This document shows, in pieces, positions 1 through 64,000 of a stretch of 64,000 bases of DNA (the stretch's first letter is position 1; each line of letters opens with the position of its first letter). The stretch spans positions 265,032 through 329,031 of the forward strand of contig JBDRTG010000047.1 of NCBI GenBank assembly GCA_043824255.1. Reading direction: 5' to 3'. This stretch comes from a bacterium (GTDB lineage: Bacteria > JAHJDO01). The notes under the pieces were generated by a model. The model did no database searches, was not told the DNA's origin, and worked only from the letters and a program-made list of their open reading frames with translations. Made by a program: the position numbers and the translations under genes.

Positions 1-151
1 AGATTGCCTTCACGAAAAAACATCTGAGATTACAACGTTTCGTTATTAGAAAACTAACTCTGACTGGAATACGTCTCCTGCTTAATCTGCTTTTTACAAG
101 ACTCAGCATTGCTTTTCTACCATTATAAAGGGTCTTTATTTGAGTTAACAT
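1..151 (-). CDS. Radical SAM protein, N-terminal fragment (runs off window edge; third cluster Cys not seen)
   Basis: Manual translation from ATG at 151 (GAGG upstream): MLTQIKTLYNGRKAMLSLVKSRLSRRRIPVRVSFLITKRCNLRCFFVKAI; ITxRCNLRC matches the start of a CxxxCxxC motif like the neighbouring gene. Confidence 0.6.
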   Translation of the reverse strand, partial: MLTQIKTLYNGRKAMLSLVKSRLSRRRIPVRVSFLITKRCNLRCFFVKAI

Positions 152-202
152 TGCTTCCTCTTTAACCTAATTTGTAAAAAAAGTTGTAAAGTTTCTTAAG
201 AA

Positions 203-1288
203 TCATCGGATAGTTCCTTCCAGAAAGCGATATTTAAAGTAATGAGAAAGAGGGAAGGTTATCCTGGGCTCAAAGTAGCAGATATACATATTTGTCTTAC
301 AGAGTTTGCATTTCTTTAGTTCTTCCAATTTTCCCCGATATTCCTTGCTATAAATGGTATTCAACAATCCTTCTTTTAATGGGAAGCCACGCTGCCAATT
401 CATTCCCGTAAGACAGGGGAAGAGGGTTCCATCCTCCTTTATTTCACAGTGATGGTAACCAAAGATACATCTTCCCTCAAAGATTCCCCTCATGGTATTT
501 TGAGAAAAATAATTGGGAATCTGTTTCAGAAAGTATCTGCTATTGACCACATTCTCCATGGGAAGAATAAAACGAACGAACTTTTTAATCTCCTGAATCT
601 CTTCTCTGTTACATTTTACTGGCGTACTCCTTGTGCTCTGCCCTTCGAATACTGGATGGTCGTTACGAGGCTGGAACTTATGAAGCAGACTATTCTCCCT
701 GACTAAGCGGCTAACCTCGTATAGGTCATGGATATTATGAGTGGAGATAATGGAATTAACTACTATAACAATCCTGGGCGCATGTTTTTTTAGATTTTCT
801 ATCGCTCTCCATGCACGGTCAAAGGAGCCCTTTACCCCTCGAATAGTATCATGCCTTTTCTGCAAACCATCTAAACTTATGGAAATCTCGTCTATTCCGG
901 TCCTAGCCAATTTCTTAGCCTGAAACTCGTCTATTTGGAACCCATTGGTTACCATGTGAACATACGGAATCTTCTTCTTGGCGTAGATTAGGCGCTGATC
1001 TAAATCCTCTACTAATAATGGCTCTCCTCCAGTAAGACTAACATAGTAACAGCCCAACCTTTCTAAATCATCAATGATATTTCGGTAAAGGACAAGTGGA
1101 ATGGTCTTCTTTTTGGGATTCCTCCAAATATTGCACATTTGACAGCGAAGATTACATCTATTGGTAATGTAGATACCGCAGGCGATTGGCCGTGGGTTTT
1201 TAAAGAGATAATAATTGAGATGCCAGAATAAGACTTTTTTGATTAAAACTCCTAAGTTATGGCTCGACCCTAAAATTACTTTTCTCAT
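203..1288 (-). CDS. Radical SAM protein with C-terminal SPASM/Twitch-like Cys cluster
   Basis: ITNRCNLRCQMC motif, TGGEPLL, ISISLDG; C-terminal C..GxLFPC..CKLC..C. Confidence 0.9.
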   Translation of the reverse strand: MRKVILGSSHNLGVLIKKVLFWHLNYYLFKNPRPIACGIYITNRCNLRCQMCNIWRNPKKKTIPLVLYRNIIDDLERLGCYYVSLTGGEPLLVEDLDQRLIYAKKKIPYVHMVTNGFQIDEFQAKKLARTGIDEISISLDGLQKRHDTIRGVKGSFDRAWRAIENLKKHAPRIVIVVNSIISTHNIHDLYEVSRLVRENSLLHKFQPRNDHPVFEGQSTRSTPVKCNREEIQEIKKFVRFILPMENVVNSRYFLKQIPNYFSQNTMRGIFEGRCIFGYHHCEIKEDGTLFPCLTGMNWQRGFPLKEGLLNTIYSKEYRGKLEELKKCKLCKTNMYICYFEPRITFPLSHYFKYRFLEGTIR

Positions 1289-2466
1289 TAGATATCTTTC
1301 GTTTTCATCTCTTGTAGTTTACCTATTTTTTTCTTAACCTCTTTCCAGACCTCTTCCACCGTGATAGCTTTTAAACATTTATTGTCCTTGCAATCACTGC
1401 TCTTGACATTATAGACATTCAAGCAGGGACTGCAGGGAAGGTCTTTATAGAAGACTGAGTGCTCACTCCCTACTGGACCGTAGAGAAAGGGAGTTTCTGG
1501 CCCAAAGAAGGATACAGTTGGTAATCTTAGTGCTGCTGCTAAATGGAGAGGTCCCGAATCATTACCAATTAAGAGATGGCAGCGTTCCAACAGAGCAATG
1601 AGTTCTCCTATTGTTATCTGACCACAGAGGTTTATAACCTGAGCAGGGAATTTTAATAGTCTTTGAAAACTTTCAACATATTCTTTATCTTCTTTACCTC
1701 CAATTAAAAATATTCTAATATTTTTTCTTTCAAGTAATCTTTTGCTCAGTTGGGCAAAATTTTCTTTTGGCCAACGCCTATTATAAAATAAGGAGTTAGT
1801 ATTAATATTCATAGAAACCAAAAGTTCAGAGTCATTAACGTGGTTCGTTTTGAACAATTTCTCAATCCTTTTCTTTTCTCTGAATGAAATAGAAGGTTTT
1901 TCTAAGGTTTTATCCTTTGTCTCAAGTCCTAAAACCTGCACCATCTTAAGGAAGATATCCATGATGTGCTTGCTATGGGCAAAAGAGACTTTTCTGGTAT
2001 AAAAGCCATTCCGCCAGAACTTATAGGTCTGAAAACCTACGGTATTCCTTGAGCCGGTGAGAAAGGTAATCAGGGCAGTAAAATTAGTAAAGAACTCAAG
2101 ATCAATTGCAAGGTCAAACTTCTCCTTTCGGAAAATAAGGAAGATTTTCCAAAGACTGATGAGGAAGATGAAAAAATTTCCAACATCCAGACATATTGTT
2201 TTATCTATAGTCTTTAGTACCTGACAGAGTTCTTTATTCTGGGATAAGGTCAAAAAGAGCAACTGACTTTCAGGAAATTTTTTCTTTATGGATTTTAAAG
2301 CGGGGGAAGCAAGCATGATGCTTCCCATTCCCCAGAACTTTATTATCAGAATCTTTCTAATCTCCCCAGTCTTTTTTGCGGGCAAGAATTTCCTTAAGGG
2401 GGATAACAGCATGCAAATCAAAGGCCCGAAATACTGGTCCATTCTTTTCATAGTATCAATCTTCAT
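1288..2466 (-). CDS. Glycosyltransferase family 9 (heptosyltransferase-like)
   Basis: ILIIKFWGMGS, RRWPKENF, LIGNDSGPLHLAAAL, FFGPE, CSPC motifs typical of GT9/WaaF-like proteins. Confidence 0.9.
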   Translation of the reverse strand: MKIDTMKRMDQYFGPLICMLLSPLRKFLPAKKTGEIRKILIIKFWGMGSIMLASPALKSIKKKFPESQLLFLTLSQNKELCQVLKTIDKTICLDVGNFFIFLISLWKIFLIFRKEKFDLAIDLEFFTNFTALITFLTGSRNTVGFQTYKFWRNGFYTRKVSFAHSKHIMDIFLKMVQVLGLETKDKTLEKPSISFREKKRIEKLFKTNHVNDSELLVSMNINTNSLFYNRRWPKENFAQLSKRLLERKNIRIFLIGGKEDKEYVESFQRLLKFPAQVINLCGQITIGELIALLERCHLLIGNDSGPLHLAAALRLPTVSFFGPETPFLYGPVGSEHSVFYKDLPCSPCLNVYNVKSSDCKDNKCLKAITVEEVWKEVKKKIGKLQEMKTKDI

Positions 2467-2629
2467 TTTCTGTTCCCTTGTATTTGGCTTCCATGGTCTC
2501 TAACTTCCACCATAATTCTTTCCTGTCAGAGCATCTTAAAAATCATTTTTTTCGTTTATGATAGTATCAGGAAACTCCTAAAATACAATTTATTATGCCT
2601 CCATCCTCCACACGAACCACATCTGATAT

Positions 2630-4129
2630 TTATAAAATTCGTCTCAAACTCCTCCTTAGAGTGTATAACAGGCCTTTACTCATAATTGACTTCAAGATAT
2701 TTGACCTCAAAATGAGCATTGGATTATGGAAAATCGTTTCTAACAGAGTAATTCTATTTGCCCGTTTTTTCCAACGCAGTAGATCGGAAGGCGAAAAATC
2801 CTTAGTTTTTAGTAAAGGTCTCTCCATTCCCATTAGATAATCGAAAGGTCCAATATTTTCCTTCAATAAATAATTATTCATTTTAGCATGCTTATACAAT
2901 TCAGTTCCTGGAAGAGGAACTGCTATGAAAAATATACAAAAAGCCCCCCTTCTAGCTAATTTGCGAGCAAAATTTAGAGAATTATTAAAAATAATTTCGT
3001 TTTCCCCAGGAATTCCAATAATAAAAAAACAACTCAGTGAAATATTCTCTTGAATAATAAGAGATGCATTTTCTTCCACTTTTTTTAGCGAAAGATCTTT
3101 CTTAATTATATTACTTAAAAAAGATTGGTCTCCTGATTCTACCCCTATGGTTAATCCTAAACAACCAACCTTTTTCATCTTCCTAATTAGAGAGCTTGAT
3201 AACCGATCGGCTCTAATTCCATTGGGTACGTCCCAGTATATCGACAACCCTTCATTTATTATTTTTTCACATAACTCTTCAACTCTTTCGGGAATCAATG
3301 TAAAATTGTCATCTTCAAACGAAATGCGATTTATATTGTAATTTTTGTAAAGAAATTTTAATTCTTCAACTATATTGTCAGGAGATCTAAAACGCCATTT
3401 GCGACCCCAAACCACATTGCTGGAACAAAATGTACATTTATATGGACATCCCCTACTTGTAATAATCCCTGCCCACCTACTACCAGTACTAACCGAATCA
3501 CGCCCGCCAACTCCATACTTAGTAGCATTAAAATATATATCTAACGGAATGAGGTGATAAGCAGGGAATGGTAAATCGTCCAGATTTTTTATTGGTTCTC
3601 GTTCTCCTGAAAACACAATTTCATTTGTTTTCTCCTCTCTGTAATATAACCCACTGACATCACTTATTCCGTCTCCTGCACCTAATGTTTGTATCAATTC
3701 CAATGCTGTTAATTCTCCTTCACCTTTAACTATGAAATCTATATTTTCATCCTTCATAGTATCAAAAGGCATTAAGGAGGGATGTGCTCCGCCAACAAAC
3801 ACAGGTTTATTAGTAATTTCTTTAATAATTTTTACTGTTTCATGCATACTTTCTGATTGAGTTGTAAACGAACACGATACTCCAAAAAAATCAGCTTTAG
3901 ACTTTTTTATGCAATTTTTAATCATATGCGGAGAGAGCCCGATTCTTATTCCTTCCTTATCTATTGGAATCCTATTTTTAAAACCTAAAGCCAGAGCATC
4001 TATTATTTCCACTTCAACGTCGTGTTTTTCAAGATATGAAGCAACGTACATAATACCTAATGGGTACGGAAGAATTATATCTCTACTGTTATGTACAATC
4101 CATGGTATTTGAATTAAGCAAACTTTCAT
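2630..4129 (-). CDS. Cobalamin (B12)-binding-domain radical SAM protein
   Basis: N-terminal PLGIMYVASYL, GGAHPS, GEGE; SRGCPYKCTFC; FEDDNF; GVESG. Confidence 0.9.
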   Translation of the reverse strand: MKVCLIQIPWIVHNSRDIILPYPLGIMYVASYLEKHDVEVEIIDALALGFKNRIPIDKEGIRIGLSPHMIKNCIKKSKADFFGVSCSFTTQSESMHETVKIIKEITNKPVFVGGAHPSLMPFDTMKDENIDFIVKGEGELTALELIQTLGAGDGISDVSGLYYREEKTNEIVFSGEREPIKNLDDLPFPAYHLIPLDIYFNATKYGVGGRDSVSTGSRWAGIITSRGCPYKCTFCSSNVVWGRKWRFRSPDNIVEELKFLYKNYNINRISFEDDNFTLIPERVEELCEKIINEGLSIYWDVPNGIRADRLSSSLIRKMKKVGCLGLTIGVESGDQSFLSNIIKKDLSLKKVEENASLIIQENISLSCFFIIGIPGENEIIFNNSLNFARKLARRGAFCIFFIAVPLPGTELYKHAKMNNYLLKENIGPFDYLMGMERPLLKTKDFSPSDLLRWKKRANRITLLETIFHNPMLILRSNILKSIMSKGLLYTLRRSLRRIL

Positions 4130-4130
4130 C

Positions 4131-5537
4131 TTATGTTTCTATTTTGCTAGCATCAGCGGCTGTTCCTTGCTTTATTAAATAAAAAGCATTTTTAAGGTCA
4201 AAAAGAATTTGCTTAGGCCTGCGAATATCTTGTAGTAAACGTCTAAACACATAAGCAGGTCGTAAGTGAAATTTTTTAGCTCCAGTGCCTCTAAACCTAT
4301 CCATATCTTCAAAAGTAAGTCCTTCGGGAATAAGAAAAGGCCAGTGTCCAAAGAATCCGTCGCCCAATTTATCCTGTATATAATCATCAATAATGCTAGT
4401 GCTTATTTTTCCTTGTTGTAAATACCAATCAAAATATCTGGTCCCAGGCAAAGGAATAGTAAGATGATAACCAACTAATTCAATGTTGTTAAAACCCATT
4501 TTTTCCAATTTCAGTGGGTAGTTAATAGTATCCCCTATCTCTGAAACTGTTTCTTCAGGATGACCAATCATAAAGAGCAGCTGTACGGGAAGGTTATACT
4601 TCTTGGTAATGGCCATGCCTCTAAATATTTTTTCGTCAGAAAGGTTTTTTTGCATTATTTCATTTCTAATTCTTTCATTACCACTTTCAATCCCTACCAA
4701 CAATGATATACAGCCCGCTTCTTTCAATAATTGCACCATTTCATCATCAATTAAATCAATTCTGGTAATCATCTGAAATTTTATTTTCAATTTTCTTTCA
4801 ATTATTAAACTACACAAAGAGATAATATGACTTCTATTAATAGTAGCGGAATCGTCATTAAAAAAAAACTGCTTAGTAAGAGGCATTCTTGTTAGCATTT
4901 CCTCAACGATATTTTGAGAGGATCTGCTACGAACTACCTTACTCATCGCAGCTCTTGCACAATATCCGCATTTATAAGGACATCCTCTTGTTCCTATGAT
5001 TGGGATTATATCCCCTCTTTTAAAAATAGTATTTTCTATGCTTTCAAAAGCAGGGAAAGGTAATTTGTCCAAATCCATAGGTGGGTTTGCTGTAAATATG
5101 CCCGTAGGTTTTTCTCCTTGCAATATTTTATTTATGTGCTCTACAATAATGTTATCCGCTTCTCCACAAATAGCACTATCAAAATAAGGATATCTATTAA
5201 TAACATCAGGGTCTACACTAATGTGAGAATTCCCTAATAATATATGTATTTTGTCTTTAAATCTTTCTTTGACTTCCTTCGCTAATTTTACCGTTGTACG
5301 AATTGTGGGGGTAATAGCGGAAATGCCTAATATTTTTACTTTTTCAGATTCGCACAGGCTTAATATATCCTCTGTAGAATATGCAACATTTGAATTATTA
5401 ATGGTACGAAAAGAAATATTTTCTTTTTTTAGCATTCCTGATAAATAAGAAAGTCCAATGTGATATACCTCGCCTCCTGAATTTGCCAAATGATTAGTAA
5501 CACTAACAGGAGGTTGAATTAATAAAAGGTCTGTCAT
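4131..5537 (-). CDS. Cobalamin-binding-domain radical SAM protein
   Basis: HIGLSYLSG, GNSHIS, GEAD; TRGCPYKCGYC; FNDDS; GIESG. Confidence 0.88.
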   Translation of the reverse strand: MTDLLLIQPPVSVTNHLANSGGEVYHIGLSYLSGMLKKENISFRTINNSNVAYSTEDILSLCESEKVKILGISAITPTIRTTVKLAKEVKERFKDKIHILLGNSHISVDPDVINRYPYFDSAICGEADNIIVEHINKILQGEKPTGIFTANPPMDLDKLPFPAFESIENTIFKRGDIIPIIGTRGCPYKCGYCARAAMSKVVRSRSSQNIVEEMLTRMPLTKQFFFNDDSATINRSHIISLCSLIIERKLKIKFQMITRIDLIDDEMVQLLKEAGCISLLVGIESGNERIRNEIMQKNLSDEKIFRGMAITKKYNLPVQLLFMIGHPEETVSEIGDTINYPLKLEKMGFNNIELVGYHLTIPLPGTRYFDWYLQQGKISTSIIDDYIQDKLGDGFFGHWPFLIPEGLTFEDMDRFRGTGAKKFHLRPAYVFRRLLQDIRRPKQILFDLKNAFYLIKQGTAADASKIET

Positions 5538-6748
5538 TTAATTGCTTTTTCTCCAATATTTTTTATTATACAGTCATAAATATATTTCGCCCGCACACTC
5601 CAATCCCATTCCTTAACAATTAAATTTCTTGCTTCATTGGAAAGCTTCAAATAATAGTCTTTATCACTCAAAAGTTTAATAATTTCCTCAGCGAATTTTC
5701 CATAATCATCTTGAGCCACCTTAATCATCCCTTTAGGATAATAAGTCTTCAATGACTCAAGATCAAAACTGACACCTGGAAGTCCCCAAGCCATAGCCTC
5801 TGCAGCTGCCATGCCGCCACTGTCATAGGTTGCAGGATGAAGCACAATTTTGCTTTGTTTAAAAATATCATATTTTTCTTCTCTATCTCTAAAGCCATGC
5901 GATTCAATATTATCTTGTAACCCGAATTTTTCAATCTTTTCTTTCACCTCTTTCTCAAGAGAACCATTACCTATCATTGCCAGTTTGGCCTGCGGTTTTT
6001 TCTTGCAAACCAATTTCCAGATATCAATAAGTTCTAACACTCCTTTTTGAGGATGAAATCTTCCTACAAAAACAGCATCGTATTTTCTTTTTTCAACAGG
6101 TATAACATTCCCTGAATTTGGATACTCGGTTGAAGGTTTTATATCCACGCCCCCACGAATTACCACGATTTTGTTTCTATTTCTTTTCTTTGTCACAAAT
6201 TTTCTCACATCCGGTTCGCTAGTCACAAAAACCATATCTGCGTATTTATTAACCAACCAATAAGTAGGCAACTGCATCAACCAATAAAATAGACCCTTTA
6301 AAAATCTTTTTCCTCTATAGGGAGAATCTTTTTGCCAAGGTTTTGGGGCAAAAAGATAAAATCCAGCAATCCATCTTGCCTTTTTATTTTTAATCTTCAT
6401 CATAAACGCGGGGATTGAATCCGGCCAGAAATCAGAAGCAGAGTATATAATACATGGTGATTTAAAATGATATTTCCATGATTTCATACATCCAATAATG
6501 ACCCGTGAAAAATAGAGTATAAAAAAACCGAATTTCTTAAATCTTGCAGCTGGCCAAATGATATAATTAACCCCTGTTAAATAATTTCTCTGACACATTT
6601 CAAGCCCTTCTTCCCAGACAAAAATATTTATTTTATGCCCCATTTGCGCCCATCGTTTTGCGCACTTAATAAATATATTATCTCCTCCACTAAAAAAAGG
6701 GCCTAATGCAGCATTAGCAATAATATTAATCGTTGAAACCTTATTCAT
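5534..6748 (-). CDS. Glycosyltransferase family 4 (GT-B)
   Basis: SGGD N-terminal motif; FVGRFHPQKG; DSGGMAAAEAMAWGLP. Confidence 0.9.
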   Translation of the reverse strand: MNKVSTINIIANAALGPFFSGGDNIFIKCAKRWAQMGHKINIFVWEEGLEMCQRNYLTGVNYIIWPAARFKKFGFFILYFSRVIIGCMKSWKYHFKSPCIIYSASDFWPDSIPAFMMKIKNKKARWIAGFYLFAPKPWQKDSPYRGKRFLKGLFYWLMQLPTYWLVNKYADMVFVTSEPDVRKFVTKKRNRNKIVVIRGGVDIKPSTEYPNSGNVIPVEKRKYDAVFVGRFHPQKGVLELIDIWKLVCKKKPQAKLAMIGNGSLEKEVKEKIEKFGLQDNIESHGFRDREEKYDIFKQSKIVLHPATYDSGGMAAAEAMAWGLPGVSFDLESLKTYYPKGMIKVAQDDYGKFAEEIIKLLSDKDYYLKLSNEARNLIVKEWDWSVRAKYIYDCIIKNIGEKAIK

Positions 6749-6847
6749 ACTTTAATCACAAATTATTAAGACATCGAAGTCTTTGTTCTCATGTAAATAG
6801 TATATATGGCGTTGCCACTTAAGCCTGAATCCTGTTCATCTTTCAGA

Positions 6848-7822
6848 TTATACTCTTGCACAAAATCTTATCCAGTCATTAGGCCCTCTCCACTCAGCTT
6901 CTAGATCTTCCAGTATCTGAGCACCCATAGTTGGCTTTCCAACAAAACTCTTTAACACCAATTCCACTGCCTGTAAAAAAGAGAAAAATTGTAGAACAAG
7001 TTTTCTTTCATAGCTAGGATGTAAATAGTGAATATTTGCTTGGGGATAAATTTTTTTAAATATTGACTTAAACTCCAGACGTTCTATTTCTATATCATCA
7101 AACCCTGTTTTTTCAAGCAAGTTAGATATGGATTTTGTATTAAAATGGAAAAGATGTAAATTATTGAAAACACTTTCCCTTATTACCTGTTCCAAAGAGT
7201 CCACATCCTTAGGAGTATAAGGCACTTCCCCAATAAAATAACCGCCATCTTTCAGAAGCTGTTTTATGTCTTTGAGTTCCTCTGTTGGATCTCCTAAATG
7301 CTCCAGTACATGATAGGAAAATATAATATCATAGGCATTCTTATGCTGAGATAACAAATCCTGTATGCTAGTGGCAGTAGGAGTTATGTTAAACTTGTTG
7401 GTAGAAACGCTGGACTCTAATTTCGATGGCTCTACCCCTCCAACTCTTGCACCCCTTTTTTTTAGTTCATGGAGAAACTTCCCATTAGCGGAACCTATTT
7501 CCAGAATGTTCTTGCCTCGTAAACCTATTCCTTTACTGGCTAAATAGCGAAACCTTTCTTTTATTCGCATATTGGTGAAATACCACGAAAATAGACCGAC
7601 TAAATAGGTGGCGGTTTTTTTTCGGTGATAACTTTTATACTTTAGAGAGTATTGCTGGTTATAGAATCTCTGAATTTCATCAAAATCAGGCATAGGATTA
7701 ACAAACGCTAAATCGCAATAATTGCATCTTGTAATATCCCTAAGCATATTGAATTCACTGTTCACTGCTATATTCTTAAACTCTTTGCAACCGCAGGATA
7801 TACACTCAAGCTTATAATTCAT
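6848..7822 (-). CDS. Class I SAM-dependent methyltransferase with N-terminal Zn-ribbon
   Basis: CISCG..CNYC; ILEIGSANG; YHVLEHL; EVP. Confidence 0.88.
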   Translation of the reverse strand: MNYKLECISCGCKEFKNIAVNSEFNMLRDITRCNYCDLAFVNPMPDFDEIQRFYNQQYSLKYKSYHRKKTATYLVGLFSWYFTNMRIKERFRYLASKGIGLRGKNILEIGSANGKFLHELKKRGARVGGVEPSKLESSVSTNKFNITPTATSIQDLLSQHKNAYDIIFSYHVLEHLGDPTEELKDIKQLLKDGGYFIGEVPYTPKDVDSLEQVIRESVFNNLHLFHFNTKSISNLLEKTGFDDIEIERLEFKSIFKKIYPQANIHYLHPSYERKLVLQFFSFLQAVELVLKSFVGKPTMGAQILEDLEAEWRGPNDWIRFCARV

Positions 7823-7833
7823 GATTTAACCAT

Positions 7834-9324
7834 TTAATCTCTAAAAAAATTCTTAAAATAAAACATTTCGTTTTTTATCACACTAAAGAATATAAGACCA
7901 AAACCTGCTTTTAATTGTACGATTACCTTAACAAACGGTAAAAGAAAATAAGGGATTCTTTGAAATGCAGTAAATAAAAATTTACTATTTATTATTTTCC
8001 TCACCCACTTTTTCGGTAATAAAGGCAGGCAAGTAATTAAAAAAGCATATTTTTGGTAATCACCAAAGGAATCATCTTTACCAGTAATACCTATAGAAGA
8101 ATATCTGTTTTTCTTGCCTTTATTTATCATATCAACATCCGACTCATTTATAAGTCCTGCTTTTTTGCCAATTTCTACAATCTTTGTCCCAGGAAAATAA
8201 AGCAGTCTGAAACAATTTATTATATGTGGATGGATTATATTAAAAAAATTTATAGACTCTTTTATTGTTTTTTCACTGTCCATAGGCAAGTTTAAAATAC
8301 AGTCCACTGCAAAATTAAGACCATATTTTCTGCAAGCTTTCGTTATTTTCAAAACCTGCTCGTTTTTTTCTCCACGATCTAAAACAGTCTTTCTTATTTC
8401 AGAACACCCTGTTTGTAATCCAAAATCAACCAGCGTACATCCAGCATCTTTCAGCAGTTTTACAGTTTCTTCTTTTGTAAGACTAGGATGTGCCAGACAA
8501 TTGAAAGGTAAATTTATTTTTTTTTGGTAATCCTTGCTAAATTCTCTCAGCCAATCTATATCCAAAGAAAATATATCATCCATGAAGACAAAATGTTTGG
8601 ATTTATAAACATTTTTTCTCCAGAGAAGTTCAGCGATTACATTTTTTACACTTCGCTGACGTACCCAGTGAAGTGACCCTGAATCCTTGTAGAGCTTTTT
8701 CATAACCTGATTCCCGCAATATGTACAACTGAAAGGACATCCCCTACTTGTTAATACTGAGGGGCTGATTCTATATGAAGGAGGTAACTGTTCATAAAAC
8801 AAATCCTCGTCAGGAAATGGATATTTATCCAAATTGACTTCTAATTCTGGCAGGGAATTTTTTATAATCTCTTCCCCCTCTTTAAACCAGATCCCTCTAA
8901 TGTTCCTTTTCTGTAATCGTGTATTCATTAACTCTAACAGAGACTCCTCTGCTTCTCCTAAAGCAATCATATCTACCTGTGGATTTGAAATAACTTCCTC
9001 TGGCACTACTGTAGGATGAGGACCTCCAAAAATTATAGGGATATGGAAATGTTTTTTAAAAAGGTCTGCTTTTTCAAGCGCCCACTGATAATTAGCAGTA
9101 ACTACGGAAAAGCCTATTAAATCAGGGGTTATCTCTTTTATTTTTTTTAGAAACATGCTGTTTTTGGAGAACAAATTTTTAAGCTTTTGATTTCTTATGT
9201 AAGCTTTATTAAAAAACATTGGATCAAATAGCAAATAAGTCTTATGCCCATATTTCTTAAGATAACTTGAAAGATATCCAATGCCCAGCCACTTGTCCTC
9301 TGAACACACAAATAGTATTTTCAC
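7834..9324 (-). CDS. Cobalamin-binding-domain radical SAM protein
   Basis: LGIGYLSSYL, GGPHPT, GEAE; SRGCPFSCTYC; FMDDIF; GTG start. Confidence 0.9.
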   Translation of the reverse strand: MKILFVCSEDKWLGIGYLSSYLKKYGHKTYLLFDPMFFNKAYIRNQKLKNLFSKNSMFLKKIKEITPDLIGFSVVTANYQWALEKADLFKKHFHIPIIFGGPHPTVVPEEVISNPQVDMIALGEAEESLLELMNTRLQKRNIRGIWFKEGEEIIKNSLPELEVNLDKYPFPDEDLFYEQLPPSYRISPSVLTSRGCPFSCTYCGNQVMKKLYKDSGSLHWVRQRSVKNVIAELLWRKNVYKSKHFVFMDDIFSLDIDWLREFSKDYQKKINLPFNCLAHPSLTKEETVKLLKDAGCTLVDFGLQTGCSEIRKTVLDRGEKNEQVLKITKACRKYGLNFAVDCILNLPMDSEKTIKESINFFNIIHPHIINCFRLLYFPGTKIVEIGKKAGLINESDVDMINKGKKNRYSSIGITGKDDSFGDYQKYAFLITCLPLLPKKWVRKIINSKFLFTAFQRIPYFLLPFVKVIVQLKAGFGLIFFSVIKNEMFYFKNFFRD

Positions 9325-9407
9325 ATTCTGAGTTCCTTCAAAGTAGTTTTTAGATTTTCCCCCGAGAAGACGATGCGTGTATTATATTTGTAAGTAAAAA
9401 GATTCAT
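9321..9407 (-). CDS. Possible 28-aa small ORF or gene remnant filling the intergenic space
   Basis: ATG at 9407, 4 nt after the upstream stop; MNLFTYKYNTRIVFSGENLKTTLKELRM*; TGA overlaps the GTG start of the next radical SAM. Confidence 0.3.
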   Translation of the reverse strand: MNLFTYKYNTRIVFSGENLKTTLKELRM

Positions 9408-9411
9408 AATA

Positions 9412-11739
9412 TTATCTAAGATAATAACTGGAAATTATAATATCTGCATTTTTCTCATTAAAATTCTTCAGGGCATATTCTCTTGCGCAAGAACTCAAAG
9501 CTGCTCTTTTTTCTTCATTTTGATAAACCTCATCTATGGAATTCACAATATTCTCTACTGTAGGTTTTATCAATATTCCCACTTTTTGAGTTAGTGCCTC
9601 CATTATACCACCTCGTTTTGAAGCAATTACAGTCGTGCCACAGGATAAGGCTTCCAGTATAATCCGGCCATAGCCTTCTTCATAAATCGACGGCACTATT
9701 ACAATATCTGCCGCATTGTAATATATATTTAAATCCTTATTATTCACTTTACCTTCAAAGATCAGCCTATTATTGCATTCAGCTTCTGTTCTTAACTCAT
9801 CTTCCAGCGGTCCATCACCAACAATCGAAATATATATATTCTTTTCCAATTTTCTTGAAGCTTCAACCAATAGTCTTACTCCCTTTATCTCCAGAAGTCT
9901 TCCAACAAACAAAACAATGAATTTCCCTTGCCAATTCAATCTGTTTTTACACTCCATTTTATCCATAGGCCTAAAAACTTTCTGATTTACCCAATATTTA
10001 TATACTCTAATCTTGTTCTCCTTAATACCTATGTTAACTAACTCTTTTTTAGACTGTTCAGAAATAGCCAATATGCAGTCAAATGAGGAAAGAGTATGCT
10101 TTATAACTATGCTAAATAAAGAGGGATGCCTGAAATTATATATAGCGTGTGTGCTCATTACTATCTTTTTTCTAAACAAGATCTTGAAAATTTTAGCAAT
10201 AAAAGAAGCAAGCATGCCGTGTGAATGAATAACACTGATTTTATTTTTATGCTTCATCATGAAGAAAAAAGATTTCAGGAAGATTCCAGGAAAGAGATAC
10301 ATCATTACAAGAAAAGGATGTTTCTCTAATTTATGGAATAGATTGTAACCATACCATCTTATCCTGATTATCTTGACTGATCCTCTTTTCTCAAAGCTCT
10401 TGCCTATTGCCCTGCTCGTTAGAGGCTGGTAGGTTATAACGTATGTTTTTAGACTTCTCTCTGAAAGCATATAACATAGATCATCAAGATGTGTCTCCAC
10501 TCCTCCTATGTTTGGACTAAAAAAAGGACTGATTAACATAATCCTTTTTTTTATTTCTTCATATTCACTAAAAAGTTTTTGTTTGTAGTTTAAAGAAAGC
10601 CTTTCTGTAATCTTTTTAAAATTCAACTTATCTTCAGCATAAACTCTGGAGTTATGAGAAAACTTTTTTTGCAAATCAGTATCGTCCAAGATTTTTTTTA
10701 TGGCAGTAGCAAATTCATTTAGCGAATCATGAGAAGTTGCAATTCCACAATTCCCCTCCACAATGACATTTTTTATTTCTCCAACCGCATTTGAGACAAT
10801 AGGTCTTCCGCAAGAAATATAATCTCCAAATCTTATTGGAAATCTGGCTCTCTCTATTATGTTATCCTCCATTGAGAGAAGCAGGATATCTGCAGAGCCT
10901 AAATAAAATGGAACATCTGTTTGCTTAACCTCTCCAACTAATATCAAGTTGTTACATATTCCTTTGTAGTTATTTATTATTTCTTTTTCGGTATCACCCA
11001 GTCCTCCAACCAACATAAGTTTGATGCTTTTATCATATGTAAGCACGAGTTTAAATGCCTCCATTAAGAATTCCATTGTGTTCCCCATGTAGGTATGTCC
11101 CATAGACAAGAGAATCTTTGCGTTTCTGTCTGCACCTATTTTTTTGCGCGCTAAATACTTATCAATCGGCTTTATTTCTTCCAGATTAGCCCCATTCGGA
11201 ATTTTCACAACCTTTCTAGCGTCAATACCAATTTTATAAGCCCCTCTCTCAAGAAAAGAACTTACTACGGTTACCATATCAGCAAGTTTGGGAATATTTC
11301 TTTCAAAATAGTCTAATATATAATTGACAATGGCTGGGTGATAACCTCCAAAACCTCCAGCCCATGCATCGTCCCAGTCAACAACGATTTTTTTATACGG
11401 TTTGAATATTTTTGCAAATACTGTTGGAATGGCAGTTGTAGGCTGAGCAATAGCAAAGGAATGGAGAATATCATATCTGGAATAGAGGACAATAAAACAG
11501 TTAATTATGGCTCTTAATAGATGTCCTGTATGATATTGATGAAATTTCACCCGTGGAAGAGTAATTATAGTAAAGTTTTTTTCGATATGTTTTTTTCGTA
11601 TAAAAAAATCTATGTTCTTTTTGCTTGCGCAAACAAGAGTTACTTTATGCCCCATTCTTGCAAGATTTTTGCCAAGGTAAAAACATCTAAAGTATGTCCC
11701 GAAATTCTCAAAGTTATGATTTAAAAATAGAATATTCAT
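9412..11739 (-). CDS. Tandem double GT4 glycosyltransferase (two GT-B modules)
   Basis: Two complete GT4 modules (RFPIRFGDYISCGRPIV; SPNIGGVETH..FVGRLLEIKG..EEGYGRIILEALSCG). Start moved to MNILF (11739), which forms an ATGA overlap with the upstream stop. Confidence 0.88.
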   Translation of the reverse strand: MNILFLNHNFENFGTYFRCFYLGKNLARMGHKVTLVCASKKNIDFFIRKKHIEKNFTIITLPRVKFHQYHTGHLLRAIINCFIVLYSRYDILHSFAIAQPTTAIPTVFAKIFKPYKKIVVDWDDAWAGGFGGYHPAIVNYILDYFERNIPKLADMVTVVSSFLERGAYKIGIDARKVVKIPNGANLEEIKPIDKYLARKKIGADRNAKILLSMGHTYMGNTMEFLMEAFKLVLTYDKSIKLMLVGGLGDTEKEIINNYKGICNNLILVGEVKQTDVPFYLGSADILLLSMEDNIIERARFPIRFGDYISCGRPIVSNAVGEIKNVIVEGNCGIATSHDSLNEFATAIKKILDDTDLQKKFSHNSRVYAEDKLNFKKITERLSLNYKQKLFSEYEEIKKRIMLISPFFSPNIGGVETHLDDLCYMLSERSLKTYVITYQPLTSRAIGKSFEKRGSVKIIRIRWYGYNLFHKLEKHPFLVMMYLFPGIFLKSFFFMMKHKNKISVIHSHGMLASFIAKIFKILFRKKIVMSTHAIYNFRHPSLFSIVIKHTLSSFDCILAISEQSKKELVNIGIKENKIRVYKYWVNQKVFRPMDKMECKNRLNWQGKFIVLFVGRLLEIKGVRLLVEASRKLEKNIYISIVGDGPLEDELRTEAECNNRLIFEGKVNNKDLNIYYNAADIVIVPSIYEEGYGRIILEALSCGTTVIASKRGGIMEALTQKVGILIKPTVENIVNSIDEVYQNEEKRAALSSCAREYALKNFNEKNADIIISSYYLR

Positions 11740-13259
11740 GTTTTTACTAAGAGTCCCAATCCCTTCTTTGTCCTGTCTAAAAAAGCACCCATTCCCTGGC
11801 CTTTTAAAACTCTCAGCATATTGCGTATTTGCCTGATATCCCACTTGATATCTTTGTATTTTTCTCTCAACCATTCACCTCTTGCCTTATCGCAAAATTC
11901 CGAGACGATATTGTTTGGCAGATTTTTATTGTTTACAACGAAACTATTTGCTCCATCAAAGTCAGACCAGTGTTTATAGGATAAAAGATTGCTTTTCTCC
12001 ATCTCGTCAAAATACTTAGTACCTGGAAATGGGGTTGTAATGCTAAACTGAACTGTGTCAACATCCAGCTGTTTTGAAAATTGCATTGTTTCAAGCATTG
12101 TTTCCCGTGTTTCTCCAAGAAGTCCAAAGGAGAATGTTGCGTGAGTCTTTATGCCCAGAGCTGCGCATAATTCTGCAGTCTTTCTTACCCTTTTAAAATC
12201 TATCGGTTTGTTTATATTCTTAAGTATGCTCTTATTTCCGCTTTCCACACCAAATTTCATACCTATACATCCACTGGCAGCCATTTTCTTTAACATATCT
12301 TCATCTGTTACCATTGCATCTCCCATGCAAGACCAGCGAATTTTAATACCTCTTTTCATTATTTCTTCACAGATACCTAGAACATGTTCCTTATTGATAG
12401 TAAATGAGTCATCATCAAAGTATATTTCTTTTGGATGAAATTTTTTTATTACATATTCCATTTCATCAACAACACGTTTTGGACTGAACATGCGATATTT
12501 CCCGCTGTCATACATTACCTGGTTCCATAGACAAAAATTGCATTTGAACGGACATCCTCTGCTTGAATGCATTTGAACAGTTGGGCGATACTGGCAAAAT
12601 CCATCCCAGTAAGCATTCTGAAAAACAGGATAAGAAGAATGCAGATTGACATTTGGAGAAACAGGAAACAGATGATAAGCTGGATATGGAAGCTGGTCAA
12701 GCGGGTCAATAGAGTTACCTCTTCCTCCATTTATTATTTCGCCTTTATTTCTATAAACAAGTCCTGAGATAGGTGACGTAGTACCAAGATTTTCGATCAA
12801 ATTAAGAAGGCTTAATTCATATTCTCCGAGAAGTATAAAATCAACCTCAGCAGAGGCATTCATAACTTCTTCTGGGAAAACAGTTACGTGAGAACCCGCA
12901 AGTATAATAATCGCGCCAGTATCTTTTTTTAATTCCTTAACCAATTTTAGATCATAATCTATGGTCGGAGTTGAGGTTTCAAAAAATATACAGTCAGGAG
13001 AACAATTAAAAACAAGTTTTCTGAACTCCTGAACATCAAGATTTAATGGTATTGCATCTATAACAAATACATCGTGATTATTCTTTTCTAATAATGCAGC
13101 GCAATATGCGAGGTAGAAAGGGAATGGAACATATTCCGGCTTATCGTTCTTCTTTTTTAAGGTAGAAAACGGCCACCTGCTTCCTGCGCGAACAAAATAT
13201 CTTTCGTTTTCTTCAGGTAAGTCTATACGACATGGAGGATTGGCAAGTAAAATTTTCAT
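11736..13259 (-). CDS. Cobalamin-binding-domain radical SAM protein, HpnJ-like
   Basis: RAGSRWP N-terminal motif, PFYLAY, GEYE; SRGCPFKCNFC; FDDDSF; FGVESG. Confidence 0.88.
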   Translation of the reverse strand: MKILLANPPCRIDLPEENERYFVRAGSRWPFSTLKKKNDKPEYVPFPFYLAYCAALLEKNNHDVFVIDAIPLNLDVQEFRKLVFNCSPDCIFFETSTPTIDYDLKLVKELKKDTGAIIILAGSHVTVFPEEVMNASAEVDFILLGEYELSLLNLIENLGTTSPISGLVYRNKGEIINGGRGNSIDPLDQLPYPAYHLFPVSPNVNLHSSYPVFQNAYWDGFCQYRPTVQMHSSRGCPFKCNFCLWNQVMYDSGKYRMFSPKRVVDEMEYVIKKFHPKEIYFDDDSFTINKEHVLGICEEIMKRGIKIRWSCMGDAMVTDEDMLKKMAASGCIGMKFGVESGNKSILKNINKPIDFKRVRKTAELCAALGIKTHATFSFGLLGETRETMLETMQFSKQLDVDTVQFSITTPFPGTKYFDEMEKSNLLSYKHWSDFDGANSFVVNNKNLPNNIVSEFCDKARGEWLREKYKDIKWDIRQIRNMLRVLKGQGMGAFLDRTKKGLGLLVKT

Positions 13260-13399
13260 ATTTTTTTACTCAAATACCTCATTCCCAATGCAATCCTTAA
13301 CACATACATTCCAAAGCTGAGCAAGGGATGGGACAAAAGCCTGAACATTTTTCCATTTTCAACAAACACTCCAAAAAATCTATACCAAAATCCCAATCC
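13256..13399 (-). pseudogene. Orphaned 3' end of a GT2 glycosyltransferase (diverged copy of the C-terminus of 14822..15682)
   Basis: Translates GLGFWYRFFGVFVENGKMFRLLSHPLLSFGMYVLRIALGMRYLSKKI*; 29 bp identical between 13362-13390 and 14979-15007; in-frame TGA directly upstream; its stop overlaps the ATG at 13259. Confidence 0.85.
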
Positions 13400-13412
13400 T
13401 CATGACCTGATC

Positions 13413-14801
13413 TCACTCCGAATAGGCTAAATCTATCAGTCCAAAAAGATAAATAGGAATAATTAAAATATCATCTTTCATTTCCAGAGTATTCTTAGAG
13501 ACAACTATTTTCCTTTTGCCATATTTTAAGCCCTGCATATCTTCTTTTGTAATTCTGTCTTTGTATTTTACCTCAATCGCCAGTTCCCCATTAGGAATCC
13601 AGAAGTCAATCTCTTTTTTATCCTTAAAATAATAGAACTCTAATCCTTGTTTGTAGAGCTCGCCGGCAATAAACGCCTCAGCTATCCGACTATCAAGTGA
13701 TGGCTGAAGATATTTTTGGTAAAAGCCATTAATTTCATTAGCTCCGGAGATAAAACTGTTAAATATCCAGAATAAAAAAGTATCAGTAGGATAGTATTTC
13801 TTGTTCTTTTTAAGAATTACCCTTTTTTGAGGAATATTGTAAAAAAGTGTTTCTACTAAAAAGAAAGAATCTGAAAAGAATCTTAAATATTCGGATGCTG
13901 TATTTTTGGAACCTAATTCTGCCTCTTCGGCTACATTAGCATAAGAGGTCTCTGATCCTAGAGAAGCGATTATTTTAGCTAATATTAACCGAGCGTGAAT
14001 TTCTTTTTTCCCATATTTTGCCAATTCGCTTCTCAGGGTATTTTTGTAAAGCTCTACCGCATCAAAATAAGGTTCTTTTTTAACAGTCAGATCTAATATC
14101 TTTAAAAAGCCTCCGGTTAAAAGAAACCGCTGATAATCCTTTTTGAGATTTATCTTTTTAATTGATAATTTTCTTATCATTTGTTTTAAATCACTAAAAG
14201 AACGAAGACGTGATGTTAATTTTAACTGAGGGTAAAAAAGATTAAAATAATCAAAGAAGTTGATCGGTAAAAACATTACATCTTTGCCTTTGCCCCTTCT
14301 CCCCGGAAGAAATTCTCCACTCTTTTTTAAGCTTATACTGCTTGAGCCGGTCAGAATTATTTTTGAATTATTAAAAAAATTGTTGTCAGCAAGCCATTTT
14401 ATGGCGTATGGCCAGTCATTTACCGAAGAAATTTCATCTAAAAATAAATAATTTGGCGAATTTTCTCCGGATTCAGACTGAAGTCCCTCTAAGAAACTTG
14501 AAACCAAATCTATAATATCCCTGCGAGAATCAAGGCAATCGCAATTAAAATAAAGAATGTTTACAGATGGAACTCTTTTTAGAAGCTTTCTGATCAAAAG
14601 TTTGATGGCCGTGCTTTTACCTGTCTGACGAGGGCCGTAAACAATATTAACCGCTCCATTCTCAAGTGGCAAATTTAATATATTCTGCGGCAGATACTTT
14701 ACGCTTGAAGCCTCAAACTCTTTAATCTTGGCATCCGCTTCTATTTCTTCTTTCTTAAACCACCATGGATTTTGGATAGTAAGAAAATCATAGTTAATCA
14801 T
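13413..14801 (-). CDS. AAA+ superfamily ATPase (AAA_14 / DUF4143-type)
   Basis: QNPWW N-terminus, Walker A GPRQTGKS, Walker B LFLDEI, LTGSS, TGGF, C-terminal EIDF..AIEVK nuclease-like motif. Confidence 0.88.
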   Translation of the reverse strand: MINYDFLTIQNPWWFKKEEIEADAKIKEFEASSVKYLPQNILNLPLENGAVNIVYGPRQTGKSTAIKLLIRKLLKRVPSVNILYFNCDCLDSRRDIIDLVSSFLEGLQSESGENSPNYLFLDEISSVNDWPYAIKWLADNNFFNNSKIILTGSSSISLKKSGEFLPGRRGKGKDVMFLPINFFDYFNLFYPQLKLTSRLRSFSDLKQMIRKLSIKKINLKKDYQRFLLTGGFLKILDLTVKKEPYFDAVELYKNTLRSELAKYGKKEIHARLILAKIIASLGSETSYANVAEEAELGSKNTASEYLRFFSDSFFLVETLFYNIPQKRVILKKNKKYYPTDTFLFWIFNSFISGANEINGFYQKYLQPSLDSRIAEAFIAGELYKQGLEFYYFKDKKEIDFWIPNGELAIEVKYKDRITKEDMQGLKYGKRKIVVSKNTLEMKDDILIIPIYLFGLIDLAYSE

Positions 14802-14808
14802 AATGACT

Positions 14809-14836
14809 ATTATGCCCTAATTTAAGTCAATGTCAA
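14809..14836 (-). promoter_or_regulatory. Sigma70-like promoter for the AAA ATPase, overlapping the GT2 3' end
   Basis: Minus strand TTGACA-16nt-CATAAT, 7 nt before ATG 14801; TGACT/AGTCA inverted pair flanks the -10. Confidence 0.5.
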
Positions 14837-15682
14837 TAACTTTAAGTAAAAAACTTGAACTTTATCTTTGCTGCAAAATTTAGCCAACAAATACCTTATC
14901 CCTACTAATATTCTCAATCCATACATTCCACCACTTAGCATTGGATATCTCAGCAATCTCCTCCACTTTCCATTCTCTACAAACACTCCAAAAAATCTAT
15001 ACCAAAAACCCAATTGCTTTCTTATTATCTTATCATTCTTTCCCCATTTGTTAATATATTCATTAACTGTCTTAGCATAATAAGATTTTTTATTTGTATA
15101 TCTTTTGAGATTAAACAGCCCTTCGTTGTGATATATTGGAGTATTTACTATATCTATCGTGCCAACTTTTTTGATCCTTCTATCAAAATCCCAATCTTCG
15201 GGACCAGTTAAACTCTCATCAAATCCACCAATCTCCATGAATTTATCTCTGCGGACAAATCGAACGCAATCTATTACTGTTGCATTATAAAAACTTCTTT
15301 CAAAGTCTCTCACCTTCACCCAAAATCCTTTACCGATTATTTTCTCCGGAATATACAAGGCAACATACCCATCTTTTTCGCATTTTTCTACACATTCAGA
15401 TATGAGATTTTCGGATAGTATCATATCTGCATCCAAATACAGAATATATTTCCCCTTTGCTTTCTCAATTCCAAAGTTTCTTTGGGCAGAGCGCTCAGGA
15501 CCGAAATTATAAACCCTCTCTGTATACTCATAGGCAATTTCTTTTGTTCTGTCTGTTGAGTTATTGTCCACTACGATTATTTCAATTTTGTCCTGAGGAT
15601 AAGTCACATTTCTAATTGACCTCAAACAATTCTTTATGTTTTTCTCTTCGTTTTTAGTTGTGATAATTACTGAAACATCCAT
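14822..15682 (-). CDS. Glycosyltransferase family 2
   Basis: VSVIITTKNEE, VVDNNSTD, RNFG, YLDAD, GPEDWD. Confidence 0.92.
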   Translation of the reverse strand: MDVSVIITTKNEEKNIKNCLRSIRNVTYPQDKIEIIVVDNNSTDRTKEIAYEYTERVYNFGPERSAQRNFGIEKAKGKYILYLDADMILSENLISECVEKCEKDGYVALYIPEKIIGKGFWVKVRDFERSFYNATVIDCVRFVRRDKFMEIGGFDESLTGPEDWDFDRRIKKVGTIDIVNTPIYHNEGLFNLKRYTNKKSYYAKTVNEYINKWGKNDKIIRKQLGFWYRFFGVFVENGKWRRLLRYPMLSGGMYGLRILVGIRYLLAKFCSKDKVQVFYLKLLTLT

Positions 15683-15712
15683 TAAATATGTCTGTCCTTA
15701 TTTTTTTCTTTT

Positions 15713-17191
15713 TCATTTTTTAAAATCCGTTAAATGCCCAAGAACTGATTTTACTGCGCGCAGTATAAAAATTATATCATCAAAGTCCCTTATGGAAGTT
15801 ATAGTTCTGAATATAAACCCGGGGGTTATGAAGGACTTGTAAAGTCCCTGTGTAAATTGCTTTACATCAGCATCTGTGAGAGGTGTTTTCATTACAGGTT
15901 CCTGCATGTCATATCTGTTCCAATCCAGAGTTCTCAACTGATTGCCTTTTTTGCATTCGTCAAAAAGAGGCGTTCCCGGATATGGTATTACTATTGTAGC
16001 TTGCAGTGTATTCACATAGCCCTTGCGAAAAAGCTCCTTTGCAAGCTGGATTGTCTTTAACGCATCTTCCCTGGTTTCCCATGGATATCCTATCATTGTT
16101 GTAAGATGCGGATGCAGGCCTGCTTTCTTAGCCATTCTTGCGCCTTCTGTTATTGCAGAAACCTTGAGGTTTTTATGTATCCTATCAAGTGTTTCCTGTC
16201 TTGCAGATTCAAGTCCGTAGAGTATAAACCTGAAACCAGCTTTTGCCATTAAATCATAATCCTTCTGTTTTAACGCGCCGAATCTCATATTACAGTTAAA
16301 TCTTATTTTTTTATTATATCCTTTCTTTATCATTCCATCGCAAAACTCCGTCAGCCATTCTCCAACAGGGAATGTCCCTGTATCATCCATAATCTCTTTT
16401 ATGTGATATTTATCAATCAATATTCCTATCTCATCCAGAACATGTTCCGGCTTTCTGGTTCTAAAATTCGGATAGAGCGTGGTCCATGAACAAAACTTAC
16501 ACTTCCCCCACCAGCAGTCTCTTCCTGCCATTATGTAAGTGCCGGGTGTCCGCTTATAATTGCCGTTCTTATAAGCATATAACTTCCACTTTGTTAAATC
16601 TCTGTCAATAAAGGGAATGGTATTTAGATCATGGTCAAGCTTGAATTTTCCTGTGTTTTTTATTTCTCCGTTTTCTCTATACCATATACCCGGTTCTAAT
16701 TGAATTTTGAATTTTGAATTTTGAATTTTGAATTTTTTTAGTGCACGACATAGGTTAAGGAGAAGGAAATCATAGTCTCCACCGGTCAGGATAAAATCAA
16801 CATTGCAGTTTTTCATGCTTTCTTCTGGTAATGCAGTCACATGATCGCCTACAAGGGCAATTTTGAGTTTTAAATTTTGAATTTTTAATTCGTTGATGAT
16901 TTTCCAGTGCTGTTTGACTACCGGCGTTTTTGTTTCCATCATTATCAAATCAGGATTTTCTTCAGCAACAAAATTTAGAAATTCTTTATACGTCTTCTTC
17001 TCGGCTATTCCGTCATACCAGATCACCTCATATCCAGCATTCTTGAGCAGGGTTGCAGCGCAGGCAGGAACAACGGGATAAATGTAGGTAGGACTGTGAA
17101 ACCATTGAAACTGTCTGTTCTGGGAAAGAAGAGGGATCAGTTTCTTGTTTCCTTTGCAGCTAAGCGGCGGATACGCGATGACTATTTTCAT
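15713..17191 (-). CDS. Cobalamin-binding-domain radical SAM protein (CX4CX2C variant)
   Basis: B12-domain-type N-terminus, GDHVT; GRDCWWGKCKFC; DDTGTF; YGLES; PYPGTPL. Confidence 0.87.
   Translation of the reverse strand: MKIVIAYPPLSCKGNKKLIPLLSQNRQFQWFHSPTYIYPVVPACAATLLKNAGYEVIWYDGIAEKKTYKEFLNFVAEENPDLIMMETKTPVVKQHWKIINELKIQNLKLKIALVGDHVTALPEESMKNCNVDFILTGGDYDFLLLNLCRALKKFKIQNSKFKIQLEPGIWYRENGEIKNTGKFKLDHDLNTIPFIDRDLTKWKLYAYKNGNYKRTPGTYIMAGRDCWWGKCKFCSWTTLYPNFRTRKPEHVLDEIGILIDKYHIKEIMDDTGTFPVGEWLTEFCDGMIKKGYNKKIRFNCNMRFGALKQKDYDLMAKAGFRFILYGLESARQETLDRIHKNLKVSAITEGARMAKKAGLHPHLTTMIGYPWETREDALKTIQLAKELFRKGYVNTLQATIVIPYPGTPLFDECKKGNQLRTLDWNRYDMQEPVMKTPLTDADVKQFTQGLYKSFITPGFIFRTITSIRDFDDIIFILRAVKSVLGHLTDFKK
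16700..16734. repeat. Perfect heptamer tandem repeat (TTGAATT)x5 within coding sequence
   Basis: Read directly; encodes KFKIQNSKFKIQ; second degenerate period-7 array at about 16859-16893. Confidence 0.9.
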
Positions 17192-18156
17192 TCTTCTTCC
17201 AGCCTTCTGGAAAGTAATCCTTTTATAAAAAAGATCCCGTAGGCAAAATGCGTAGAGATAATTCCCGGAAATACTAAAAGATTTCCGGACTTTACTGTTT
17301 CAAATGCTACTGAAATCAGATATATGCCAAGTATAATAAAGTACACAGATCTAAAGAAAACACAAAGTCCTGTAAAGAATGCTCCTGTTACTATTCCAGC
17401 AACAAGCAATGAAGGAACAAAATAGGAAAACTTTTTAGATGTCTGAGGAAATCTCTTAACAAAATAGCCCCTGTGTTTAGCATAACTGGTAACCTGTTTG
17501 AGATGTTCTTTAAACAAACGTCTTCTATGATGATACACCAGGGCATTGGGTTCGTATATTATTTTCTTTCCTAATTTTTTTGTTATCTCCAGACATAAAA
17601 CGGTATCCTCTCCAGGCCAGAAATTGGTATTGAATCCTCCTGATTGTTCAAAGATATTTTTTCTTACAATCAAATTACATGACGGAAAGTCTTCGACTTC
17701 TTTTCTTGTTCTTTTGATATATCTATAACTATATTCTCCACTAACAAGTTTTGATGAATATACCAATCCGCTGGCTTTTTGCATAACATCGTCCTTATCA
17801 GGAGTTATAGCAGGTCCACCAACAGCCGCTACTTCCGGGTCAATGAAATTCCGAACTGCATTTTTTAACCAATTTTTTGCCGGATAAACATCATCATCTA
17901 TGAATGCAACAATTTCTCCTTTAGCTTTTTTAACTCCCATATTTCTCTTCATTGCAGGGCCTGTCTCGCCTGTAGGAATAACGGAGACATCTTTGTAATT
18001 CAGGCTCACTTCTTTATCCGGCAGAAATATAATCTCAAATTCCGGATAGTCAAGCGCAAGACAACTCCCTATACATTCTGCCAGATATTCAGAGACATCT
18101 TTTGCAATTACTATTATTGAGACAAAAGGGTATTTTGAATCAGCTCTTTCTTTCAT
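17188..18156 (-). CDS. Glycosyltransferase family 2 with C-terminal transmembrane helices
   Basis: VSIIVIA, KRNMG, FIDDD, GEDT, hydrophobic C-terminus. Confidence 0.9.
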   Translation of the reverse strand: MKERADSKYPFVSIIVIAKDVSEYLAECIGSCLALDYPEFEIIFLPDKEVSLNYKDVSVIPTGETGPAMKRNMGVKKAKGEIVAFIDDDVYPAKNWLKNAVRNFIDPEVAAVGGPAITPDKDDVMQKASGLVYSSKLVSGEYSYRYIKRTRKEVEDFPSCNLIVRKNIFEQSGGFNTNFWPGEDTVLCLEITKKLGKKIIYEPNALVYHHRRRLFKEHLKQVTSYAKHRGYFVKRFPQTSKKFSYFVPSLLVAGIVTGAFFTGLCVFFRSVYFIILGIYLISVAFETVKSGNLLVFPGIISTHFAYGIFFIKGLLSRRLEEE

Positions 18157-19384
18157 GAAAAATCAATCCGAAATTTATCAATACAAGCAGTGTCCCGCAG
18201 ATTAAAAGTACATATATAACCTGTTCCAGTGATTTGTGAAACATACATATTAACCCGACTTGCACTATTGTCATAATTACAAGCGCAATAACAAAACTAA
18301 TCTTATGTCTTGCAATATGAAAGCCGTTGATTATTCCTATAAGCGCGTATGGAAGCATAGCAAGCCCAAAAATCCATAAGAGATTTACATTACCGGTATA
18401 TCTGCCGCGTGAAATCAATCTCAATAGAAAATCAGGGAATAGAAAGAAGATAAATATGCCTATCGAGCATACGAGAAGTGCGAATAGAAGAACCTTTTTT
18501 AAAATTGGAAGAGTATTCTTATTGATTGTATGCGCTTCAGCCACCATTGGGAACATGACCACTACTATTGCTCCGGGCAGATACAGGATGCTTTTTCCAA
18601 GCACGGATATTGCCGCATATTGGCCTGCGATATCCGCAGAGAAATAGTGCTTCACAAGTGTCATGTCAATCATTGTTAATACTGCGTAAAATGAAATCGA
18701 CATAGCCACTGGGAGACAAAAAAGAAGCATTTCTTTCTTGTATTTTTTTACTGATTCAATTTTTACTTTTATAATATCCTTTATCACTTTACCAAGTATC
18801 AAAATCACTGTTACGCTAGCTACTACAGAAGCAAGAATTGCTCCATTCAATCCGAACCCCAGCCATACAAGCAGAGCTCCGCTTCCAATCCTTGAAAAAG
18901 GGCCTAAAATTTGACTTAAAGCAATATAATTAAATCTCTGCATTCCTGTCGCTACGGCTAAAAATAAACTTAAAATACAGGAAATGGAAAACGAGAAACT
19001 AACTATTATTATAGGAGATACATGCTCTAACTTGTAGTAATCCATAATCTGGAATCTGGCTGCAAAAATTAAAATAGAAACAATAATTCCTGCTGGAACA
19101 ATATACTTGAAAGATTTAAGAATAATCCCCTTTATCTTCCCAAATTCGTTTTTACCTTTGAATCCTGCGATATACTTTGTGATAACTAAGCTTATAGTTC
19201 CTGTTCCTATTGAAATTATTACTCCAAATGAGAACAGTGCGTTCATAGCCCCAAAATCAGCGACAGAGAGATTTCTTCCCATAAAGAATTGGAAAAGATA
19301 TTGAAAGAAGTTGCCTGCCATTGCAGCAACAAAAAGCAATGCACTGTTTTTATACAGAGAATCTTTTTTAATGAATGCTAACAT
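18140..19384 (-). CDS. Oligosaccharide flippase (Wzx / MOP family)
   Basis: About 12 hydrophobic segments; RNLSVADFG; IDMTLVKHYFS..AGQYAA. Confidence 0.85.
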   Translation of the reverse strand: MLAFIKKDSLYKNSALLFVAAMAGNFFQYLFQFFMGRNLSVADFGAMNALFSFGVIISIGTGTISLVITKYIAGFKGKNEFGKIKGIILKSFKYIVPAGIIVSILIFAARFQIMDYYKLEHVSPIIIVSFSFSISCILSLFLAVATGMQRFNYIALSQILGPFSRIGSGALLVWLGFGLNGAILASVVASVTVILILGKVIKDIIKVKIESVKKYKKEMLLFCLPVAMSISFYAVLTMIDMTLVKHYFSADIAGQYAAISVLGKSILYLPGAIVVVMFPMVAEAHTINKNTLPILKKVLLFALLVCSIGIFIFFLFPDFLLRLISRGRYTGNVNLLWIFGLAMLPYALIGIINGFHIARHKISFVIALVIMTIVQVGLICMFHKSLEQVIYVLLICGTLLVLINFGLIFHERKS

Positions 19385-19395
19385 AAATACACCAC

Positions 19396-19419
19396 AACAA
19401 GGGGTTGAAACCCCTTGTT
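19396..19419. repeat. Perfect 11-bp inverted repeat (REP-like hairpin) inside the operon
   Basis: AACAAGGGGTT-GA-AACCCCTTGTT between the epimerase and flippase genes; no U-tract on the minus strand. Confidence 0.6.
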
Positions 19420-19433
19420 CACTTATTCTCCCA

Positions 19434-20477
19434 TTATCTGAATAATGATCTGTTCTTATTGACCCAGTCGGACAGTTTCTTTACTCCAGTTTCTACGTCT
19501 GTTTTGGGCTGCCATGCAAGCTCTTTTCTTGCTTTCTCAATGCTGCATACAAACACGGGCTGATCACCGGGCCGCCAATCACTGAAACTGTATTCTGTTT
19601 TTTTATTTAAGAATCTCTCAAGAAAGGAAATAAGTTCAAGCAAAGACATTTTATTACCAGGGCCACCGCCTATGTTATAGATTTTTCCGGAAGCAGCTTC
19701 TATATTCTCTATGGCTTTTTCATATGCATCAACTAAATCATCAATAAACAGTACGTCTCTAACCTGTTTCCCGTCTCCATAGATTGTAATTGGTTTATCC
19801 ATTGATGCAGCTATTGTAAACCACGCAACCCAGCCCTGGTCTTCTACGCCAAATTGTCTGTATCCATAAATGCAGCTCTGGCGCATAACAACAGTTCTCA
19901 GTCCGTATATTCTGGAATAATCTCTAACATACTGATCAGCTGCGCCCTTTGAGCAGCCATAAGGGGAATGAAAATCCAATATTCTATTCTCAGAGATTCC
20001 CTCTGGCAGAGACTCGTATTCATATCTGCCGTTTCTTTCAATCACTTTTATGTCAGTCATCCCTCCATAAACCTTGTTTGTGGAAGCGTAAATAAATATT
20101 GGATTAAGCTTATTTTCTCTTACTGCTTCCAGAAGATTAAATGTGCCAAGCGCATTTATCTGGAAATCTTCTCTTGGTTCTAAAACAGAAGTTGTAACAG
20201 CTACCTGCGCAGCAAGATGAAGCACAACATCAATGCTATTTTCCCGAAAGCCTTTCGGGACAAAAATCTTCTTGACCTTTGCATAATCTCTGATATCACA
20301 ATCTATGAACTCAAATTCTCCCTGTTTCCTGAGCCAGCCAAGATTATCTTTAGAACCCTTTCTTGAGAGATTGTCCAGAACCGCTACCTCATACCCTTTG
20401 TCTATAAACCGTTTTGCAGCATTACAACCGATAAATCCGGCACCGCCTGTTATTAATATCTTCAATCTTTGTACCAT
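19434..20477 (-). CDS. rfbE: CDP-paratose 2-epimerase (CDP-tyvelose epimerase)-like NAD-dependent epimerase
   Basis: ITGGAGFIG; STNKVYG; SPYGCSKGAADQY; EDQGWVAWF; GDGKQVRD resemble tyvelose epimerase. Confidence 0.75.
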   Translation of the reverse strand: MVQRLKILITGGAGFIGCNAAKRFIDKGYEVAVLDNLSRKGSKDNLGWLRKQGEFEFIDCDIRDYAKVKKIFVPKGFRENSIDVVLHLAAQVAVTTSVLEPREDFQINALGTFNLLEAVRENKLNPIFIYASTNKVYGGMTDIKVIERNGRYEYESLPEGISENRILDFHSPYGCSKGAADQYVRDYSRIYGLRTVVMRQSCIYGYRQFGVEDQGWVAWFTIAASMDKPITIYGDGKQVRDVLFIDDLVDAYEKAIENIEAASGKIYNIGGGPGNKMSLLELISFLERFLNKKTEYSFSDWRPGDQPVFVCSIEKARKELAWQPKTDVETGVKKLSDWVNKNRSLFR

Positions 20478-21460
20478 TTAATAGTTTCTCTAAGCCCCTT
20501 TTCCAGGCTGCAAACTGGTTTCCATCCCAGAAGCCTTTCTGCTTTGGTGCTTGACAGGTATTGATTGTTTATTTCTCCTTTGCTTTTACCCTTGCCTTTT
20601 ATAACAGGCTTCAAAGACTTGCTTCCGGAAACCGCAATAATTTTCTTTACTAAATCCAATACTTTTACCGGACTATTTGACCCAAAATTAAATGCTTCAC
20701 CTTTTATGCCTTTTTCATCAGCCTTTTCTGCAGCAATAAGATACGCACTAACTGCATCGTCAATATAGATATAATCTCTTAGCGGGGTTCCATCGCTCCT
20801 GATAATTGGATCCTTATTCTGAAGAATAGATCTAATTGTGTCTGGAATAATTCTTGAGAAATTCAGGTCCCCGCCTCCATAAATATTAGCACATCTTGTT
20901 ACAACAATCGGCATATCATATGTACAGGCATAAGTTCTCGCAAGTATGTCAGTACATGCCTTTGATGCATCATATGGATGGAGTGCATTTAGCGAATAGG
21001 ACTCTTTATATGGTAAATCTTGCTGCTCTCCATAAGCCTTATCACTGGATGCTATAACTATTCGCTCTAGCCCTATATTCCTTGCTGCCTCAAGAATATT
21101 CCATGTGCCCCTTATATTGGATTCAAATGTAGAAATAGGAGACTTATTTGCAATTCCCACTATTGTCTGCGCTCCAATGTGGAAGCATGAGTCTATATTG
21201 TGCTCATTAAAGATACGAGCTATAAGCTGATAATCTATAAGATCTCCCTTTACAACAGCTTCCAGGCTGTTATAAACATTTTTCATATTTGTCAGGACTG
21301 AGCCAGGGATCCAATCTCTAATCAAAACCACTACTCTTGCGCCAGAGTCAACCAATGCCTTTGTAAGCCACGAGCCTAAAAATCCGTTTGCGCCTGTAAT
21401 AAATACTCTTTTATTCTTCCAGAATTTCCTATCCGTTTCTTTACTCATACCTTCTCCCAT
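20462..21460 (-). CDS. CDP-glucose 4,6-dehydratase-like SDR
   Basis: FWKNKRVFITGANGFLGSWL; SSDKAYG; PYDASK; NIYGGGD; RIIPD. Start may be 21448. Confidence 0.75.
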   Translation of the reverse strand: MGEGMSKETDRKFWKNKRVFITGANGFLGSWLTKALVDSGARVVVLIRDWIPGSVLTNMKNVYNSLEAVVKGDLIDYQLIARIFNEHNIDSCFHIGAQTIVGIANKSPISTFESNIRGTWNILEAARNIGLERIVIASSDKAYGEQQDLPYKESYSLNALHPYDASKACTDILARTYACTYDMPIVVTRCANIYGGGDLNFSRIIPDTIRSILQNKDPIIRSDGTPLRDYIYIDDAVSAYLIAAEKADEKGIKGEAFNFGSNSPVKVLDLVKKIIAVSGSKSLKPVIKGKGKSKGEINNQYLSSTKAERLLGWKPVCSLEKGLRETIKWYKD

Positions 21461-21484
21461 AATATGTTTTTAACAGTGTTGTGA

Positions 21485-21513
21485 ATTATATTATATTAAG
21501 CATGAAATAGCAA
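21485..21513 (-). promoter_or_regulatory. Sigma70 promoter heading the left glycan operon
   Basis: Minus strand TTGCTA-17nt-TATAAT. Confidence 0.6.
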
Positions 21514-21652
21514 TTTTAAAAGCAAGCAGGCACCCGATATCCATCGGAATAGAGTATTTTTAAACGGTGTTTAACAACAACTTTGTTGACAAACAAGAAA
21601 TTATGTTGGAACATATGGAACAATGAAAGGAGTCAATTTGAGGAGAAATAAA

Positions 21653-22459
21653 ATGACTAAATCTTCAAAATATGACTTTCACATTCACACAAAATATTTA
21701 GGTTGTGGAAATTCCACGATGGAGGTCTCTTCTATTGTAAATGAATGTGAACGATTGGGAGTTACCTCCATGGCGATAACAGACCATCTGAACTCCCTTG
21801 ATAAGTTGCAACTTCATGTCCCTATCCGAAAAGATATTGAAAAATTAGATACGAAGATAAAAGTTTATTTTGGTGTGGAATCGAATTTTACTGGATATAA
21901 CAAGGAATTTGCTTTCAACCAGGAAGTCAAAGAGAAATATGGATTTCAGTTCGCAATAGGTGGGATACACTCCACGTACCTGAAGAAATATGACATAAAG
22001 AAGCTGGTTGATACTCAACACAAACATCATTTAAAAACATGTCAAGATCCTCTTGTTCAGGTCCTGGTACATCCGTATTGGTTTGGGAAAGGTGAATTTG
22101 ACAAAAATGGATGGCCATGGTTCAATTCAATGAAAGCTGTTTCCGAGACCTATGTGCGAGAGCTTGGACAGGTCGCAAGAGAAACAGGGACTGCTATAGA
22201 GATAAATGGGTGTGCCAATCTGAAGAATCCAGCATTTAGCCAGGACTATGTGAAAGAATATTTTGATTACCTGTCAATTCTTGCAGAGGAAGGAGTTATT
22301 TTCTGTTTGGGGTCAGACGCTCATGACATCAGCCGTCTTGCAATGATCCAAGATGTCTGGCAAGTCGTGGGACGACTTAATTTATCTCCAGACCGAATCT
22401 GGCAGCCTGAATGTAAACCTATGGTCGGTGGGACGGCAAGAGATGTTCCTATCTCATAA
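21653..22459 (+). CDS. PHP-domain metal-dependent phosphoesterase
   Basis: DFHIHT, ITDH, GVE, LVHP, EING, GSDAH motifs; AGGAG RBS before ATG 21653. Confidence 0.85.
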   Translation: MTKSSKYDFHIHTKYLGCGNSTMEVSSIVNECERLGVTSMAITDHLNSLDKLQLHVPIRKDIEKLDTKIKVYFGVESNFTGYNKEFAFNQEVKEKYGFQFAIGGIHSTYLKKYDIKKLVDTQHKHHLKTCQDPLVQVLVHPYWFGKGEFDKNGWPWFNSMKAVSETYVRELGQVARETGTAIEINGCANLKNPAFSQDYVKEYFDYLSILAEEGVIFCLGSDAHDISRLAMIQDVWQVVGRLNLSPDRIWQPECKPMVGGTARDVPIS

Positions 22460-22952
22460 GTGATATTATTTGTTTCGCAACATCCGAAGTGGACAGTTCC
22501 GAAGTGTCTATTATATAATCTGCGTCTTTTTCGTATTTTTCTTTTCTTTGTATGAGAACCTCTTCTATTTCATCTACAAAGCTCTTTCCATCTGTTAAAG
22601 ATGGCCTATGTGTTCCGTGTTTTATCCTTTTTACAATTGTAGTAATATCTGCCTTAAGCCAGAACACTTTGCTGTTTTTTCTGAGATTTTTTACATTCTT
22701 ATCACGCAGGATTACTCCGCCGCCTGTGTCAATAATGTAGTTATCAAGACTAGAAACTTGTTCCGCAATTTCAGATTCCATATCCCTGAACCTGTCCCAT
22801 CCAAATTTCTCAACGATCTCTGGAATTGACATGCCTGCTTTTTTTGTGATTTCCTCATCCATATTAAGTACAGGCAGTTTCAATTCTTTACTCAGCACTC
22901 TTGCAACGCTGGATTTGCCACTACCTCTATAACCAATCAGAACAATATTCAT
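22449..22952 (-). CDS. aroK: Shikimate kinase
   Basis: IGYRGSGKS P-loop, FRDME, TGGG, RPSL. Confidence 0.93.
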   Translation of the reverse strand: MNIVLIGYRGSGKSSVARVLSKELKLPVLNMDEEITKKAGMSIPEIVEKFGWDRFRDMESEIAEQVSSLDNYIIDTGGGVILRDKNVKNLRKNSKVFWLKADITTIVKRIKHGTHRPSLTDGKSFVDEIEEVLIQRKEKYEKDADYIIDTSELSTSDVAKQIISLMR

Positions 22953-24223
22953 TACTCGGAAAACTCTACGTGCGGGTTGTTGCCATAGATTATATTAACG
23001 GGCCTGCCTTTGTGGAGAATTGACATTCTACCTGCTTCCATAACAAGTTCATTGATATAACTGTTTCGAGGTGTGGCAATTATGCCTTTTTCGTCTATGC
23101 TTTTAAGCATCTCTCTTTTTCTTTCCAGAGCGTCTTGCTTCGACATTTGGGCAGTTCCATTATTGATGAAGTGTGCCGATTTTACAATCGCTTCAACTGA
23201 ATCATATCCATAGCCAACTGGTTTCAGCCCTTCTCCCTCCCATGGAACAAGTTTGAAATAATCCGGACTTGCAAAATTATAAAGCGTGCCTCCTGGACCT
23301 GGATCCTTAACAAAGGAGTGTGTAACACCTCTATTCTGGTCATTATGTCTTATGAGAGCTCCTTTTTTCCCATCATCACAAAAGAGTGTAATCCCCTGGT
23401 CATTGCTTCCCGCACCATCGTCAGGATATCCGAGACCATCAACAACGTTGAGTATGCCCCCATTCTCAAATACCACTCTTCCACTTGTCCACATATATCC
23501 AATCTTTCCATTCGGGAATTTCCCCTCTATTCCAATGACTGAAATATTTACCGGCTTCAGTCCTGTCATAAAATAAACCTGGTCCACATAATGACATCCT
23601 ACATATGTGAATGGGTCAGAGTTCTCTTTAACAAACCAGTTCTGAAAATTGGAGTTTCTATAAAACCATGGTTCCACCATTCTGGCCTCACCCACTTTAA
23701 ACTCGCCAAATCTTCCTGAAGCATAGTCGCCTTTTACAAGCAGAGCACGTCTGTCAAACCTCTTGTGATATTCTATTCCTATAAAAAGCCCTTTTTTATA
23801 CGCAAGTTTTTCAATTTCACAGGACTGAGAGTATTTTAGAACAAGCGGTTTTACGCAAAGTATATGCTGAGAAGCAGCTATAGCTTCCTTTATTACATCA
23901 TAATGAAACTGGTCTGGCACAGCTACAACTACCACATTGTAAGGCTGCATTTCCCTGATAACCTCCCTGAACTCATTGGGAAACATTTTCTTCGGAGACT
24001 CCGATATATCAGGACGAGCTCTAAACCCGAAACATGGAAATGCTTTTTTGAATGTTTCAGAATCTGCCAAAGCCTTCAGTGGAACAGAATTCAAGGCGCA
24101 TATCGTAATATCACTAACTATGCCTATACGCTTTAAATGATAAATTGACGGTAACAGCTGATCATGAGTGATCATACCTCCGCCAATAATTGCAACCTTA
24201 AGTTTATCATTTCTTGGAGTCAT
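22952..24223 (-). CDS. Gfo/Idh/MocA family NAD-dependent oxidoreductase
   Basis: IIGGGMI Rossmann motif, AVPDQFH, HILCVKPL, HKRFD, GCHYVD; AGGAG RBS favours a start at 24223. Confidence 0.85.
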   Translation of the reverse strand: MTPRNDKLKVAIIGGGMITHDQLLPSIYHLKRIGIVSDITICALNSVPLKALADSETFKKAFPCFGFRARPDISESPKKMFPNEFREVIREMQPYNVVVVAVPDQFHYDVIKEAIAASQHILCVKPLVLKYSQSCEIEKLAYKKGLFIGIEYHKRFDRRALLVKGDYASGRFGEFKVGEARMVEPWFYRNSNFQNWFVKENSDPFTYVGCHYVDQVYFMTGLKPVNISVIGIEGKFPNGKIGYMWTSGRVVFENGGILNVVDGLGYPDDGAGSNDQGITLFCDDGKKGALIRHNDQNRGVTHSFVKDPGPGGTLYNFASPDYFKLVPWEGEGLKPVGYGYDSVEAIVKSAHFINNGTAQMSKQDALERKREMLKSIDEKGIIATPRNSYINELVMEAGRMSILHKGRPVNIIYGNNPHVEFSE

Positions 24224-24245
24224 AATTTTTTCTCCTGAGTTCAAC

Positions 24246-25622
24246 CTATCTCATTACCTTATCAAGTGTTTCCTTAATGCCAGCTTTTCCATATAAGCCG
24301 TCATCTATCGCCTCTTTTGTTATACAAAGTGGTGGACAAAATTTGATAGCACCATAACCCTTGCCTACAGGTGCAAAGAACAAGTTTCCGGAAAGGAAGC
24401 ACTGTTCACAAAACCTGAACGCTGTATCTGCATCCGGCACAAGGTCTTCTCTATTATTAAAAAAGAGCATACCTATAACCAGCCCAATCCCCCCAACATC
24501 AATTCTTCCTCTATATGGCTCTGTAATCTCAGTCAGTTTCCCTTTCAGGTAATTACCCATATTTGCTGCGTTCTCAATTAAACCTTCTTCAAGCAGTACA
24601 CTTATGCTGGCAATAGATGCAACTGCAGGTAAAGGACTTCCTGTGTGAGTACTTGTCATTTCTCCAGGACCATACTGATCCATATACTCAGCTCTTCCAA
24701 TAACAGCTGAAAGCGGGAGCGAACTTGTAATTCCCTTACCGCAGCAAACCATATCAGGAACTACTCCATAATGCTCAAAAGCAAAAAGTTTGCCTGTCCT
24801 CCCAAAACCTGCCTGCACCTCGTCAAAAATAAGTGCTGCATTATTCTCATCACACCATTCTCTTAATGACCTGACATACTCAACAGGCATAAGTTTTGCC
24901 TCTCTTCCCTGAAAGGTCTCCACAATAACCCCTGAAACATCACATGAAGCAATATTCAGCTTCTGTAACCTCCTTGTAAATACATCAAAGCTTTTGTCTT
25001 TTACTTCAACACTTCCCGGGAAAGGCACCTGTGCAAAATATGGATTTTCGTCAACCCATTCAGCGCCTCCCAACACACCGCCTGCTAATTGGGCTCCGTA
25101 TGTTCTGCCGTGAAAAGCGCCCTGAAAGCTGATAATGTAACGTTTTTTTGAGTTAATTCTTATTCCATGAGTTCTTGCCAATTTCATAGAGACTTCTACA
25201 GCCTCGGAACCTGTTGTAAGAAGGAATACCTTATTCAGTTCTGATGGAGAAATCTCAATAAGCTTCTCAGCAAGATCTGCTCTTATCTCATTAGGAAAGC
25301 AATATGTGTGAAGCGGACCTTTGGTTTGAAGATAATCCAGTAAAGCTTTTTTTATTTTTGGATGCCCATGTCCTACACTTGTAACAAGTACGCCTGAACT
25401 CCAATCCAACCACTTATTTCCATATCCATCCTCAATATTAACACCTTCTACTTTATGCCATACTACAGGAGCCTGCCCTCTCATTGACCTTGATTCATTG
25501 GTTCTGAGTTTGTTTAATATAGGTATAGACTCAGGAGCTGGAATCTTGGTAATAATCTTTCTGTAAGGTGTTTCTATAAATGGAACTTTTCTTGGTTCAA
25601 GTGGAAATTCTTTTGCTGCCAT
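24246..25622 (-). CDS. Class III PLP-dependent aminotransferase
   Basis: TGSEAVE, FHGRT, DEVQAGFGRTG, GKG (PLP Lys), STHTGSP. Confidence 0.9.
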   Translation of the reverse strand: MAAKEFPLEPRKVPFIETPYRKIITKIPAPESIPILNKLRTNESRSMRGQAPVVWHKVEGVNIEDGYGNKWLDWSSGVLVTSVGHGHPKIKKALLDYLQTKGPLHTYCFPNEIRADLAEKLIEISPSELNKVFLLTTGSEAVEVSMKLARTHGIRINSKKRYIISFQGAFHGRTYGAQLAGGVLGGAEWVDENPYFAQVPFPGSVEVKDKSFDVFTRRLQKLNIASCDVSGVIVETFQGREAKLMPVEYVRSLREWCDENNAALIFDEVQAGFGRTGKLFAFEHYGVVPDMVCCGKGITSSLPLSAVIGRAEYMDQYGPGEMTSTHTGSPLPAVASIASISVLLEEGLIENAANMGNYLKGKLTEITEPYRGRIDVGGIGLVIGMLFFNNREDLVPDADTAFRFCEQCFLSGNLFFAPVGKGYGAIKFCPPLCITKEAIDDGLYGKAGIKETLDKVMR

Positions 25623-25652
25623 ATAGTCCCCCTTTCTACTACTAAAAATATA

Positions 25653-26495
25653 TCACAAAACCTGGCATGCTTCCCTCATCACTTTGATTGGTGCTGGCTT
25701 ACCTGTCCAGAGTTCAAATTGCAGAGCTGCTTGATAGATGAACATGTCAATTCCTGATATCACAACACATCCAGTATCTTCTGCATCTATGATAAGACGT
25801 GTCTTAAGAGGGGTGTAAATAATATCAAAAACTGTTAATGAACTCCTTAATAATCTCTTTGGAACAGGTGTGTCATTAATTTTTGGATGCATTCCAACAG
25901 GTGTGCATTGTATTAAAATATCGACATCCTGCAGCCGCTTTTCGAGAGACTTCTCATTTGTAATGAATCCCTTAGCCTGAGAAATCCTTTTAGTAGAAGA
26001 TATATCCTGAACTAGTTTGTCTATTTCTTTTTGTATGATTCCACCAATTACAAGAGATGCAGGTCTTTCTTTCATAATAAGTGTAAATGCAATTGCTCGC
26101 GCAGCACCGCCAGAGCCCAAAATTAAGATTCTTTTACCCTTAATATCAACACCCTTTTCTTTTAACGAACGTACTGCTGCAGTTCCATCAGTGGTGTATC
26201 CTTTTAGATTTCTGTTTTCATTAACAATGGTATTAACTGAACCTATTCTATCTGCAACTTCATCAATCTCATCAAGATATTTTATTATTTCTACTTTATG
26301 GGGAATTGTAACGCTTATGCCTTTTATGCCTAGTTCTCTTATACCTGCTATTGCAGAGGATACATCCCGAACTCTAAATGCAAGGTAAACATAATTAAGT
26401 CCAAGATGATCAAACGCTGCATTATGTATGGCAGGGGATAAGGAATGTTCTATAGGATTCCCAATAACAGCACAAAGTTGAGTCTTTGCATCCAT
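25653..26495 (-). CDS. aroE: Shikimate dehydrogenase
   Basis: GNPIEHSLSP, SVTIPHK, SVNT, TTDG, GSGGAARA, QAALQF. Confidence 0.93.
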   Translation of the reverse strand: MDAKTQLCAVIGNPIEHSLSPAIHNAAFDHLGLNYVYLAFRVRDVSSAIAGIRELGIKGISVTIPHKVEIIKYLDEIDEVADRIGSVNTIVNENRNLKGYTTDGTAAVRSLKEKGVDIKGKRILILGSGGAARAIAFTLIMKERPASLVIGGIIQKEIDKLVQDISSTKRISQAKGFITNEKSLEKRLQDVDILIQCTPVGMHPKINDTPVPKRLLRSSLTVFDIIYTPLKTRLIIDAEDTGCVVISGIDMFIYQAALQFELWTGKPAPIKVMREACQVL

Positions 26496-26501
26496 GCACC
26501 C

Positions 26502-26530
26502 TATATAGCATAATGCTCAGTAAATATCAA
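26502..26530 (-). promoter_or_regulatory. Promoter of aroE, probably leaderless
   Basis: Minus strand TTGATA-17nt-TATATA with TGn extension, 6 nt before ATG. Confidence 0.5.
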
Positions 26531-26561
26531 CTTTGGAACAATCATAAAAACAAGAATATTC

Positions 26562-26589
26562 TTTACGAATTTTCATTTTTTGGTATAAT
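26562..26589 (+). promoter_or_regulatory. Extended -10 promoter for the ferredoxin operon
   Basis: TTTACG-16nt-TATAAT with TGn extension; AGGAGG RBS at 26613. Confidence 0.55.
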
Positions 26590-26627
26590 TCCTAACGTGA
26601 TAAAAACTTAACAGGAGGACTTAGATT

Positions 26628-26816
26628 ATGAAAGTTAGTATCAATAAAGAAGATTGTGTTGGATGCGGGATATGCGCAGATGACTGTCCTGATGTTTTTG
26701 AAATGCCGGAAGACATTGCTGCAGTTAAAGCAGAAGAAGTGCCAAAAAATCTAGTTACTGCAGTAAAGGAAGCTGTCGAAAACTGTCCGGTTGATGCAAT
26801 CATTATTTCAGAATAA
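26628..26816 (+). CDS. Ferredoxin (single 4Fe-4S type)
   Basis: CVGCGICADDCP..CPVDAI; strong RBS. Confidence 0.92.
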   Translation: MKVSINKEDCVGCGICADDCPDVFEMPEDIAAVKAEEVPKNLVTAVKEAVENCPVDAIIISE

Positions 26817-26820
26817 AAAG

Positions 26821-27579
26821 TTGAAAAAATACGCAAGATTCTCAATTGATGGCAATTCCTTCAAATATGGTTTGGTTGAGAATGATGTTATTATAGAAAT
26901 AGACGGTAATGTTTTTACAGGATTCAAAGTTACTGAGAAAAAATACAGTATTAAGAATACAAAGATACTGGCTCCATGTTTACCCGGCAAAGTAGTTGCT
27001 GTAGGACTCAATTACATAGACCATGCAAAAGAACTTGGCATGAGAGTACCTGACGAGCCTGTTTTATTTATGAAACCAAGTACTTCTGTTATAGGACCTG
27101 ACGATAATATTATATTTCCAAAAATGAGCAGGCGTGTAGATTATGAAGCAGAATTGGCAGTAGTAATCAAAGATAAAACGAAAAACATTCAGCCTGAAGA
27201 AGCGCACACCCATATATTTGGATATACATGCTTAAATGATGTTACTGCGCGAGATCTTCAAAAAAAAGACGGGCAATGGACAAGAGCTAAATCATTTGAT
27301 ACCTTCTGCCCTATAGGCCCATACATTGTAACAGATATAAACCCTGATAATCTAAAAATAGCACTTTTCTTAAACGGACAATTAAAGCAATCATCCACTA
27401 CAAGCAACTTAATTTTCAATGTTCAAAAACTTGTAAGTTTCATCTCAAAAGTCATGACCCTTTTCCCTGGAGATATAATAGCGACAGGCACTCCCTCCGG
27501 GATAGGTCCCATGAAACGCAAAGACAAGGTGGAAGTAGTTATTGAGAAAGTCGGAAGATTAAGGAATTTTGTGATATAA
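26821..27579 (+). CDS. Fumarylacetoacetate hydrolase family protein
   Basis: VGLNYIDH, FMKP, DYEAEL, NDVTARD, KSFDTFCP, TGTPSG; TTG start just after the ferredoxin stop. Confidence 0.92.
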   Translation: MKKYARFSIDGNSFKYGLVENDVIIEIDGNVFTGFKVTEKKYSIKNTKILAPCLPGKVVAVGLNYIDHAKELGMRVPDEPVLFMKPSTSVIGPDDNIIFPKMSRRVDYEAELAVVIKDKTKNIQPEEAHTHIFGYTCLNDVTARDLQKKDGQWTRAKSFDTFCPIGPYIVTDINPDNLKIALFLNGQLKQSSTTSNLIFNVQKLVSFISKVMTLFPGDIIATGTPSGIGPMKRKDKVEVVIEKVGRLRNFVI

Positions 27580-27586
27580 TTGTTAT

Positions 27587-28660
27587 ATGCCAAGAAGGAA
27601 TCAAAACATGAATTCAAAAAAACGAGTTTTGACTGCACTAAACTGGCGGGAACCTGATCGTGTTCCTGTTCAGATATATCTTACACCTGAGATAAAATCT
27701 AAGCTAATTGAGCATTTCAACGGGAAGGATATTCTTGATGCACTAGGCGTGGATTTTAGGCATGTTAGCCCAAAATACCGTGGGAAATTACGTGAATCTT
27801 ACGATGGCATTACTTATGACATGTGGGGATCTGGTTATAAACATATCAAGCATGGCAGTGCTGGTACTTATGATGAAGCAGTCGTTCTACCCCTTGCAGA
27901 ACTGAAAACTATGGATGATGTTGAGAACTACCCATGGCCAACTCCCGATGATTTTGATTATTCCGTCATACCAGAGCAGTGTGAGAGATTTCATAATTTT
28001 GCCATCTGCCTGGGAGGAGGAGGATATCCCGATATAGTTAATGGAGTCTCCCGTGGCAGAGGCATGGAGCAGGTTCTGATAGATATTGCCCTGCGAGATG
28101 ACGTTGGAATGGCTATAATCAATAAGCGCGTGGATATTTGTTATGAAGTACTGCGCCGTGGTCTGGAAGCAGCCAATGATAAAGTAGACATTCTATGCTT
28201 GGGTGAGGATACAGGCAATCAAAACGGAAGAATGGTATCTCCAAAAGACTTTGACGAAGTTTTCAGACCACGTCTTAAACGATTCTATAATCTTGCTCAT
28301 GAATTTGAGGCAAAAGCAATGATGCATTCATGTGGTGATACACATGAAATAATGCCAACATTTATTGAGATGGAGCTTGATATTCTTGATGCAATGCAAC
28401 CTGAACCTGCTGGAATGGATCCTGAAACAATAAGAAATGCATGCAAAGGTAAACTGGCTTTTTGTGGACTCATCAGCACCCAGCAGACGCTTCCACATGG
28501 CAGTATAGAAGATTGCCGAGCAGAAGCACGCCACAGACTTGATGTTATAGCAAAAGGTGGCGGATATATTTTTTCTCCTGCACATTGTATTCAACCAGAT
28601 ACTCCACTTGAAAATATTCTGGCAATCTACGAAGAGGCACTTGCGAAAAAACTAATATAG
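27587..28660 (+). CDS. Uroporphyrinogen decarboxylase / MtaA-CmuA-like family protein
   Basis: EPDRVP, DMWG, HSCG, GGYIFSPAHCIQPDTPLENI. Confidence 0.82.
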   Translation: MPRRNQNMNSKKRVLTALNWREPDRVPVQIYLTPEIKSKLIEHFNGKDILDALGVDFRHVSPKYRGKLRESYDGITYDMWGSGYKHIKHGSAGTYDEAVVLPLAELKTMDDVENYPWPTPDDFDYSVIPEQCERFHNFAICLGGGGYPDIVNGVSRGRGMEQVLIDIALRDDVGMAIINKRVDICYEVLRRGLEAANDKVDILCLGEDTGNQNGRMVSPKDFDEVFRPRLKRFYNLAHEFEAKAMMHSCGDTHEIMPTFIEMELDILDAMQPEPAGMDPETIRNACKGKLAFCGLISTQQTLPHGSIEDCRAEARHRLDVIAKGGGYIFSPAHCIQPDTPLENILAIYEEALAKKLI

Positions 28661-28800
28661 CATATAACAAGAAATCTAATGAGCTTGAACGTTAGAACGT
28701 TATACTAAATTGGTTACTCTCAAATCGTTAAGCTAGTATGTTAAACCAAATATTGTGAAAGAGGTGGAGTGTGTCATTTTTCAGGGTTTGGGTATATATC

Positions 28801-30396
28801 TCATATTTTAAAAGACCGTTTTCTTAACTTCTTATGATAACTGTGTGCGAATCTGTGAGCTTCATCTCGAATATGCTGTAATAATTGCAGAGGCTTTGAA
28901 TTCCTTGGTAAAATTATGGGATTTGATTTACCTCTTACGAAAATATGCTCCCGTTCCTTTGCTAGAGCTATTATGGAAATACCATCTATTCCTAACTTAT
29001 CAATTTCATCTGAGGCTGATGAGAGGTGTCCTCTGCCTCCATCTATTAGAATTAAATCCGGCATTTGGCCACCCTCATGCAACAGACGAGAATACCTTCT
29101 GCGCACTATCTCTCGTATCATGGCATTATCATCTATGCCGCATGTTTGTTTTATCTTAAACTTTCTCCAGCTATTCTTATCCGGCTCACCGTCTCTAAAA
29201 CTGACCATTGCTCCTACAGCTTCTTTGCCGCTTATATTAGACACATCAAACCCTTCAATTATATGCGGGATAGCGGGACTTTTGAGATTTTTCTCCAGAA
29301 ATTTTGATTCTAATTTTAACCTTGCGTTCTTGCTGGCCATATTCAGAAGTTCAAATTTGGTTCCTCTTTTTGGAACATGTACGGCTACTTTATGCCCAAT
29401 CTTACTTTGTAGCCAATCCTCTATAATAGATTTGTCTTTAATATCAAAAGGAACATTTATTGTTGTGGGGATAAAACTGGTTTTAGAATAGAATTGTTTG
29501 ATAAACGATTCCAGTATCTCCGTATCTGAAAACATATTATTAGGTTCCAGCAAGAAGTTCTCTTGCCCAATTAACTTCCCCCCTCTAACCATAAGCATAC
29601 ATATGTAAATAGCTTTTTCGTCGCTTTTTGCTATTCCAATGTAATCATTATCCTTGGTAGAAAGTAAATTCACTTTTTGTTTCTCTGTGATTTTTTCGAT
29701 ATTTTTTACTTTTTCTCTGAGCTTCACAGCTAATTCATACTGCTGATTCCTGCTGGCTAGTTTCATCTGTTTCTTTAGGGAGCAAAGAACCTTGTTCATT
29801 CTGCCTTCTAAAAACATTCCTACGCTATTGACCAATTTCTGATACTGCTCTCTTGTAATCTTACCTGCACACGGGCCACTACATTGTTTCATATAATAAT
29901 TAAGACACGGCCGCTCTAATTTATGAGAACCTAACTTCTTATTGCAGTTTCTAATTGGAAACAGGTTTTTGATCAAGCGCAGAGTTTTCTTTACTCCTGC
30001 AAGATCAGTATAAGGGCCATAGTAGGTTGCCTCTTTATCCGTAAGGTCTCTTGTAAGACAAATCCTTGGGAACTCCTCATATTTACTTATCTTTATATAA
30101 GGATATTTTTTGCCATCTTTCAATCTGAGGTTAAATTTGGGTTTGTATTCTTTTATTAAGTTGCTTTCTAGATTTAAGGCTTCTGCAGAAGATTTCGTCA
30201 CAATATAATCTATATCTGCAATCTCTTTAACTAATTTTGAATTTTTAATTGGATAAATTGGGGATGTTTGAAAGTATGATCCAACGCGAGCTTTGAGCGA
30301 TACAGCTTTACCTACATATACGACTTTCTCATTTTTATCTTTAAAAATATATACTCCACAATCAGATGGGAATATATGTGTTTTTTTTGTAAAAAT
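28801..30396 (-). CDS. uvrC: Excinuclease ABC subunit C (short form lacking C-terminal HhH); start codon non-canonical
   Basis: GIY-YIG domain (GVYIFKD..YVGKA..RVGSYF) is in frame upstream of the listed GTG at 30201; C-terminal FDVSN, LIDGGRGH, RDEAHRFA. Only ATT/ATA lie between the in-frame TAA (30400-30402) and the GIY motif. Confidence 0.88.
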   Translation of the reverse strand: MFTKKTHIFPSDCGVYIFKDKNEKVVYVGKAVSLKARVGSYFQTSPIYPIKNSKLVKEIADIDYIVTKSSAEALNLESNLIKEYKPKFNLRLKDGKKYPYIKISKYEEFPRICLTRDLTDKEATYYGPYTDLAGVKKTLRLIKNLFPIRNCNKKLGSHKLERPCLNYYMKQCSGPCAGKITREQYQKLVNSVGMFLEGRMNKVLCSLKKQMKLASRNQQYELAVKLREKVKNIEKITEKQKVNLLSTKDNDYIGIAKSDEKAIYICMLMVRGGKLIGQENFLLEPNNMFSDTEILESFIKQFYSKTSFIPTTINVPFDIKDKSIIEDWLQSKIGHKVAVHVPKRGTKFELLNMASKNARLKLESKFLEKNLKSPAIPHIIEGFDVSNISGKEAVGAMVSFRDGEPDKNSWRKFKIKQTCGIDDNAMIREIVRRRYSRLLHEGGQMPDLILIDGGRGHLSSASDEIDKLGIDGISIIALAKEREHIFVRGKSNPIILPRNSKPLQLLQHIRDEAHRFAHSYHKKLRKRSFKI

Positions 30397-31018
30397 CTTT
30401 TATAACCTTTATTGCTTCCTGAGAAGTGTCTGCGACATGGAAAATATTTGATTCTTTTTTAGAAATATACTTTCGTCTGACAAGTTCTCCATTAATCCAT
30501 TCAACCAACTCTTTCCAGTATTCCTCTCCTACCAGAATTACAGGAAAAGATTTGATTCTTTTGGTTTGTATCAATGTAAGCGCCTCAAAGAATTCATCCA
30601 TTGTTCCATAACCGCCCGGAAACACAACATATGCAGAAGCATACTTAACAAACATTACCTTTCTGCAAAAGAAATATCTGAAGTTAAGAAGAGTTTTGAC
30701 AAACTTGTTTGGCTTTTGTTCTCGTGGTATTTCAATGTTCAATCCTATTGATTCTCCGCCTGCCTTAAATGCGCCTTTGTTAGCAGCCTCCATTATTCCA
30801 GGCCCGCCGCCGCTAATAATAGCATAACCTTCTTTTACAAGCATCGCTGCTAGTTCTTCAGCTATTTTGTAATATTTGTCATCAGGTTTTACTCTTGAGG
30901 ATCCAAAAATGCTTACAGCTTTGCCTACTCTGGATAATGTCTCAAATCCCTCTATAAACTCTGCCATTATCCTGAAAACGCGCCATGTATCACCAGATTT
31001 AAAATCTTCTATACGCAT
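30362..31018 (-). CDS. LOG family protein (TIGR00730-type nucleotide phosphoribohydrolase)
   Basis: SIFGSSR, SGGGPGIMEAAN, RKVMFVK, PGGYGTMDE; GAGG RBS before ATG 31018. Confidence 0.9.
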   Translation of the reverse strand: MRIEDFKSGDTWRVFRIMAEFIEGFETLSRVGKAVSIFGSSRVKPDDKYYKIAEELAAMLVKEGYAIISGGGPGIMEAANKGAFKAGGESIGLNIEIPREQKPNKFVKTLLNFRYFFCRKVMFVKYASAYVVFPGGYGTMDEFFEALTLIQTKRIKSFPVILVGEEYWKELVEWINGELVRRKYISKKESNIFHVADTSQEAIKVIKDFYKKNTYIPI

Positions 31019-31079
31019 AATAATTGCCTCTTCTCTTCTATTTAAGATATCACATTGCATTAATAAAAGCAAAGCTCTA

Positions 31080-31108
31080 TTGACAAAACATTCGACGAAC
31101 CTTATAAT
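31080..31108 (+). promoter_or_regulatory. Perfect-consensus sigma70 promoter
   Basis: TTGACA-17nt-TATAAT exactly. Confidence 0.8.
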
Positions 31109-31151
31109 TGCTGCCAGTGTATAAAATTATCAAAGAGGGGGGGTGAAACAT

Positions 31152-31625
31152 ATGAAATTAACAGGTACAGTTCTTACAATTGTATTGGCCATTGTTCTTA
31201 CGATATCTACATCAGTGGTCTTTGCTGGAGAATTGGAAGCTAAAGGCGATAAGATATTGGGTGACTGCTGTAAAGCTCTAACATCCTGCGGCGTAGATAT
31301 GGAAGGGATGAGGGATAAGATGACCTCAGAGGTTAATCCCATTATAGACGAGGCGAAAGCATGTATTAAGGAATGCAAGAAGAAAATAGCTATTGCTGAA
31401 ATTGATAAAGATGAAGCTGTAATAGCTGACGCTAAAGCATCTATAATCAAATGCGAAAACGCAATAAAGGGGTGCAAGAAGGTTAAAGCTACTGCAGGAT
31501 CTTTGGGTAAAAGAGGAAAACTGCTGAAGGAACTTGCTAGCGAGGGACCTGAAACATTCATGAATAAGATAGCAGCTAAGACTAAAAAGGCAGCAGGCAA
31601 GGTTAAACTAAAAAAGAAGAAATAG
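31152..31625 (+). CDS. Secreted, helical, Cys- and Lys-rich hypothetical protein
   Basis: Signal-peptide-like N-terminus ending VFA; 7 Cys; basic tail; G-rich RBS before ATG 31152 (GTG 31143 is the alternative start). Confidence 0.75.
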   Translation: MKLTGTVLTIVLAIVLTISTSVVFAGELEAKGDKILGDCCKALTSCGVDMEGMRDKMTSEVNPIIDEAKACIKECKKKIAIAEIDKDEAVIADAKASIIKCENAIKGCKKVKATAGSLGKRGKLLKELASEGPETFMNKIAAKTKKAAGKVKLKKKK

Positions 31626-31633
31626 CTTTCTCT

Positions 31634-31690
31634 AATAGGGCTTATATTTTCTAGGTAAAATATTCTGGATTTTATAGGCCCTATTCTTTT
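31634..31690 (+). terminator. Possible long-stem terminator hairpin
   Basis: AATAGGGCTTATA..TATAGGCCCTATT followed by CTTTT just after the stop codon. Confidence 0.4.
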
Positions 31691-31702
31691 GTCTAAATGC
31701 GC

Positions 31703-31732
31703 TTGACCCTCTCACAATATTTATGCTAACAT
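31703..31732 (+). promoter_or_regulatory. Promoter of the V/A-ATPase operon
   Basis: TTGACC-18nt-TAACAT with TGn extension. Confidence 0.45.
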
Positions 31733-31778
31733 AGCGCCACCAGTGTACGTCTTGTCTTATATGTAACAGGAGATAGTT

Positions 31779-32090
31779 TTGATAGAAGAAGTAATAGAGA
31801 AGATAAAACAAGCTGAGCAAAAAGCATCAAAACTTATAGAAAAAGAAAAACAACAAACAAGTGCCAAGCTGAAAAATGCTCAGAAGAATGCATTAGATTA
31901 TATTGAAAAGACTGTTGCAAGTGCAAGGCAGGAAGCAAAGAAAATACTGGCAAAAGCTGATATGCAGGCTAAAAACCAGGTCGAAAAAATACGTGAAAAT
32001 AATACAGGATATCTATCTAAGCTTGAGCAAAAGGCAAAACTTAAACAAGAAAGCGCTATAAAAATTATCATGGAGGAGCTAGTACATTAA
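31779..32090 (+). CDS. V/A-type ATPase peripheral stalk subunit H (G)
   Basis: IEKIKQAEQKA coiled coil; first gene before subunit I; AGGAG plus TTG start. Confidence 0.75.
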   Translation: MIEEVIEKIKQAEQKASKLIEKEKQQTSAKLKNAQKNALDYIEKTVASARQEAKKILAKADMQAKNQVEKIRENNTGYLSKLEQKAKLKQESAIKIIMEELVH

Positions 32091-34039
32091 TGGCTATCTC
32101 TCAAATGCAAAAGGTCAACATAATTGGGATCAAATCCCAATGTCAGGATGTTGTCTCTTTCCTGGAATCACTCAATCTCATCCAGATTAATCATATTAAG
32201 CAATCACAAGCTGAAAAACATAAAGATTTTCTAAAACCGATTCGAGTAAATCCTGACCAATCCAAAAAAGAGCTTTCTGAACTTCAGTCTACTATAGACT
32301 TTTTGTCGCGATTTGGGCAAAAAATAGGTTTTATCTCCAGTTTGATGGGTAGCAAAATCCTGCTATCAGCTGACGAATTTGAAAAAACAGCCCTAGAATT
32401 CGATTATAGAGAAATCCATAAAACTTGTATGCTCATTCAGCAGGAATTGCATAAAACAGAAAGGGAAATCGGGGTGCTTCATGCTCAGTATAATCAGCTC
32501 ATTCCGTGGAAACCCCTCAGCCTTTCTTTAGATACATTAAATATAACGGAGACTATCAAGTATGCATTTTTAACTGGAACTACTGGCAAATTTGCTTATT
32601 TCAAGAACCATATGAGTAAAAAATTCCCTCTCTTACACTGTGAAAAAGCCTCAGACTATCAGGAAACAGAGAATATTGTAGCCATATATTTCAACGGCCA
32701 AGAAAAAGAAATACTTAGCGAATGCAAGAAACTAGGAGTTGAAAGAGTAGACCTATTCAATCTTAAAGGAACAGTAGATTCAAACCTTGAGAGAATATCC
32801 ATAGAGTTGGAAAAGCTCAAGGAAAAACATAAAACCCTCAATAAAGACGCGACTGAGCTTACGCCTCATTCAGGCAAACTAAAGGTTGCCTACGACTATT
32901 TTTTAAGCTTGAACCATAGAACATCCCTGCAGAATAAATTTTTGGAATCAAATGAAACCTTCTTGCTTGAAGGTTGGTTAAAAAAAGACGGTGTTAAAAA
33001 ATTTGAAAAACAATTTTCAGAAAGATTTCCAGAATCCAGCGTAATCAAAGTAGCCCCTGCTAAAGGAGAGTTAGCACCTATATATCTTGAAAACAAGCCT
33101 GTACTTAAACCATTTGAGACGGTAACTGACTTATACGGGACTCCGGCAAATACATCTGTTGACCCTACTCCCTTTATGGCTCCATTCTTTTTCTTGTTTT
33201 TTGGATTATGTCTTACAGATGCTGGATATGGTCTTATCTTAAGCACTATTGCTCTTTTAGGCTTATCAACAATAGCTCATACGCCAGGTGTTAAAAGATT
33301 TTTAAAGCTTATACTATATGCTGGAATATCAACGATTCTCTGCGGAATATTTACAGGAGGCTGGTTTGGTATAGAGGCAGAAAAACTTCCAGTATTTTTG
33401 CAAAAAGTCATCATATTTAGTCCTCTAAAAGATTCAATGCAGTTTTTTATAATAGCCTTGGCTTTGGGATTTATTCAACTGTACTGGGGAATACTAATTA
33501 AAGCATATAATTGTATTAAAAGCAGAAATTTTGCTGGAGCAATATTCGACCAAATACCATGGCTTATTATTATGCCATCACTTCTATTATTAACAATGGG
33601 TAAGAGCATGGGAAAATGGCCAGCTTTAGCAGGAGCTGTAGTTATAATTCTCTTCTTTGGAAGAGATCAAAAAAATCCAATTGCGAGAGTTCTTTCCGGG
33701 ATAGTAATAGGCTGTCTATGGCTGGGTAAAGACATTGTTGGGAATATACTTTCGTATTCAAGATTGATGGCTCTGGGATTGTCTACTGCGGTTATTGCGC
33801 TGGTTGCAAACAAGTTAGCAGGAATTGCTTTGGGGATTTCTATTCCAGGTGTAAACATACTTCTGGCTATTATTGTGCTTTTCATGCTGCATTCACTGAA
33901 TTTTCTAGTTAATTCACTCGGCGCATATGTTCATTCAAGCAGGCTGCAATATGTGGAATTTTTCCCGTATTTTTTTACTTCGGGAGGCGAGCAATTTGAG
34001 CCTCTTAGCAAAAACACAAAATATACAATAATTAAATAA
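32090..34039 (+). CDS. atpI: V/A-type ATPase subunit I (a)
   Basis: DPTP..FFG..DAGYG; SYSRLMAL (essential Arg); HSSRLQYVEFF. Confidence 0.95.
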   Translation: MAISQMQKVNIIGIKSQCQDVVSFLESLNLIQINHIKQSQAEKHKDFLKPIRVNPDQSKKELSELQSTIDFLSRFGQKIGFISSLMGSKILLSADEFEKTALEFDYREIHKTCMLIQQELHKTEREIGVLHAQYNQLIPWKPLSLSLDTLNITETIKYAFLTGTTGKFAYFKNHMSKKFPLLHCEKASDYQETENIVAIYFNGQEKEILSECKKLGVERVDLFNLKGTVDSNLERISIELEKLKEKHKTLNKDATELTPHSGKLKVAYDYFLSLNHRTSLQNKFLESNETFLLEGWLKKDGVKKFEKQFSERFPESSVIKVAPAKGELAPIYLENKPVLKPFETVTDLYGTPANTSVDPTPFMAPFFFLFFGLCLTDAGYGLILSTIALLGLSTIAHTPGVKRFLKLILYAGISTILCGIFTGGWFGIEAEKLPVFLQKVIIFSPLKDSMQFFIIALALGFIQLYWGILIKAYNCIKSRNFAGAIFDQIPWLIIMPSLLLLTMGKSMGKWPALAGAVVIILFFGRDQKNPIARVLSGIVIGCLWLGKDIVGNILSYSRLMALGLSTAVIALVANKLAGIALGISIPGVNILLAIIVLFMLHSLNFLVNSLGAYVHSSRLQYVEFFPYFFTSGGEQFEPLSKNTKYTIIK

Positions 34040-34531
<492 letters not shown>

Positions 34532-34532
34532 A

Positions 34533-34567
34533 AATTCTTAATTTTAAATTTTTAATTATGAATTAAG
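34533..34567. repeat. Degenerate period-7 (AATTnnn)x5 array
   Basis: AATTCTT AATTTTA AATTTTT AATTATG AATTAAG. Confidence 0.55.
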
Positions 34568-34572
34568 CTATT

Positions 34573-35178
34573 ATGTCCATTGAAAATATTATAAAAAAAA
34601 TAGAAGCTGATGCTGAAGCAGAGTGCAAGGTGCTAAGAGATAGAGCATCTCAGGAGATTAAACAGATACAGAAACAAGCAAAGAATCAGGCTGAAAAAGA
34701 GAGAGAAAACATTCTGAAACATGCAAAAGAGCAAGCAGAAAAAAACATGAATAAGGCTGTTGTTTCTGCGAATCTTGAGTGCAGGATTAAGTCATTGAAA
34801 GTTAAGCAGGATATAATCTCACTATGTTTTGAAAAAGCATACAATGAAACACTTAAGTTGCCTACCTCAGATTATTTAGGATTAATAGAGCTGAAGTTAT
34901 TGAAACTTACAGAAATCGGAGATGAAAAGGTGATATTTGGAGACCTGCACAGAGAAAAGTTCAATAGTGATTTTATAAATCAAATAAATAAGAAACTAGT
35001 TTCAGGAGGAAAAAAGGGAAGGCTTTGTATTTCAAATGCTTCAAGACCCATAAAGGCTGGTTTCATCTTGATAAAAGAGAAACAAGAGATCAACGTATCC
35101 TTAGAACAATTAATTAAGATGCTAAGGCATAAATTACTAATAAAAATAAACAACGTTCTATTTGGACAGCAGGTATAA
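34573..35178 (+). CDS. atpE: V/A-type ATPase subunit E
   Basis: MSIENIIKKIEADAEAE coiled coil; GFIL; operon position. Confidence 0.88.
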   Translation: MSIENIIKKIEADAEAECKVLRDRASQEIKQIQKQAKNQAEKERENILKHAKEQAEKNMNKAVVSANLECRIKSLKVKQDIISLCFEKAYNETLKLPTSDYLGLIELKLLKLTEIGDEKVIFGDLHREKFNSDFINQINKKLVSGGKKGRLCISNASRPIKAGFILIKEKQEINVSLEQLIKMLRHKLLIKINNVLFGQQV

Positions 35179-36206
35179 TGTTTATTGATAAAGCCTCATA
35201 CGTAGAATATAATCCCGAATATTTGTTTGCTGTAGGCAAGCTAAGGGTCCATGAGAGAAAACTCATTAATAAGGCAACTCTTACCCAACTTGTTGAATGT
35301 AACGGCTTTGGGGAACTGGTTTCCATACTAAGCGAGAGAAATTATTCAGATAACATATCCTCTGTAGAAAAGCCTGAGGATTTAGAAAATCTAATATTTG
35401 ACGAAATGTCAAACACTATAGGTGAGATAAAAAAACTGTCTCATGATGATGAAGCAACCAATTTATATCTATTCAGATATGATATGCAAAACCTGAAACT
35501 CCTGATAAAGGCTGGAAAAAATTCTGAAGATATTAACCATGCTCTGCTCTATAGAAGCATAATAGATACTGAGAATCTTGAGGATTCAATAAAGGAAGAA
35601 ATCTTTTATGTATTTCCGGAGTCTCTAAGAGACAAAATAAAGACAATATGGCTTGAAGAAGTACAACAAGGGAACCTTCAGGAAGCTGAAATTCTCCTGG
35701 ATAAATTGTGGCTGGAAACAGGGTATTGTTACATGAAAGATAGTGGGCAAATATTTCTGCGGGATTTCTTTTCTGTATTAATTGATCTATATAACCTTAA
35801 GTTAATCTTTAGAACTAAAGTTATGAGCTATGATTCAGAGAGAGTCCATGGATACATTGCAGAAGGAGGTTTTATTGACAAATCCGTCATCTCAAACTCC
35901 TGTAACATGGAATTAGAAAGAATAGTAAAATCCTTTCAATCCTCAGATTATAATAAAATTCTTAAACCAGGAGTTGAACATTTCCAAAGATATAATTCTT
36001 TCTGGAAGTTTGAGCAGTTATGCAACGATTTTCTGATAGAATTCGTAGATATTGTAAAATTCTTGGTTGCCAGTGTGTCAGTCCTCATACGATATCTGGT
36101 AATTAAAGAAATTGAGCTTAAAAATCTGAGAGCTATTTTAATCGGAAAAAATAATGGGCTTTCAGTTGGACAAATCAGCCAAAATTTAGGGTGCGCGTAT
36201 GCCTAG
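35178..36206 (+). CDS. atpC: V/A-type ATPase subunit C (d)
   Basis: AVGKLRVHE, YDMQNLK, IDLYNL, KEIELKNLRAI. Confidence 0.88.
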   Translation: MFIDKASYVEYNPEYLFAVGKLRVHERKLINKATLTQLVECNGFGELVSILSERNYSDNISSVEKPEDLENLIFDEMSNTIGEIKKLSHDDEATNLYLFRYDMQNLKLLIKAGKNSEDINHALLYRSIIDTENLEDSIKEEIFYVFPESLRDKIKTIWLEEVQQGNLQEAEILLDKLWLETGYCYMKDSGQIFLRDFFSVLIDLYNLKLIFRTKVMSYDSERVHGYIAEGGFIDKSVISNSCNMELERIVKSFQSSDYNKILKPGVEHFQRYNSFWKFEQLCNDFLIEFVDIVKFLVASVSVLIRYLVIKEIELKNLRAILIGKNNGLSVGQISQNLGCAYA

Positions 36207-36507
36207 TATTGCAGCAATTGGTAAATCAGATATAGTTTCTGTATTCTCTGCGTTTGGCATAAGCGCCTTTCCGATAGATAGTTCAGAAGATGCAGTGTTA
36301 AAACTTAATGAACTGGTTTCGCTAAACACTGATGTTGTTTTCATCACAGAAGAGCTGGCAAGCCAGATTATACATGTAATTTCTGAGATAAACATAAAGA
36401 CTCAAACCAGTATTACTGTTATCCCTGACCATAAAGGTTCAAAGGGACTAGCAACAGCAATAATTAAAGATACTGTAAAAGAAGCAATAGGAATGGATAT
36501 TATATGA
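36199..36507 (+). CDS. atpF: V/A-type ATPase subunit F
   Basis: IAAIG..D..F...GI; VIP; KEAIGMDI. Confidence 0.9.
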
Positions 36508-38276
36508 ACGGCAAAATAATAAAAGTTTCAGGGCCTCTGGTCTTAGCAGACTGTATGCAAGACGCAAGAATGTTCGACCTGGTAAAAGTAGGGAATAAGA
36601 AGCTCATCGGAGAGATAATAGAATTAAGAGGCGATGTAGCCTCTATTCAGGTATATGAAGAAACAGCAGGAATTGGTCCGGATGAACCCGTTATATCAAC
36701 GGGTAGACCTTTAAGCGTAGAATTGGGGCCTGGATTAATAGAATCAATATATGACGGTATCCAACGTCCTTTGGATATACTGATGGAGAAAACAGGGGAA
36801 TACATTACCAGAGGTGTTTCTGCCCCGGGAATTGACCGCAACAAAAAATGGCATTTTGTGCCGTCTGCAAAGGAAGGAGACACTGTGCGTTATGGAGACG
36901 CAATTGGAACAGTTCAGGAAACAAACACAGTTATCCATAAAATCATGGTACCTTCAGGGAGGGAAGGTAAAATAGAAAAAATTACAGAGGGTAAGTTCGC
37001 TGTTGAAGATACAGTTGCAGTAATTAAAACTGACAAAGGGACTAAGAACATTACAATGCTGCAATACTGGCCTGTAAGAATCCCAAGACCATATCAGAAG
37101 AAGTTAGTGCCTGATACTCCTCTTATTACAGGTCAGCGAGTGATTGACACATTTTTCCCAATTGCGAGAGGAGGCACTGCTTGTATTCCAGGTCCTTTTG
37201 GCAGTGGGAAAACTGTCGTTCAGCATCAACTTGCAAAATGGTCGGATGCAGAGATTATTGTCTATATAGGATGCGGAGAACGCGGCAATGAAATGACAGA
37301 CGTATTAATGGAATTTCCGCAGCTTAAGGATCCAAAGACAGGGAACCCGTTAATGAAAAGAACTGTGCTTATAGCCAATACATCCAACATGCCTGTTGCT
37401 GCAAGAGAAGCTTCTATATATACAGGAGTAACAATAGCTGAATATTACCGCGATATGGGATATAACGTTGCGGTAATGGCCGATTCTACCTCCAGATGGG
37501 CAGAAGCGTTAAGAGAAATGTCCGGCAGACTTGAAGAGATGCCCGGAGAAGAGGGATATCCGGCATATCTGCCCGCAAAACTTGCTGAATTCTATGAACG
37601 GGCAGGCAGAGTGATCTGTAAAGGCACAGATTCCAGAGAGGGTACATTAAGCATAATCGGTGCTGTATCACCTCCGGGAGGCGACCTTTCCGACCCGGTT
37701 GTTCAGGGAACACTGAAGGTTGTTAAAGTTTTTTGGGCACTGGAGGATAAACTGGCATACAGACGTCATTTTCCTGCAATAAGCTGGATCAATAGTTATT
37801 CTTTATATCTTGATAATATCCATGATTTCTTAAAAGAAAATTTAGGCGAAGACTGGATGAAAATGCATCAGGAAGGCATGAAACTTCTCCAGCAGGAAAC
37901 TGACCTTCAGGAAATCGTACGGCTTGTCGGGCTGGATACTCTTTCTACCTCTGACCGACTTATTCTTGATACTGCAAAGTCTATAAGAGAAGATTTCCTG
38001 CATCAAAACGCATTTCATGAGATAGATACTTACACATCCCTTAAGAAGCAATACCGCATGCTGAAACTAATTATGATGCTTCATGAAAAATGCATTCAGG
38101 CAGTAGGCGAGGGAACACCTATAGAATCACTGACCAACCTGAAAATCAGAGAAGATATATCGCGAATGCGGTTTATTGAGGAGAAAAAACTTGATAAGTT
38201 CTCTGAGCTGGAGCGCAGAGTAGAGGAAGAAATAAGCCAGCTTACAGTGGAGAGTAAGCCACAAGCGGAGTTATAA
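36504..38276 (+). CDS. atpA: V/A-type ATPase catalytic subunit A
   Basis: [30 protein letters not shown]. Confidence 0.97.
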
Positions 38277-39656
38277 ATGCAAAAAGAATATTTGACTGTT
38301 AGAGAGATAGTTGGACCGCTTATTCTTGTAGAGGATATCAAAGGTGTAAAATACGATGAGCTAATAGAAATTGGCTTGCCAAGTGGGGAGATAAGACAGG
38401 GAAAGGTTTTGGAAATTTCAACTGACAAAGCTCTTATACAGGTATTTGAGGGCACAAGCGGAATAGATATAGCTAAAACCCGCGTGAAATTTTTGGGTAA
38501 AGGAATAGAGCTTCCTGTTTCAGAGGATTTGATGGGTAGAGTCTTTGACGGGCTGGGCAAACCAATGGATGACGGTCCGGAAATAATTCCTGAAAAATAT
38601 CTGGATATAAACGGCAATCCCATTAATCCATATGCGCGTGATTATCCATCTGAGTTTATTCAAACCGGGATATCTGCAATAGACGGTCTGAACACTCTGG
38701 TAAGAGGACAGAAACTGCCTATTTTTTCCGGATCCGGACTTCCGCATTCCCAGGTTGCCGCTCAGATTGCAAGACAGGCAAAGGTTGTTGGCAAAGAGGA
38801 AAAATTCGCTGTTGTTTTTGCTGCTATTGGCATAACCTTTGAAGAAGCAGATTTCTTTATTTCGGATTTCAGAAGAACAGGAGCTATAGAACGAACAGTC
38901 CTGTTCATAAACCTTGCTGATGACCCTGCCATTGAGAGAATTGCTACTCCGCGTGTTGCACTAACAGCAGCAGAATATCTGGCATTTGAGAGAGGTATGC
39001 ATGTGCTGGTTATATTAACGGACATGACAAATTATTGCGAAGCATTACGTTCTGTATCTGCAGCCAGAAAGGAAGTTCCCGGAAGAAGAGGATATCCGGG
39101 TTATATGTATACTGATCTTGCTTCAATCTATGAAAGGGCAGGTAGAATTAAAAATAAAAGAGGATCCATTACTCAGATTCCTATTCTGACCATGCCTGAC
39201 GATGATAAAACACATCCCATACCGGATTTGACAGGTTACATTACAGAGGGACAGATTATACTGAATAGAAGTCTTCATAAAAAGGGGATATCTCCTCCTA
39301 TTGATGTTCTTCCGTCACTTTCAAGGTTGAAGGATAAAGGGATTGGTAAAGAGAAAACACGAGAAGACCATGCTGATGTTTTTAATCAGCTTTTTGCTGC
39401 TTATGCAAGTGGTAAGGAAGCGCAGGAACTTGCAATTATTCTTGGAGAATCCGCTTTGAGCGATATAGATAAATTATATTTTAAGTTTTCAGACGAGTTT
39501 GAAAAACGCTATGTGGGTCAGGGATACGATGAGAATAGAACCATAGACCAAACACTTGACCTGGGATGGGAACTCCTCTCAATGCTGCCAAAATCAGAAC
39601 TAAAGAGAATAAGACCTGAATATATAGAGAAATATCTTAAGAGTAAATCCAAGTAG
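38277..39656 (+). CDS. atpB: V/A-type ATPase subunit B
   Basis: [35 protein letters not shown]. Confidence 0.97.
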
Positions 39657-39675
39657 GCATGCGAATTGTGTCCAT

Positions 39676-40755
39676 TTATTTTATGTAAATATCCGGCCTT
39701 TGTATGGTCATGTCTTCATATCTGATAGTCAACATTGGCCAGTCTGCTGCCTGTGTGATTATTTCTGTTTTATCCTTGAGAGCAATTATTGTGTCTTCTG
39801 ACTTTGTTCCTGTAATGGATGGGTTCCATGCAAAAGCCTGATTCAATTTAACTGTTTCTTTACTGTCAGATGTTCCTTTGTAGTCTCTGCACGAATAACC
39901 TGTTGCTCCTCCCTGGTGATGCAGCTTCCACTCATCTCTGAAACCAGTTTTTTCATAGATATCTAAAGCTTTCCTAAAAATATCTCCAACACTATTTCCC
40001 AACCTTGTATTTGCAGTAAAGGAGGCATCAACCTTTGTAACCGCATTATGCTTTTCTCTTAATTCAGCAGGCAGGCTTCCAAAATGAACAAGCCTTGTTA
40101 ATGACGTTATCAAACCCCATTTTCTTGCGCATACAACAATCATAATATATTTTTTTATCCTATTATCTGTTGGGATTGGGTGTCTGTATTTCCTGATACG
40201 CTCATCAGCTGCTATAAGAAGAACAATGGGAATTATGCCTGAGGAGAGAAGTCTTTCTGCTACCAGCCCAGCTACTTTGTGCTCAGAATCGCCAGGCTTT
40301 ATAATATCAGATACTTCCTTTAGACTTTTTGAACTCTCATGTCCAATCCATCTGTATTTTTCTATTTCCGGCTCAGTTAAACTATAGCGCAACGGGGCAA
40401 TTTCTTCATCTGAGGCAACACGCATACCATCGGTTATCTCTTTGATAATTTTTGCAGATCTATTGGTCTCATTCCACGGAAATTCAACAAGTTCAAATGC
40501 CTGGTCATTTATTTCCTCATCTTTGATACGCGGAGCTTCAATATTGTTGGCAATAATATACTTTTTCGCTTTTGTGACAATAGCTGTAACACTACCGATT
40601 TCAGTTGCTATGCCAACATGGTTGTCCCCACCTCCAGTGAGCCACGCAAAATTACTCTGTTTGTTAACAATAACAGCACCATAGCCGTTACTATCCATGA
40701 AGCCATGTAATCTCTTTTCCTTTTCTTTAATCTCGGCTTTAATATCTATGTTCAT
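39676..40755 (-). CDS. M24 (pita-bread fold) family hydrolase, atypical metal ligands
   Basis: NFAWLTGG, RHPIPT, SLTR, HHQGG, WNPSI, KSEDT. Confidence 0.8.
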   Translation of the reverse strand: MNIDIKAEIKEKEKRLHGFMDSNGYGAVIVNKQSNFAWLTGGGDNHVGIATEIGSVTAIVTKAKKYIIANNIEAPRIKDEEINDQAFELVEFPWNETNRSAKIIKEITDGMRVASDEEIAPLRYSLTEPEIEKYRWIGHESSKSLKEVSDIIKPGDSEHKVAGLVAERLLSSGIIPIVLLIAADERIRKYRHPIPTDNRIKKYIMIVVCARKWGLITSLTRLVHFGSLPAELREKHNAVTKVDASFTANTRLGNSVGDIFRKALDIYEKTGFRDEWKLHHQGGATGYSCRDYKGTSDSKETVKLNQAFAWNPSITGTKSEDTIIALKDKTEIITQAADWPMLTIRYEDMTIQRPDIYIK

Positions 40756-40767
40756 ATTTAAAGACTA

Positions 40768-40814
40768 AATTCTTAATTTGATTAATAATTGGAAATTTAA
40801 AATTAGGAATTATG
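40768..40814. repeat. Degenerate period-7 AATTnnn array
   Basis: AATTCTT AATTTGA .. AATTGGA AATTTAA AATTAGG AATTATG. Confidence 0.45.
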
Positions 40815-42327
40815 TTCTTTTGCGTTTTGCCAACAACCTATTCACAGCATTAACATAAGCTTTCACACTTGCTTCAATAATGTCAGTACTAGCTCCCCTT
40901 CCTGCTACTGTTCTATTACCAACTGCAACCTTTACATGAACCTCGCCTAATGCGTCCTTTCCTCCTGTAACAGCTTGGAGAGAATAGTCAACAAGTTTGG
41001 CTTTCAGATGGGTAATCTTGTCAATAGCTTTATATGCGGCATCTACGGGACCGTCTCCACAGGCTGCTTCCTGGGAAACTGCATTTCCTTTTCTTAATCT
41101 TATAGTAGCAGTTGGTATAGTTTTGTTTCCACTTACAGTATTAAAGTATTCAAGAATGTAAGTTTCTGAAGTTGTAGTTATTTCATCCTCAACTATAGCC
41201 TCCAGATCTTCATCAAAAACCTCTTGCTTACGATCTGCTACTGTTATAAATCGCTCATAGACCTGATTCAGTTTTTCTCCTTTGAGTTTATACCCCAGCT
41301 TTTCCAAACGATGTTTAAGCGCATGTCGTCCAGACCGAGCTGTTAATACAACATCGCTTTGTTGAACGCCAACTTCCTCAGGTTTCATAATTTCATAAGT
41401 ATTTCTATCCTTAAGAAAACCATCTACATGAATACCGCTGCTATGAGCAAAGGCATTCTTCCCTATAATAGCTTTGTTTGGAGGAACTGATATGCCAAGG
41501 AGATGCGATACAAGCTTGGACGTTCTGTAAAGTTCCACTGTTTTTATTCCCGTAGAAAAACCAAAATAGTCTGAGCGGACTTTAAGCGCCATAACTATTT
41601 CCTCAAGTGATGCGTTACCAGCGCGTTCACCAACCCCGTTGATTGTACACTCTGCCTGTCTTGCCCCAGCCTTCACTCCTGCAAGGCTATTCGCTACAGC
41701 CAGACCAAGGTCATTGTGACAATGAACACTAATAATAGCCTGACTAATATTCGGGACTTCCTCTCTAATCTTCATGATAAGTGATGCGAATTGTTCTGGC
41801 ATAGTGTATCCGGTTGTATCCGGGATATTAATGATTTTTGCACCTGCTTCTATAACGGCTTCCACCATTTCCAGTAGAAAACCTGGCTCTGCTCTTCCAG
41901 CATCTTCTGCGTAAAACTCCACTTCTCTGGCGAATTCCCTTGCTAATTTGACCGACTGCACAGCCATTTTCAAAACTTCAGTTCTCGTTTTTCTAAGCTT
42001 ACTCTCTATATGGATATCTGAAACACCGAGCCCTGTATGAATTCGTGATTTAGAAACTCCTTTTAATGCTTTTCCTGCTATCTCTATATCCTCAGAGCGA
42101 CACCGAGTGAGTGCACAAATGATCGGTCGATGAATCTCCTTGCCAATAGCCTGAACAGCTTCGAAATCGCCAGGAGAAGAAGCTGGAAAACCAACTTCCA
42201 TTACATCCACGCCCAAACGCTCCAGTTGTCTAGCTATCTTAAGTTTTTCCTGAGGACCCAGTCGAGTACCTGCGGCCTGCTCCCCATCCCGCAAAGTAGT
42301 GTCAAATATTATAATCCTATTTCCCAT
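40810..42327 (-). CDS. leuA: 2-isopropylmalate synthase
   Basis: DTTLRDGEQ, PDTTG, HCHNDLG, GERAGN, C-terminal regulatory domain GDGPVDA. Confidence 0.93.
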   Translation of the reverse strand: MGNRIIIFDTTLRDGEQAAGTRLGPQEKLKIARQLERLGVDVMEVGFPASSPGDFEAVQAIGKEIHRPIICALTRCRSEDIEIAGKALKGVSKSRIHTGLGVSDIHIESKLRKTRTEVLKMAVQSVKLAREFAREVEFYAEDAGRAEPGFLLEMVEAVIEAGAKIINIPDTTGYTMPEQFASLIMKIREEVPNISQAIISVHCHNDLGLAVANSLAGVKAGARQAECTINGVGERAGNASLEEIVMALKVRSDYFGFSTGIKTVELYRTSKLVSHLLGISVPPNKAIIGKNAFAHSSGIHVDGFLKDRNTYEIMKPEEVGVQQSDVVLTARSGRHALKHRLEKLGYKLKGEKLNQVYERFITVADRKQEVFDEDLEAIVEDEITTTSETYILEYFNTVSGNKTIPTATIRLRKGNAVSQEAACGDGPVDAAYKAIDKITHLKAKLVDYSLQAVTGGKDALGEVHVKVAVGNRTVAGRGASTDIIEASVKAYVNAVNRLLAKRKRT

Positions 42328-42336
42328 GAGTTCCTT

Positions 42337-43338
<1,002 letters not shown>

Positions 43339-43346
43339 CTAACCTC

Positions 43347-43832
43347 CTATTTTTTATCCACTCTTGTCATTGCTATTTTGCCGGTTCTGGCGATTTCTGC
43401 TATTCCAAACGGTCTTATTAAATCCAAAAATGTGTTTAGCTTTTTTTCATCTCCATCTATTTCCACTATTAGATGTTTTGGATTCATGCTTACCACTTTA
43501 CACTGAAAAGTTTCAACAATCTGGGTCAGTTTTGTATATGTGGCTGGATTATAAGCAAGTTTTATTAACATGAGTTCACGGTCTATTGTATCCTTTCCCG
43601 TTAAATCCTGAACCTTTATCACATCTATAAGTTTATTAAGCTGTTTTGTGATTTGCTCAAGAACCTTTTCATCTCCTTCTGTAACAATAATCATTCTGGA
43701 GATTGTGGGATCTTCAGCAGTCGCACCTACAGTCAAGCTTGTTATATTAAATCCTCTTCCACTAAAAAGCCCGCTTATTCTGGCGAGAACACCAAACTTG
43801 TTTTCAACCTGACAGGATATTATATGTTTCAT
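43347..43832 (-). CDS. ilvN: Acetolactate synthase small subunit
   Basis: VENKFGVLARISGLFSGRGFNI, QLNKLIDV, ARTG. Confidence 0.95.
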   Translation of the reverse strand: MKHIISCQVENKFGVLARISGLFSGRGFNITSLTVGATAEDPTISRMIIVTEGDEKVLEQITKQLNKLIDVIKVQDLTGKDTIDRELMLIKLAYNPATYTKLTQIVETFQCKVVSMNPKHLIVEIDGDEKKLNTFLDLIRPFGIAEIARTGKIAMTRVDKK

Positions 43833-43850
43833 TTTATTATTTTATCCTTT

Positions 43851-45530
43851 CTATGCTAATCCAGAGAGCATTTCTGTTAAACTTGCTCCTGCAGGCACCA
43901 TAGGAAATACATTCTCTTCTGGTGCTACTCTAAAGTCTATAACAAAAGGCGCGTCAGTTTTTATAGCTTCTTTAAGCGCTCCTTCAACATCCTTTTTGCA
44001 TGTAACCCTAAGACCTTTTGCTCCATAAGCCTCAGCTATTTTTACAAAATCAGGGTTATTGTCAAGAATTGTATGTGAATACCTCTTTTCGTAAAACAAC
44101 TCCTGCCACTGTCTTACCATTCCAAGACAGCCGTTATTTAAAATTGCTACTTTAACATTTATATTATTTTTAGCAGCTGTACCGAGTTCCTGAATATTCA
44201 TCTGAAAACTACCGTCTCCAGCTATATCAAAAACAATCTTGTCCGGACATCCAACTTTTGCTCCAATAGCTGCAGGAAAGCCAAAACCCATTGTACCAAG
44301 ACCGCCAGAAGAAATAAATGTTCTGGGCTTTGTATATCTAAAAAATTGAGCCGCCCACATTTGGTTCTGTCCAACCTCTGTTGTTATAATGACTTCTCCG
44401 TTTGTAACTTCGTCTATCTTTTCCACAACATACTGAGGCTTAATACAATCACCATCATCTTTATATGCTAGAGGGCATTTCTTTTTCCATGCTTCTATCT
44501 TGCTATTCCATTGTTCCCTTGTTCTTAGTTTTATGTATTTAGTAAGTTCCTCAAGAACTTTTTTAACATCTCCAACTATAGGAATATCAGTCTTAATGTT
44601 TTTCCCTATAGCAGTAGGGTCAATATCTATGTGAATTACAGAGGCGTGCGGCGCAAATTTACTGACTTTTCCAGTTATCCTATCGTCAAACCTTGCTCCA
44701 ACTGCAATAATAAGGTCTGAAGCCATAACAGCATGATTTGCATATTGGGTCCCATGCATGCCAAGCATATTTAGAGATAATCTATGATTGTCAGGAAAAC
44801 CTCCTTTACCCATAAGAGTAACAGTAACAGGAATATCATTCTTTTCAGCAAGTTCCTTTACAAGAATATTTGCGCCCCGAGAAGCAATAACTCCCCCGCC
44901 AATATACAGAACAGGTTTCTTAGATCTATTAATGGCTTCTGCAGCTTTCTTAATCTGCTTAATATTCCCAGCATATGTTGGTTTATAGCCTTTAATATCA
45001 GCTTTTTCAGGGTATAAGAAATTAGTCTTATTTACCATCACATCCTTTGGCAAATCTATAAGAACCGGACCAGGTTTACCAGTAGAAGCAATATAGAAAG
45101 CTTCTTTGATTGTTTGAGCCAGGTCAGCCACATTTCTAACAAGATAATTGTATTTTGTTATAGGTCTTGTTATTCCAACAATATCAGCCTCCTGGAATGC
45201 ATCATTACCTATCATTGATGTTAGTACCTGTCCGGTTAATGCAACAAGAGGAATAGAATCCATATATGCAGTAGCTATCCCAGTTACCAGATTAGTCGCT
45301 CCGGGACCTGATGTAGCAAGACAGACCCCCACTTTTCCTGTAGCTCTTGCATACCCGTCAGCGGCATGAGCTGCTCCCTGTTCATGCCTAACCAGAATAT
45401 GCCTGATTTCTTTTGTTGCATATAGTTCATCATATACATCCAGCAGCACACCGCCTGGGAAGCCAAATATGACCTCTACCTTCTCTTTCTTTAAGCTTTC
45501 TATAAGTATTTTAGCTCCACTGAGTTTCAA
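43851..45530 (-). CDS. ilvB: Acetolactate synthase large subunit
   Basis: [31 protein letters not shown] motif. Confidence 0.96.
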
Positions 45531-45534
45531 AATA

Positions 45535-47199
45535 TCACCCCTTTTTAAATATTGCTCCGGAACTTGCTGAAGACACCATTTGTGAATATCTATACATGTA
45601 TCCGGATTTTATCCTTGGTTCTGGTTTCTTCCATTTACCCAATCTATCTCTAATTTCCTTATTAGTTAACTTAATATTTAGTTCTCTAGCAGGTATGTCT
45701 ATTTCAACAGTATCTCCATCCTTTACTATAGCCAATGGACCTCCTTCAGCTGCTTCTGGGGATATATGTCCAATAGCTGCCCCGCGCGTGCCGCCTGAAA
45801 ATCTTCCATCAGTTAATAGAGCCACACTATCCGCAAGTCCAATGCCTGCAAGCGCTGCAGTAGGAGAAAGCCCTTCTCTCATTCCAGGACCACCCTTCGG
45901 ACCTTCATAACGAAGAACAATAACATCTCCCTTCCTGATTTTTTTATCCATTATAGCTTTCATAGCTTCTTCTTCAGAGTCAAAAACCCTCGCAGGTCCT
46001 GAATGCTTCATCATATCAGGACTAACAGCAGACTGCTTAACAACAGCTCCATCAGGCGCTAAATTGCCTTTTAGTATTGCAATCCCGCCTTGTTTAGAAT
46101 AAGGATTGCTTATTGGTCGGATAACCTCTTTATTGAGAATCTCGCATCCTGCAATGTTCTCAGAAACCTTCATGGTCGTTACAGTTAAGCATTTCTTATT
46201 TATTACTCCCAGTTTACTGATCTCCGCCATTACTGCATGCACTCCTCCAGCTTCATCAAGATCCTCAAGATGATATTTGCCTGCTGGTGATAGTCTGCAT
46301 AGATTCGGCACCTTTTTGCTTATTTTATCAAAAAGGCTAAGATCAAACTCTATTCCAGCTTCATTTGCAATAGCTGGCAGATGGAGAACTGTATTAGTTG
46401 AACTGCCAAGCGCCATTTCTACAGCTATTGCATTCTTAAAAGCGTCAAGCGTTGCAATGTCTCTTGGCTTTACATTTTTCTTTATGAGCTCGATTATCTG
46501 TGCCCCTGCTTCTTTGGCAAGTCTTATTCTTCTGGCATCAACAGCAGGTATTGTGCCATTTCCCGGCAAGCCCAACCCCAATGCTTCGCTAAGACAGTTC
46601 ATTGAGTTCGCAGTGAACATGCCCGAACAGGAACCACACCCTGGACATGCCCTCTCTTCTATTTCAAGAAGCTCTTTTTCACTCATCTTGCCACCTGCCA
46701 CAGCTCCAACTGCTTCAAAAACACTTATTAAATCTACAGCCTTTTTCCCAATCTTACCTGCCATCATAGGCCCGCCACTTATTATGATTGCGGGAATATT
46801 TAATCTGAGCGCTGCCATAAGCATGCCGGGAACGATCTTATCGCAATTAGCAACAAGCACAAGACCGTCAAAAGGGTGCGCTTTTGCCATAACTTCTATT
46901 GAGTCTGCAATTAGTTCCCTGGAGCCTAGAGAATATTTCATGCCTTCATGATTCATTGCAATGCCGTCACATACTCCAATTACACCAAACTCCATAGGTG
47001 TTCCACCGCCCATATAAACACCTGCTTTAACAGCCTTAACTATTTGATTAAGATGAATATGCCCGGGGATAATTTCATTAAAGGAATTTGCTATTCCTAT
47101 GATAGGTCTTGAAAGTTCTCTATCGCTATAGCCCATGGCTTTCAAAAGAGAGCGATGAGGCGCTCTTGATATTCCTTTTTTCATCAAATCACTACGCAT
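45535..47199 (-). CDS. ilvD: Dihydroxy-acid dehydratase
   Basis: [40 protein letters not shown]; start corrected to MRSD (GGAG RBS) because the longer ORF overlaps tRNA-Asp. Confidence 0.96.
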
Positions 47200-47232
47200 C
47201 CCTATTCCTCCGCAATTAAAAATTTCCTTATC

Positions 47233-47309
47233 TGGCGGGAGCGACGGGACTCGAACCCGCAACACCCAGATCGACAATCTGGTACTCTAACCAGTTGAGC
47301 TACGCCCCC
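47233..47309 (-). tRNA. tRNA-Asp (GUC)
   Basis: GGGGGCGTAGCTCAACTGGTTAGAGTACCAGATTGTCGATCTGGGTGTTGCGGGTTCGAGTCCCGTCGCTCCCGCCA; cloverleaf, G discriminator, encoded CCA. Confidence 0.93.
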
Positions 47310-47331
47310 TTTGAAAAGCTACAGTCATTTC

Positions 47332-47408
47332 TGGTGGGCGGTACTGGGTTTGAACCAGTGACATCCTGCTTGTAAGGCAGGCGCTCTCCCAGACTGAGCT
47401 AACCGCCC
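47332..47408 (-). tRNA. tRNA-Val (UAC)
   Basis: GGGCGGTTAGCTCAGTCTGGGAGAGCGCCTGCCTTACAAGCAGGATGTCACTGGTTCAAACCCAGTACCGCCCACCA. Confidence 0.95.
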
Positions 47409-47418
47409 TGAAAAAGCT

Positions 47419-47447
47419 AGTATATAAAAAGCTAATATGCTTAGCAA
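47419..47447 (-). promoter_or_regulatory. Sigma70 promoter for the tRNA-Val/tRNA-Asp(-ilv) unit
   Basis: Minus strand TTGCTA-17nt-TATACT, 10 nt before tRNA-Val. Confidence 0.7.
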
Positions 47448-47544
47448 GCAAAAAAACCTCTGAGGAAACTCCAGTTATTAAATCCCTGATATTTAGCCGT
47501 CCAAAAAAATAGACGAATTTTGTATGGATTTTTATGTGAGGCGA

Positions 47545-47553
47545 TGATACAAT
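47545..47553 (+). promoter_or_regulatory. Extended -10 promoter, probably leaderless aldolase mRNA
   Basis: TGA-TACAAT then 6 nt then ATG 47560; no SD at normal spacing. Confidence 0.5.
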
Positions 47554-47559
47554 TTCCGT

Positions 47560-48417
47560 ATGAATTTTGTACCTATGCTTGATTTGATACAAAAGGCTTG
47601 GGACAAAGGGTACGCTGTTCCGTCATTTTGCGCGTGGAACGCTGATGTTATGCAGGCTGTGCTCAATGTCAGCCAGCGCCTTTCAGCACCTGTTATCATA
47701 ATGAATGGGCCTGGAGAATTTTTCTTGATGGCGCCTGATATAATGGGGTCTGTAGCTCAAGCAGTAGCCAAAGGGTACTGTGTTAAAGCTGCTCTTCACT
47801 TAGATCACGGAGATTCAATTAACCAAGTTAAACAGTGCATTAATGCGAAGTATACCTCGGTAATGCTTGATTTTTCATCAAGACCATTTGAAGAGAATGC
47901 AAAAGCTCTATGCGAGGTGGTCCGTCTGGCGCATCCAAATGGCATCACAGTTGAAGGTGAAATTGGTGCTGTGGGTAAGGTTGATAGTACCACTTCTGAA
48001 GGCGGGTGTTCTTCAACTCTAACCAATCCTGATGAGGCAAGCAGGTATGTCAAAGAAACAGGGGTTGATGTGCTGGCAATATCTATCGGCAATGCACACG
48101 GCAATTACACAAAACTACCGCAACTGGACTTTAACAGACTGGCAGCGATCCATAAGGCTGTGGACATACCTCTGGTACTGCACGGCGGTTCGGGAACGCC
48201 TGATGACGATATTCAAAGGGCAATATCCATGGGTATTGCGAAGGTTAATGTAGCCACCGACCTTGTAAATGCTGTTCGGGAATCTCTTATCAAGCAGTGG
48301 CAGTCCGGTCAAAATCAGTGGGTTCCGTCTGCGCGCATAGAGGCCATGAGAGAAGTGGAAAAGGTTGTTGAAGAATGGATACATCGCACTGGAGCTGAGG
48401 GAAAGGCAGAGGCATGA
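47560..48417 (+). CDS. Class II fructose/tagatose-bisphosphate aldolase family
   Basis: LHLDHG, VEGEIG, GNAHG, VLHGGSG, KVNV. Confidence 0.92.
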   Translation: MNFVPMLDLIQKAWDKGYAVPSFCAWNADVMQAVLNVSQRLSAPVIIMNGPGEFFLMAPDIMGSVAQAVAKGYCVKAALHLDHGDSINQVKQCINAKYTSVMLDFSSRPFEENAKALCEVVRLAHPNGITVEGEIGAVGKVDSTTSEGGCSSTLTNPDEASRYVKETGVDVLAISIGNAHGNYTKLPQLDFNRLAAIHKAVDIPLVLHGGSGTPDDDIQRAISMGIAKVNVATDLVNAVRESLIKQWQSGQNQWVPSARIEAMREVEKVVEEWIHRTGAEGKAEA

Positions 48418-48462
48418 AATCAAGTATTAAGGTAATAATAGAATAGGTGGAGAGATATAAAT

Positions 48463-50040
48463 ATGCTAAGACACAAAGAAGTACACGAAAAACTTGTTGA
48501 AGCTGTCAACTCAGCTGTTGTTATTGATGCTCACACGCATATTCAGGATGATCTGCTGGATTTTGACGAAAAACTGGCTGCAGACAGCAGTCTTTCCGGC
48601 ACACAAGCTCCTTTTAATCGCTGGTTTCAGTCCAATATCGATGAAGGGCTCAGGCGTAAACGGCTTGTAAGACGAACCATGATGGATGCGACACATACCC
48701 TTTTTTACTCATGGTTTGCTGAAATTGCGGAAGGAGCGAATGCCCAATTGGACCATGCTATTAAGCTGATTGGCAATAATAATGAGGAACAAAGACGTGA
48801 AGCAGGGAAATTTGTTCTGAAAGAGCTTCGCGACAGCCGATACTCAGAGTATGCCGAGTGGCTGCGAATAATGTTCAGACTTTATGACGGAGTGACCGAA
48901 GAGGTTGATCCCCTGGACCCAGTGCATTTTGATATGGTTTATGATGCTGTCAAGCGCCAGCGGCACGATCCGAAATTTGCGATGGGAGTGCTTGATAAAA
49001 ATAATATTGCTGCATATGTGACAAGTATTGAGAATAGGGACAAGATACCCATACAAAGACCGGTTCATCCAGATCAGGTAGATCTTGGCTATGCCACGCA
49101 TGAGCGGGCTTGGACAATGTTTGACTTTAACTGGCTAGTATGGCCTGAAAGGGCAACTGATTTCGGGCTTTTCACACAGGGTTACAAATTTCAGGCGGAG
49201 AAATATTTGCTATATATGGAGGAAATCCTGCAATGTACAATCACCTCTGTTAAAGATCTACAGGAAGCGGTCAGGGGCTTTTTCTTCAAGATTCTCAAAA
49301 GCCCGAAAAGCAATCCACATAGCCGCTGCTTGTATGTTAATGGGCTGCAGCACGAGAATTTCCGTTTTAGCACGCCATATTCAGAAGCCACGGTCAATTA
49401 TGCGATACGTCATCACAAGGATCAGCTCAATGGGGAAAACAAAAAACAGGTTATAGCATGTGTTGCAGACGCAATGCTCCAAACTATGAATGACATTGGA
49501 AAAGAATACAAGGAGCAAGGTGAACGGTTTGGCTGCTGCTTGCAGCTTTGCGGCGGCGTAACATATTTCATGGACTGGGCAAGAGAGATCCAGTCATTTC
49601 CTGTTGCTATTGGGCGCCTTGCCCAGGATGAATATCCTGTCTGGACACAGTATCCCCATGTGCATTTTGAGTATATCTGCGCACATGAGACTATGTATAA
49701 TGACATGGCTAATGCCGCAAAGCAGGTTGGAAATATCTCTGTAGGTCCGTGGTGGCACTATTTTCGCAGACACAAAATTGCACGTATGCTTTATGATCAA
49801 CTCAGCATGGGACCGATATCGTCAATTGCCTGCGGTTTTACAGACGCCAGGTTTGTTGAGATGCTTGTTGCAAAATACAGGAGCATGCGCTTAGGAGTTG
49901 CAGATACACTTTCACTGCTGGTTGAAGACAGGTATTCTTCTCTTTATATGGATATGGATGCCGCCAAAGAGATTATAAGGGAGCTCCTTTTCACTAATCC
50001 CGCTGCAATTCATCATATCCCTGTTAATAATGACGTATGA
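48463..50040 (+). CDS. Uronate isomerase-like amidohydrolase-superfamily protein (divergent)
   Basis: VIDAHTH metal motif, HTLFYSW, GPWW, FTDARFVEML, LLFTNP resemble UxaC landmarks. Confidence 0.6.
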   Translation: MLRHKEVHEKLVEAVNSAVVIDAHTHIQDDLLDFDEKLAADSSLSGTQAPFNRWFQSNIDEGLRRKRLVRRTMMDATHTLFYSWFAEIAEGANAQLDHAIKLIGNNNEEQRREAGKFVLKELRDSRYSEYAEWLRIMFRLYDGVTEEVDPLDPVHFDMVYDAVKRQRHDPKFAMGVLDKNNIAAYVTSIENRDKIPIQRPVHPDQVDLGYATHERAWTMFDFNWLVWPERATDFGLFTQGYKFQAEKYLLYMEEILQCTITSVKDLQEAVRGFFFKILKSPKSNPHSRCLYVNGLQHENFRFSTPYSEATVNYAIRHHKDQLNGENKKQVIACVADAMLQTMNDIGKEYKEQGERFGCCLQLCGGVTYFMDWAREIQSFPVAIGRLAQDEYPVWTQYPHVHFEYICAHETMYNDMANAAKQVGNISVGPWWHYFRRHKIARMLYDQLSMGPISSIACGFTDARFVEMLVAKYRSMRLGVADTLSLLVEDRYSSLYMDMDAAKEIIRELLFTNPAAIHHIPVNNDV

Positions 50041-50948
50041 AAAAAGTTAACTGTATTGGGATATTGGTTGTTGATGCTCTGGCCAAACCAATAGAGAAAT
50101 ATCCTGTGCCTGAAGAGCGTACCCAGGTAATTACTGACAGCATCCTGTTCTTGCCAGGAGGCGGGGCTGCCAATTCAGCAGCAGCCCTTGGCCAAATCGG
50201 TATTAATGTTAGTGTTTTTGCAAAAATAGGTCAGGATTCCAATGGTATATTTATTATTCAGGAGCTTAAAAAAAACAATGTTGTCACAGACGGGATTTGC
50301 ATATCAAAGCATGATTCAACGCCATTCACGTTTGTAGGGATCCATTCAAATAATCAACGAACTTTTATTCATACACCAGGTGCGAATAAAACTTTCTGTC
50401 TGAATGATATTGATCAGGAGAAACTGTTAGACTGTAATTATTTGCTTTATCAGGATCTATGGGTCCTGCCAAATATTGATGGCGCCCCTGGTGCAGAACT
50501 GTTGAAAAAAGCTCAAAGACGCGGAATTATAACCCTAGTTGATGAATGCTGGGGATTGGGGCCTGACCGCCAGAAGTGGGAGACAATGGTTGCCTGCGCG
50601 CAGTATGTGCTGCCCAGCCTAGATGATATGAAAGCTATTTATCCTGATAAAGACAGGAAAGAAATAGCTGATTACCTTCTTGGACTTGGTTGTGAATACG
50701 TGATCCTTAAGATGGGCGCAGACGGTTGTCTTGTTTGTAATAAAGATAAAAAAGAGCATGTGCCGACATCAGCACAGAAAATTGTAGATACAACTGGAGC
50801 AGGGGACTGCTTTAATGCAGGCTTTATTGCAGGACTTGTCAATGGCAGGAATCCGAAACAAGCAGCAGTCATTGGATCAAAAGCTGCAGCTGCGTGCATG
50901 AAAAATGTTGGCGGAGCAGTGGATATTCCGAAATTTGAAGAGTTATGA
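50037..50948 (+). CDS. PfkB/ribokinase family carbohydrate kinase
   Basis: GGGAANSA; DTTGAGDCFNAGF. Confidence 0.92.
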   Translation: MKKVNCIGILVVDALAKPIEKYPVPEERTQVITDSILFLPGGGAANSAAALGQIGINVSVFAKIGQDSNGIFIIQELKKNNVVTDGICISKHDSTPFTFVGIHSNNQRTFIHTPGANKTFCLNDIDQEKLLDCNYLLYQDLWVLPNIDGAPGAELLKKAQRRGIITLVDECWGLGPDRQKWETMVACAQYVLPSLDDMKAIYPDKDRKEIADYLLGLGCEYVILKMGADGCLVCNKDKKEHVPTSAQKIVDTTGAGDCFNAGFIAGLVNGRNPKQAAVIGSKAAAACMKNVGGAVDIPKFEEL

Positions 50949-51016
50949 AAATAGGAGGAAGAAGGAAAAGAGTACAAACCATATATAGTTTAGGTTAGAG
51001 GAGAAGATATACGAAT

Positions 51017-52141
51017 ATGGCACATCTTTATCCAGAGCAGCGCATAGGTAGTTACGGTTTGGTAATTGGTTTTAGTCATAAATTTCTAAATATGAAATTT
51101 GGCGTGGATCTTGGCCTAAAATATCACAAAGATATTGCATATCGAGTTCAGACAAACATGGAACTGGACCGGCAGGTATATAAAGAATATGGGAGTATCG
51201 GGCTCGGATTTGAGAATCCTTTCCCACGAGTTACTGTTGAACCATACGGTCATAATTTTTTTAATGCAATGTATGGCGCTGAATGCATCTATAAGCCTGA
51301 TGATGAAGTATGGGCAAATGACCTCAATTACTCAGAGGATGAGGTCTACACTCTTAAGCCATGGAATATCGACAAATTTGAAAAGATGCTCCCTGTACGT
51401 GAAGTACTCGCTCAGACCAAGTACCTTCAGGAACATTATGACCTGCAAAAAATACGCAAAACTGAGAAATTTCTGCCTCATTTCCGAATCATGAGTAGTA
51501 TACCTAATCCTGGCTCTGTTATTACAGCAGGAATGGCTGTGCGAGGCAATGAACTCCTCATGGACTATATGCTTAACCCGCAATTGGTGTATAAATTGTT
51601 TGATAACATTTTACAACTTACGTTTTTATGCTATGAATTCTTTCATGATTTTGACAACATTCCTCTAAATAACCTGCTCATAGGCAATTGCCCTGTTTCC
51701 ATGCTTTCACCTGATAACTATATGGATTTTAATTATAAATATGACCTCCAGATCGCTAACTACGCAAGAGAAATAAAAGCTGCGCTTACACTTCATCAAG
51801 ACTCTGATGTCAGTCCGCACCTTGAGAATTATGCAAAACTTGGGCATGTTCAGGTTTTGGATTTTGGGCAGGATACAGATTGGAAGAAGGCCGCACAGCT
51901 TTTCCCGGGAGTAGATGCCACTTGTCTTTTGTTCCCGAGTTGGATATATGAACACTCTTTGGAGGATATTGAGGAAGAACTTATGAGAATCATGCGTATA
52001 GGACGTTCATTCAACTCTTTCTCATTTGCAATTCTTGATGTAGATCATTTTATTGGAGAGAAAAGAATATTTGAATTTTACGAGATATTTGTTCGTTGCA
52101 GTGAAAAACACAAGATAGTCCAATGGAATCAAAGAAAATGA
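51017..52141 (+). CDS. Divergent URO-D / corrinoid methyltransferase-like TIM-barrel protein
   Basis: RGNELLMDYMLNP, NCPVSMLSPDNY, LHQDS, LDFG pattern. Confidence 0.55.
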   Translation: MAHLYPEQRIGSYGLVIGFSHKFLNMKFGVDLGLKYHKDIAYRVQTNMELDRQVYKEYGSIGLGFENPFPRVTVEPYGHNFFNAMYGAECIYKPDDEVWANDLNYSEDEVYTLKPWNIDKFEKMLPVREVLAQTKYLQEHYDLQKIRKTEKFLPHFRIMSSIPNPGSVITAGMAVRGNELLMDYMLNPQLVYKLFDNILQLTFLCYEFFHDFDNIPLNNLLIGNCPVSMLSPDNYMDFNYKYDLQIANYAREIKAALTLHQDSDVSPHLENYAKLGHVQVLDFGQDTDWKKAAQLFPGVDATCLLFPSWIYEHSLEDIEEELMRIMRIGRSFNSFSFAILDVDHFIGEKRIFEFYEIFVRCSEKHKIVQWNQRK

Positions 52142-54072
52142 ATGTTGGTTTTATTGTCAGGGATTTTATCAATAAACATTTGCTGCCAGAGCTCCAGATT
52201 AAGAAGAGCCCAGAGCCTGTATCCATGATCATAGCGCCCACTGGTGTGTTCATTAATGATTAATTTTAGATATTTTGTCTGAAAATATCCTCTCTCCAGG
52301 CAATGTCTTGAAAGAAGCACGTCTTGAAGATACTCCTTAAGCTCATTTCTGAACCAATGACTGATAGGCACTCCAAACCCCATTTTATTGCGTCTGAGTA
52401 TGGGTGTGGGAACAAGTTCTGAAAACGCCTTTTTTAGAATATACTTGCTAGTAAGCCCTTTTAACTTAAGATTAGATGGAATACAAGCGGCAAACTCCAT
52501 GAATTTATGGTCAAGAAAAGGAGAACGCGCCTCCAGGGAATTTGCCATTGCAGCTATATCCATTTTTACAAGCAAGTCCCCGGGAAGGTATGTCATAATA
52601 TCAACAAAAAGTGTGCTGCCCAGAAAATCATCGTCTTTACTATTGTCGTAATAATTTCCCGCATAACTAAATGCGTCAATCCCTTGAACCGCTTCCCTAA
52701 AGAATGAAGTGTAAAGATCCTCTTTTCTTTCATTATCAAAGATAGATATCCAGCGGATATATCTGCGTTCCTGCGAATAATCCATAGATTCGGCAAATCT
52801 TCTGAAACGACGAAGCACTGTTTTTTGTTCCGGAGAATAGGGAATCTTTCTTACAATACTATTAATCATATTACGTATACACTGAGGAGATTTCTCATAA
52901 TACTCAGCTAATTTTACAGCCTTATAACGTGGATACCCTGCAAAACTCTCATCCCCACCATCTCCATTCAAAGCAACTGTTACATCCTGGCTGGTCATCT
53001 TTGCAACATAGTAAGTAGGGACTGCAGACGAATCTGCAAAAGGCTCATTATAATGCCATATGAGCTTAGGCAGAATATCAAGAGCATTCGGCTTTACAAT
53101 ATATTCATGATGATCGGTTTTAAAATGATTCGCAACGATTCGTGCATAGTTAAGTTCATTATATTTCTCTTCCTGAAATCCTATTGAAAAAGTTTTGACC
53201 GGTTCTCTCATCAGCTTACTCATAACACCAACTACAATACTTGAGTCAAGACCTCCACTCAAGAAAGCGCCTAAAGGCACATCACTAACAAGTCTAAGCT
53301 TTACTGACTCTTCAAACAAGTTTCTAATACGTAAGCAATATTCATCCTCTGACATTTTAAGCTTATTTTTTATGTTTAAGTTCCAGTATTGTTCAACTGA
53401 AACTTTTCCATTTTCCCACAACAGGTAATGAGCAGGAGGCAACTTGAAGATGCCTTTAAAAGCGGTTAGGGGACATGGAACGTATTGATAAGTAAGATAA
53501 TTGTGAATGGCTTCTATGTTTACTTGTCTGGGAACTTGTTTTACTTGTAAAATTGATTTTATCTCAGAAGCAAAAACTAGTTTATTGTCATACTCCGCAT
53601 AACACAAAGGCTTCTGCCCTATTCTATCTCTTGCTAAAAGAAGACTCTTCTTTCCCTCATTCCATATAGCAAGAGCAAACATACCCCGCAGGAACCGTAA
53701 ACACTCAACACCATATTCCTCATATAAATGAACAATAACCTCAACGTCGCTGTGTGTATAAAAACAATGTCCTTTAGCTTCTAAATCTTTTCTTAGTTCA
53801 TGGAAATTATAAATCTCTCCATTACACACAATCCATATTGTTCTCTCTTCATTATGAATTGGCTGATGCCCTGTATCCAGATCAATAATGGCAAGCCGCC
53901 TTATACCAAGCCCTATATTCTTTCTGCCATCTTTTCCCCAGCCAAGGTATATTCCCTCATCATCAGGCCCTCTATGCTTTAACACAGAGCACATATTTCG
54001 TATTGTTTCTTCCTTAATATTGCCTTCAGACCTTTCAGGTCTTACACTTAAAATTCCGCAAATTCCACACAT
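52129..54072 (-). CDS. asnB: Asparagine synthase (glutamine-hydrolysing)-like amidotransferase
   Basis: MCGICG, RRLAIID, NGEIYN, LSGGLDSS, GDGGDE, LEARSPFLD. Confidence 0.93.
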   Translation of the reverse strand: MCGICGILSVRPERSEGNIKEETIRNMCSVLKHRGPDDEGIYLGWGKDGRKNIGLGIRRLAIIDLDTGHQPIHNEERTIWIVCNGEIYNFHELRKDLEAKGHCFYTHSDVEVIVHLYEEYGVECLRFLRGMFALAIWNEGKKSLLLARDRIGQKPLCYAEYDNKLVFASEIKSILQVKQVPRQVNIEAIHNYLTYQYVPCPLTAFKGIFKLPPAHYLLWENGKVSVEQYWNLNIKNKLKMSEDEYCLRIRNLFEESVKLRLVSDVPLGAFLSGGLDSSIVVGVMSKLMREPVKTFSIGFQEEKYNELNYARIVANHFKTDHHEYIVKPNALDILPKLIWHYNEPFADSSAVPTYYVAKMTSQDVTVALNGDGGDESFAGYPRYKAVKLAEYYEKSPQCIRNMINSIVRKIPYSPEQKTVLRRFRRFAESMDYSQERRYIRWISIFDNERKEDLYTSFFREAVQGIDAFSYAGNYYDNSKDDDFLGSTLFVDIMTYLPGDLLVKMDIAAMANSLEARSPFLDHKFMEFAACIPSNLKLKGLTSKYILKKAFSELVPTPILRRNKMGFGVPISHWFRNELKEYLQDVLLSRHCLERGYFQTKYLKLIINEHTSGRYDHGYRLWALLNLELWQQMFIDKIPDNKTNIHFL

Positions 54073-54085
54073 AATTTGTATTTTT

Positions 54086-55957
54086 TTATGTTTTTTTAAA
54101 CACGAATTGATTACATCCTATTGACTTTGTTCTAATTCCATTAATCAGAATAAAATCTCTCTTTTTCAAAAAAGAAACAATCTCATCAAAGTCCGCATAT
54201 TCGTAAGGAAATCCACCAGCCCAATCAACTGCATCATAATAGATTGACATACCACGCTTTTCCCGAAAAGGATGTTTTAACTTCATCAACCTTGTTAAAA
54301 CTCGTGGAAGAAAAACAGAGAACACCATTATCTTTTGGATAATCTTTCCTCTTCTATTATAAAATTTCTTGAATCTAAGCCAAAAACCAGATGCCCAATG
54401 ACGATTATAAATTGCTAAAGCAAATAAGCCTTCTTTCTTCACCAACTTAGTGCTGTTGTCTATAGCTTTCCACATATCACCCGTATGATGAAGCACTCCC
54501 CACGCATAAACAATATCTGCCTTCCCAAGATTATTGAGAAAATCTTTGTCTAATATTGACCCCTTCAATACGGACCAGTGTTTTGCATTATTTATACGTT
54601 TAATTATGTTGCAGGCTTCTACACTCTTTTGATCATTATCTAAACTTATTACTTCCTGTGCATTCATATCTATAGCAGCCAAAGAAAAAATTCCGCTTCC
54701 GCATCCAATATCTATGAAGGATTTTCCTTTTAAACTTTTTACTCCCAACAACTCCCGCAAAGAAAGTTTGACTTCTCTTAGGTTCTCTTTATTAAAGGTC
54801 TTAATATATTCCAACCAGTTTCCTCCAAACGAAAAAGGTGCAAATTTTTTCTGAAGGAGATGTTCGTAAATTTGCTCTGTTTTTTCTACTGTTAAATTAA
54901 TATCAAAATATTTCTCTACACGTCTTCTTCCAGCAAGTCCCATTCTTCTTGCTTCTTCCTTATTTCTCAATAATCTAATAATACCCTCTGCTAAAGCTTT
55001 TGGATTTTTAGGAGGAATAAGTATGCCTGTTTCTCCATCCCTTACTACCTCTGGTATTCCTCCAACATTAGTAGCCACAACAGGTTTGGCCATTGCCATT
55101 GCCTCGAGAACAGCAATACCCAGAGCTTCAGAGATCGAGCATAATACAAATACATTTATAATGGAGAGAATATTAGCAATATCCCGTCTGAAACCAGTAA
55201 ATATAACTTTTTTGCTAAGACCGATTTTTTTTACAAGAGACTCTAGTTTACCCCTTAGCTCGCCATCTCCAACTATTAAGAATCGCACCTCAGGTATTTC
55301 CTTTATTATGTATTCCGCCGATCTCAAGAAGGTTTCATGGTCCTTTGCAGGGTCGAGCCGCGCAATAATGCCAACAACAGGGAATCTTCTAGCTATCTTA
55401 AGCTCATCTTTAAGCTTTATGTTCTCTACACATGTATTAAATTCATTCACATCTATTCCGTTGTGAATTGCGATAATTTTCTCATGAGGTATTTTCTCTA
55501 TTCTTTCAACCGATTCTTTTAAATTATCAGATACTGTTATTATTTTGTCCGTGCATTTTAATAATAATTTATCTACGAAAATCTGGTGTCTTAATGATGA
55601 ATAAAATGCCCCGTGCTCCTCTGCAATAATAACTGGAACTCCAGCCATCCAGGCAGCCCCTCTGCCCCAAGTATTAGAAGTAAACATCCATGTATGAACT
55701 AAATCTATTTTCTTCTGCCTGATTAAACGAGTTAATTTAAAAATAACAGTAAAATCAAATTTGAATCTTTTATAGAGAATATGATATTCAATACCAAACT
55801 TTTTTAAATCCTTCTCCAGAGGTCCTCCACGTGTTATACAGCAGACTGTAACATTATACTTATTCTTATTCAGCCTTTTTACCAGCTCTACAAGCTGCCT
55901 TTCCGCTCCGCCAATATCCAGAGTGGCGATAATTTGAAGAATATTAATTTTTTTCAT
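54086..55957 (-). CDS. GT4 glycosyltransferase fused to a class I SAM methyltransferase
   Basis: GGAERQL..EALGIAVLEAMA..VGGIPE, followed in frame by FSFGGNW..DIGCGSG..WGVLHHTG. Confidence 0.88.
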   Translation of the reverse strand: MKKINILQIIATLDIGGAERQLVELVKRLNKNKYNVTVCCITRGGPLEKDLKKFGIEYHILYKRFKFDFTVIFKLTRLIRQKKIDLVHTWMFTSNTWGRGAAWMAGVPVIIAEEHGAFYSSLRHQIFVDKLLLKCTDKIITVSDNLKESVERIEKIPHEKIIAIHNGIDVNEFNTCVENIKLKDELKIARRFPVVGIIARLDPAKDHETFLRSAEYIIKEIPEVRFLIVGDGELRGKLESLVKKIGLSKKVIFTGFRRDIANILSIINVFVLCSISEALGIAVLEAMAMAKPVVATNVGGIPEVVRDGETGILIPPKNPKALAEGIIRLLRNKEEARRMGLAGRRRVEKYFDINLTVEKTEQIYEHLLQKKFAPFSFGGNWLEYIKTFNKENLREVKLSLRELLGVKSLKGKSFIDIGCGSGIFSLAAIDMNAQEVISLDNDQKSVEACNIIKRINNAKHWSVLKGSILDKDFLNNLGKADIVYAWGVLHHTGDMWKAIDNSTKLVKKEGLFALAIYNRHWASGFWLRFKKFYNRRGKIIQKIMVFSVFLPRVLTRLMKLKHPFREKRGMSIYYDAVDWAGGFPYEYADFDEIVSFLKKRDFILINGIRTKSIGCNQFVFKKT

Positions 55958-56970
55958 ACCCTTTTCAGTACATTCCCTAAATATTTACCGAAACCTATAT
56001 TTATACCAAAAACTAATATTACCGCTACAATTAACTGTTTTAATCCATTTAATTCCCCAAAACTATTTATAATAAAGTTCACTGATAATGTTTTATTTGA
56101 TAAGTTTCTCGCTTTATTTATCTCTCCCCTTTTTAATAAATTTTTTACCAAAACAACATTGTCCAACTTCTTGTAATATTCATATTGCTCCCAGAATCTT
56201 TTTTCTATTTTTACAGTGAGCGCTGGTGATTTAGCAAAATGATCCATTACAAAGAAAAAATCTGCTCTTTCTGTGCGCTTATTCCAGTAAAGAAGTGTCC
56301 CCGAACTACTACTAATTCTATATTTCATCAGTCTTTCATCTAAAATAGCAATTGGGTGTCTTTCTAATATCCTCAGCCACATATCTAAATCAGCAGATGT
56401 CCCAAACTGCTCATCGTTGAAAGGCGCTAACTCTTTATATATTTCACTTTTAACCATAGCGCTTGGGCACATCAAGAAATTTCCATTTCTTAATGTTGAA
56501 ATAAATATTTCAGAAAAATAATAAACTCCTTTGCCCTTCAATTTAACTGGCAATTTATGCTCCCCAATCACTTCACCCCGATCATTGATGTAATTAGCTA
56601 TGGTAAAGACGGCACCGATAGATGGGTTATCTTGAAAAGCTTGCACCTGCTTCTCTACCATATCCGGCATATATAAATCATTAGCATGAAATATAGCAAT
56701 ATATTCACCGTTGGCTAATTCAATACATCTACTCCAATTCTTTTCCGCACCTATATTTTTGCTATTCTTATAAATCTTTATCCTCGGGTCTCTAAACTTC
56801 TGTAAGATGGCTGAAGTGTCATCTGTAGAATCGTTATCAACGATAATGACTTCTAAGTTCTGATACGTTTGGTTGATAATAGATTGAAGAGTACTCACCA
56901 CCGTTTTTTCAGCGTTGTATGCGGGAATACAGATACTCACCAAGGGCTTTTTATTTTGATATGCCGACAT
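55954..56970 (-). CDS. Glycosyltransferase family 2
   Basis: VSICIPAYN, VDNDSTD, ADLDMWLR; the DxD position reads HAND. Confidence 0.9.
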   Translation of the reverse strand: MSAYQNKKPLVSICIPAYNAEKTVVSTLQSIINQTYQNLEVIIVDNDSTDDTSAILQKFRDPRIKIYKNSKNIGAEKNWSRCIELANGEYIAIFHANDLYMPDMVEKQVQAFQDNPSIGAVFTIANYINDRGEVIGEHKLPVKLKGKGVYYFSEIFISTLRNGNFLMCPSAMVKSEIYKELAPFNDEQFGTSADLDMWLRILERHPIAILDERLMKYRISSSSGTLLYWNKRTERADFFFVMDHFAKSPALTVKIEKRFWEQYEYYKKLDNVVLVKNLLKRGEINKARNLSNKTLSVNFIINSFGELNGLKQLIVAVILVFGINIGFGKYLGNVLKRV

Positions 56971-58444
56971 AGTTCAGAACCCTCTTTACAGATTCTTCCA
57001 ATTCTAAAAATTTGTATGCTATCAAAATGAATGACAAAAACAAAACTGTCTTTAGCCCTATACTTACCAGCGCATTGACGTTTAAACAAGACACAAATAA
57101 GACGAAAGCAAGAAAACATAAAGAGATTGACACCGATTTAAAGATAAATCTATAATCGTAGTTTATAAAAACTAATTTCTGAGTATACGCAAAAATCAAT
57201 GTAAACTGTAAAGCATAGCTCAGCAGTGTTGCTACTGCCGCACCATACATTCCATAAATAGGAATTAAGATAAAGTTCAGTCCGATATTTAGAAAAACGG
57301 AAATAGAAGTAAATAAAAATATTTTGCCTGTTTTTTCTTTCATAATAAGCGTAGCACCAAGGAAATTAGTTGCTCCCCATAAAATTATTCCAAGCAACAC
57401 AATTCCGATAATATTGTAGCCTTCCATATATTCTGCTCCGATGAACAATTTATAAGCCTCCTTTAAAATAACAAAATAAGCAATCGCTATACTAAATATC
57501 ACTACCCAGTAATACTTAAAAACCCTGCTCATATTTTTTTTGTATTCATCTCGCGACCTAACAAATTGCTCAAAAAGAATAGGAGATAACGCTTGTCCGA
57601 AAGGAGTTACTATAAAACTATTAATAATCCCTGAAAATCCATACCCAACACTATAGATACCGACAATCGCCAATCCAACATATAAATTCAATACGTATCT
57701 ATCTGCCCATGTTAAAAGCATTAGCAGTAAAGCATCCGGCACTAAAGGCAAACCTAATTTTAGTAAATTCTTCAGATTAACTAATGCAATAACATTTTTT
57801 TTGTGCGGCGTATAATTAAAAATAAAAAATCTCAATCCAATAAGCGATAAGATAAGATAAGAAATCAAATATGCTTTTAAATAAGAGACGAATCCAGATT
57901 CCAAGACTATTAAATAGACGAAACTTGATATTATGAGCGATGCATTAAAAACTAACTTCACATAAAAATAAATCTTGGGTTTTTTATGTACCATCAGGAT
58001 ATAAGTATAAAAGTCTCCAAAAATCATAAACAAGATCAATAGGAAGACCACATTCAAATCTGATGTTGCTATCTGTATCCCCAATATTTTTTGAAACAAT
58101 GAAGGAAATGATAAAAAAACAAAATAGACCAGACTAAATACAATCAAATTATAGACAAAAATAGAATAGATATTCCTTGTGTTCTCTTCTTTTGAAACTT
58201 TATAAAACTTTATAAAAAAAGCTGTACTCAATTTACCATTTATTAGTGTAGAAGCGATAATTACAAATATCCATATCAGAGATATTTTACCGAAATCTGC
58301 GGGCGGTAAAAGTTTTGTATATAGGGCAAGAATGCCGAAACTGGTAAGTGCACTTATTGCCTGAGATAAAGAATAGAAACTAAAGGCTTTTGCTAAATAA
58401 TTTTGAGATATAAAATTGAAGATTTTGGCATTTCTGACATTCAT
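56951..58444 (-). CDS. Oligosaccharide flippase (Wzx)
   Basis: About 14 TM segments; LLPPADFG; ADRYVL; VGIYSVG; GAAVATL. Confidence 0.88.
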   Translation of the reverse strand: MNVRNAKIFNFISQNYLAKAFSFYSLSQAISALTSFGILALYTKLLPPADFGKISLIWIFVIIASTLINGKLSTAFFIKFYKVSKEENTRNIYSIFVYNLIVFSLVYFVFLSFPSLFQKILGIQIATSDLNVVFLLILFMIFGDFYTYILMVHKKPKIYFYVKLVFNASLIISSFVYLIVLESGFVSYLKAYLISYLILSLIGLRFFIFNYTPHKKNVIALVNLKNLLKLGLPLVPDALLLMLLTWADRYVLNLYVGLAIVGIYSVGYGFSGIINSFIVTPFGQALSPILFEQFVRSRDEYKKNMSRVFKYYWVVIFSIAIAYFVILKEAYKLFIGAEYMEGYNIIGIVLLGIILWGATNFLGATLIMKEKTGKIFLFTSISVFLNIGLNFILIPIYGMYGAAVATLLSYALQFTLIFAYTQKLVFINYDYRFIFKSVSISLCFLAFVLFVSCLNVNALVSIGLKTVLFLSFILIAYKFLELEESVKRVLNYVGISK

Positions 58445-59448
58445 CTGGTTATATCGCTCACAATTTCATTGATTAAAGTATCTGCAAAACATTCTGCACT
58501 GAAAGGATATATTTTATCGCTTTTGATAAAATCCTTTATGGCATCTAAATAATCTATATACTCTTTATCAGGCATATTTTTGAGATAATTATAGAGTTCT
58601 TCATAGGTTTTAAAATTTCTTTTATCGATAAAGGTGTTTGCTGTTATGTGTTCTGTCACATTTGAAGCGCCTAAGTAGATAGGCACACAGCCGGCAAAGA
58701 AACAATCAAAAATCTTTTCGGTAATATAACCGGGAATCTTTCCTGCATTTTCATAACAAATAGCAAACTTATATTTTTTGTAAACTTCTCTTTTTGATTC
58801 AACTCTCCCTTTATATGAAGGATATCTTGGCCTTAAGAGCTTAGTCAAAGCATCAAACCTGTTAAGTCTTGATAATTGACCATTGAAATAATATTTGTCC
58901 CAACCCATGCCATATAGATCAAAATCTTCCGGATGGTTCTGCTCAAACCAGCGAATCGCTTTCACTCTTTCGGTGTATAATTCCAAGGGGTGGAATACAA
59001 ATTTATGCCCAGCTATCATTGTGCAAAATTTGGTCTTTTTGTTTATGTCAAAATTTAAATCCGTAGGTATTCTGTTGGCGACGTTTATTTTAAAATATTT
59101 TTTATTATCTATGAATTGATCGTTCCACGTAAAAATCTTTTTGAAATATTTGTGGTTTTCTATACCCCAATTCTCAGGTCTGATAACCTCAGATTCAAAT
59201 AATAAAAGATATAATTCTTTGCCACATACAATGTCTCTGATTTTAGGCATCTCACTATAAATAACAAACTGGGATTCCTGAGGTGAATTAATATCCTGCG
59301 TACTCAAATCAATACACTTTTCTTTGAATTTTTTCTTCAGCAAATAAAATCCATAAATGCCATCATTGGAATTTGTCACTTTATCGTATATATCAAATTG
59401 TCGATTATTTAGATAAAAGGAACTGGTATAAAATGTTACTTTAATCAT
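58441..59448 (-). CDS. Glycosyltransferase family 10 (fucosyltransferase-like)
   Basis: YKFAICYEN..GYITEKIFDCF.AGCVPIYLG alpha-1,3-FucT motif. Confidence 0.88.
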   Translation of the reverse strand: MIKVTFYTSSFYLNNRQFDIYDKVTNSNDGIYGFYLLKKKFKEKCIDLSTQDINSPQESQFVIYSEMPKIRDIVCGKELYLLLFESEVIRPENWGIENHKYFKKIFTWNDQFIDNKKYFKINVANRIPTDLNFDINKKTKFCTMIAGHKFVFHPLELYTERVKAIRWFEQNHPEDFDLYGMGWDKYYFNGQLSRLNRFDALTKLLRPRYPSYKGRVESKREVYKKYKFAICYENAGKIPGYITEKIFDCFFAGCVPIYLGASNVTEHITANTFIDKRNFKTYEELYNYLKNMPDKEYIDYLDAIKDFIKSDKIYPFSAECFADTLINEIVSDITR

Positions 59449-60905
59449 ATATTCTTTCTATATATTTTACTCGCAATGGGATGTATTTTTGGGAAGTACA
59501 ATTTTACGGATGTAGAAAGTATAGCCGGAAGGATTTCCTTGTGTTGGAATATGTGCTTAATAACTACAATAGGCATTTTTAAAAAATGATTCTTAAATCC
59601 ACTAATAGTTAATATTTTATCTATCCCTACTCTATCCATAATATAATTCTCATATTCAATTAGTTTTGTAACATCATGATCCACTGTGTAATATGGAATG
59701 GGATTTTCAGTTAGCCAAAAATCATCTTTGATATGATTGGATTTTTTCATTATATCGTATACTTCTGTACCAGGGTATACCATCAACTTTCCAACCCCAA
59801 CAACTTTACTATAATACATTTTCTGTACAGTTTGAATAAATTCGGTTGATTCACGAACTGTGTCATCATTTTCCCCGGGGAAACCACACATAATAAAAAT
59901 TACAACAACAAACTTAAATGGTTTTAAAGTTTTAAATAAATTAATTATATCTTTTCGAGTTATGTCTTTATGAATTGATTTAAGCATTTTTTCAGAGCCT
60001 GTTTCTAATCCAAACATAATCAATACAAATCCTGCTTTTTCCATCCAATAAAACATTTCCGATGTTACTGGTTTTACTCTTGCACTACATTTGAAAGTGA
60101 GTCCCAAGTCTAGTTCAATTATCATTTTACAGAATTCAATAACTCTTAAATTATCAAGTAGGAATGTGTCATCCAACAATTGTACTTCCTTTAGGCGTGG
60201 ATACTTTTGTTTTAAATATTTAATTTCATCTACCACTTTAATAATATTACGTTTCCTATAAAGTCGTTTTGATATTACCTTTAGACAGCAAAAACTACAT
60301 CTGGAAGGACAACCTCGTGATGTAAAAACACTTCCTGCTATACGGTCTGGTTCATTTTCAAAAAAGACTTCATGTTTGGGAAATGGGATTGAATCTAAAT
60401 CATTAATTAATTCGCTCGGCTCGGTTTGAATAACTTTGCCATCCTTGAAAAATGCAATACCTTTGACTGTTTCCAATCTAGTTTTTAATTCAAGCGCCGT
60501 TACTAATTCATTTATAGTCAATTCACCTTCACCTATGACAGCGACTACATATGGATATTTCTCAATGATTTGTTCATACATTACTGATGTATGAATTCCA
60601 CCAATAATTATAGGAGTCTGCGGAGAATTTTTATGCAATTTTTCAATGCATCGGAAAGTAGAAACCCGATTCGAACTGAAAATCTGAAATCCAACGACTT
60701 GGGGTTGGAAAGTGGCAAAACATTCAAAAAATTCTTTATCGGAGAACTCTTCAGCGTGATTACTTAGTGAAAGCAATTTCACTTCATGTCCTTGTTTTTC
60801 AAGAACTGAGTATATATATGCCAATCCGATTGCGTATGGTGCATTAACATAGTCGCCATATCGAGATGTTGGTTCAGCCGATAATATGGATAGCAACACT
60901 TTCAT
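59445..60905 (-). CDS. Cobalamin-binding-domain radical SAM protein
   Basis: IGLAYI, GGIHTS, GEGE; SRGCPSRCSFC; LDDTF; GLETGS. Confidence 0.9.
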   Translation of the reverse strand: MKVLLSILSAEPTSRYGDYVNAPYAIGLAYIYSVLEKQGHEVKLLSLSNHAEEFSDKEFFECFATFQPQVVGFQIFSSNRVSTFRCIEKLHKNSPQTPIIIGGIHTSVMYEQIIEKYPYVVAVIGEGELTINELVTALELKTRLETVKGIAFFKDGKVIQTEPSELINDLDSIPFPKHEVFFENEPDRIAGSVFTSRGCPSRCSFCCLKVISKRLYRKRNIIKVVDEIKYLKQKYPRLKEVQLLDDTFLLDNLRVIEFCKMIIELDLGLTFKCSARVKPVTSEMFYWMEKAGFVLIMFGLETGSEKMLKSIHKDITRKDIINLFKTLKPFKFVVVIFIMCGFPGENDDTVRESTEFIQTVQKMYYSKVVGVGKLMVYPGTEVYDIMKKSNHIKDDFWLTENPIPYYTVDHDVTKLIEYENYIMDRVGIDKILTISGFKNHFLKMPIVVIKHIFQHKEILPAILSTSVKLYFPKIHPIASKIYRKNI

Positions 60906-61903
60906 AATAAATCCACTTCAATTTTCTTAAAAACTTCTTTCAATCTATTTAAGTAAGTACTTTCATTTATTGTCTTTTTATAACCATTAATAATTATATT
61001 CCTTCGCTCTTTCTCATTATCCAAATAATAATTTATTTGAAGCACTAAATCTTCAATAGATGTATATATTGCGATTTCTCTACCAATCTCGAAATAATCC
61101 TCTAAAGATGGAGCATAATTTGTTAGTTGAAAACCCCCAAAAGCAGGTATTTCAAAATTCCTTGCCTTGATTTGTTCAATCCTTTTTTTAGCTTTCACAA
61201 ACTCACGCATGCTTCTAATAGACGAGAAAATATAACGAATATCGTAGGAAGCACTATTTGAGATGTTCAGATTTATTTTTGAAGTTTTAAAAATCTCGCC
61301 CATCTCTTCAAAAGGAACCTTCCCATTTTCCCAACCCGCCCCAAAACATTCAACGTGAATTCCATTTTTTTCTAATTGCCACACAAGCCACTTCCTATAT
61401 TCACTGATGCCACCCACAAATGAAATATCGTATTTATATTTTATCGCTTCAAAATCAATATTTTTGTCGTACTCAAACGATGCCCACTGGCTGAGAATTA
61501 CATTCTTATAACCTATTTTCTTATATTTACTCAGTGCAAATTTGTCTGTGGTAATTGAATAAGTAAGATGAGTCGCATAATATTTTGTAAAATTTTTAAA
61601 TCGCCAATGGTCATCCCCAAACCAGTTCATGGTAATATATCTATTTTTTAAATAGTTCAATGTTTCAAAAGAGATCTCGTCCCTTATTAAGATAAAGAAA
61701 ACAACATCGGGGTTAACATCATCGATAAATTTAATAACTCGTTTTTGCAGTTCGTCCTTTTTAATTAAATATTCATCATACCAAAAAGGATAAACCTCAT
61801 TTGTTATTTGCTTTAACGCGGAATAAAAACCAGTATATTCTAACGAATCACCACGAGACTTGATGCCGTAATCATAACGCAGAAATACCGGAACTATTTT
61901 CAT
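60902..61903 (-). CDS. Glycosyltransferase, CgeB-like (Glyco_trans_1_2)
   Basis: WFGDD, DISFVG, SKINLN, RNFEIPAFGGFQLT. Confidence 0.82.
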   Translation of the reverse strand: MKIVPVFLRYDYGIKSRGDSLEYTGFYSALKQITNEVYPFWYDEYLIKKDELQKRVIKFIDDVNPDVVFFILIRDEISFETLNYLKNRYITMNWFGDDHWRFKNFTKYYATHLTYSITTDKFALSKYKKIGYKNVILSQWASFEYDKNIDFEAIKYKYDISFVGGISEYRKWLVWQLEKNGIHVECFGAGWENGKVPFEEMGEIFKTSKINLNISNSASYDIRYIFSSIRSMREFVKAKKRIEQIKARNFEIPAFGGFQLTNYAPSLEDYFEIGREIAIYTSIEDLVLQINYYLDNEKERRNIIINGYKKTINESTYLNRLKEVFKKIEVDLL

Positions 61904-61971
61904 TTGATCATCCACTCTTTTCAAAGGTTTTGTAGTTTGTCATAGACCTACTACACCCATATATTTGAGAT

Positions 61972-63240
61972 TTATTTATTTAATGAAAGATTGTATGCTT
62001 TTATACATTCAAGTATCTCTAATCGTTTTTGTTTTAACTCTTCATTAGTTACGGTGTCGTGCGTATAAACGAAATCTTTTTTTGCTTCATCCCCATATAA
62101 CCCTAAAGTCATGACATAATCGCTAAAATTTGTATTTAAAATTCTCATGTTATACTTAGAGGGGTTATTGTATATGTCGCATCCGGGGAAAGGAACGAAT
62201 GTGGACAAATCAACTCCGTCTGGCTTTGTTTCTTCAATAAATCCGATTATATTCTTGGCTACATCCCTGTCCTGTCCTGGTAATCCTATCATAAAGAAAA
62301 GCCTAATTTTTAATCCAACTTCTTTCGCATTTTTTATTGCAGCATATATATCCTTCGCTTTTACTATCTTATTACTTATTGTCAATACCTTTTCTGAGGG
62401 GTCTTCTATTCCATAATCAATCTCATAACAGCCTGCTTTGTACATAGCTTCAAGAACATCCTTCTGTGAATTTTTTACCCAAGCGTTGGCTCTCCAGTGA
62501 ATATTCAGTGGTTCCATCTTCGTGCATAACTCGAATAACCAGTTTTTATTAAGTGCTATCGTATCATCATGGAATCTGAAGTGATAAACATTGTATCTTT
62601 CAATAATTTCCTTAATTTCAGTGATAACATTATCTGGGCTTCTAAATCGGACTCTTCTTCCCCACATGGCTTTGGAAGCGCAAAAAGCACAATTGTAAGG
62701 GCAGCCTCTGGTAGCGATAAGGGCAGTTGCTGGCTTACTCTTAACACACAAATTTGTATTAAACACAGAATCAAAAGGCAGCAGATGTCTTGCTGGAAAA
62801 GGTAGGGAATCCAAATCTTCTATAAGTGGGCTGACATAATATTCTTTTTTAACGCCTTTCTCGTAATCTTTTAGTAAATTCAGCATGGACAATTCCCCTT
62901 CCCCAATTACAACACGGTCAAAAAGAGTATCCAAATTGTTGCTCTGTGTTGTAGCGTGAAAGCCTCCAAGGACAATCAGGGATTTTTTGTCTCTGGCTTT
63001 CAAATTATAAGCTATCTTTACTGCCAGTGGATATTCTGGTGTTGTTGCTGTAAGTCCATAAATATTTGCATAGGGTATTCTGTTCGTCCATTTGTCCTCA
63101 TCCAAATCCCTTAAATCAACTAATTCAATATTATAGCCTTGTTTCTCCAAAAAAGAAGCGATATACATTATTCCCAGTGGTGGATTTCTCTTTTGCTCTC
63201 CCAGAAAAGGAGAAGGTGGAATTATTAAAACTATTTTCAT
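61972..63240 (-). CDS. Cobalamin-binding-domain radical SAM protein
   Basis: PPLGIMYIAS, GGFHAT, GEGE; TRGCPYNCAFC; FHDDT; PFPGC. Confidence 0.9.
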   Translation of the reverse strand: MKIVLIIPPSPFLGEQKRNPPLGIMYIASFLEKQGYNIELVDLRDLDEDKWTNRIPYANIYGLTATTPEYPLAVKIAYNLKARDKKSLIVLGGFHATTQSNNLDTLFDRVVIGEGELSMLNLLKDYEKGVKKEYYVSPLIEDLDSLPFPARHLLPFDSVFNTNLCVKSKPATALIATRGCPYNCAFCASKAMWGRRVRFRSPDNVITEIKEIIERYNVYHFRFHDDTIALNKNWLFELCTKMEPLNIHWRANAWVKNSQKDVLEAMYKAGCYEIDYGIEDPSEKVLTISNKIVKAKDIYAAIKNAKEVGLKIRLFFMIGLPGQDRDVAKNIIGFIEETKPDGVDLSTFVPFPGCDIYNNPSKYNMRILNTNFSDYVMTLGLYGDEAKKDFVYTHDTVTNEELKQKRLEILECIKAYNLSLNK

Positions 63241-63254
63241 TTGTGCAAATCCGT

Positions 63255-64000
63255 TTAATATTTTCTTTGCAGTAACTTAAAAAGCTTTTGTGTGTTTGAG
63301 ATAGGTGCCCTTAAAAAATATTGCATTCCTTTTAAAACAAAATATGGCTTTCCCCGCATTGAAAAGGTTGCCATTCGTATTTTAGCGTAAAATTGCCACA
63401 ACTCATTATAAGAAGATTCCGCTGTGTAACGAGGCACATCGTTATCGGTCAGCCAATAGTCATCATTAATTGCTTTTTTAGCTTTCATTAGATCATAGAC
63501 TTCCGTTTTGGGGTACACCCAAAGGATAGCAACACCGTGATTCTTGAATCGCCTTATATTATACAATTCCTTTAAAAAGCTTATAGTCTCATTCACTGTA
63601 TCAATACTTTCTCCAGGGAAACCTACTATTAAATACGCAACGATATTAATATCTTTTATATTTTTTAGCATGCCAAATGTTTCTTTAGCATCCTCCTGTG
63701 TTATATTCTTGTGAATACTCTTTAATAACTTTTTACTGCCTGTTTCTAAGCCGAATCCTATAGAGATAAAACCTGCTTTTTCCATAAGCTCAAACATTTC
63801 CACGCTGGCTGGTTTTATTCTTGCCGAACAGCTAAATTTAATTTTGATCTTCCGTTTTATAATTTCTTTACATAAATCGATTACTCTTTGTTGATTGAGA
63901 TTGAAAGTATCATCTGCAACCTGGATCAATTTTATATTTTTAAAATTATTTACAATATACTCTACTTCACTAACTATGTTTGCCACAGACCTTTCTCTAT
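63255..64000 (-). CDS. Radical SAM protein, C-terminal part (paralog of 59445..60905); truncated by window edge
   Basis: Frame open to 64000; ADDTF, GLETGS, GFPGE, VYPKTEVY closely match the 59445 protein. Confidence 0.85.
   Translation of the reverse strand, partial: RERSVANIVSEVEYIVNNFKNIKLIQVADDTFNLNQQRVIDLCKEIIKRKIKIKFSCSARIKPASVEMFELMEKAGFISIGFGLETGSKKLLKSIHKNITQEDAKETFGMLKNIKDINIVAYLIVGFPGESIDTVNETISFLKELYNIRRFKNHGVAILWVYPKTEVYDLMKAKKAINDDYWLTDNDVPRYTAESSYNELWQFYAKIRMATFSMRGKPYFVLKGMQYFLRAPISNTQKLFKLLQRKY

Follow-up and report, generated by a model that had tools for sequence, protein, structure and literature searches.

Candidate radical modification of lipid-linked sugars encoded by a hypervariable envelope-glycan locus rich in B12-domain radical SAM genes

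Described systems and the present locus

The class B radical SAM (rSAM) enzymes GenK, GenD1, Fms7 and MoeK5 are found in actinomycete secondary-metabolite clusters, with one or two per pathway; MoeK5 reportedly acts after glycosyl transfer to a lipid. AprD4, a diol dehydratase, is responsible for the C3'-deoxygenation in apramycin and acts on an aminoglycoside sugar; its B12-like domain is not known to bind cobalamin. MgmA methylates a protein glutamine. Precedents in which an rSAM works on a sugar already placed by a glycosyltransferase (GT) are calditol synthase and HpnI-HpnK-HpnJ of the bacteriohopanetetrol cyclitol ether pathway (HpnJ = TIGR03471), in which a GT2 puts a sugar on a lipid and, as proposed, an adjacently encoded B12-rSAM rearranges it (PMC13459092, available excerpt). 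HpnJ, Fom3 and MoeK5, the last from a phosphoglycolipid pathway, co-localise in a sequence network of this enzyme class, in a main cluster that also contains SD1168 (PMC9204698, available excerpt). A description of a locus such as the one below was not found in the literature searched.

The window analysed is a 64,000-nucleotide stretch of contig JBDRTG010000047.1 (positions 265,032 to 329,031). Its source is an uncultured groundwater-type bacterium with a small genome (87% complete). The Hpn system has one rSAM, whereas the present locus, set in a Wzx-type glycan context, encodes numerous different rSAMs; likewise, GenK-type pathways have one or two, whereas this organism has 13 to 17 in envelope-glycan loci. 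The likeness to GenK, GenD1, Fms7 and MoeK5 is that of class B enzymes acting on sugars, compared by description only, and membership is not claimed.

Gene content and extent of the array

ORF listing and Pfam searches gave 16 co-oriented minus-strand genes from position 21460 down to 203 (Table 1). Five junctions overlap (1, 4, 4, 17 and 16 nt) and the remaining gaps measure 1-163 nt; a sixth overlap (ATGA, with the rSAM stop) exists only if the double GT4 starts at the in-frame ATG at 11739, the longest ORF beginning at 11874. The tightly coupled operon described in the sequence-only reading was thus confirmed, as were the class I methyltransferase, the GT2, GT4 and GT9 genes, the Wzx-like flippase and the five B12-domain rSAMs, in all of which PF02310 and PF04055 both scored above gathering.

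Table 1. Features of the promoter-proximal part of the array (window positions).
Feature	Position	Strand	Evidence
Divergent intergenic region	21461..21622	.	Between first operon gene and plus-strand PHP-domain gene (ORF map, Pfam)
Extended-SDR NDP-sugar 4,6-dehydratase-like, first operon gene	20462..21460	-	PF16363 + PF01370
Second extended-SDR NDP-sugar dehydratase/epimerase	19434..20477	-	PF16363 + PF01370
Wzx-like (MOP family) flippase	18140..19384	-	PF01943 (Polysacc_synt), E 1.3e-12; 11 hydrophobic segments
Membrane-anchored GT2	17188..18156	-	PF00535; 2-3 C-terminal hydrophobic segments, residues 243-311
B12-domain rSAM, CX4CX2C	15713..17191	-	PF02310 + PF04055
GT2	14822..15682	-	PF00535; best NCBIfam TIGR04283, 101.7 bits < cut-off 182
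AAA_14/DUF4143 ATPase	13413..14801	-	PF13173 + PF13635
B12-domain rSAM, HpnJ-like	11736..13259	-	PF02310 + PF04055; HpnJ 246.6 bits < cut-off 577.6
Double GT4, two complete units	9412..11739	-	PF00534 + PF13439, two stretches each
B12-domain rSAM	7834..9324	-	PF02310 + PF04055; best NCBIfam HpnJ, 126.4 bits, below cut-off
Class I SAM methyltransferase	6848..7822	-	PF13489, E 1.7e-22
GT4, 4-nt overlap with next rSAM gene	5534..6748	-	PF00534
B12-domain rSAM	4131..5537	-	PF02310 + PF04055; best NCBIfam ~105 bits, far below cut-offs
B12-domain rSAM, nearest Sden_1168 family	2630..4129	-	PF02310 + PF04055; NF038361 213.9 bits < cut-off 575
GT9, heptosyltransferase-like	1288..2466	-	PF01075, E 3e-32; heptosyltransferase II 122 bits < cut-off 134.6
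rSAM without B12 domain	203..1288	-	PF04055 + PF13353 (Fer4_12) only

Other assignments had to be narrowed. The gene at 203..1288 had been called a SPASM/Twitch rSAM; it is an rSAM (CX3CX2C at residues 45-52) with a cysteine-rich, possibly SPASM-like C-terminus, but no SPASM/Twitch Pfam match was obtained and SPASM-family NCBIfam models matched the core only, below cut-offs. Two NDP-sugar SDR enzymes are present where CDP-sugar enzymes had been proposed, but the CDP assignment is only partly supported: the first scores 200.7 bits against CDP-glucose 4,6-dehydratase, its best NCBIfam model (cut-off 278.45), and no cytidylyltransferase was found in the stretch 203-21460. The second is best matched by dTDP-glucose 4,6-dehydratase (203.8 bits; cut-off 365.1). 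By phmmer, the first gene product gave 671-718 bits to the G000 protein in three congeners. The divergent intergenic region is the probable promoter region of the operon; a promoter scan of it gave a result not above chance.

The operon does not end at position 203, as had been assumed, but continues beyond the window as an array of 93,423 bp (93.4 kb; 76 of 76 ORFs on the same strand), which makes up 4.6% of the 2.0-Mb assembly; the earlier reading had covered its promoter-proximal fifth, approximately (21 kb). The array holds 13 B12-rSAMs and four other rSAMs, at least 19 glycosyltransferase genes (including two PMT_2 and two YfhO), seven class I methyltransferases, DegT, hexapeptide and GFO genes and, in agreement with an envelope-glycan locus, rmlABCD-like and WbpB/E/D-like genes, AsnB, GT-C enzymes and three Wzx-like genes (Pfam). 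The neighbouring block contains two genes of FemAB type. The lipid A gene LpxC is present in the organism.

Wzx-like flippases, many GTs, NDP-sugar genes and variability between relatives recall Wzx/Wzy O-antigen and capsule loci. The classical Wzx/Wzy O-antigen design is nevertheless not supported: no Wzy_C, initiating phosphoglycosyltransferase (Bac_transf or WecA-type) or chain-length regulator was found within the array, which in their place encodes four proteins recognisable as GT-C enzymes together with two more large membrane proteins of the multi-pass type, and its 93-kb size and rSAM load are far beyond the usual.

Of the 22 B12-binding matches in the genome, 17 cluster on the same strand of a single contig, in a span of 142 kb; this span is ~7% of the assembly, so that ~1.5 matches would be expected if they were evenly spread. 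Mobile-type genes (two AbiEii and two AAA_14/DUF4143) interrupt the array and gene content varies among congeners, as would be expected if many of the rSAM genes were degenerating or redundant passengers in a hypervariable region exchanged horizontally, with little contribution to the product. That explanation is very improbable, given that the contig's 17 B12-rSAM ORFs are all of full length (422-902 aa) with cluster motifs kept (CX3CX2C in 16, the family's own CX4CX2C in one), that genes overlap in an array that is 97% coding, and that no stop codon was found inside any match.

The conserved head of the locus, which in congeners stays beside PHP and shikimate-kinase genes (L035), consists of the two SDR enzymes, Wzx, the membrane GT2 and the CX4CX2C rSAM; downstream of it the congener loci diverge. 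Outside the head the locus differs from species to species within the genus, much as O-antigen-type loci do, and the four B12-rSAMs of 203-21460 other than 15713..17191 are species-variable (an orthologue of 11736 occurs in one of eight congeners, and one of 2630 in none at E<=1e-80). The ATPase gene at 13413..14801, absent from the earlier gene list, is probably an insertion and no pathway enzyme: it has no match in congener loci L035-L037, the rSAM genes flanking it touch each other in genome G005, and a second AAA_14/DUF4143 copy is found elsewhere in the array.

Family membership and fold of the rSAMs

None of the rSAMs in 203-21460 reached a curated NCBIfam cut-off; HpnJ and Sden_1168 were nearest. 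HpnJ was the best match for three of the five B12-domain rSAMs, at 126-247 bits against the 577.6 that membership demands. BchE, HpnJ, HpnR, MiaB and tRNA-modification cut-offs were likewise not reached by any of them, so that the clustering with enzymes of known non-glycan function named in the sequence-only reading as a contrary outcome was not seen.

By sequence and fold, AprD4 (6fd2) and MgmA (9ccb) are the closest solved structures, at 13-17% identity; AprD4 is the best solved relative of 11736..13259 (E 3.9e-18). The AF2 model of 15713..17191 (pLDDT 87.9) has a class B fold, with MgmA, AprD4, TsrM, OxsB, CysS and TokK as nearest solved structures (TM 0.63-0.70). With a dehydratase and a methylase sharing this fold, the fold is uninformative on the reaction. 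On the example of AprD4, these rSAMs are also only putatively cobalamin-dependent; the organism encodes cobamide supply genes (CobS, CbiB and a BtuF-like binding protein), and the enzymes may use cobalamin.

Weak similarities extend further: sub-threshold NCBIfam matches include the lipid enzymes rSAM_ladder_B12 and HpnR and the RiPP enzymes ApyD and rSAM_ocin_1. Together with the neighbouring FemAB-type genes, these would fit rSAMs that modify a non-sugar part (lipid carrier, glycolipid tail or attached peptide) and merely travel with GT genes. We regard this as improbable: none of those families' cut-offs was approached, no fatty-acid, polyketide, isoprenoid or precursor-peptide genes occur among the annotated array genes, and squalene-hopene cyclase was not found in the 87%-complete genome.

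Linkage of rSAM and glycosyltransferase genes

Three of the five B12-domain rSAMs in 203-21460 are translationally coupled to a GT. Linkage was strongest for the CX4CX2C rSAM (15713..17191), which belongs to a large, unnamed family (50-69% identity across bacteria and archaea) with 6632 or more relatives in the database at E<=1e-40. Its orthologue occurs in six of eight congeners (88-92% identity), matches were found in 20 of 292 other genomes (36-66%; 18 of them >=50%), and the motif RDCx4CxFCSW is kept in 16 of 17 aligned orthologues. Among 14 unrelated loci, 13 have a GT no more than 3 kb away and ten have one immediately adjacent; an orthologue of the membrane GT2, which among PDB entries is most closely related to GalT1 and PglI, immediately precedes the rSAM in 10 of the 14 and in all three congeners. 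The membrane GT2 is the conserved partner of the CX4CX2C rSAM. The second GT2 (14822..15682) often follows this rSAM: homologues adjoin the rSAM in L036, L039 and L040 and lie within 3 kb in L041, L042 and L045; in L053 a neighbouring 671-aa ORF matches it. The GT2-then-rSAM order of this conserved core resembles the HpnI/HpnJ arrangement, but no HpnK-type deacetylase was seen and the partner GT2 gave no HpnI match.

For the 11736-type, with relatives (35-57% identity) in MAGs labelled, among others, Elusimicrobia/Endomicrobia, WOR-3, Nitrospinota and Omnitrophota, a GT was within 3 kb in 7 of 11 loci and directly adjacent in six. Linkage was modest (27-40% of loci) for homologues of the other three rSAMs, which are only 30-41% identical: 7/19 for the 7834-type, 2/5 for the 4131-type and 3/11 for the 2630-type. 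These counts include related genomes as non-independent samples, and the 10% baseline comes from random spans of the present, GT-rich genome. GT detection relied on a crude ORF caller and on models made from proteins of this genome, and three loci of high GC content were excluded. The 4131-type is next to the 2630-type in two other genomes (L060, L068), and 7834..9324 has a paralogue at C47:230687 (41% identity). Directly after a second Wzx gene, the same contig encodes a 902-aa natural fusion of B12-rSAM and GT4, which is restricted to the genus (three full-length relatives, 79-85% identity, among 230 hits). Coupling, linkage well above baseline in other phyla and this fusion together uphold the proposed tie between rSAMs and GTs; the other contrary outcome named in the sequence-only reading, homologues lacking GT linkage, was not seen either.

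Were the rSAMs to act on soluble NDP-sugars before transfer, the array would supply many unusual donor sugars, in keeping with the NDP-sugar SDR, aminotransferase and nucleotidyltransferase genes scattered through it and with locus L065, where an rSAM lies between two DegT aminotransferases and an adjacent GT is absent. This is unlikely, although less so than the other two alternatives: coupling is mainly to GT genes and not to NDP-sugar enzymes, the conserved family keeps a membrane-anchored GT2 as its constant partner, a GT4 fusion exists for one paralogue, and HpnJ, one of the two nearest precedents in sequence space, acts after glycosyl transfer to lipid (PMC13459092, available excerpt). 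The other, MoeK5, reportedly does the same.

The interpretation given in the sequence-only reading is partly supported as a whole; the resistance to phages or glycosidases suggested there is among the parts that gained no support. The likely function of this hypervariable envelope-glycan locus is to modify lipid-linked sugars by radical chemistry, either C-methylation or a rearrangement of the ring. Glycosyltransferases at the cytoplasmic face would load a lipid carrier with a sugar or oligosaccharide, the substrate we infer, and each class B rSAM, usually encoded beside or overlapping a GT gene, would edit the newly installed sugar. The chemistry may be C-methylation (MoeK5/GenK-like) or ring contraction, rearrangement or dehydration (HpnJ, calditol synthase, OxsB, AprD4-like). 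Class I methyltransferases would then add O- or N-methyl groups, Wzx-like flippases would carry the product out, and GT-C-type enzymes further down the array (PMT_2- and YfhO-like) would pass it to a putative final acceptor. With its alternation of GT and B12-type rSAM genes, the envelope-glycan array points to unfamiliar chemistry on cell-surface sugars.

Gene content and extent of the array

The genes at 203-21460 make up the promoter-proximal fifth of a 93-kb single-strand run of glycan genes (the array), and we think it likely that this is a glycan biosynthesis locus in which class B radical SAM enzymes tailor sugars. With the exception of a 106-aa plus-strand ORF within the Wzx gene, every ORF of at least 100 aa in this part lies on the minus strand. 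The sequence-only reading had placed five cobalamin-type radical SAM proteins in a glycan operon; the five were confirmed, an N-terminal PF02310 domain being joined to PF04055 above gathering scores in 5/5 proteins. Its gene list was borne out as well, but the AAA_14/DUF4143 ATPase gene had been missed. The SPASM/Twitch radical SAM of that list retains its radical SAM core and is at best a possible SPASM protein (no PF13186 match at E≤0.001); its matches to SPASM-family NCBIfam models were mostly core-only and far under the cut-offs, and its C-terminus holds several cysteines, among them a CX2CX6C run. The CDP-sugar label depends on a sub-threshold match, and the stretch has no cytidylyltransferase.

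Genes of the promoter-proximal part of the array (window positions), with best NCBIfam matches and glycosyltransferase (GT) linkage at the loci of homologues
Feature	Position	Strand	Basis	Best NCBIfam match	Bits	Cut-off	GT adjacent	GT within 3 kb
SDR dehydratase-like, first from promoter side	20462-21460	-	Pfam
SDR	19434-20477	-	Pfam
Wzx-like Polysacc_synt	18140-19384	-	PF01943
GT2, membrane-anchored	17188-18156	-	Pfam
B12-binding + Radical_SAM, CX4CX2C	15713-17191	-	Pfam	HpnJ	154.7	577.6		13/14 (unrelated loci)
GT2	14822-15682	-	Pfam
AAA_14/DUF4143 ATPase	13413-14801	-	Pfam
B12-binding + Radical_SAM	11736-13259	-	Pfam	HpnJ	246.6	577.6	6/11	7/11
Double GT4	9412-11874 (in-frame ATG at 11739)	-	Pfam
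B12-binding + Radical_SAM	7834-9324	-	Pfam	HpnJ	126.4	577.6	5/19	7/19
Class I methyltransferase	6848-7822	-	Pfam
GT4	5534-6748	-	Pfam
B12-binding + Radical_SAM	4131-5537	-	Pfam	several	about 105	far higher (360-750)	2/5	2/5
B12-binding + Radical_SAM	2630-4129	-	Pfam	Sden_1168 family	213.9	575	3/11	3/11
GT9	1288-2466	-	Pfam
Radical SAM without B12 domain	203-1288	-	Pfam

The gene junctions include overlaps of 1, 4, 4, 17 and 16 nt, and the in-frame ATG of the double GT4 gene overlaps the upstream radical SAM gene's stop codon (ATGA); three of the five B12-type genes are thus coupled in translation to a GT gene. Scans of window 1-20000 for promoters and terminators stayed at chance (78 versus 72.5 and 12 versus 12.0 in shuffled controls), so that internal operon boundaries could not be set. 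An Rfam scan of the window returned two tRNAs only, both distant from the locus.

The window corresponds to positions 265032-329031 of contig JBDRTG010000047.1 (C47). The gene map of this contig shows the array to span 93,423 bp, from C47:193069 to 286491 (97% coding; 4.6% of the assembly, which comprises 2.02 Mb in 51 contigs and is 87% complete), with each of its 76 ORFs of 80 aa or more on the minus strand. Pfam analysis of the remainder of the array added eight B12-type radical SAM proteins (total 13), three plain radical SAM proteins, rmlA/B/C/D-like genes, a GFO/DegT/hexapeptide trio, asparagine synthase and four GT-C enzymes (two PMT_2, two YfhO). Also present are two more large multi-pass membrane proteins (1062 and 837 aa), seven class I methyltransferases, one alkaline-phosphatase-type membrane protein, two AbiEii genes and a second AAA_14/DUF4143 gene. 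Whole-genome family searches gave 22 B12-binding matches, 17 of them at C47 188-330 kb and all of these on the minus strand, 40 radical SAM matches (26 on C47), 34 GT4-type matches and 20 GT2 matches. Scale sets this case apart: one single-strand array holds 13 B12-type radical SAM proteins, and a single contig of this 2-Mb genome holds 17.

Several further features of the array were recorded. The AAA_14/DUF4143 genes (in the window and at C47:207075-208313) are probable insertions in the same orientation as the glycan genes, as are the AbiEii genes (type IV toxin-antitoxin nucleotidyltransferase; C47:205365-206153 and 211351-212112); the window ATPase was unmatched in the congener loci fetched. 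The large multi-pass proteins (PMT_2, YfhO and the 1062-aa and 837-aa proteins, the last two without a Pfam match) are each paired with a small neighbour of 330-364 aa that has 6-7 hydrophobic segments and no Pfam match, a pairing which repeats at C47:247237-253226, 208400-215462 and 237261-240085. At C47:255901-258877 (L001:10870-13846), an AICARFT/IMPCHase-like protein (509 aa) and the membrane alkaline-phosphatase/sulfatase-type protein adjoin a short-chain dehydrogenase gene and a radical SAM gene; at a locus of another genome (L073) a radical SAM gene likewise adjoins an alkaline-phosphatase-type gene.

Two more glycan loci lie nearby. An adjacent minus-strand block opens with a second Wzx gene, followed directly by a 902-aa protein that fuses B12-binding, Radical_SAM and complete GT4 domains (C47:185683-188391, L013:8683-11391, minus strand, outside the window); two FemAB-family genes come after it. 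This fusion is genus-restricted, with three full-length relatives (79-85% identity) among 230 matches. A third Wzx-type locus with three further B12-type radical SAM proteins fills window 52129-64000 and, separate from the array, extends on the minus strand to C47:~335000 (L017); it also encodes asparagine synthase, a GT4-class I methyltransferase fusion (623 aa), GT2, Wzx-like and GT10-like proteins, a methyltransferase and a DegT aminotransferase.

Family assignment and fold of the radical SAM proteins

Few enzyme groups hold as many members of unknown function as the class B radical SAM enzymes. None of the six radical SAM proteins reached a curated NCBIfam cut-off. The five B12-type proteins scored 246.6, 154.7, 126.4, 150.1 and 105.2 bits against HpnJ (TIGR03471), below its cut-off. 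A hopanoid pathway was rejected on this shortfall and because a search of the 87%-complete genome for squalene-hopene cyclase (PF13243) gave no match, which argues against it. The known non-glycan families that could have overturned the glycan assignment did not fit: BchE, HpnR, MiaB/RimO and tRNA-modification membership is out for all five, with scores far under the cut-offs, and the same holds for the RiPP (ApyD, rSAM_ocin_1), PhpK and AprD4 families.

The cluster motif is CX3CX2C in four of the five window proteins and in 16 of the 17 contig paralogues, the 15713-17191 protein having CX4CX2C instead. Recent duplication, as a source of so many radical SAM genes, was ruled out: each of the 17 paralogues shares only 24-41% identity with those nearest to it (its best three matches), so the set is old and its members distinct. 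Among solved structures, AprD4 (E 3.9e-18) comes closest to the 11736-13259 protein; it is an enzyme which illustrates that a B12-type domain by itself is no proof of cobalamin use. Fold comparison covered the 15713-17191 protein, whose AlphaFold (AF2) model (pLDDT 87.9) was matched by Foldseek to MgmA, AprD4, TsrM, OxsB, CysS and TokK with TM scores of 0.63-0.70 at 13-17% identity; as modelled, the fold is that of class B, which does not tell the reaction. With genes for CobS, CbiB and a BtuF-like binding protein in the genome, a cobamide supply for the predicted B12-type enzymes is plausible. Elsewhere in the genome, a URO-D-family protein (window 27587-28660) and a 218-aa stand-alone B12-binding protein (C5:13167-13499; the genome's best B12 match) could be signs of a corrinoid methyl-transfer system that has no connection with the glycan locus.

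A conserved GT2-radical SAM pair in a variable locus

The CX4CX2C protein is 88-92% identical in six of the eight other genomes of the genus (congeners). Of the 292 other genomes searched, 20 gave a match (36-66% identity), which reached at least 50% in 18 of them. At least 6632 database proteins are related to it at E≤1e-40; the best 120 of these are 61-100% identical (61-69% outside the genus), and the relatives listed carry generic names and come from bacteria and Methanoperedens archaea. The ESM Atlas likewise returned only unnamed "B12-binding radical SAM" clusters. The RDCx4CxFCSW motif is retained in 16 of 17 aligned orthologues, with 90 of 492 positions invariant, and CX4CX2C is therefore, on this alignment, a family-wide variant and not a defect.

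Twenty loci were fetched around its orthologues, and the ORF caller recovered the radical SAM gene in 14 unrelated and three congener loci; the high-GC loci L044, L046 and L050, in which it was not recovered, were left out. An orthologue of the membrane GT2, which has two to three C-terminal hydrophobic segments and GalT1 and PglI as best solved relatives, lies directly upstream in 3/3 congeners and 10/14 unrelated loci. GT linkage was present among the homologues of all five B12-type genes (Table), against a baseline in which a GT2/GT4 domain lay within about 3 kb of 10% of random 1.5-kb spans, taken outside the array in this GT-rich genome. GTs were detected with models and phmmer look-ups made from the genome's own proteins, two 7834-type loci were omitted (centre gene not recovered), and the counts include related genomes that are not independent and three radical SAM families with homologues just 30-41% identical.

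The remainder of the locus is variable. Congener loci have the head (SDR, SDR, Wzx, GT2, radical SAM) in common, with the same neighbours (PHP and shikimate genes), and differ from one another beyond it, which is, to judge by gene order, the pattern of a hypervariable surface-glycan locus. The other four radical SAM genes vary accordingly among the eight congeners: an 11736 orthologue occurs in one (93% identity), a 4131 orthologue in one (36%) and a 2630 orthologue in none at E≤1e-80. Relatives of the 11736 protein (35-57% identity) come from MAGs labelled Endomicrobia, Elusimicrobiaceae, WOR-3, Nitrospinota, Omnitrophota and others, and the adjacency of 4131-type and 2630-type genes was seen again in two other genomes (L060, L068). 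The phylum is represented in the genome set searched by nine genomes, all of one genus; B12-binding matches per congener ranged from 3 to 21.

A 1.4-Mb genome of another family (G114, contig C35; loci L042 and L058) has a three-gene block (837-aa multi-pass membrane protein, GT2, asparagine synthase) in common with C47:212949-220023 at 74-80% protein identity, and also carries the GT2-radical SAM core (53-65% identity). The likeness suggests that glycan cassettes have passed between lineages, or that the two genomes are related in a way not yet recognised.

Kind of glycan and proposed tailoring

LPS is probably made, since LpxC is encoded in the genome. In comparison with a Wzx/Wzy O-antigen or capsule locus, Wzx is present (PF01943; two further on the contig), whereas Wzy_C and an initiating phosphoglycosyltransferase are absent from the array: PF04932 had five genome matches (four above cut-off), none on C47; Bac_transf had a single genome match, on C11; and PF00953 (WecA/MraY type) had three, on C26, C18 and at C47:7619, outside the array. 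Multi-pass membrane proteins of the array could act as polymerases lacking that annotation. Given three Wzx-like genes, several short GT2 genes and four proteins that can be recognised as GT-C enzymes, the design resembles a textbook Wzx/Wzy O-antigen locus less than it does a system that flips a lipid-linked sugar or short oligosaccharide and transfers it outside the cytoplasm.

In the mechanism proposed, GTs would assemble sugars on a lipid carrier, and a class B enzyme encoded next to the GT would edit the sugar just placed. The literature offers a precedent (PMC13459092): HpnI (a GT) and HpnK act before HpnJ, for which contraction of the glucosamine ring carried by bacteriohopanetetrol is proposed, and a like reaction is proposed for calditol synthase on an archaeal lipid. 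According to a review of the class (PMC9204698), most annotated members are proposed methylases, and HpnJ, MoeK5 and Fom3 co-localise in the sequence network, in the same main cluster as SD1168, whose substrate is not known. Through this co-clustering MoeK5, a sugar C-methyltransferase like GenK and GenD1, may be linked to the window proteins. An Omnitrophota preprint places GT group 1 and radical SAM in one Pfam co-occurrence module of giant proteins. A full-text search of the main texts available returned no paper in which LPS, capsule or exopolysaccharide loci are described as containing B12-type radical SAM genes. The NCBIfam GT family glyco_rSAM_CFB (TIGR04157), to which window proteins gave sub-threshold matches, shows by its name that curators have already noted, in annotation, that GT and radical SAM genes lie together.

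In our judgement these enzymes probably carry out radical tailoring of an envelope glycoconjugate, on its carbohydrate moiety, and within this reading lipid-linked substrates are favoured over NDP-sugars. Sequence and fold cannot tell methylation, contraction, dehydration and epimerisation apart. More tentatively, and with some doubt on our part, the array might be an assembly line in which each GT-added sugar on the lipid carrier is edited by its own class B enzyme, yielding a surface polymer in which sugars that are C-methylated, carbocyclic or rearranged in other ways abound, with the GT2 and CX4CX2C pair, common to thousands of bacteria and archaea, as an ancient core reaction. Such logic, if true, is not yet described for cell envelopes.

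To our knowledge, the few sugar-acting class B enzymes known come from antibiotic pathways; here a 2-Mb genome commits 4.6% of its DNA to one array pairing such enzymes with GTs, and one GT2-radical SAM pair is conserved at 50-69% identity over bacteria and archaea. The membrane GT2 with its one radical SAM enzyme is a small, concrete test system, which could expose a widespread, as yet undescribed way in which uncultured anaerobes modify their envelope sugars. Should the products prove to be C-methylated or carbocyclic sugars, the view of envelope chemistry in these lineages would change, and the finding would matter for how readily glycans are degraded in sediments and groundwater and for the diversity of phage receptors.
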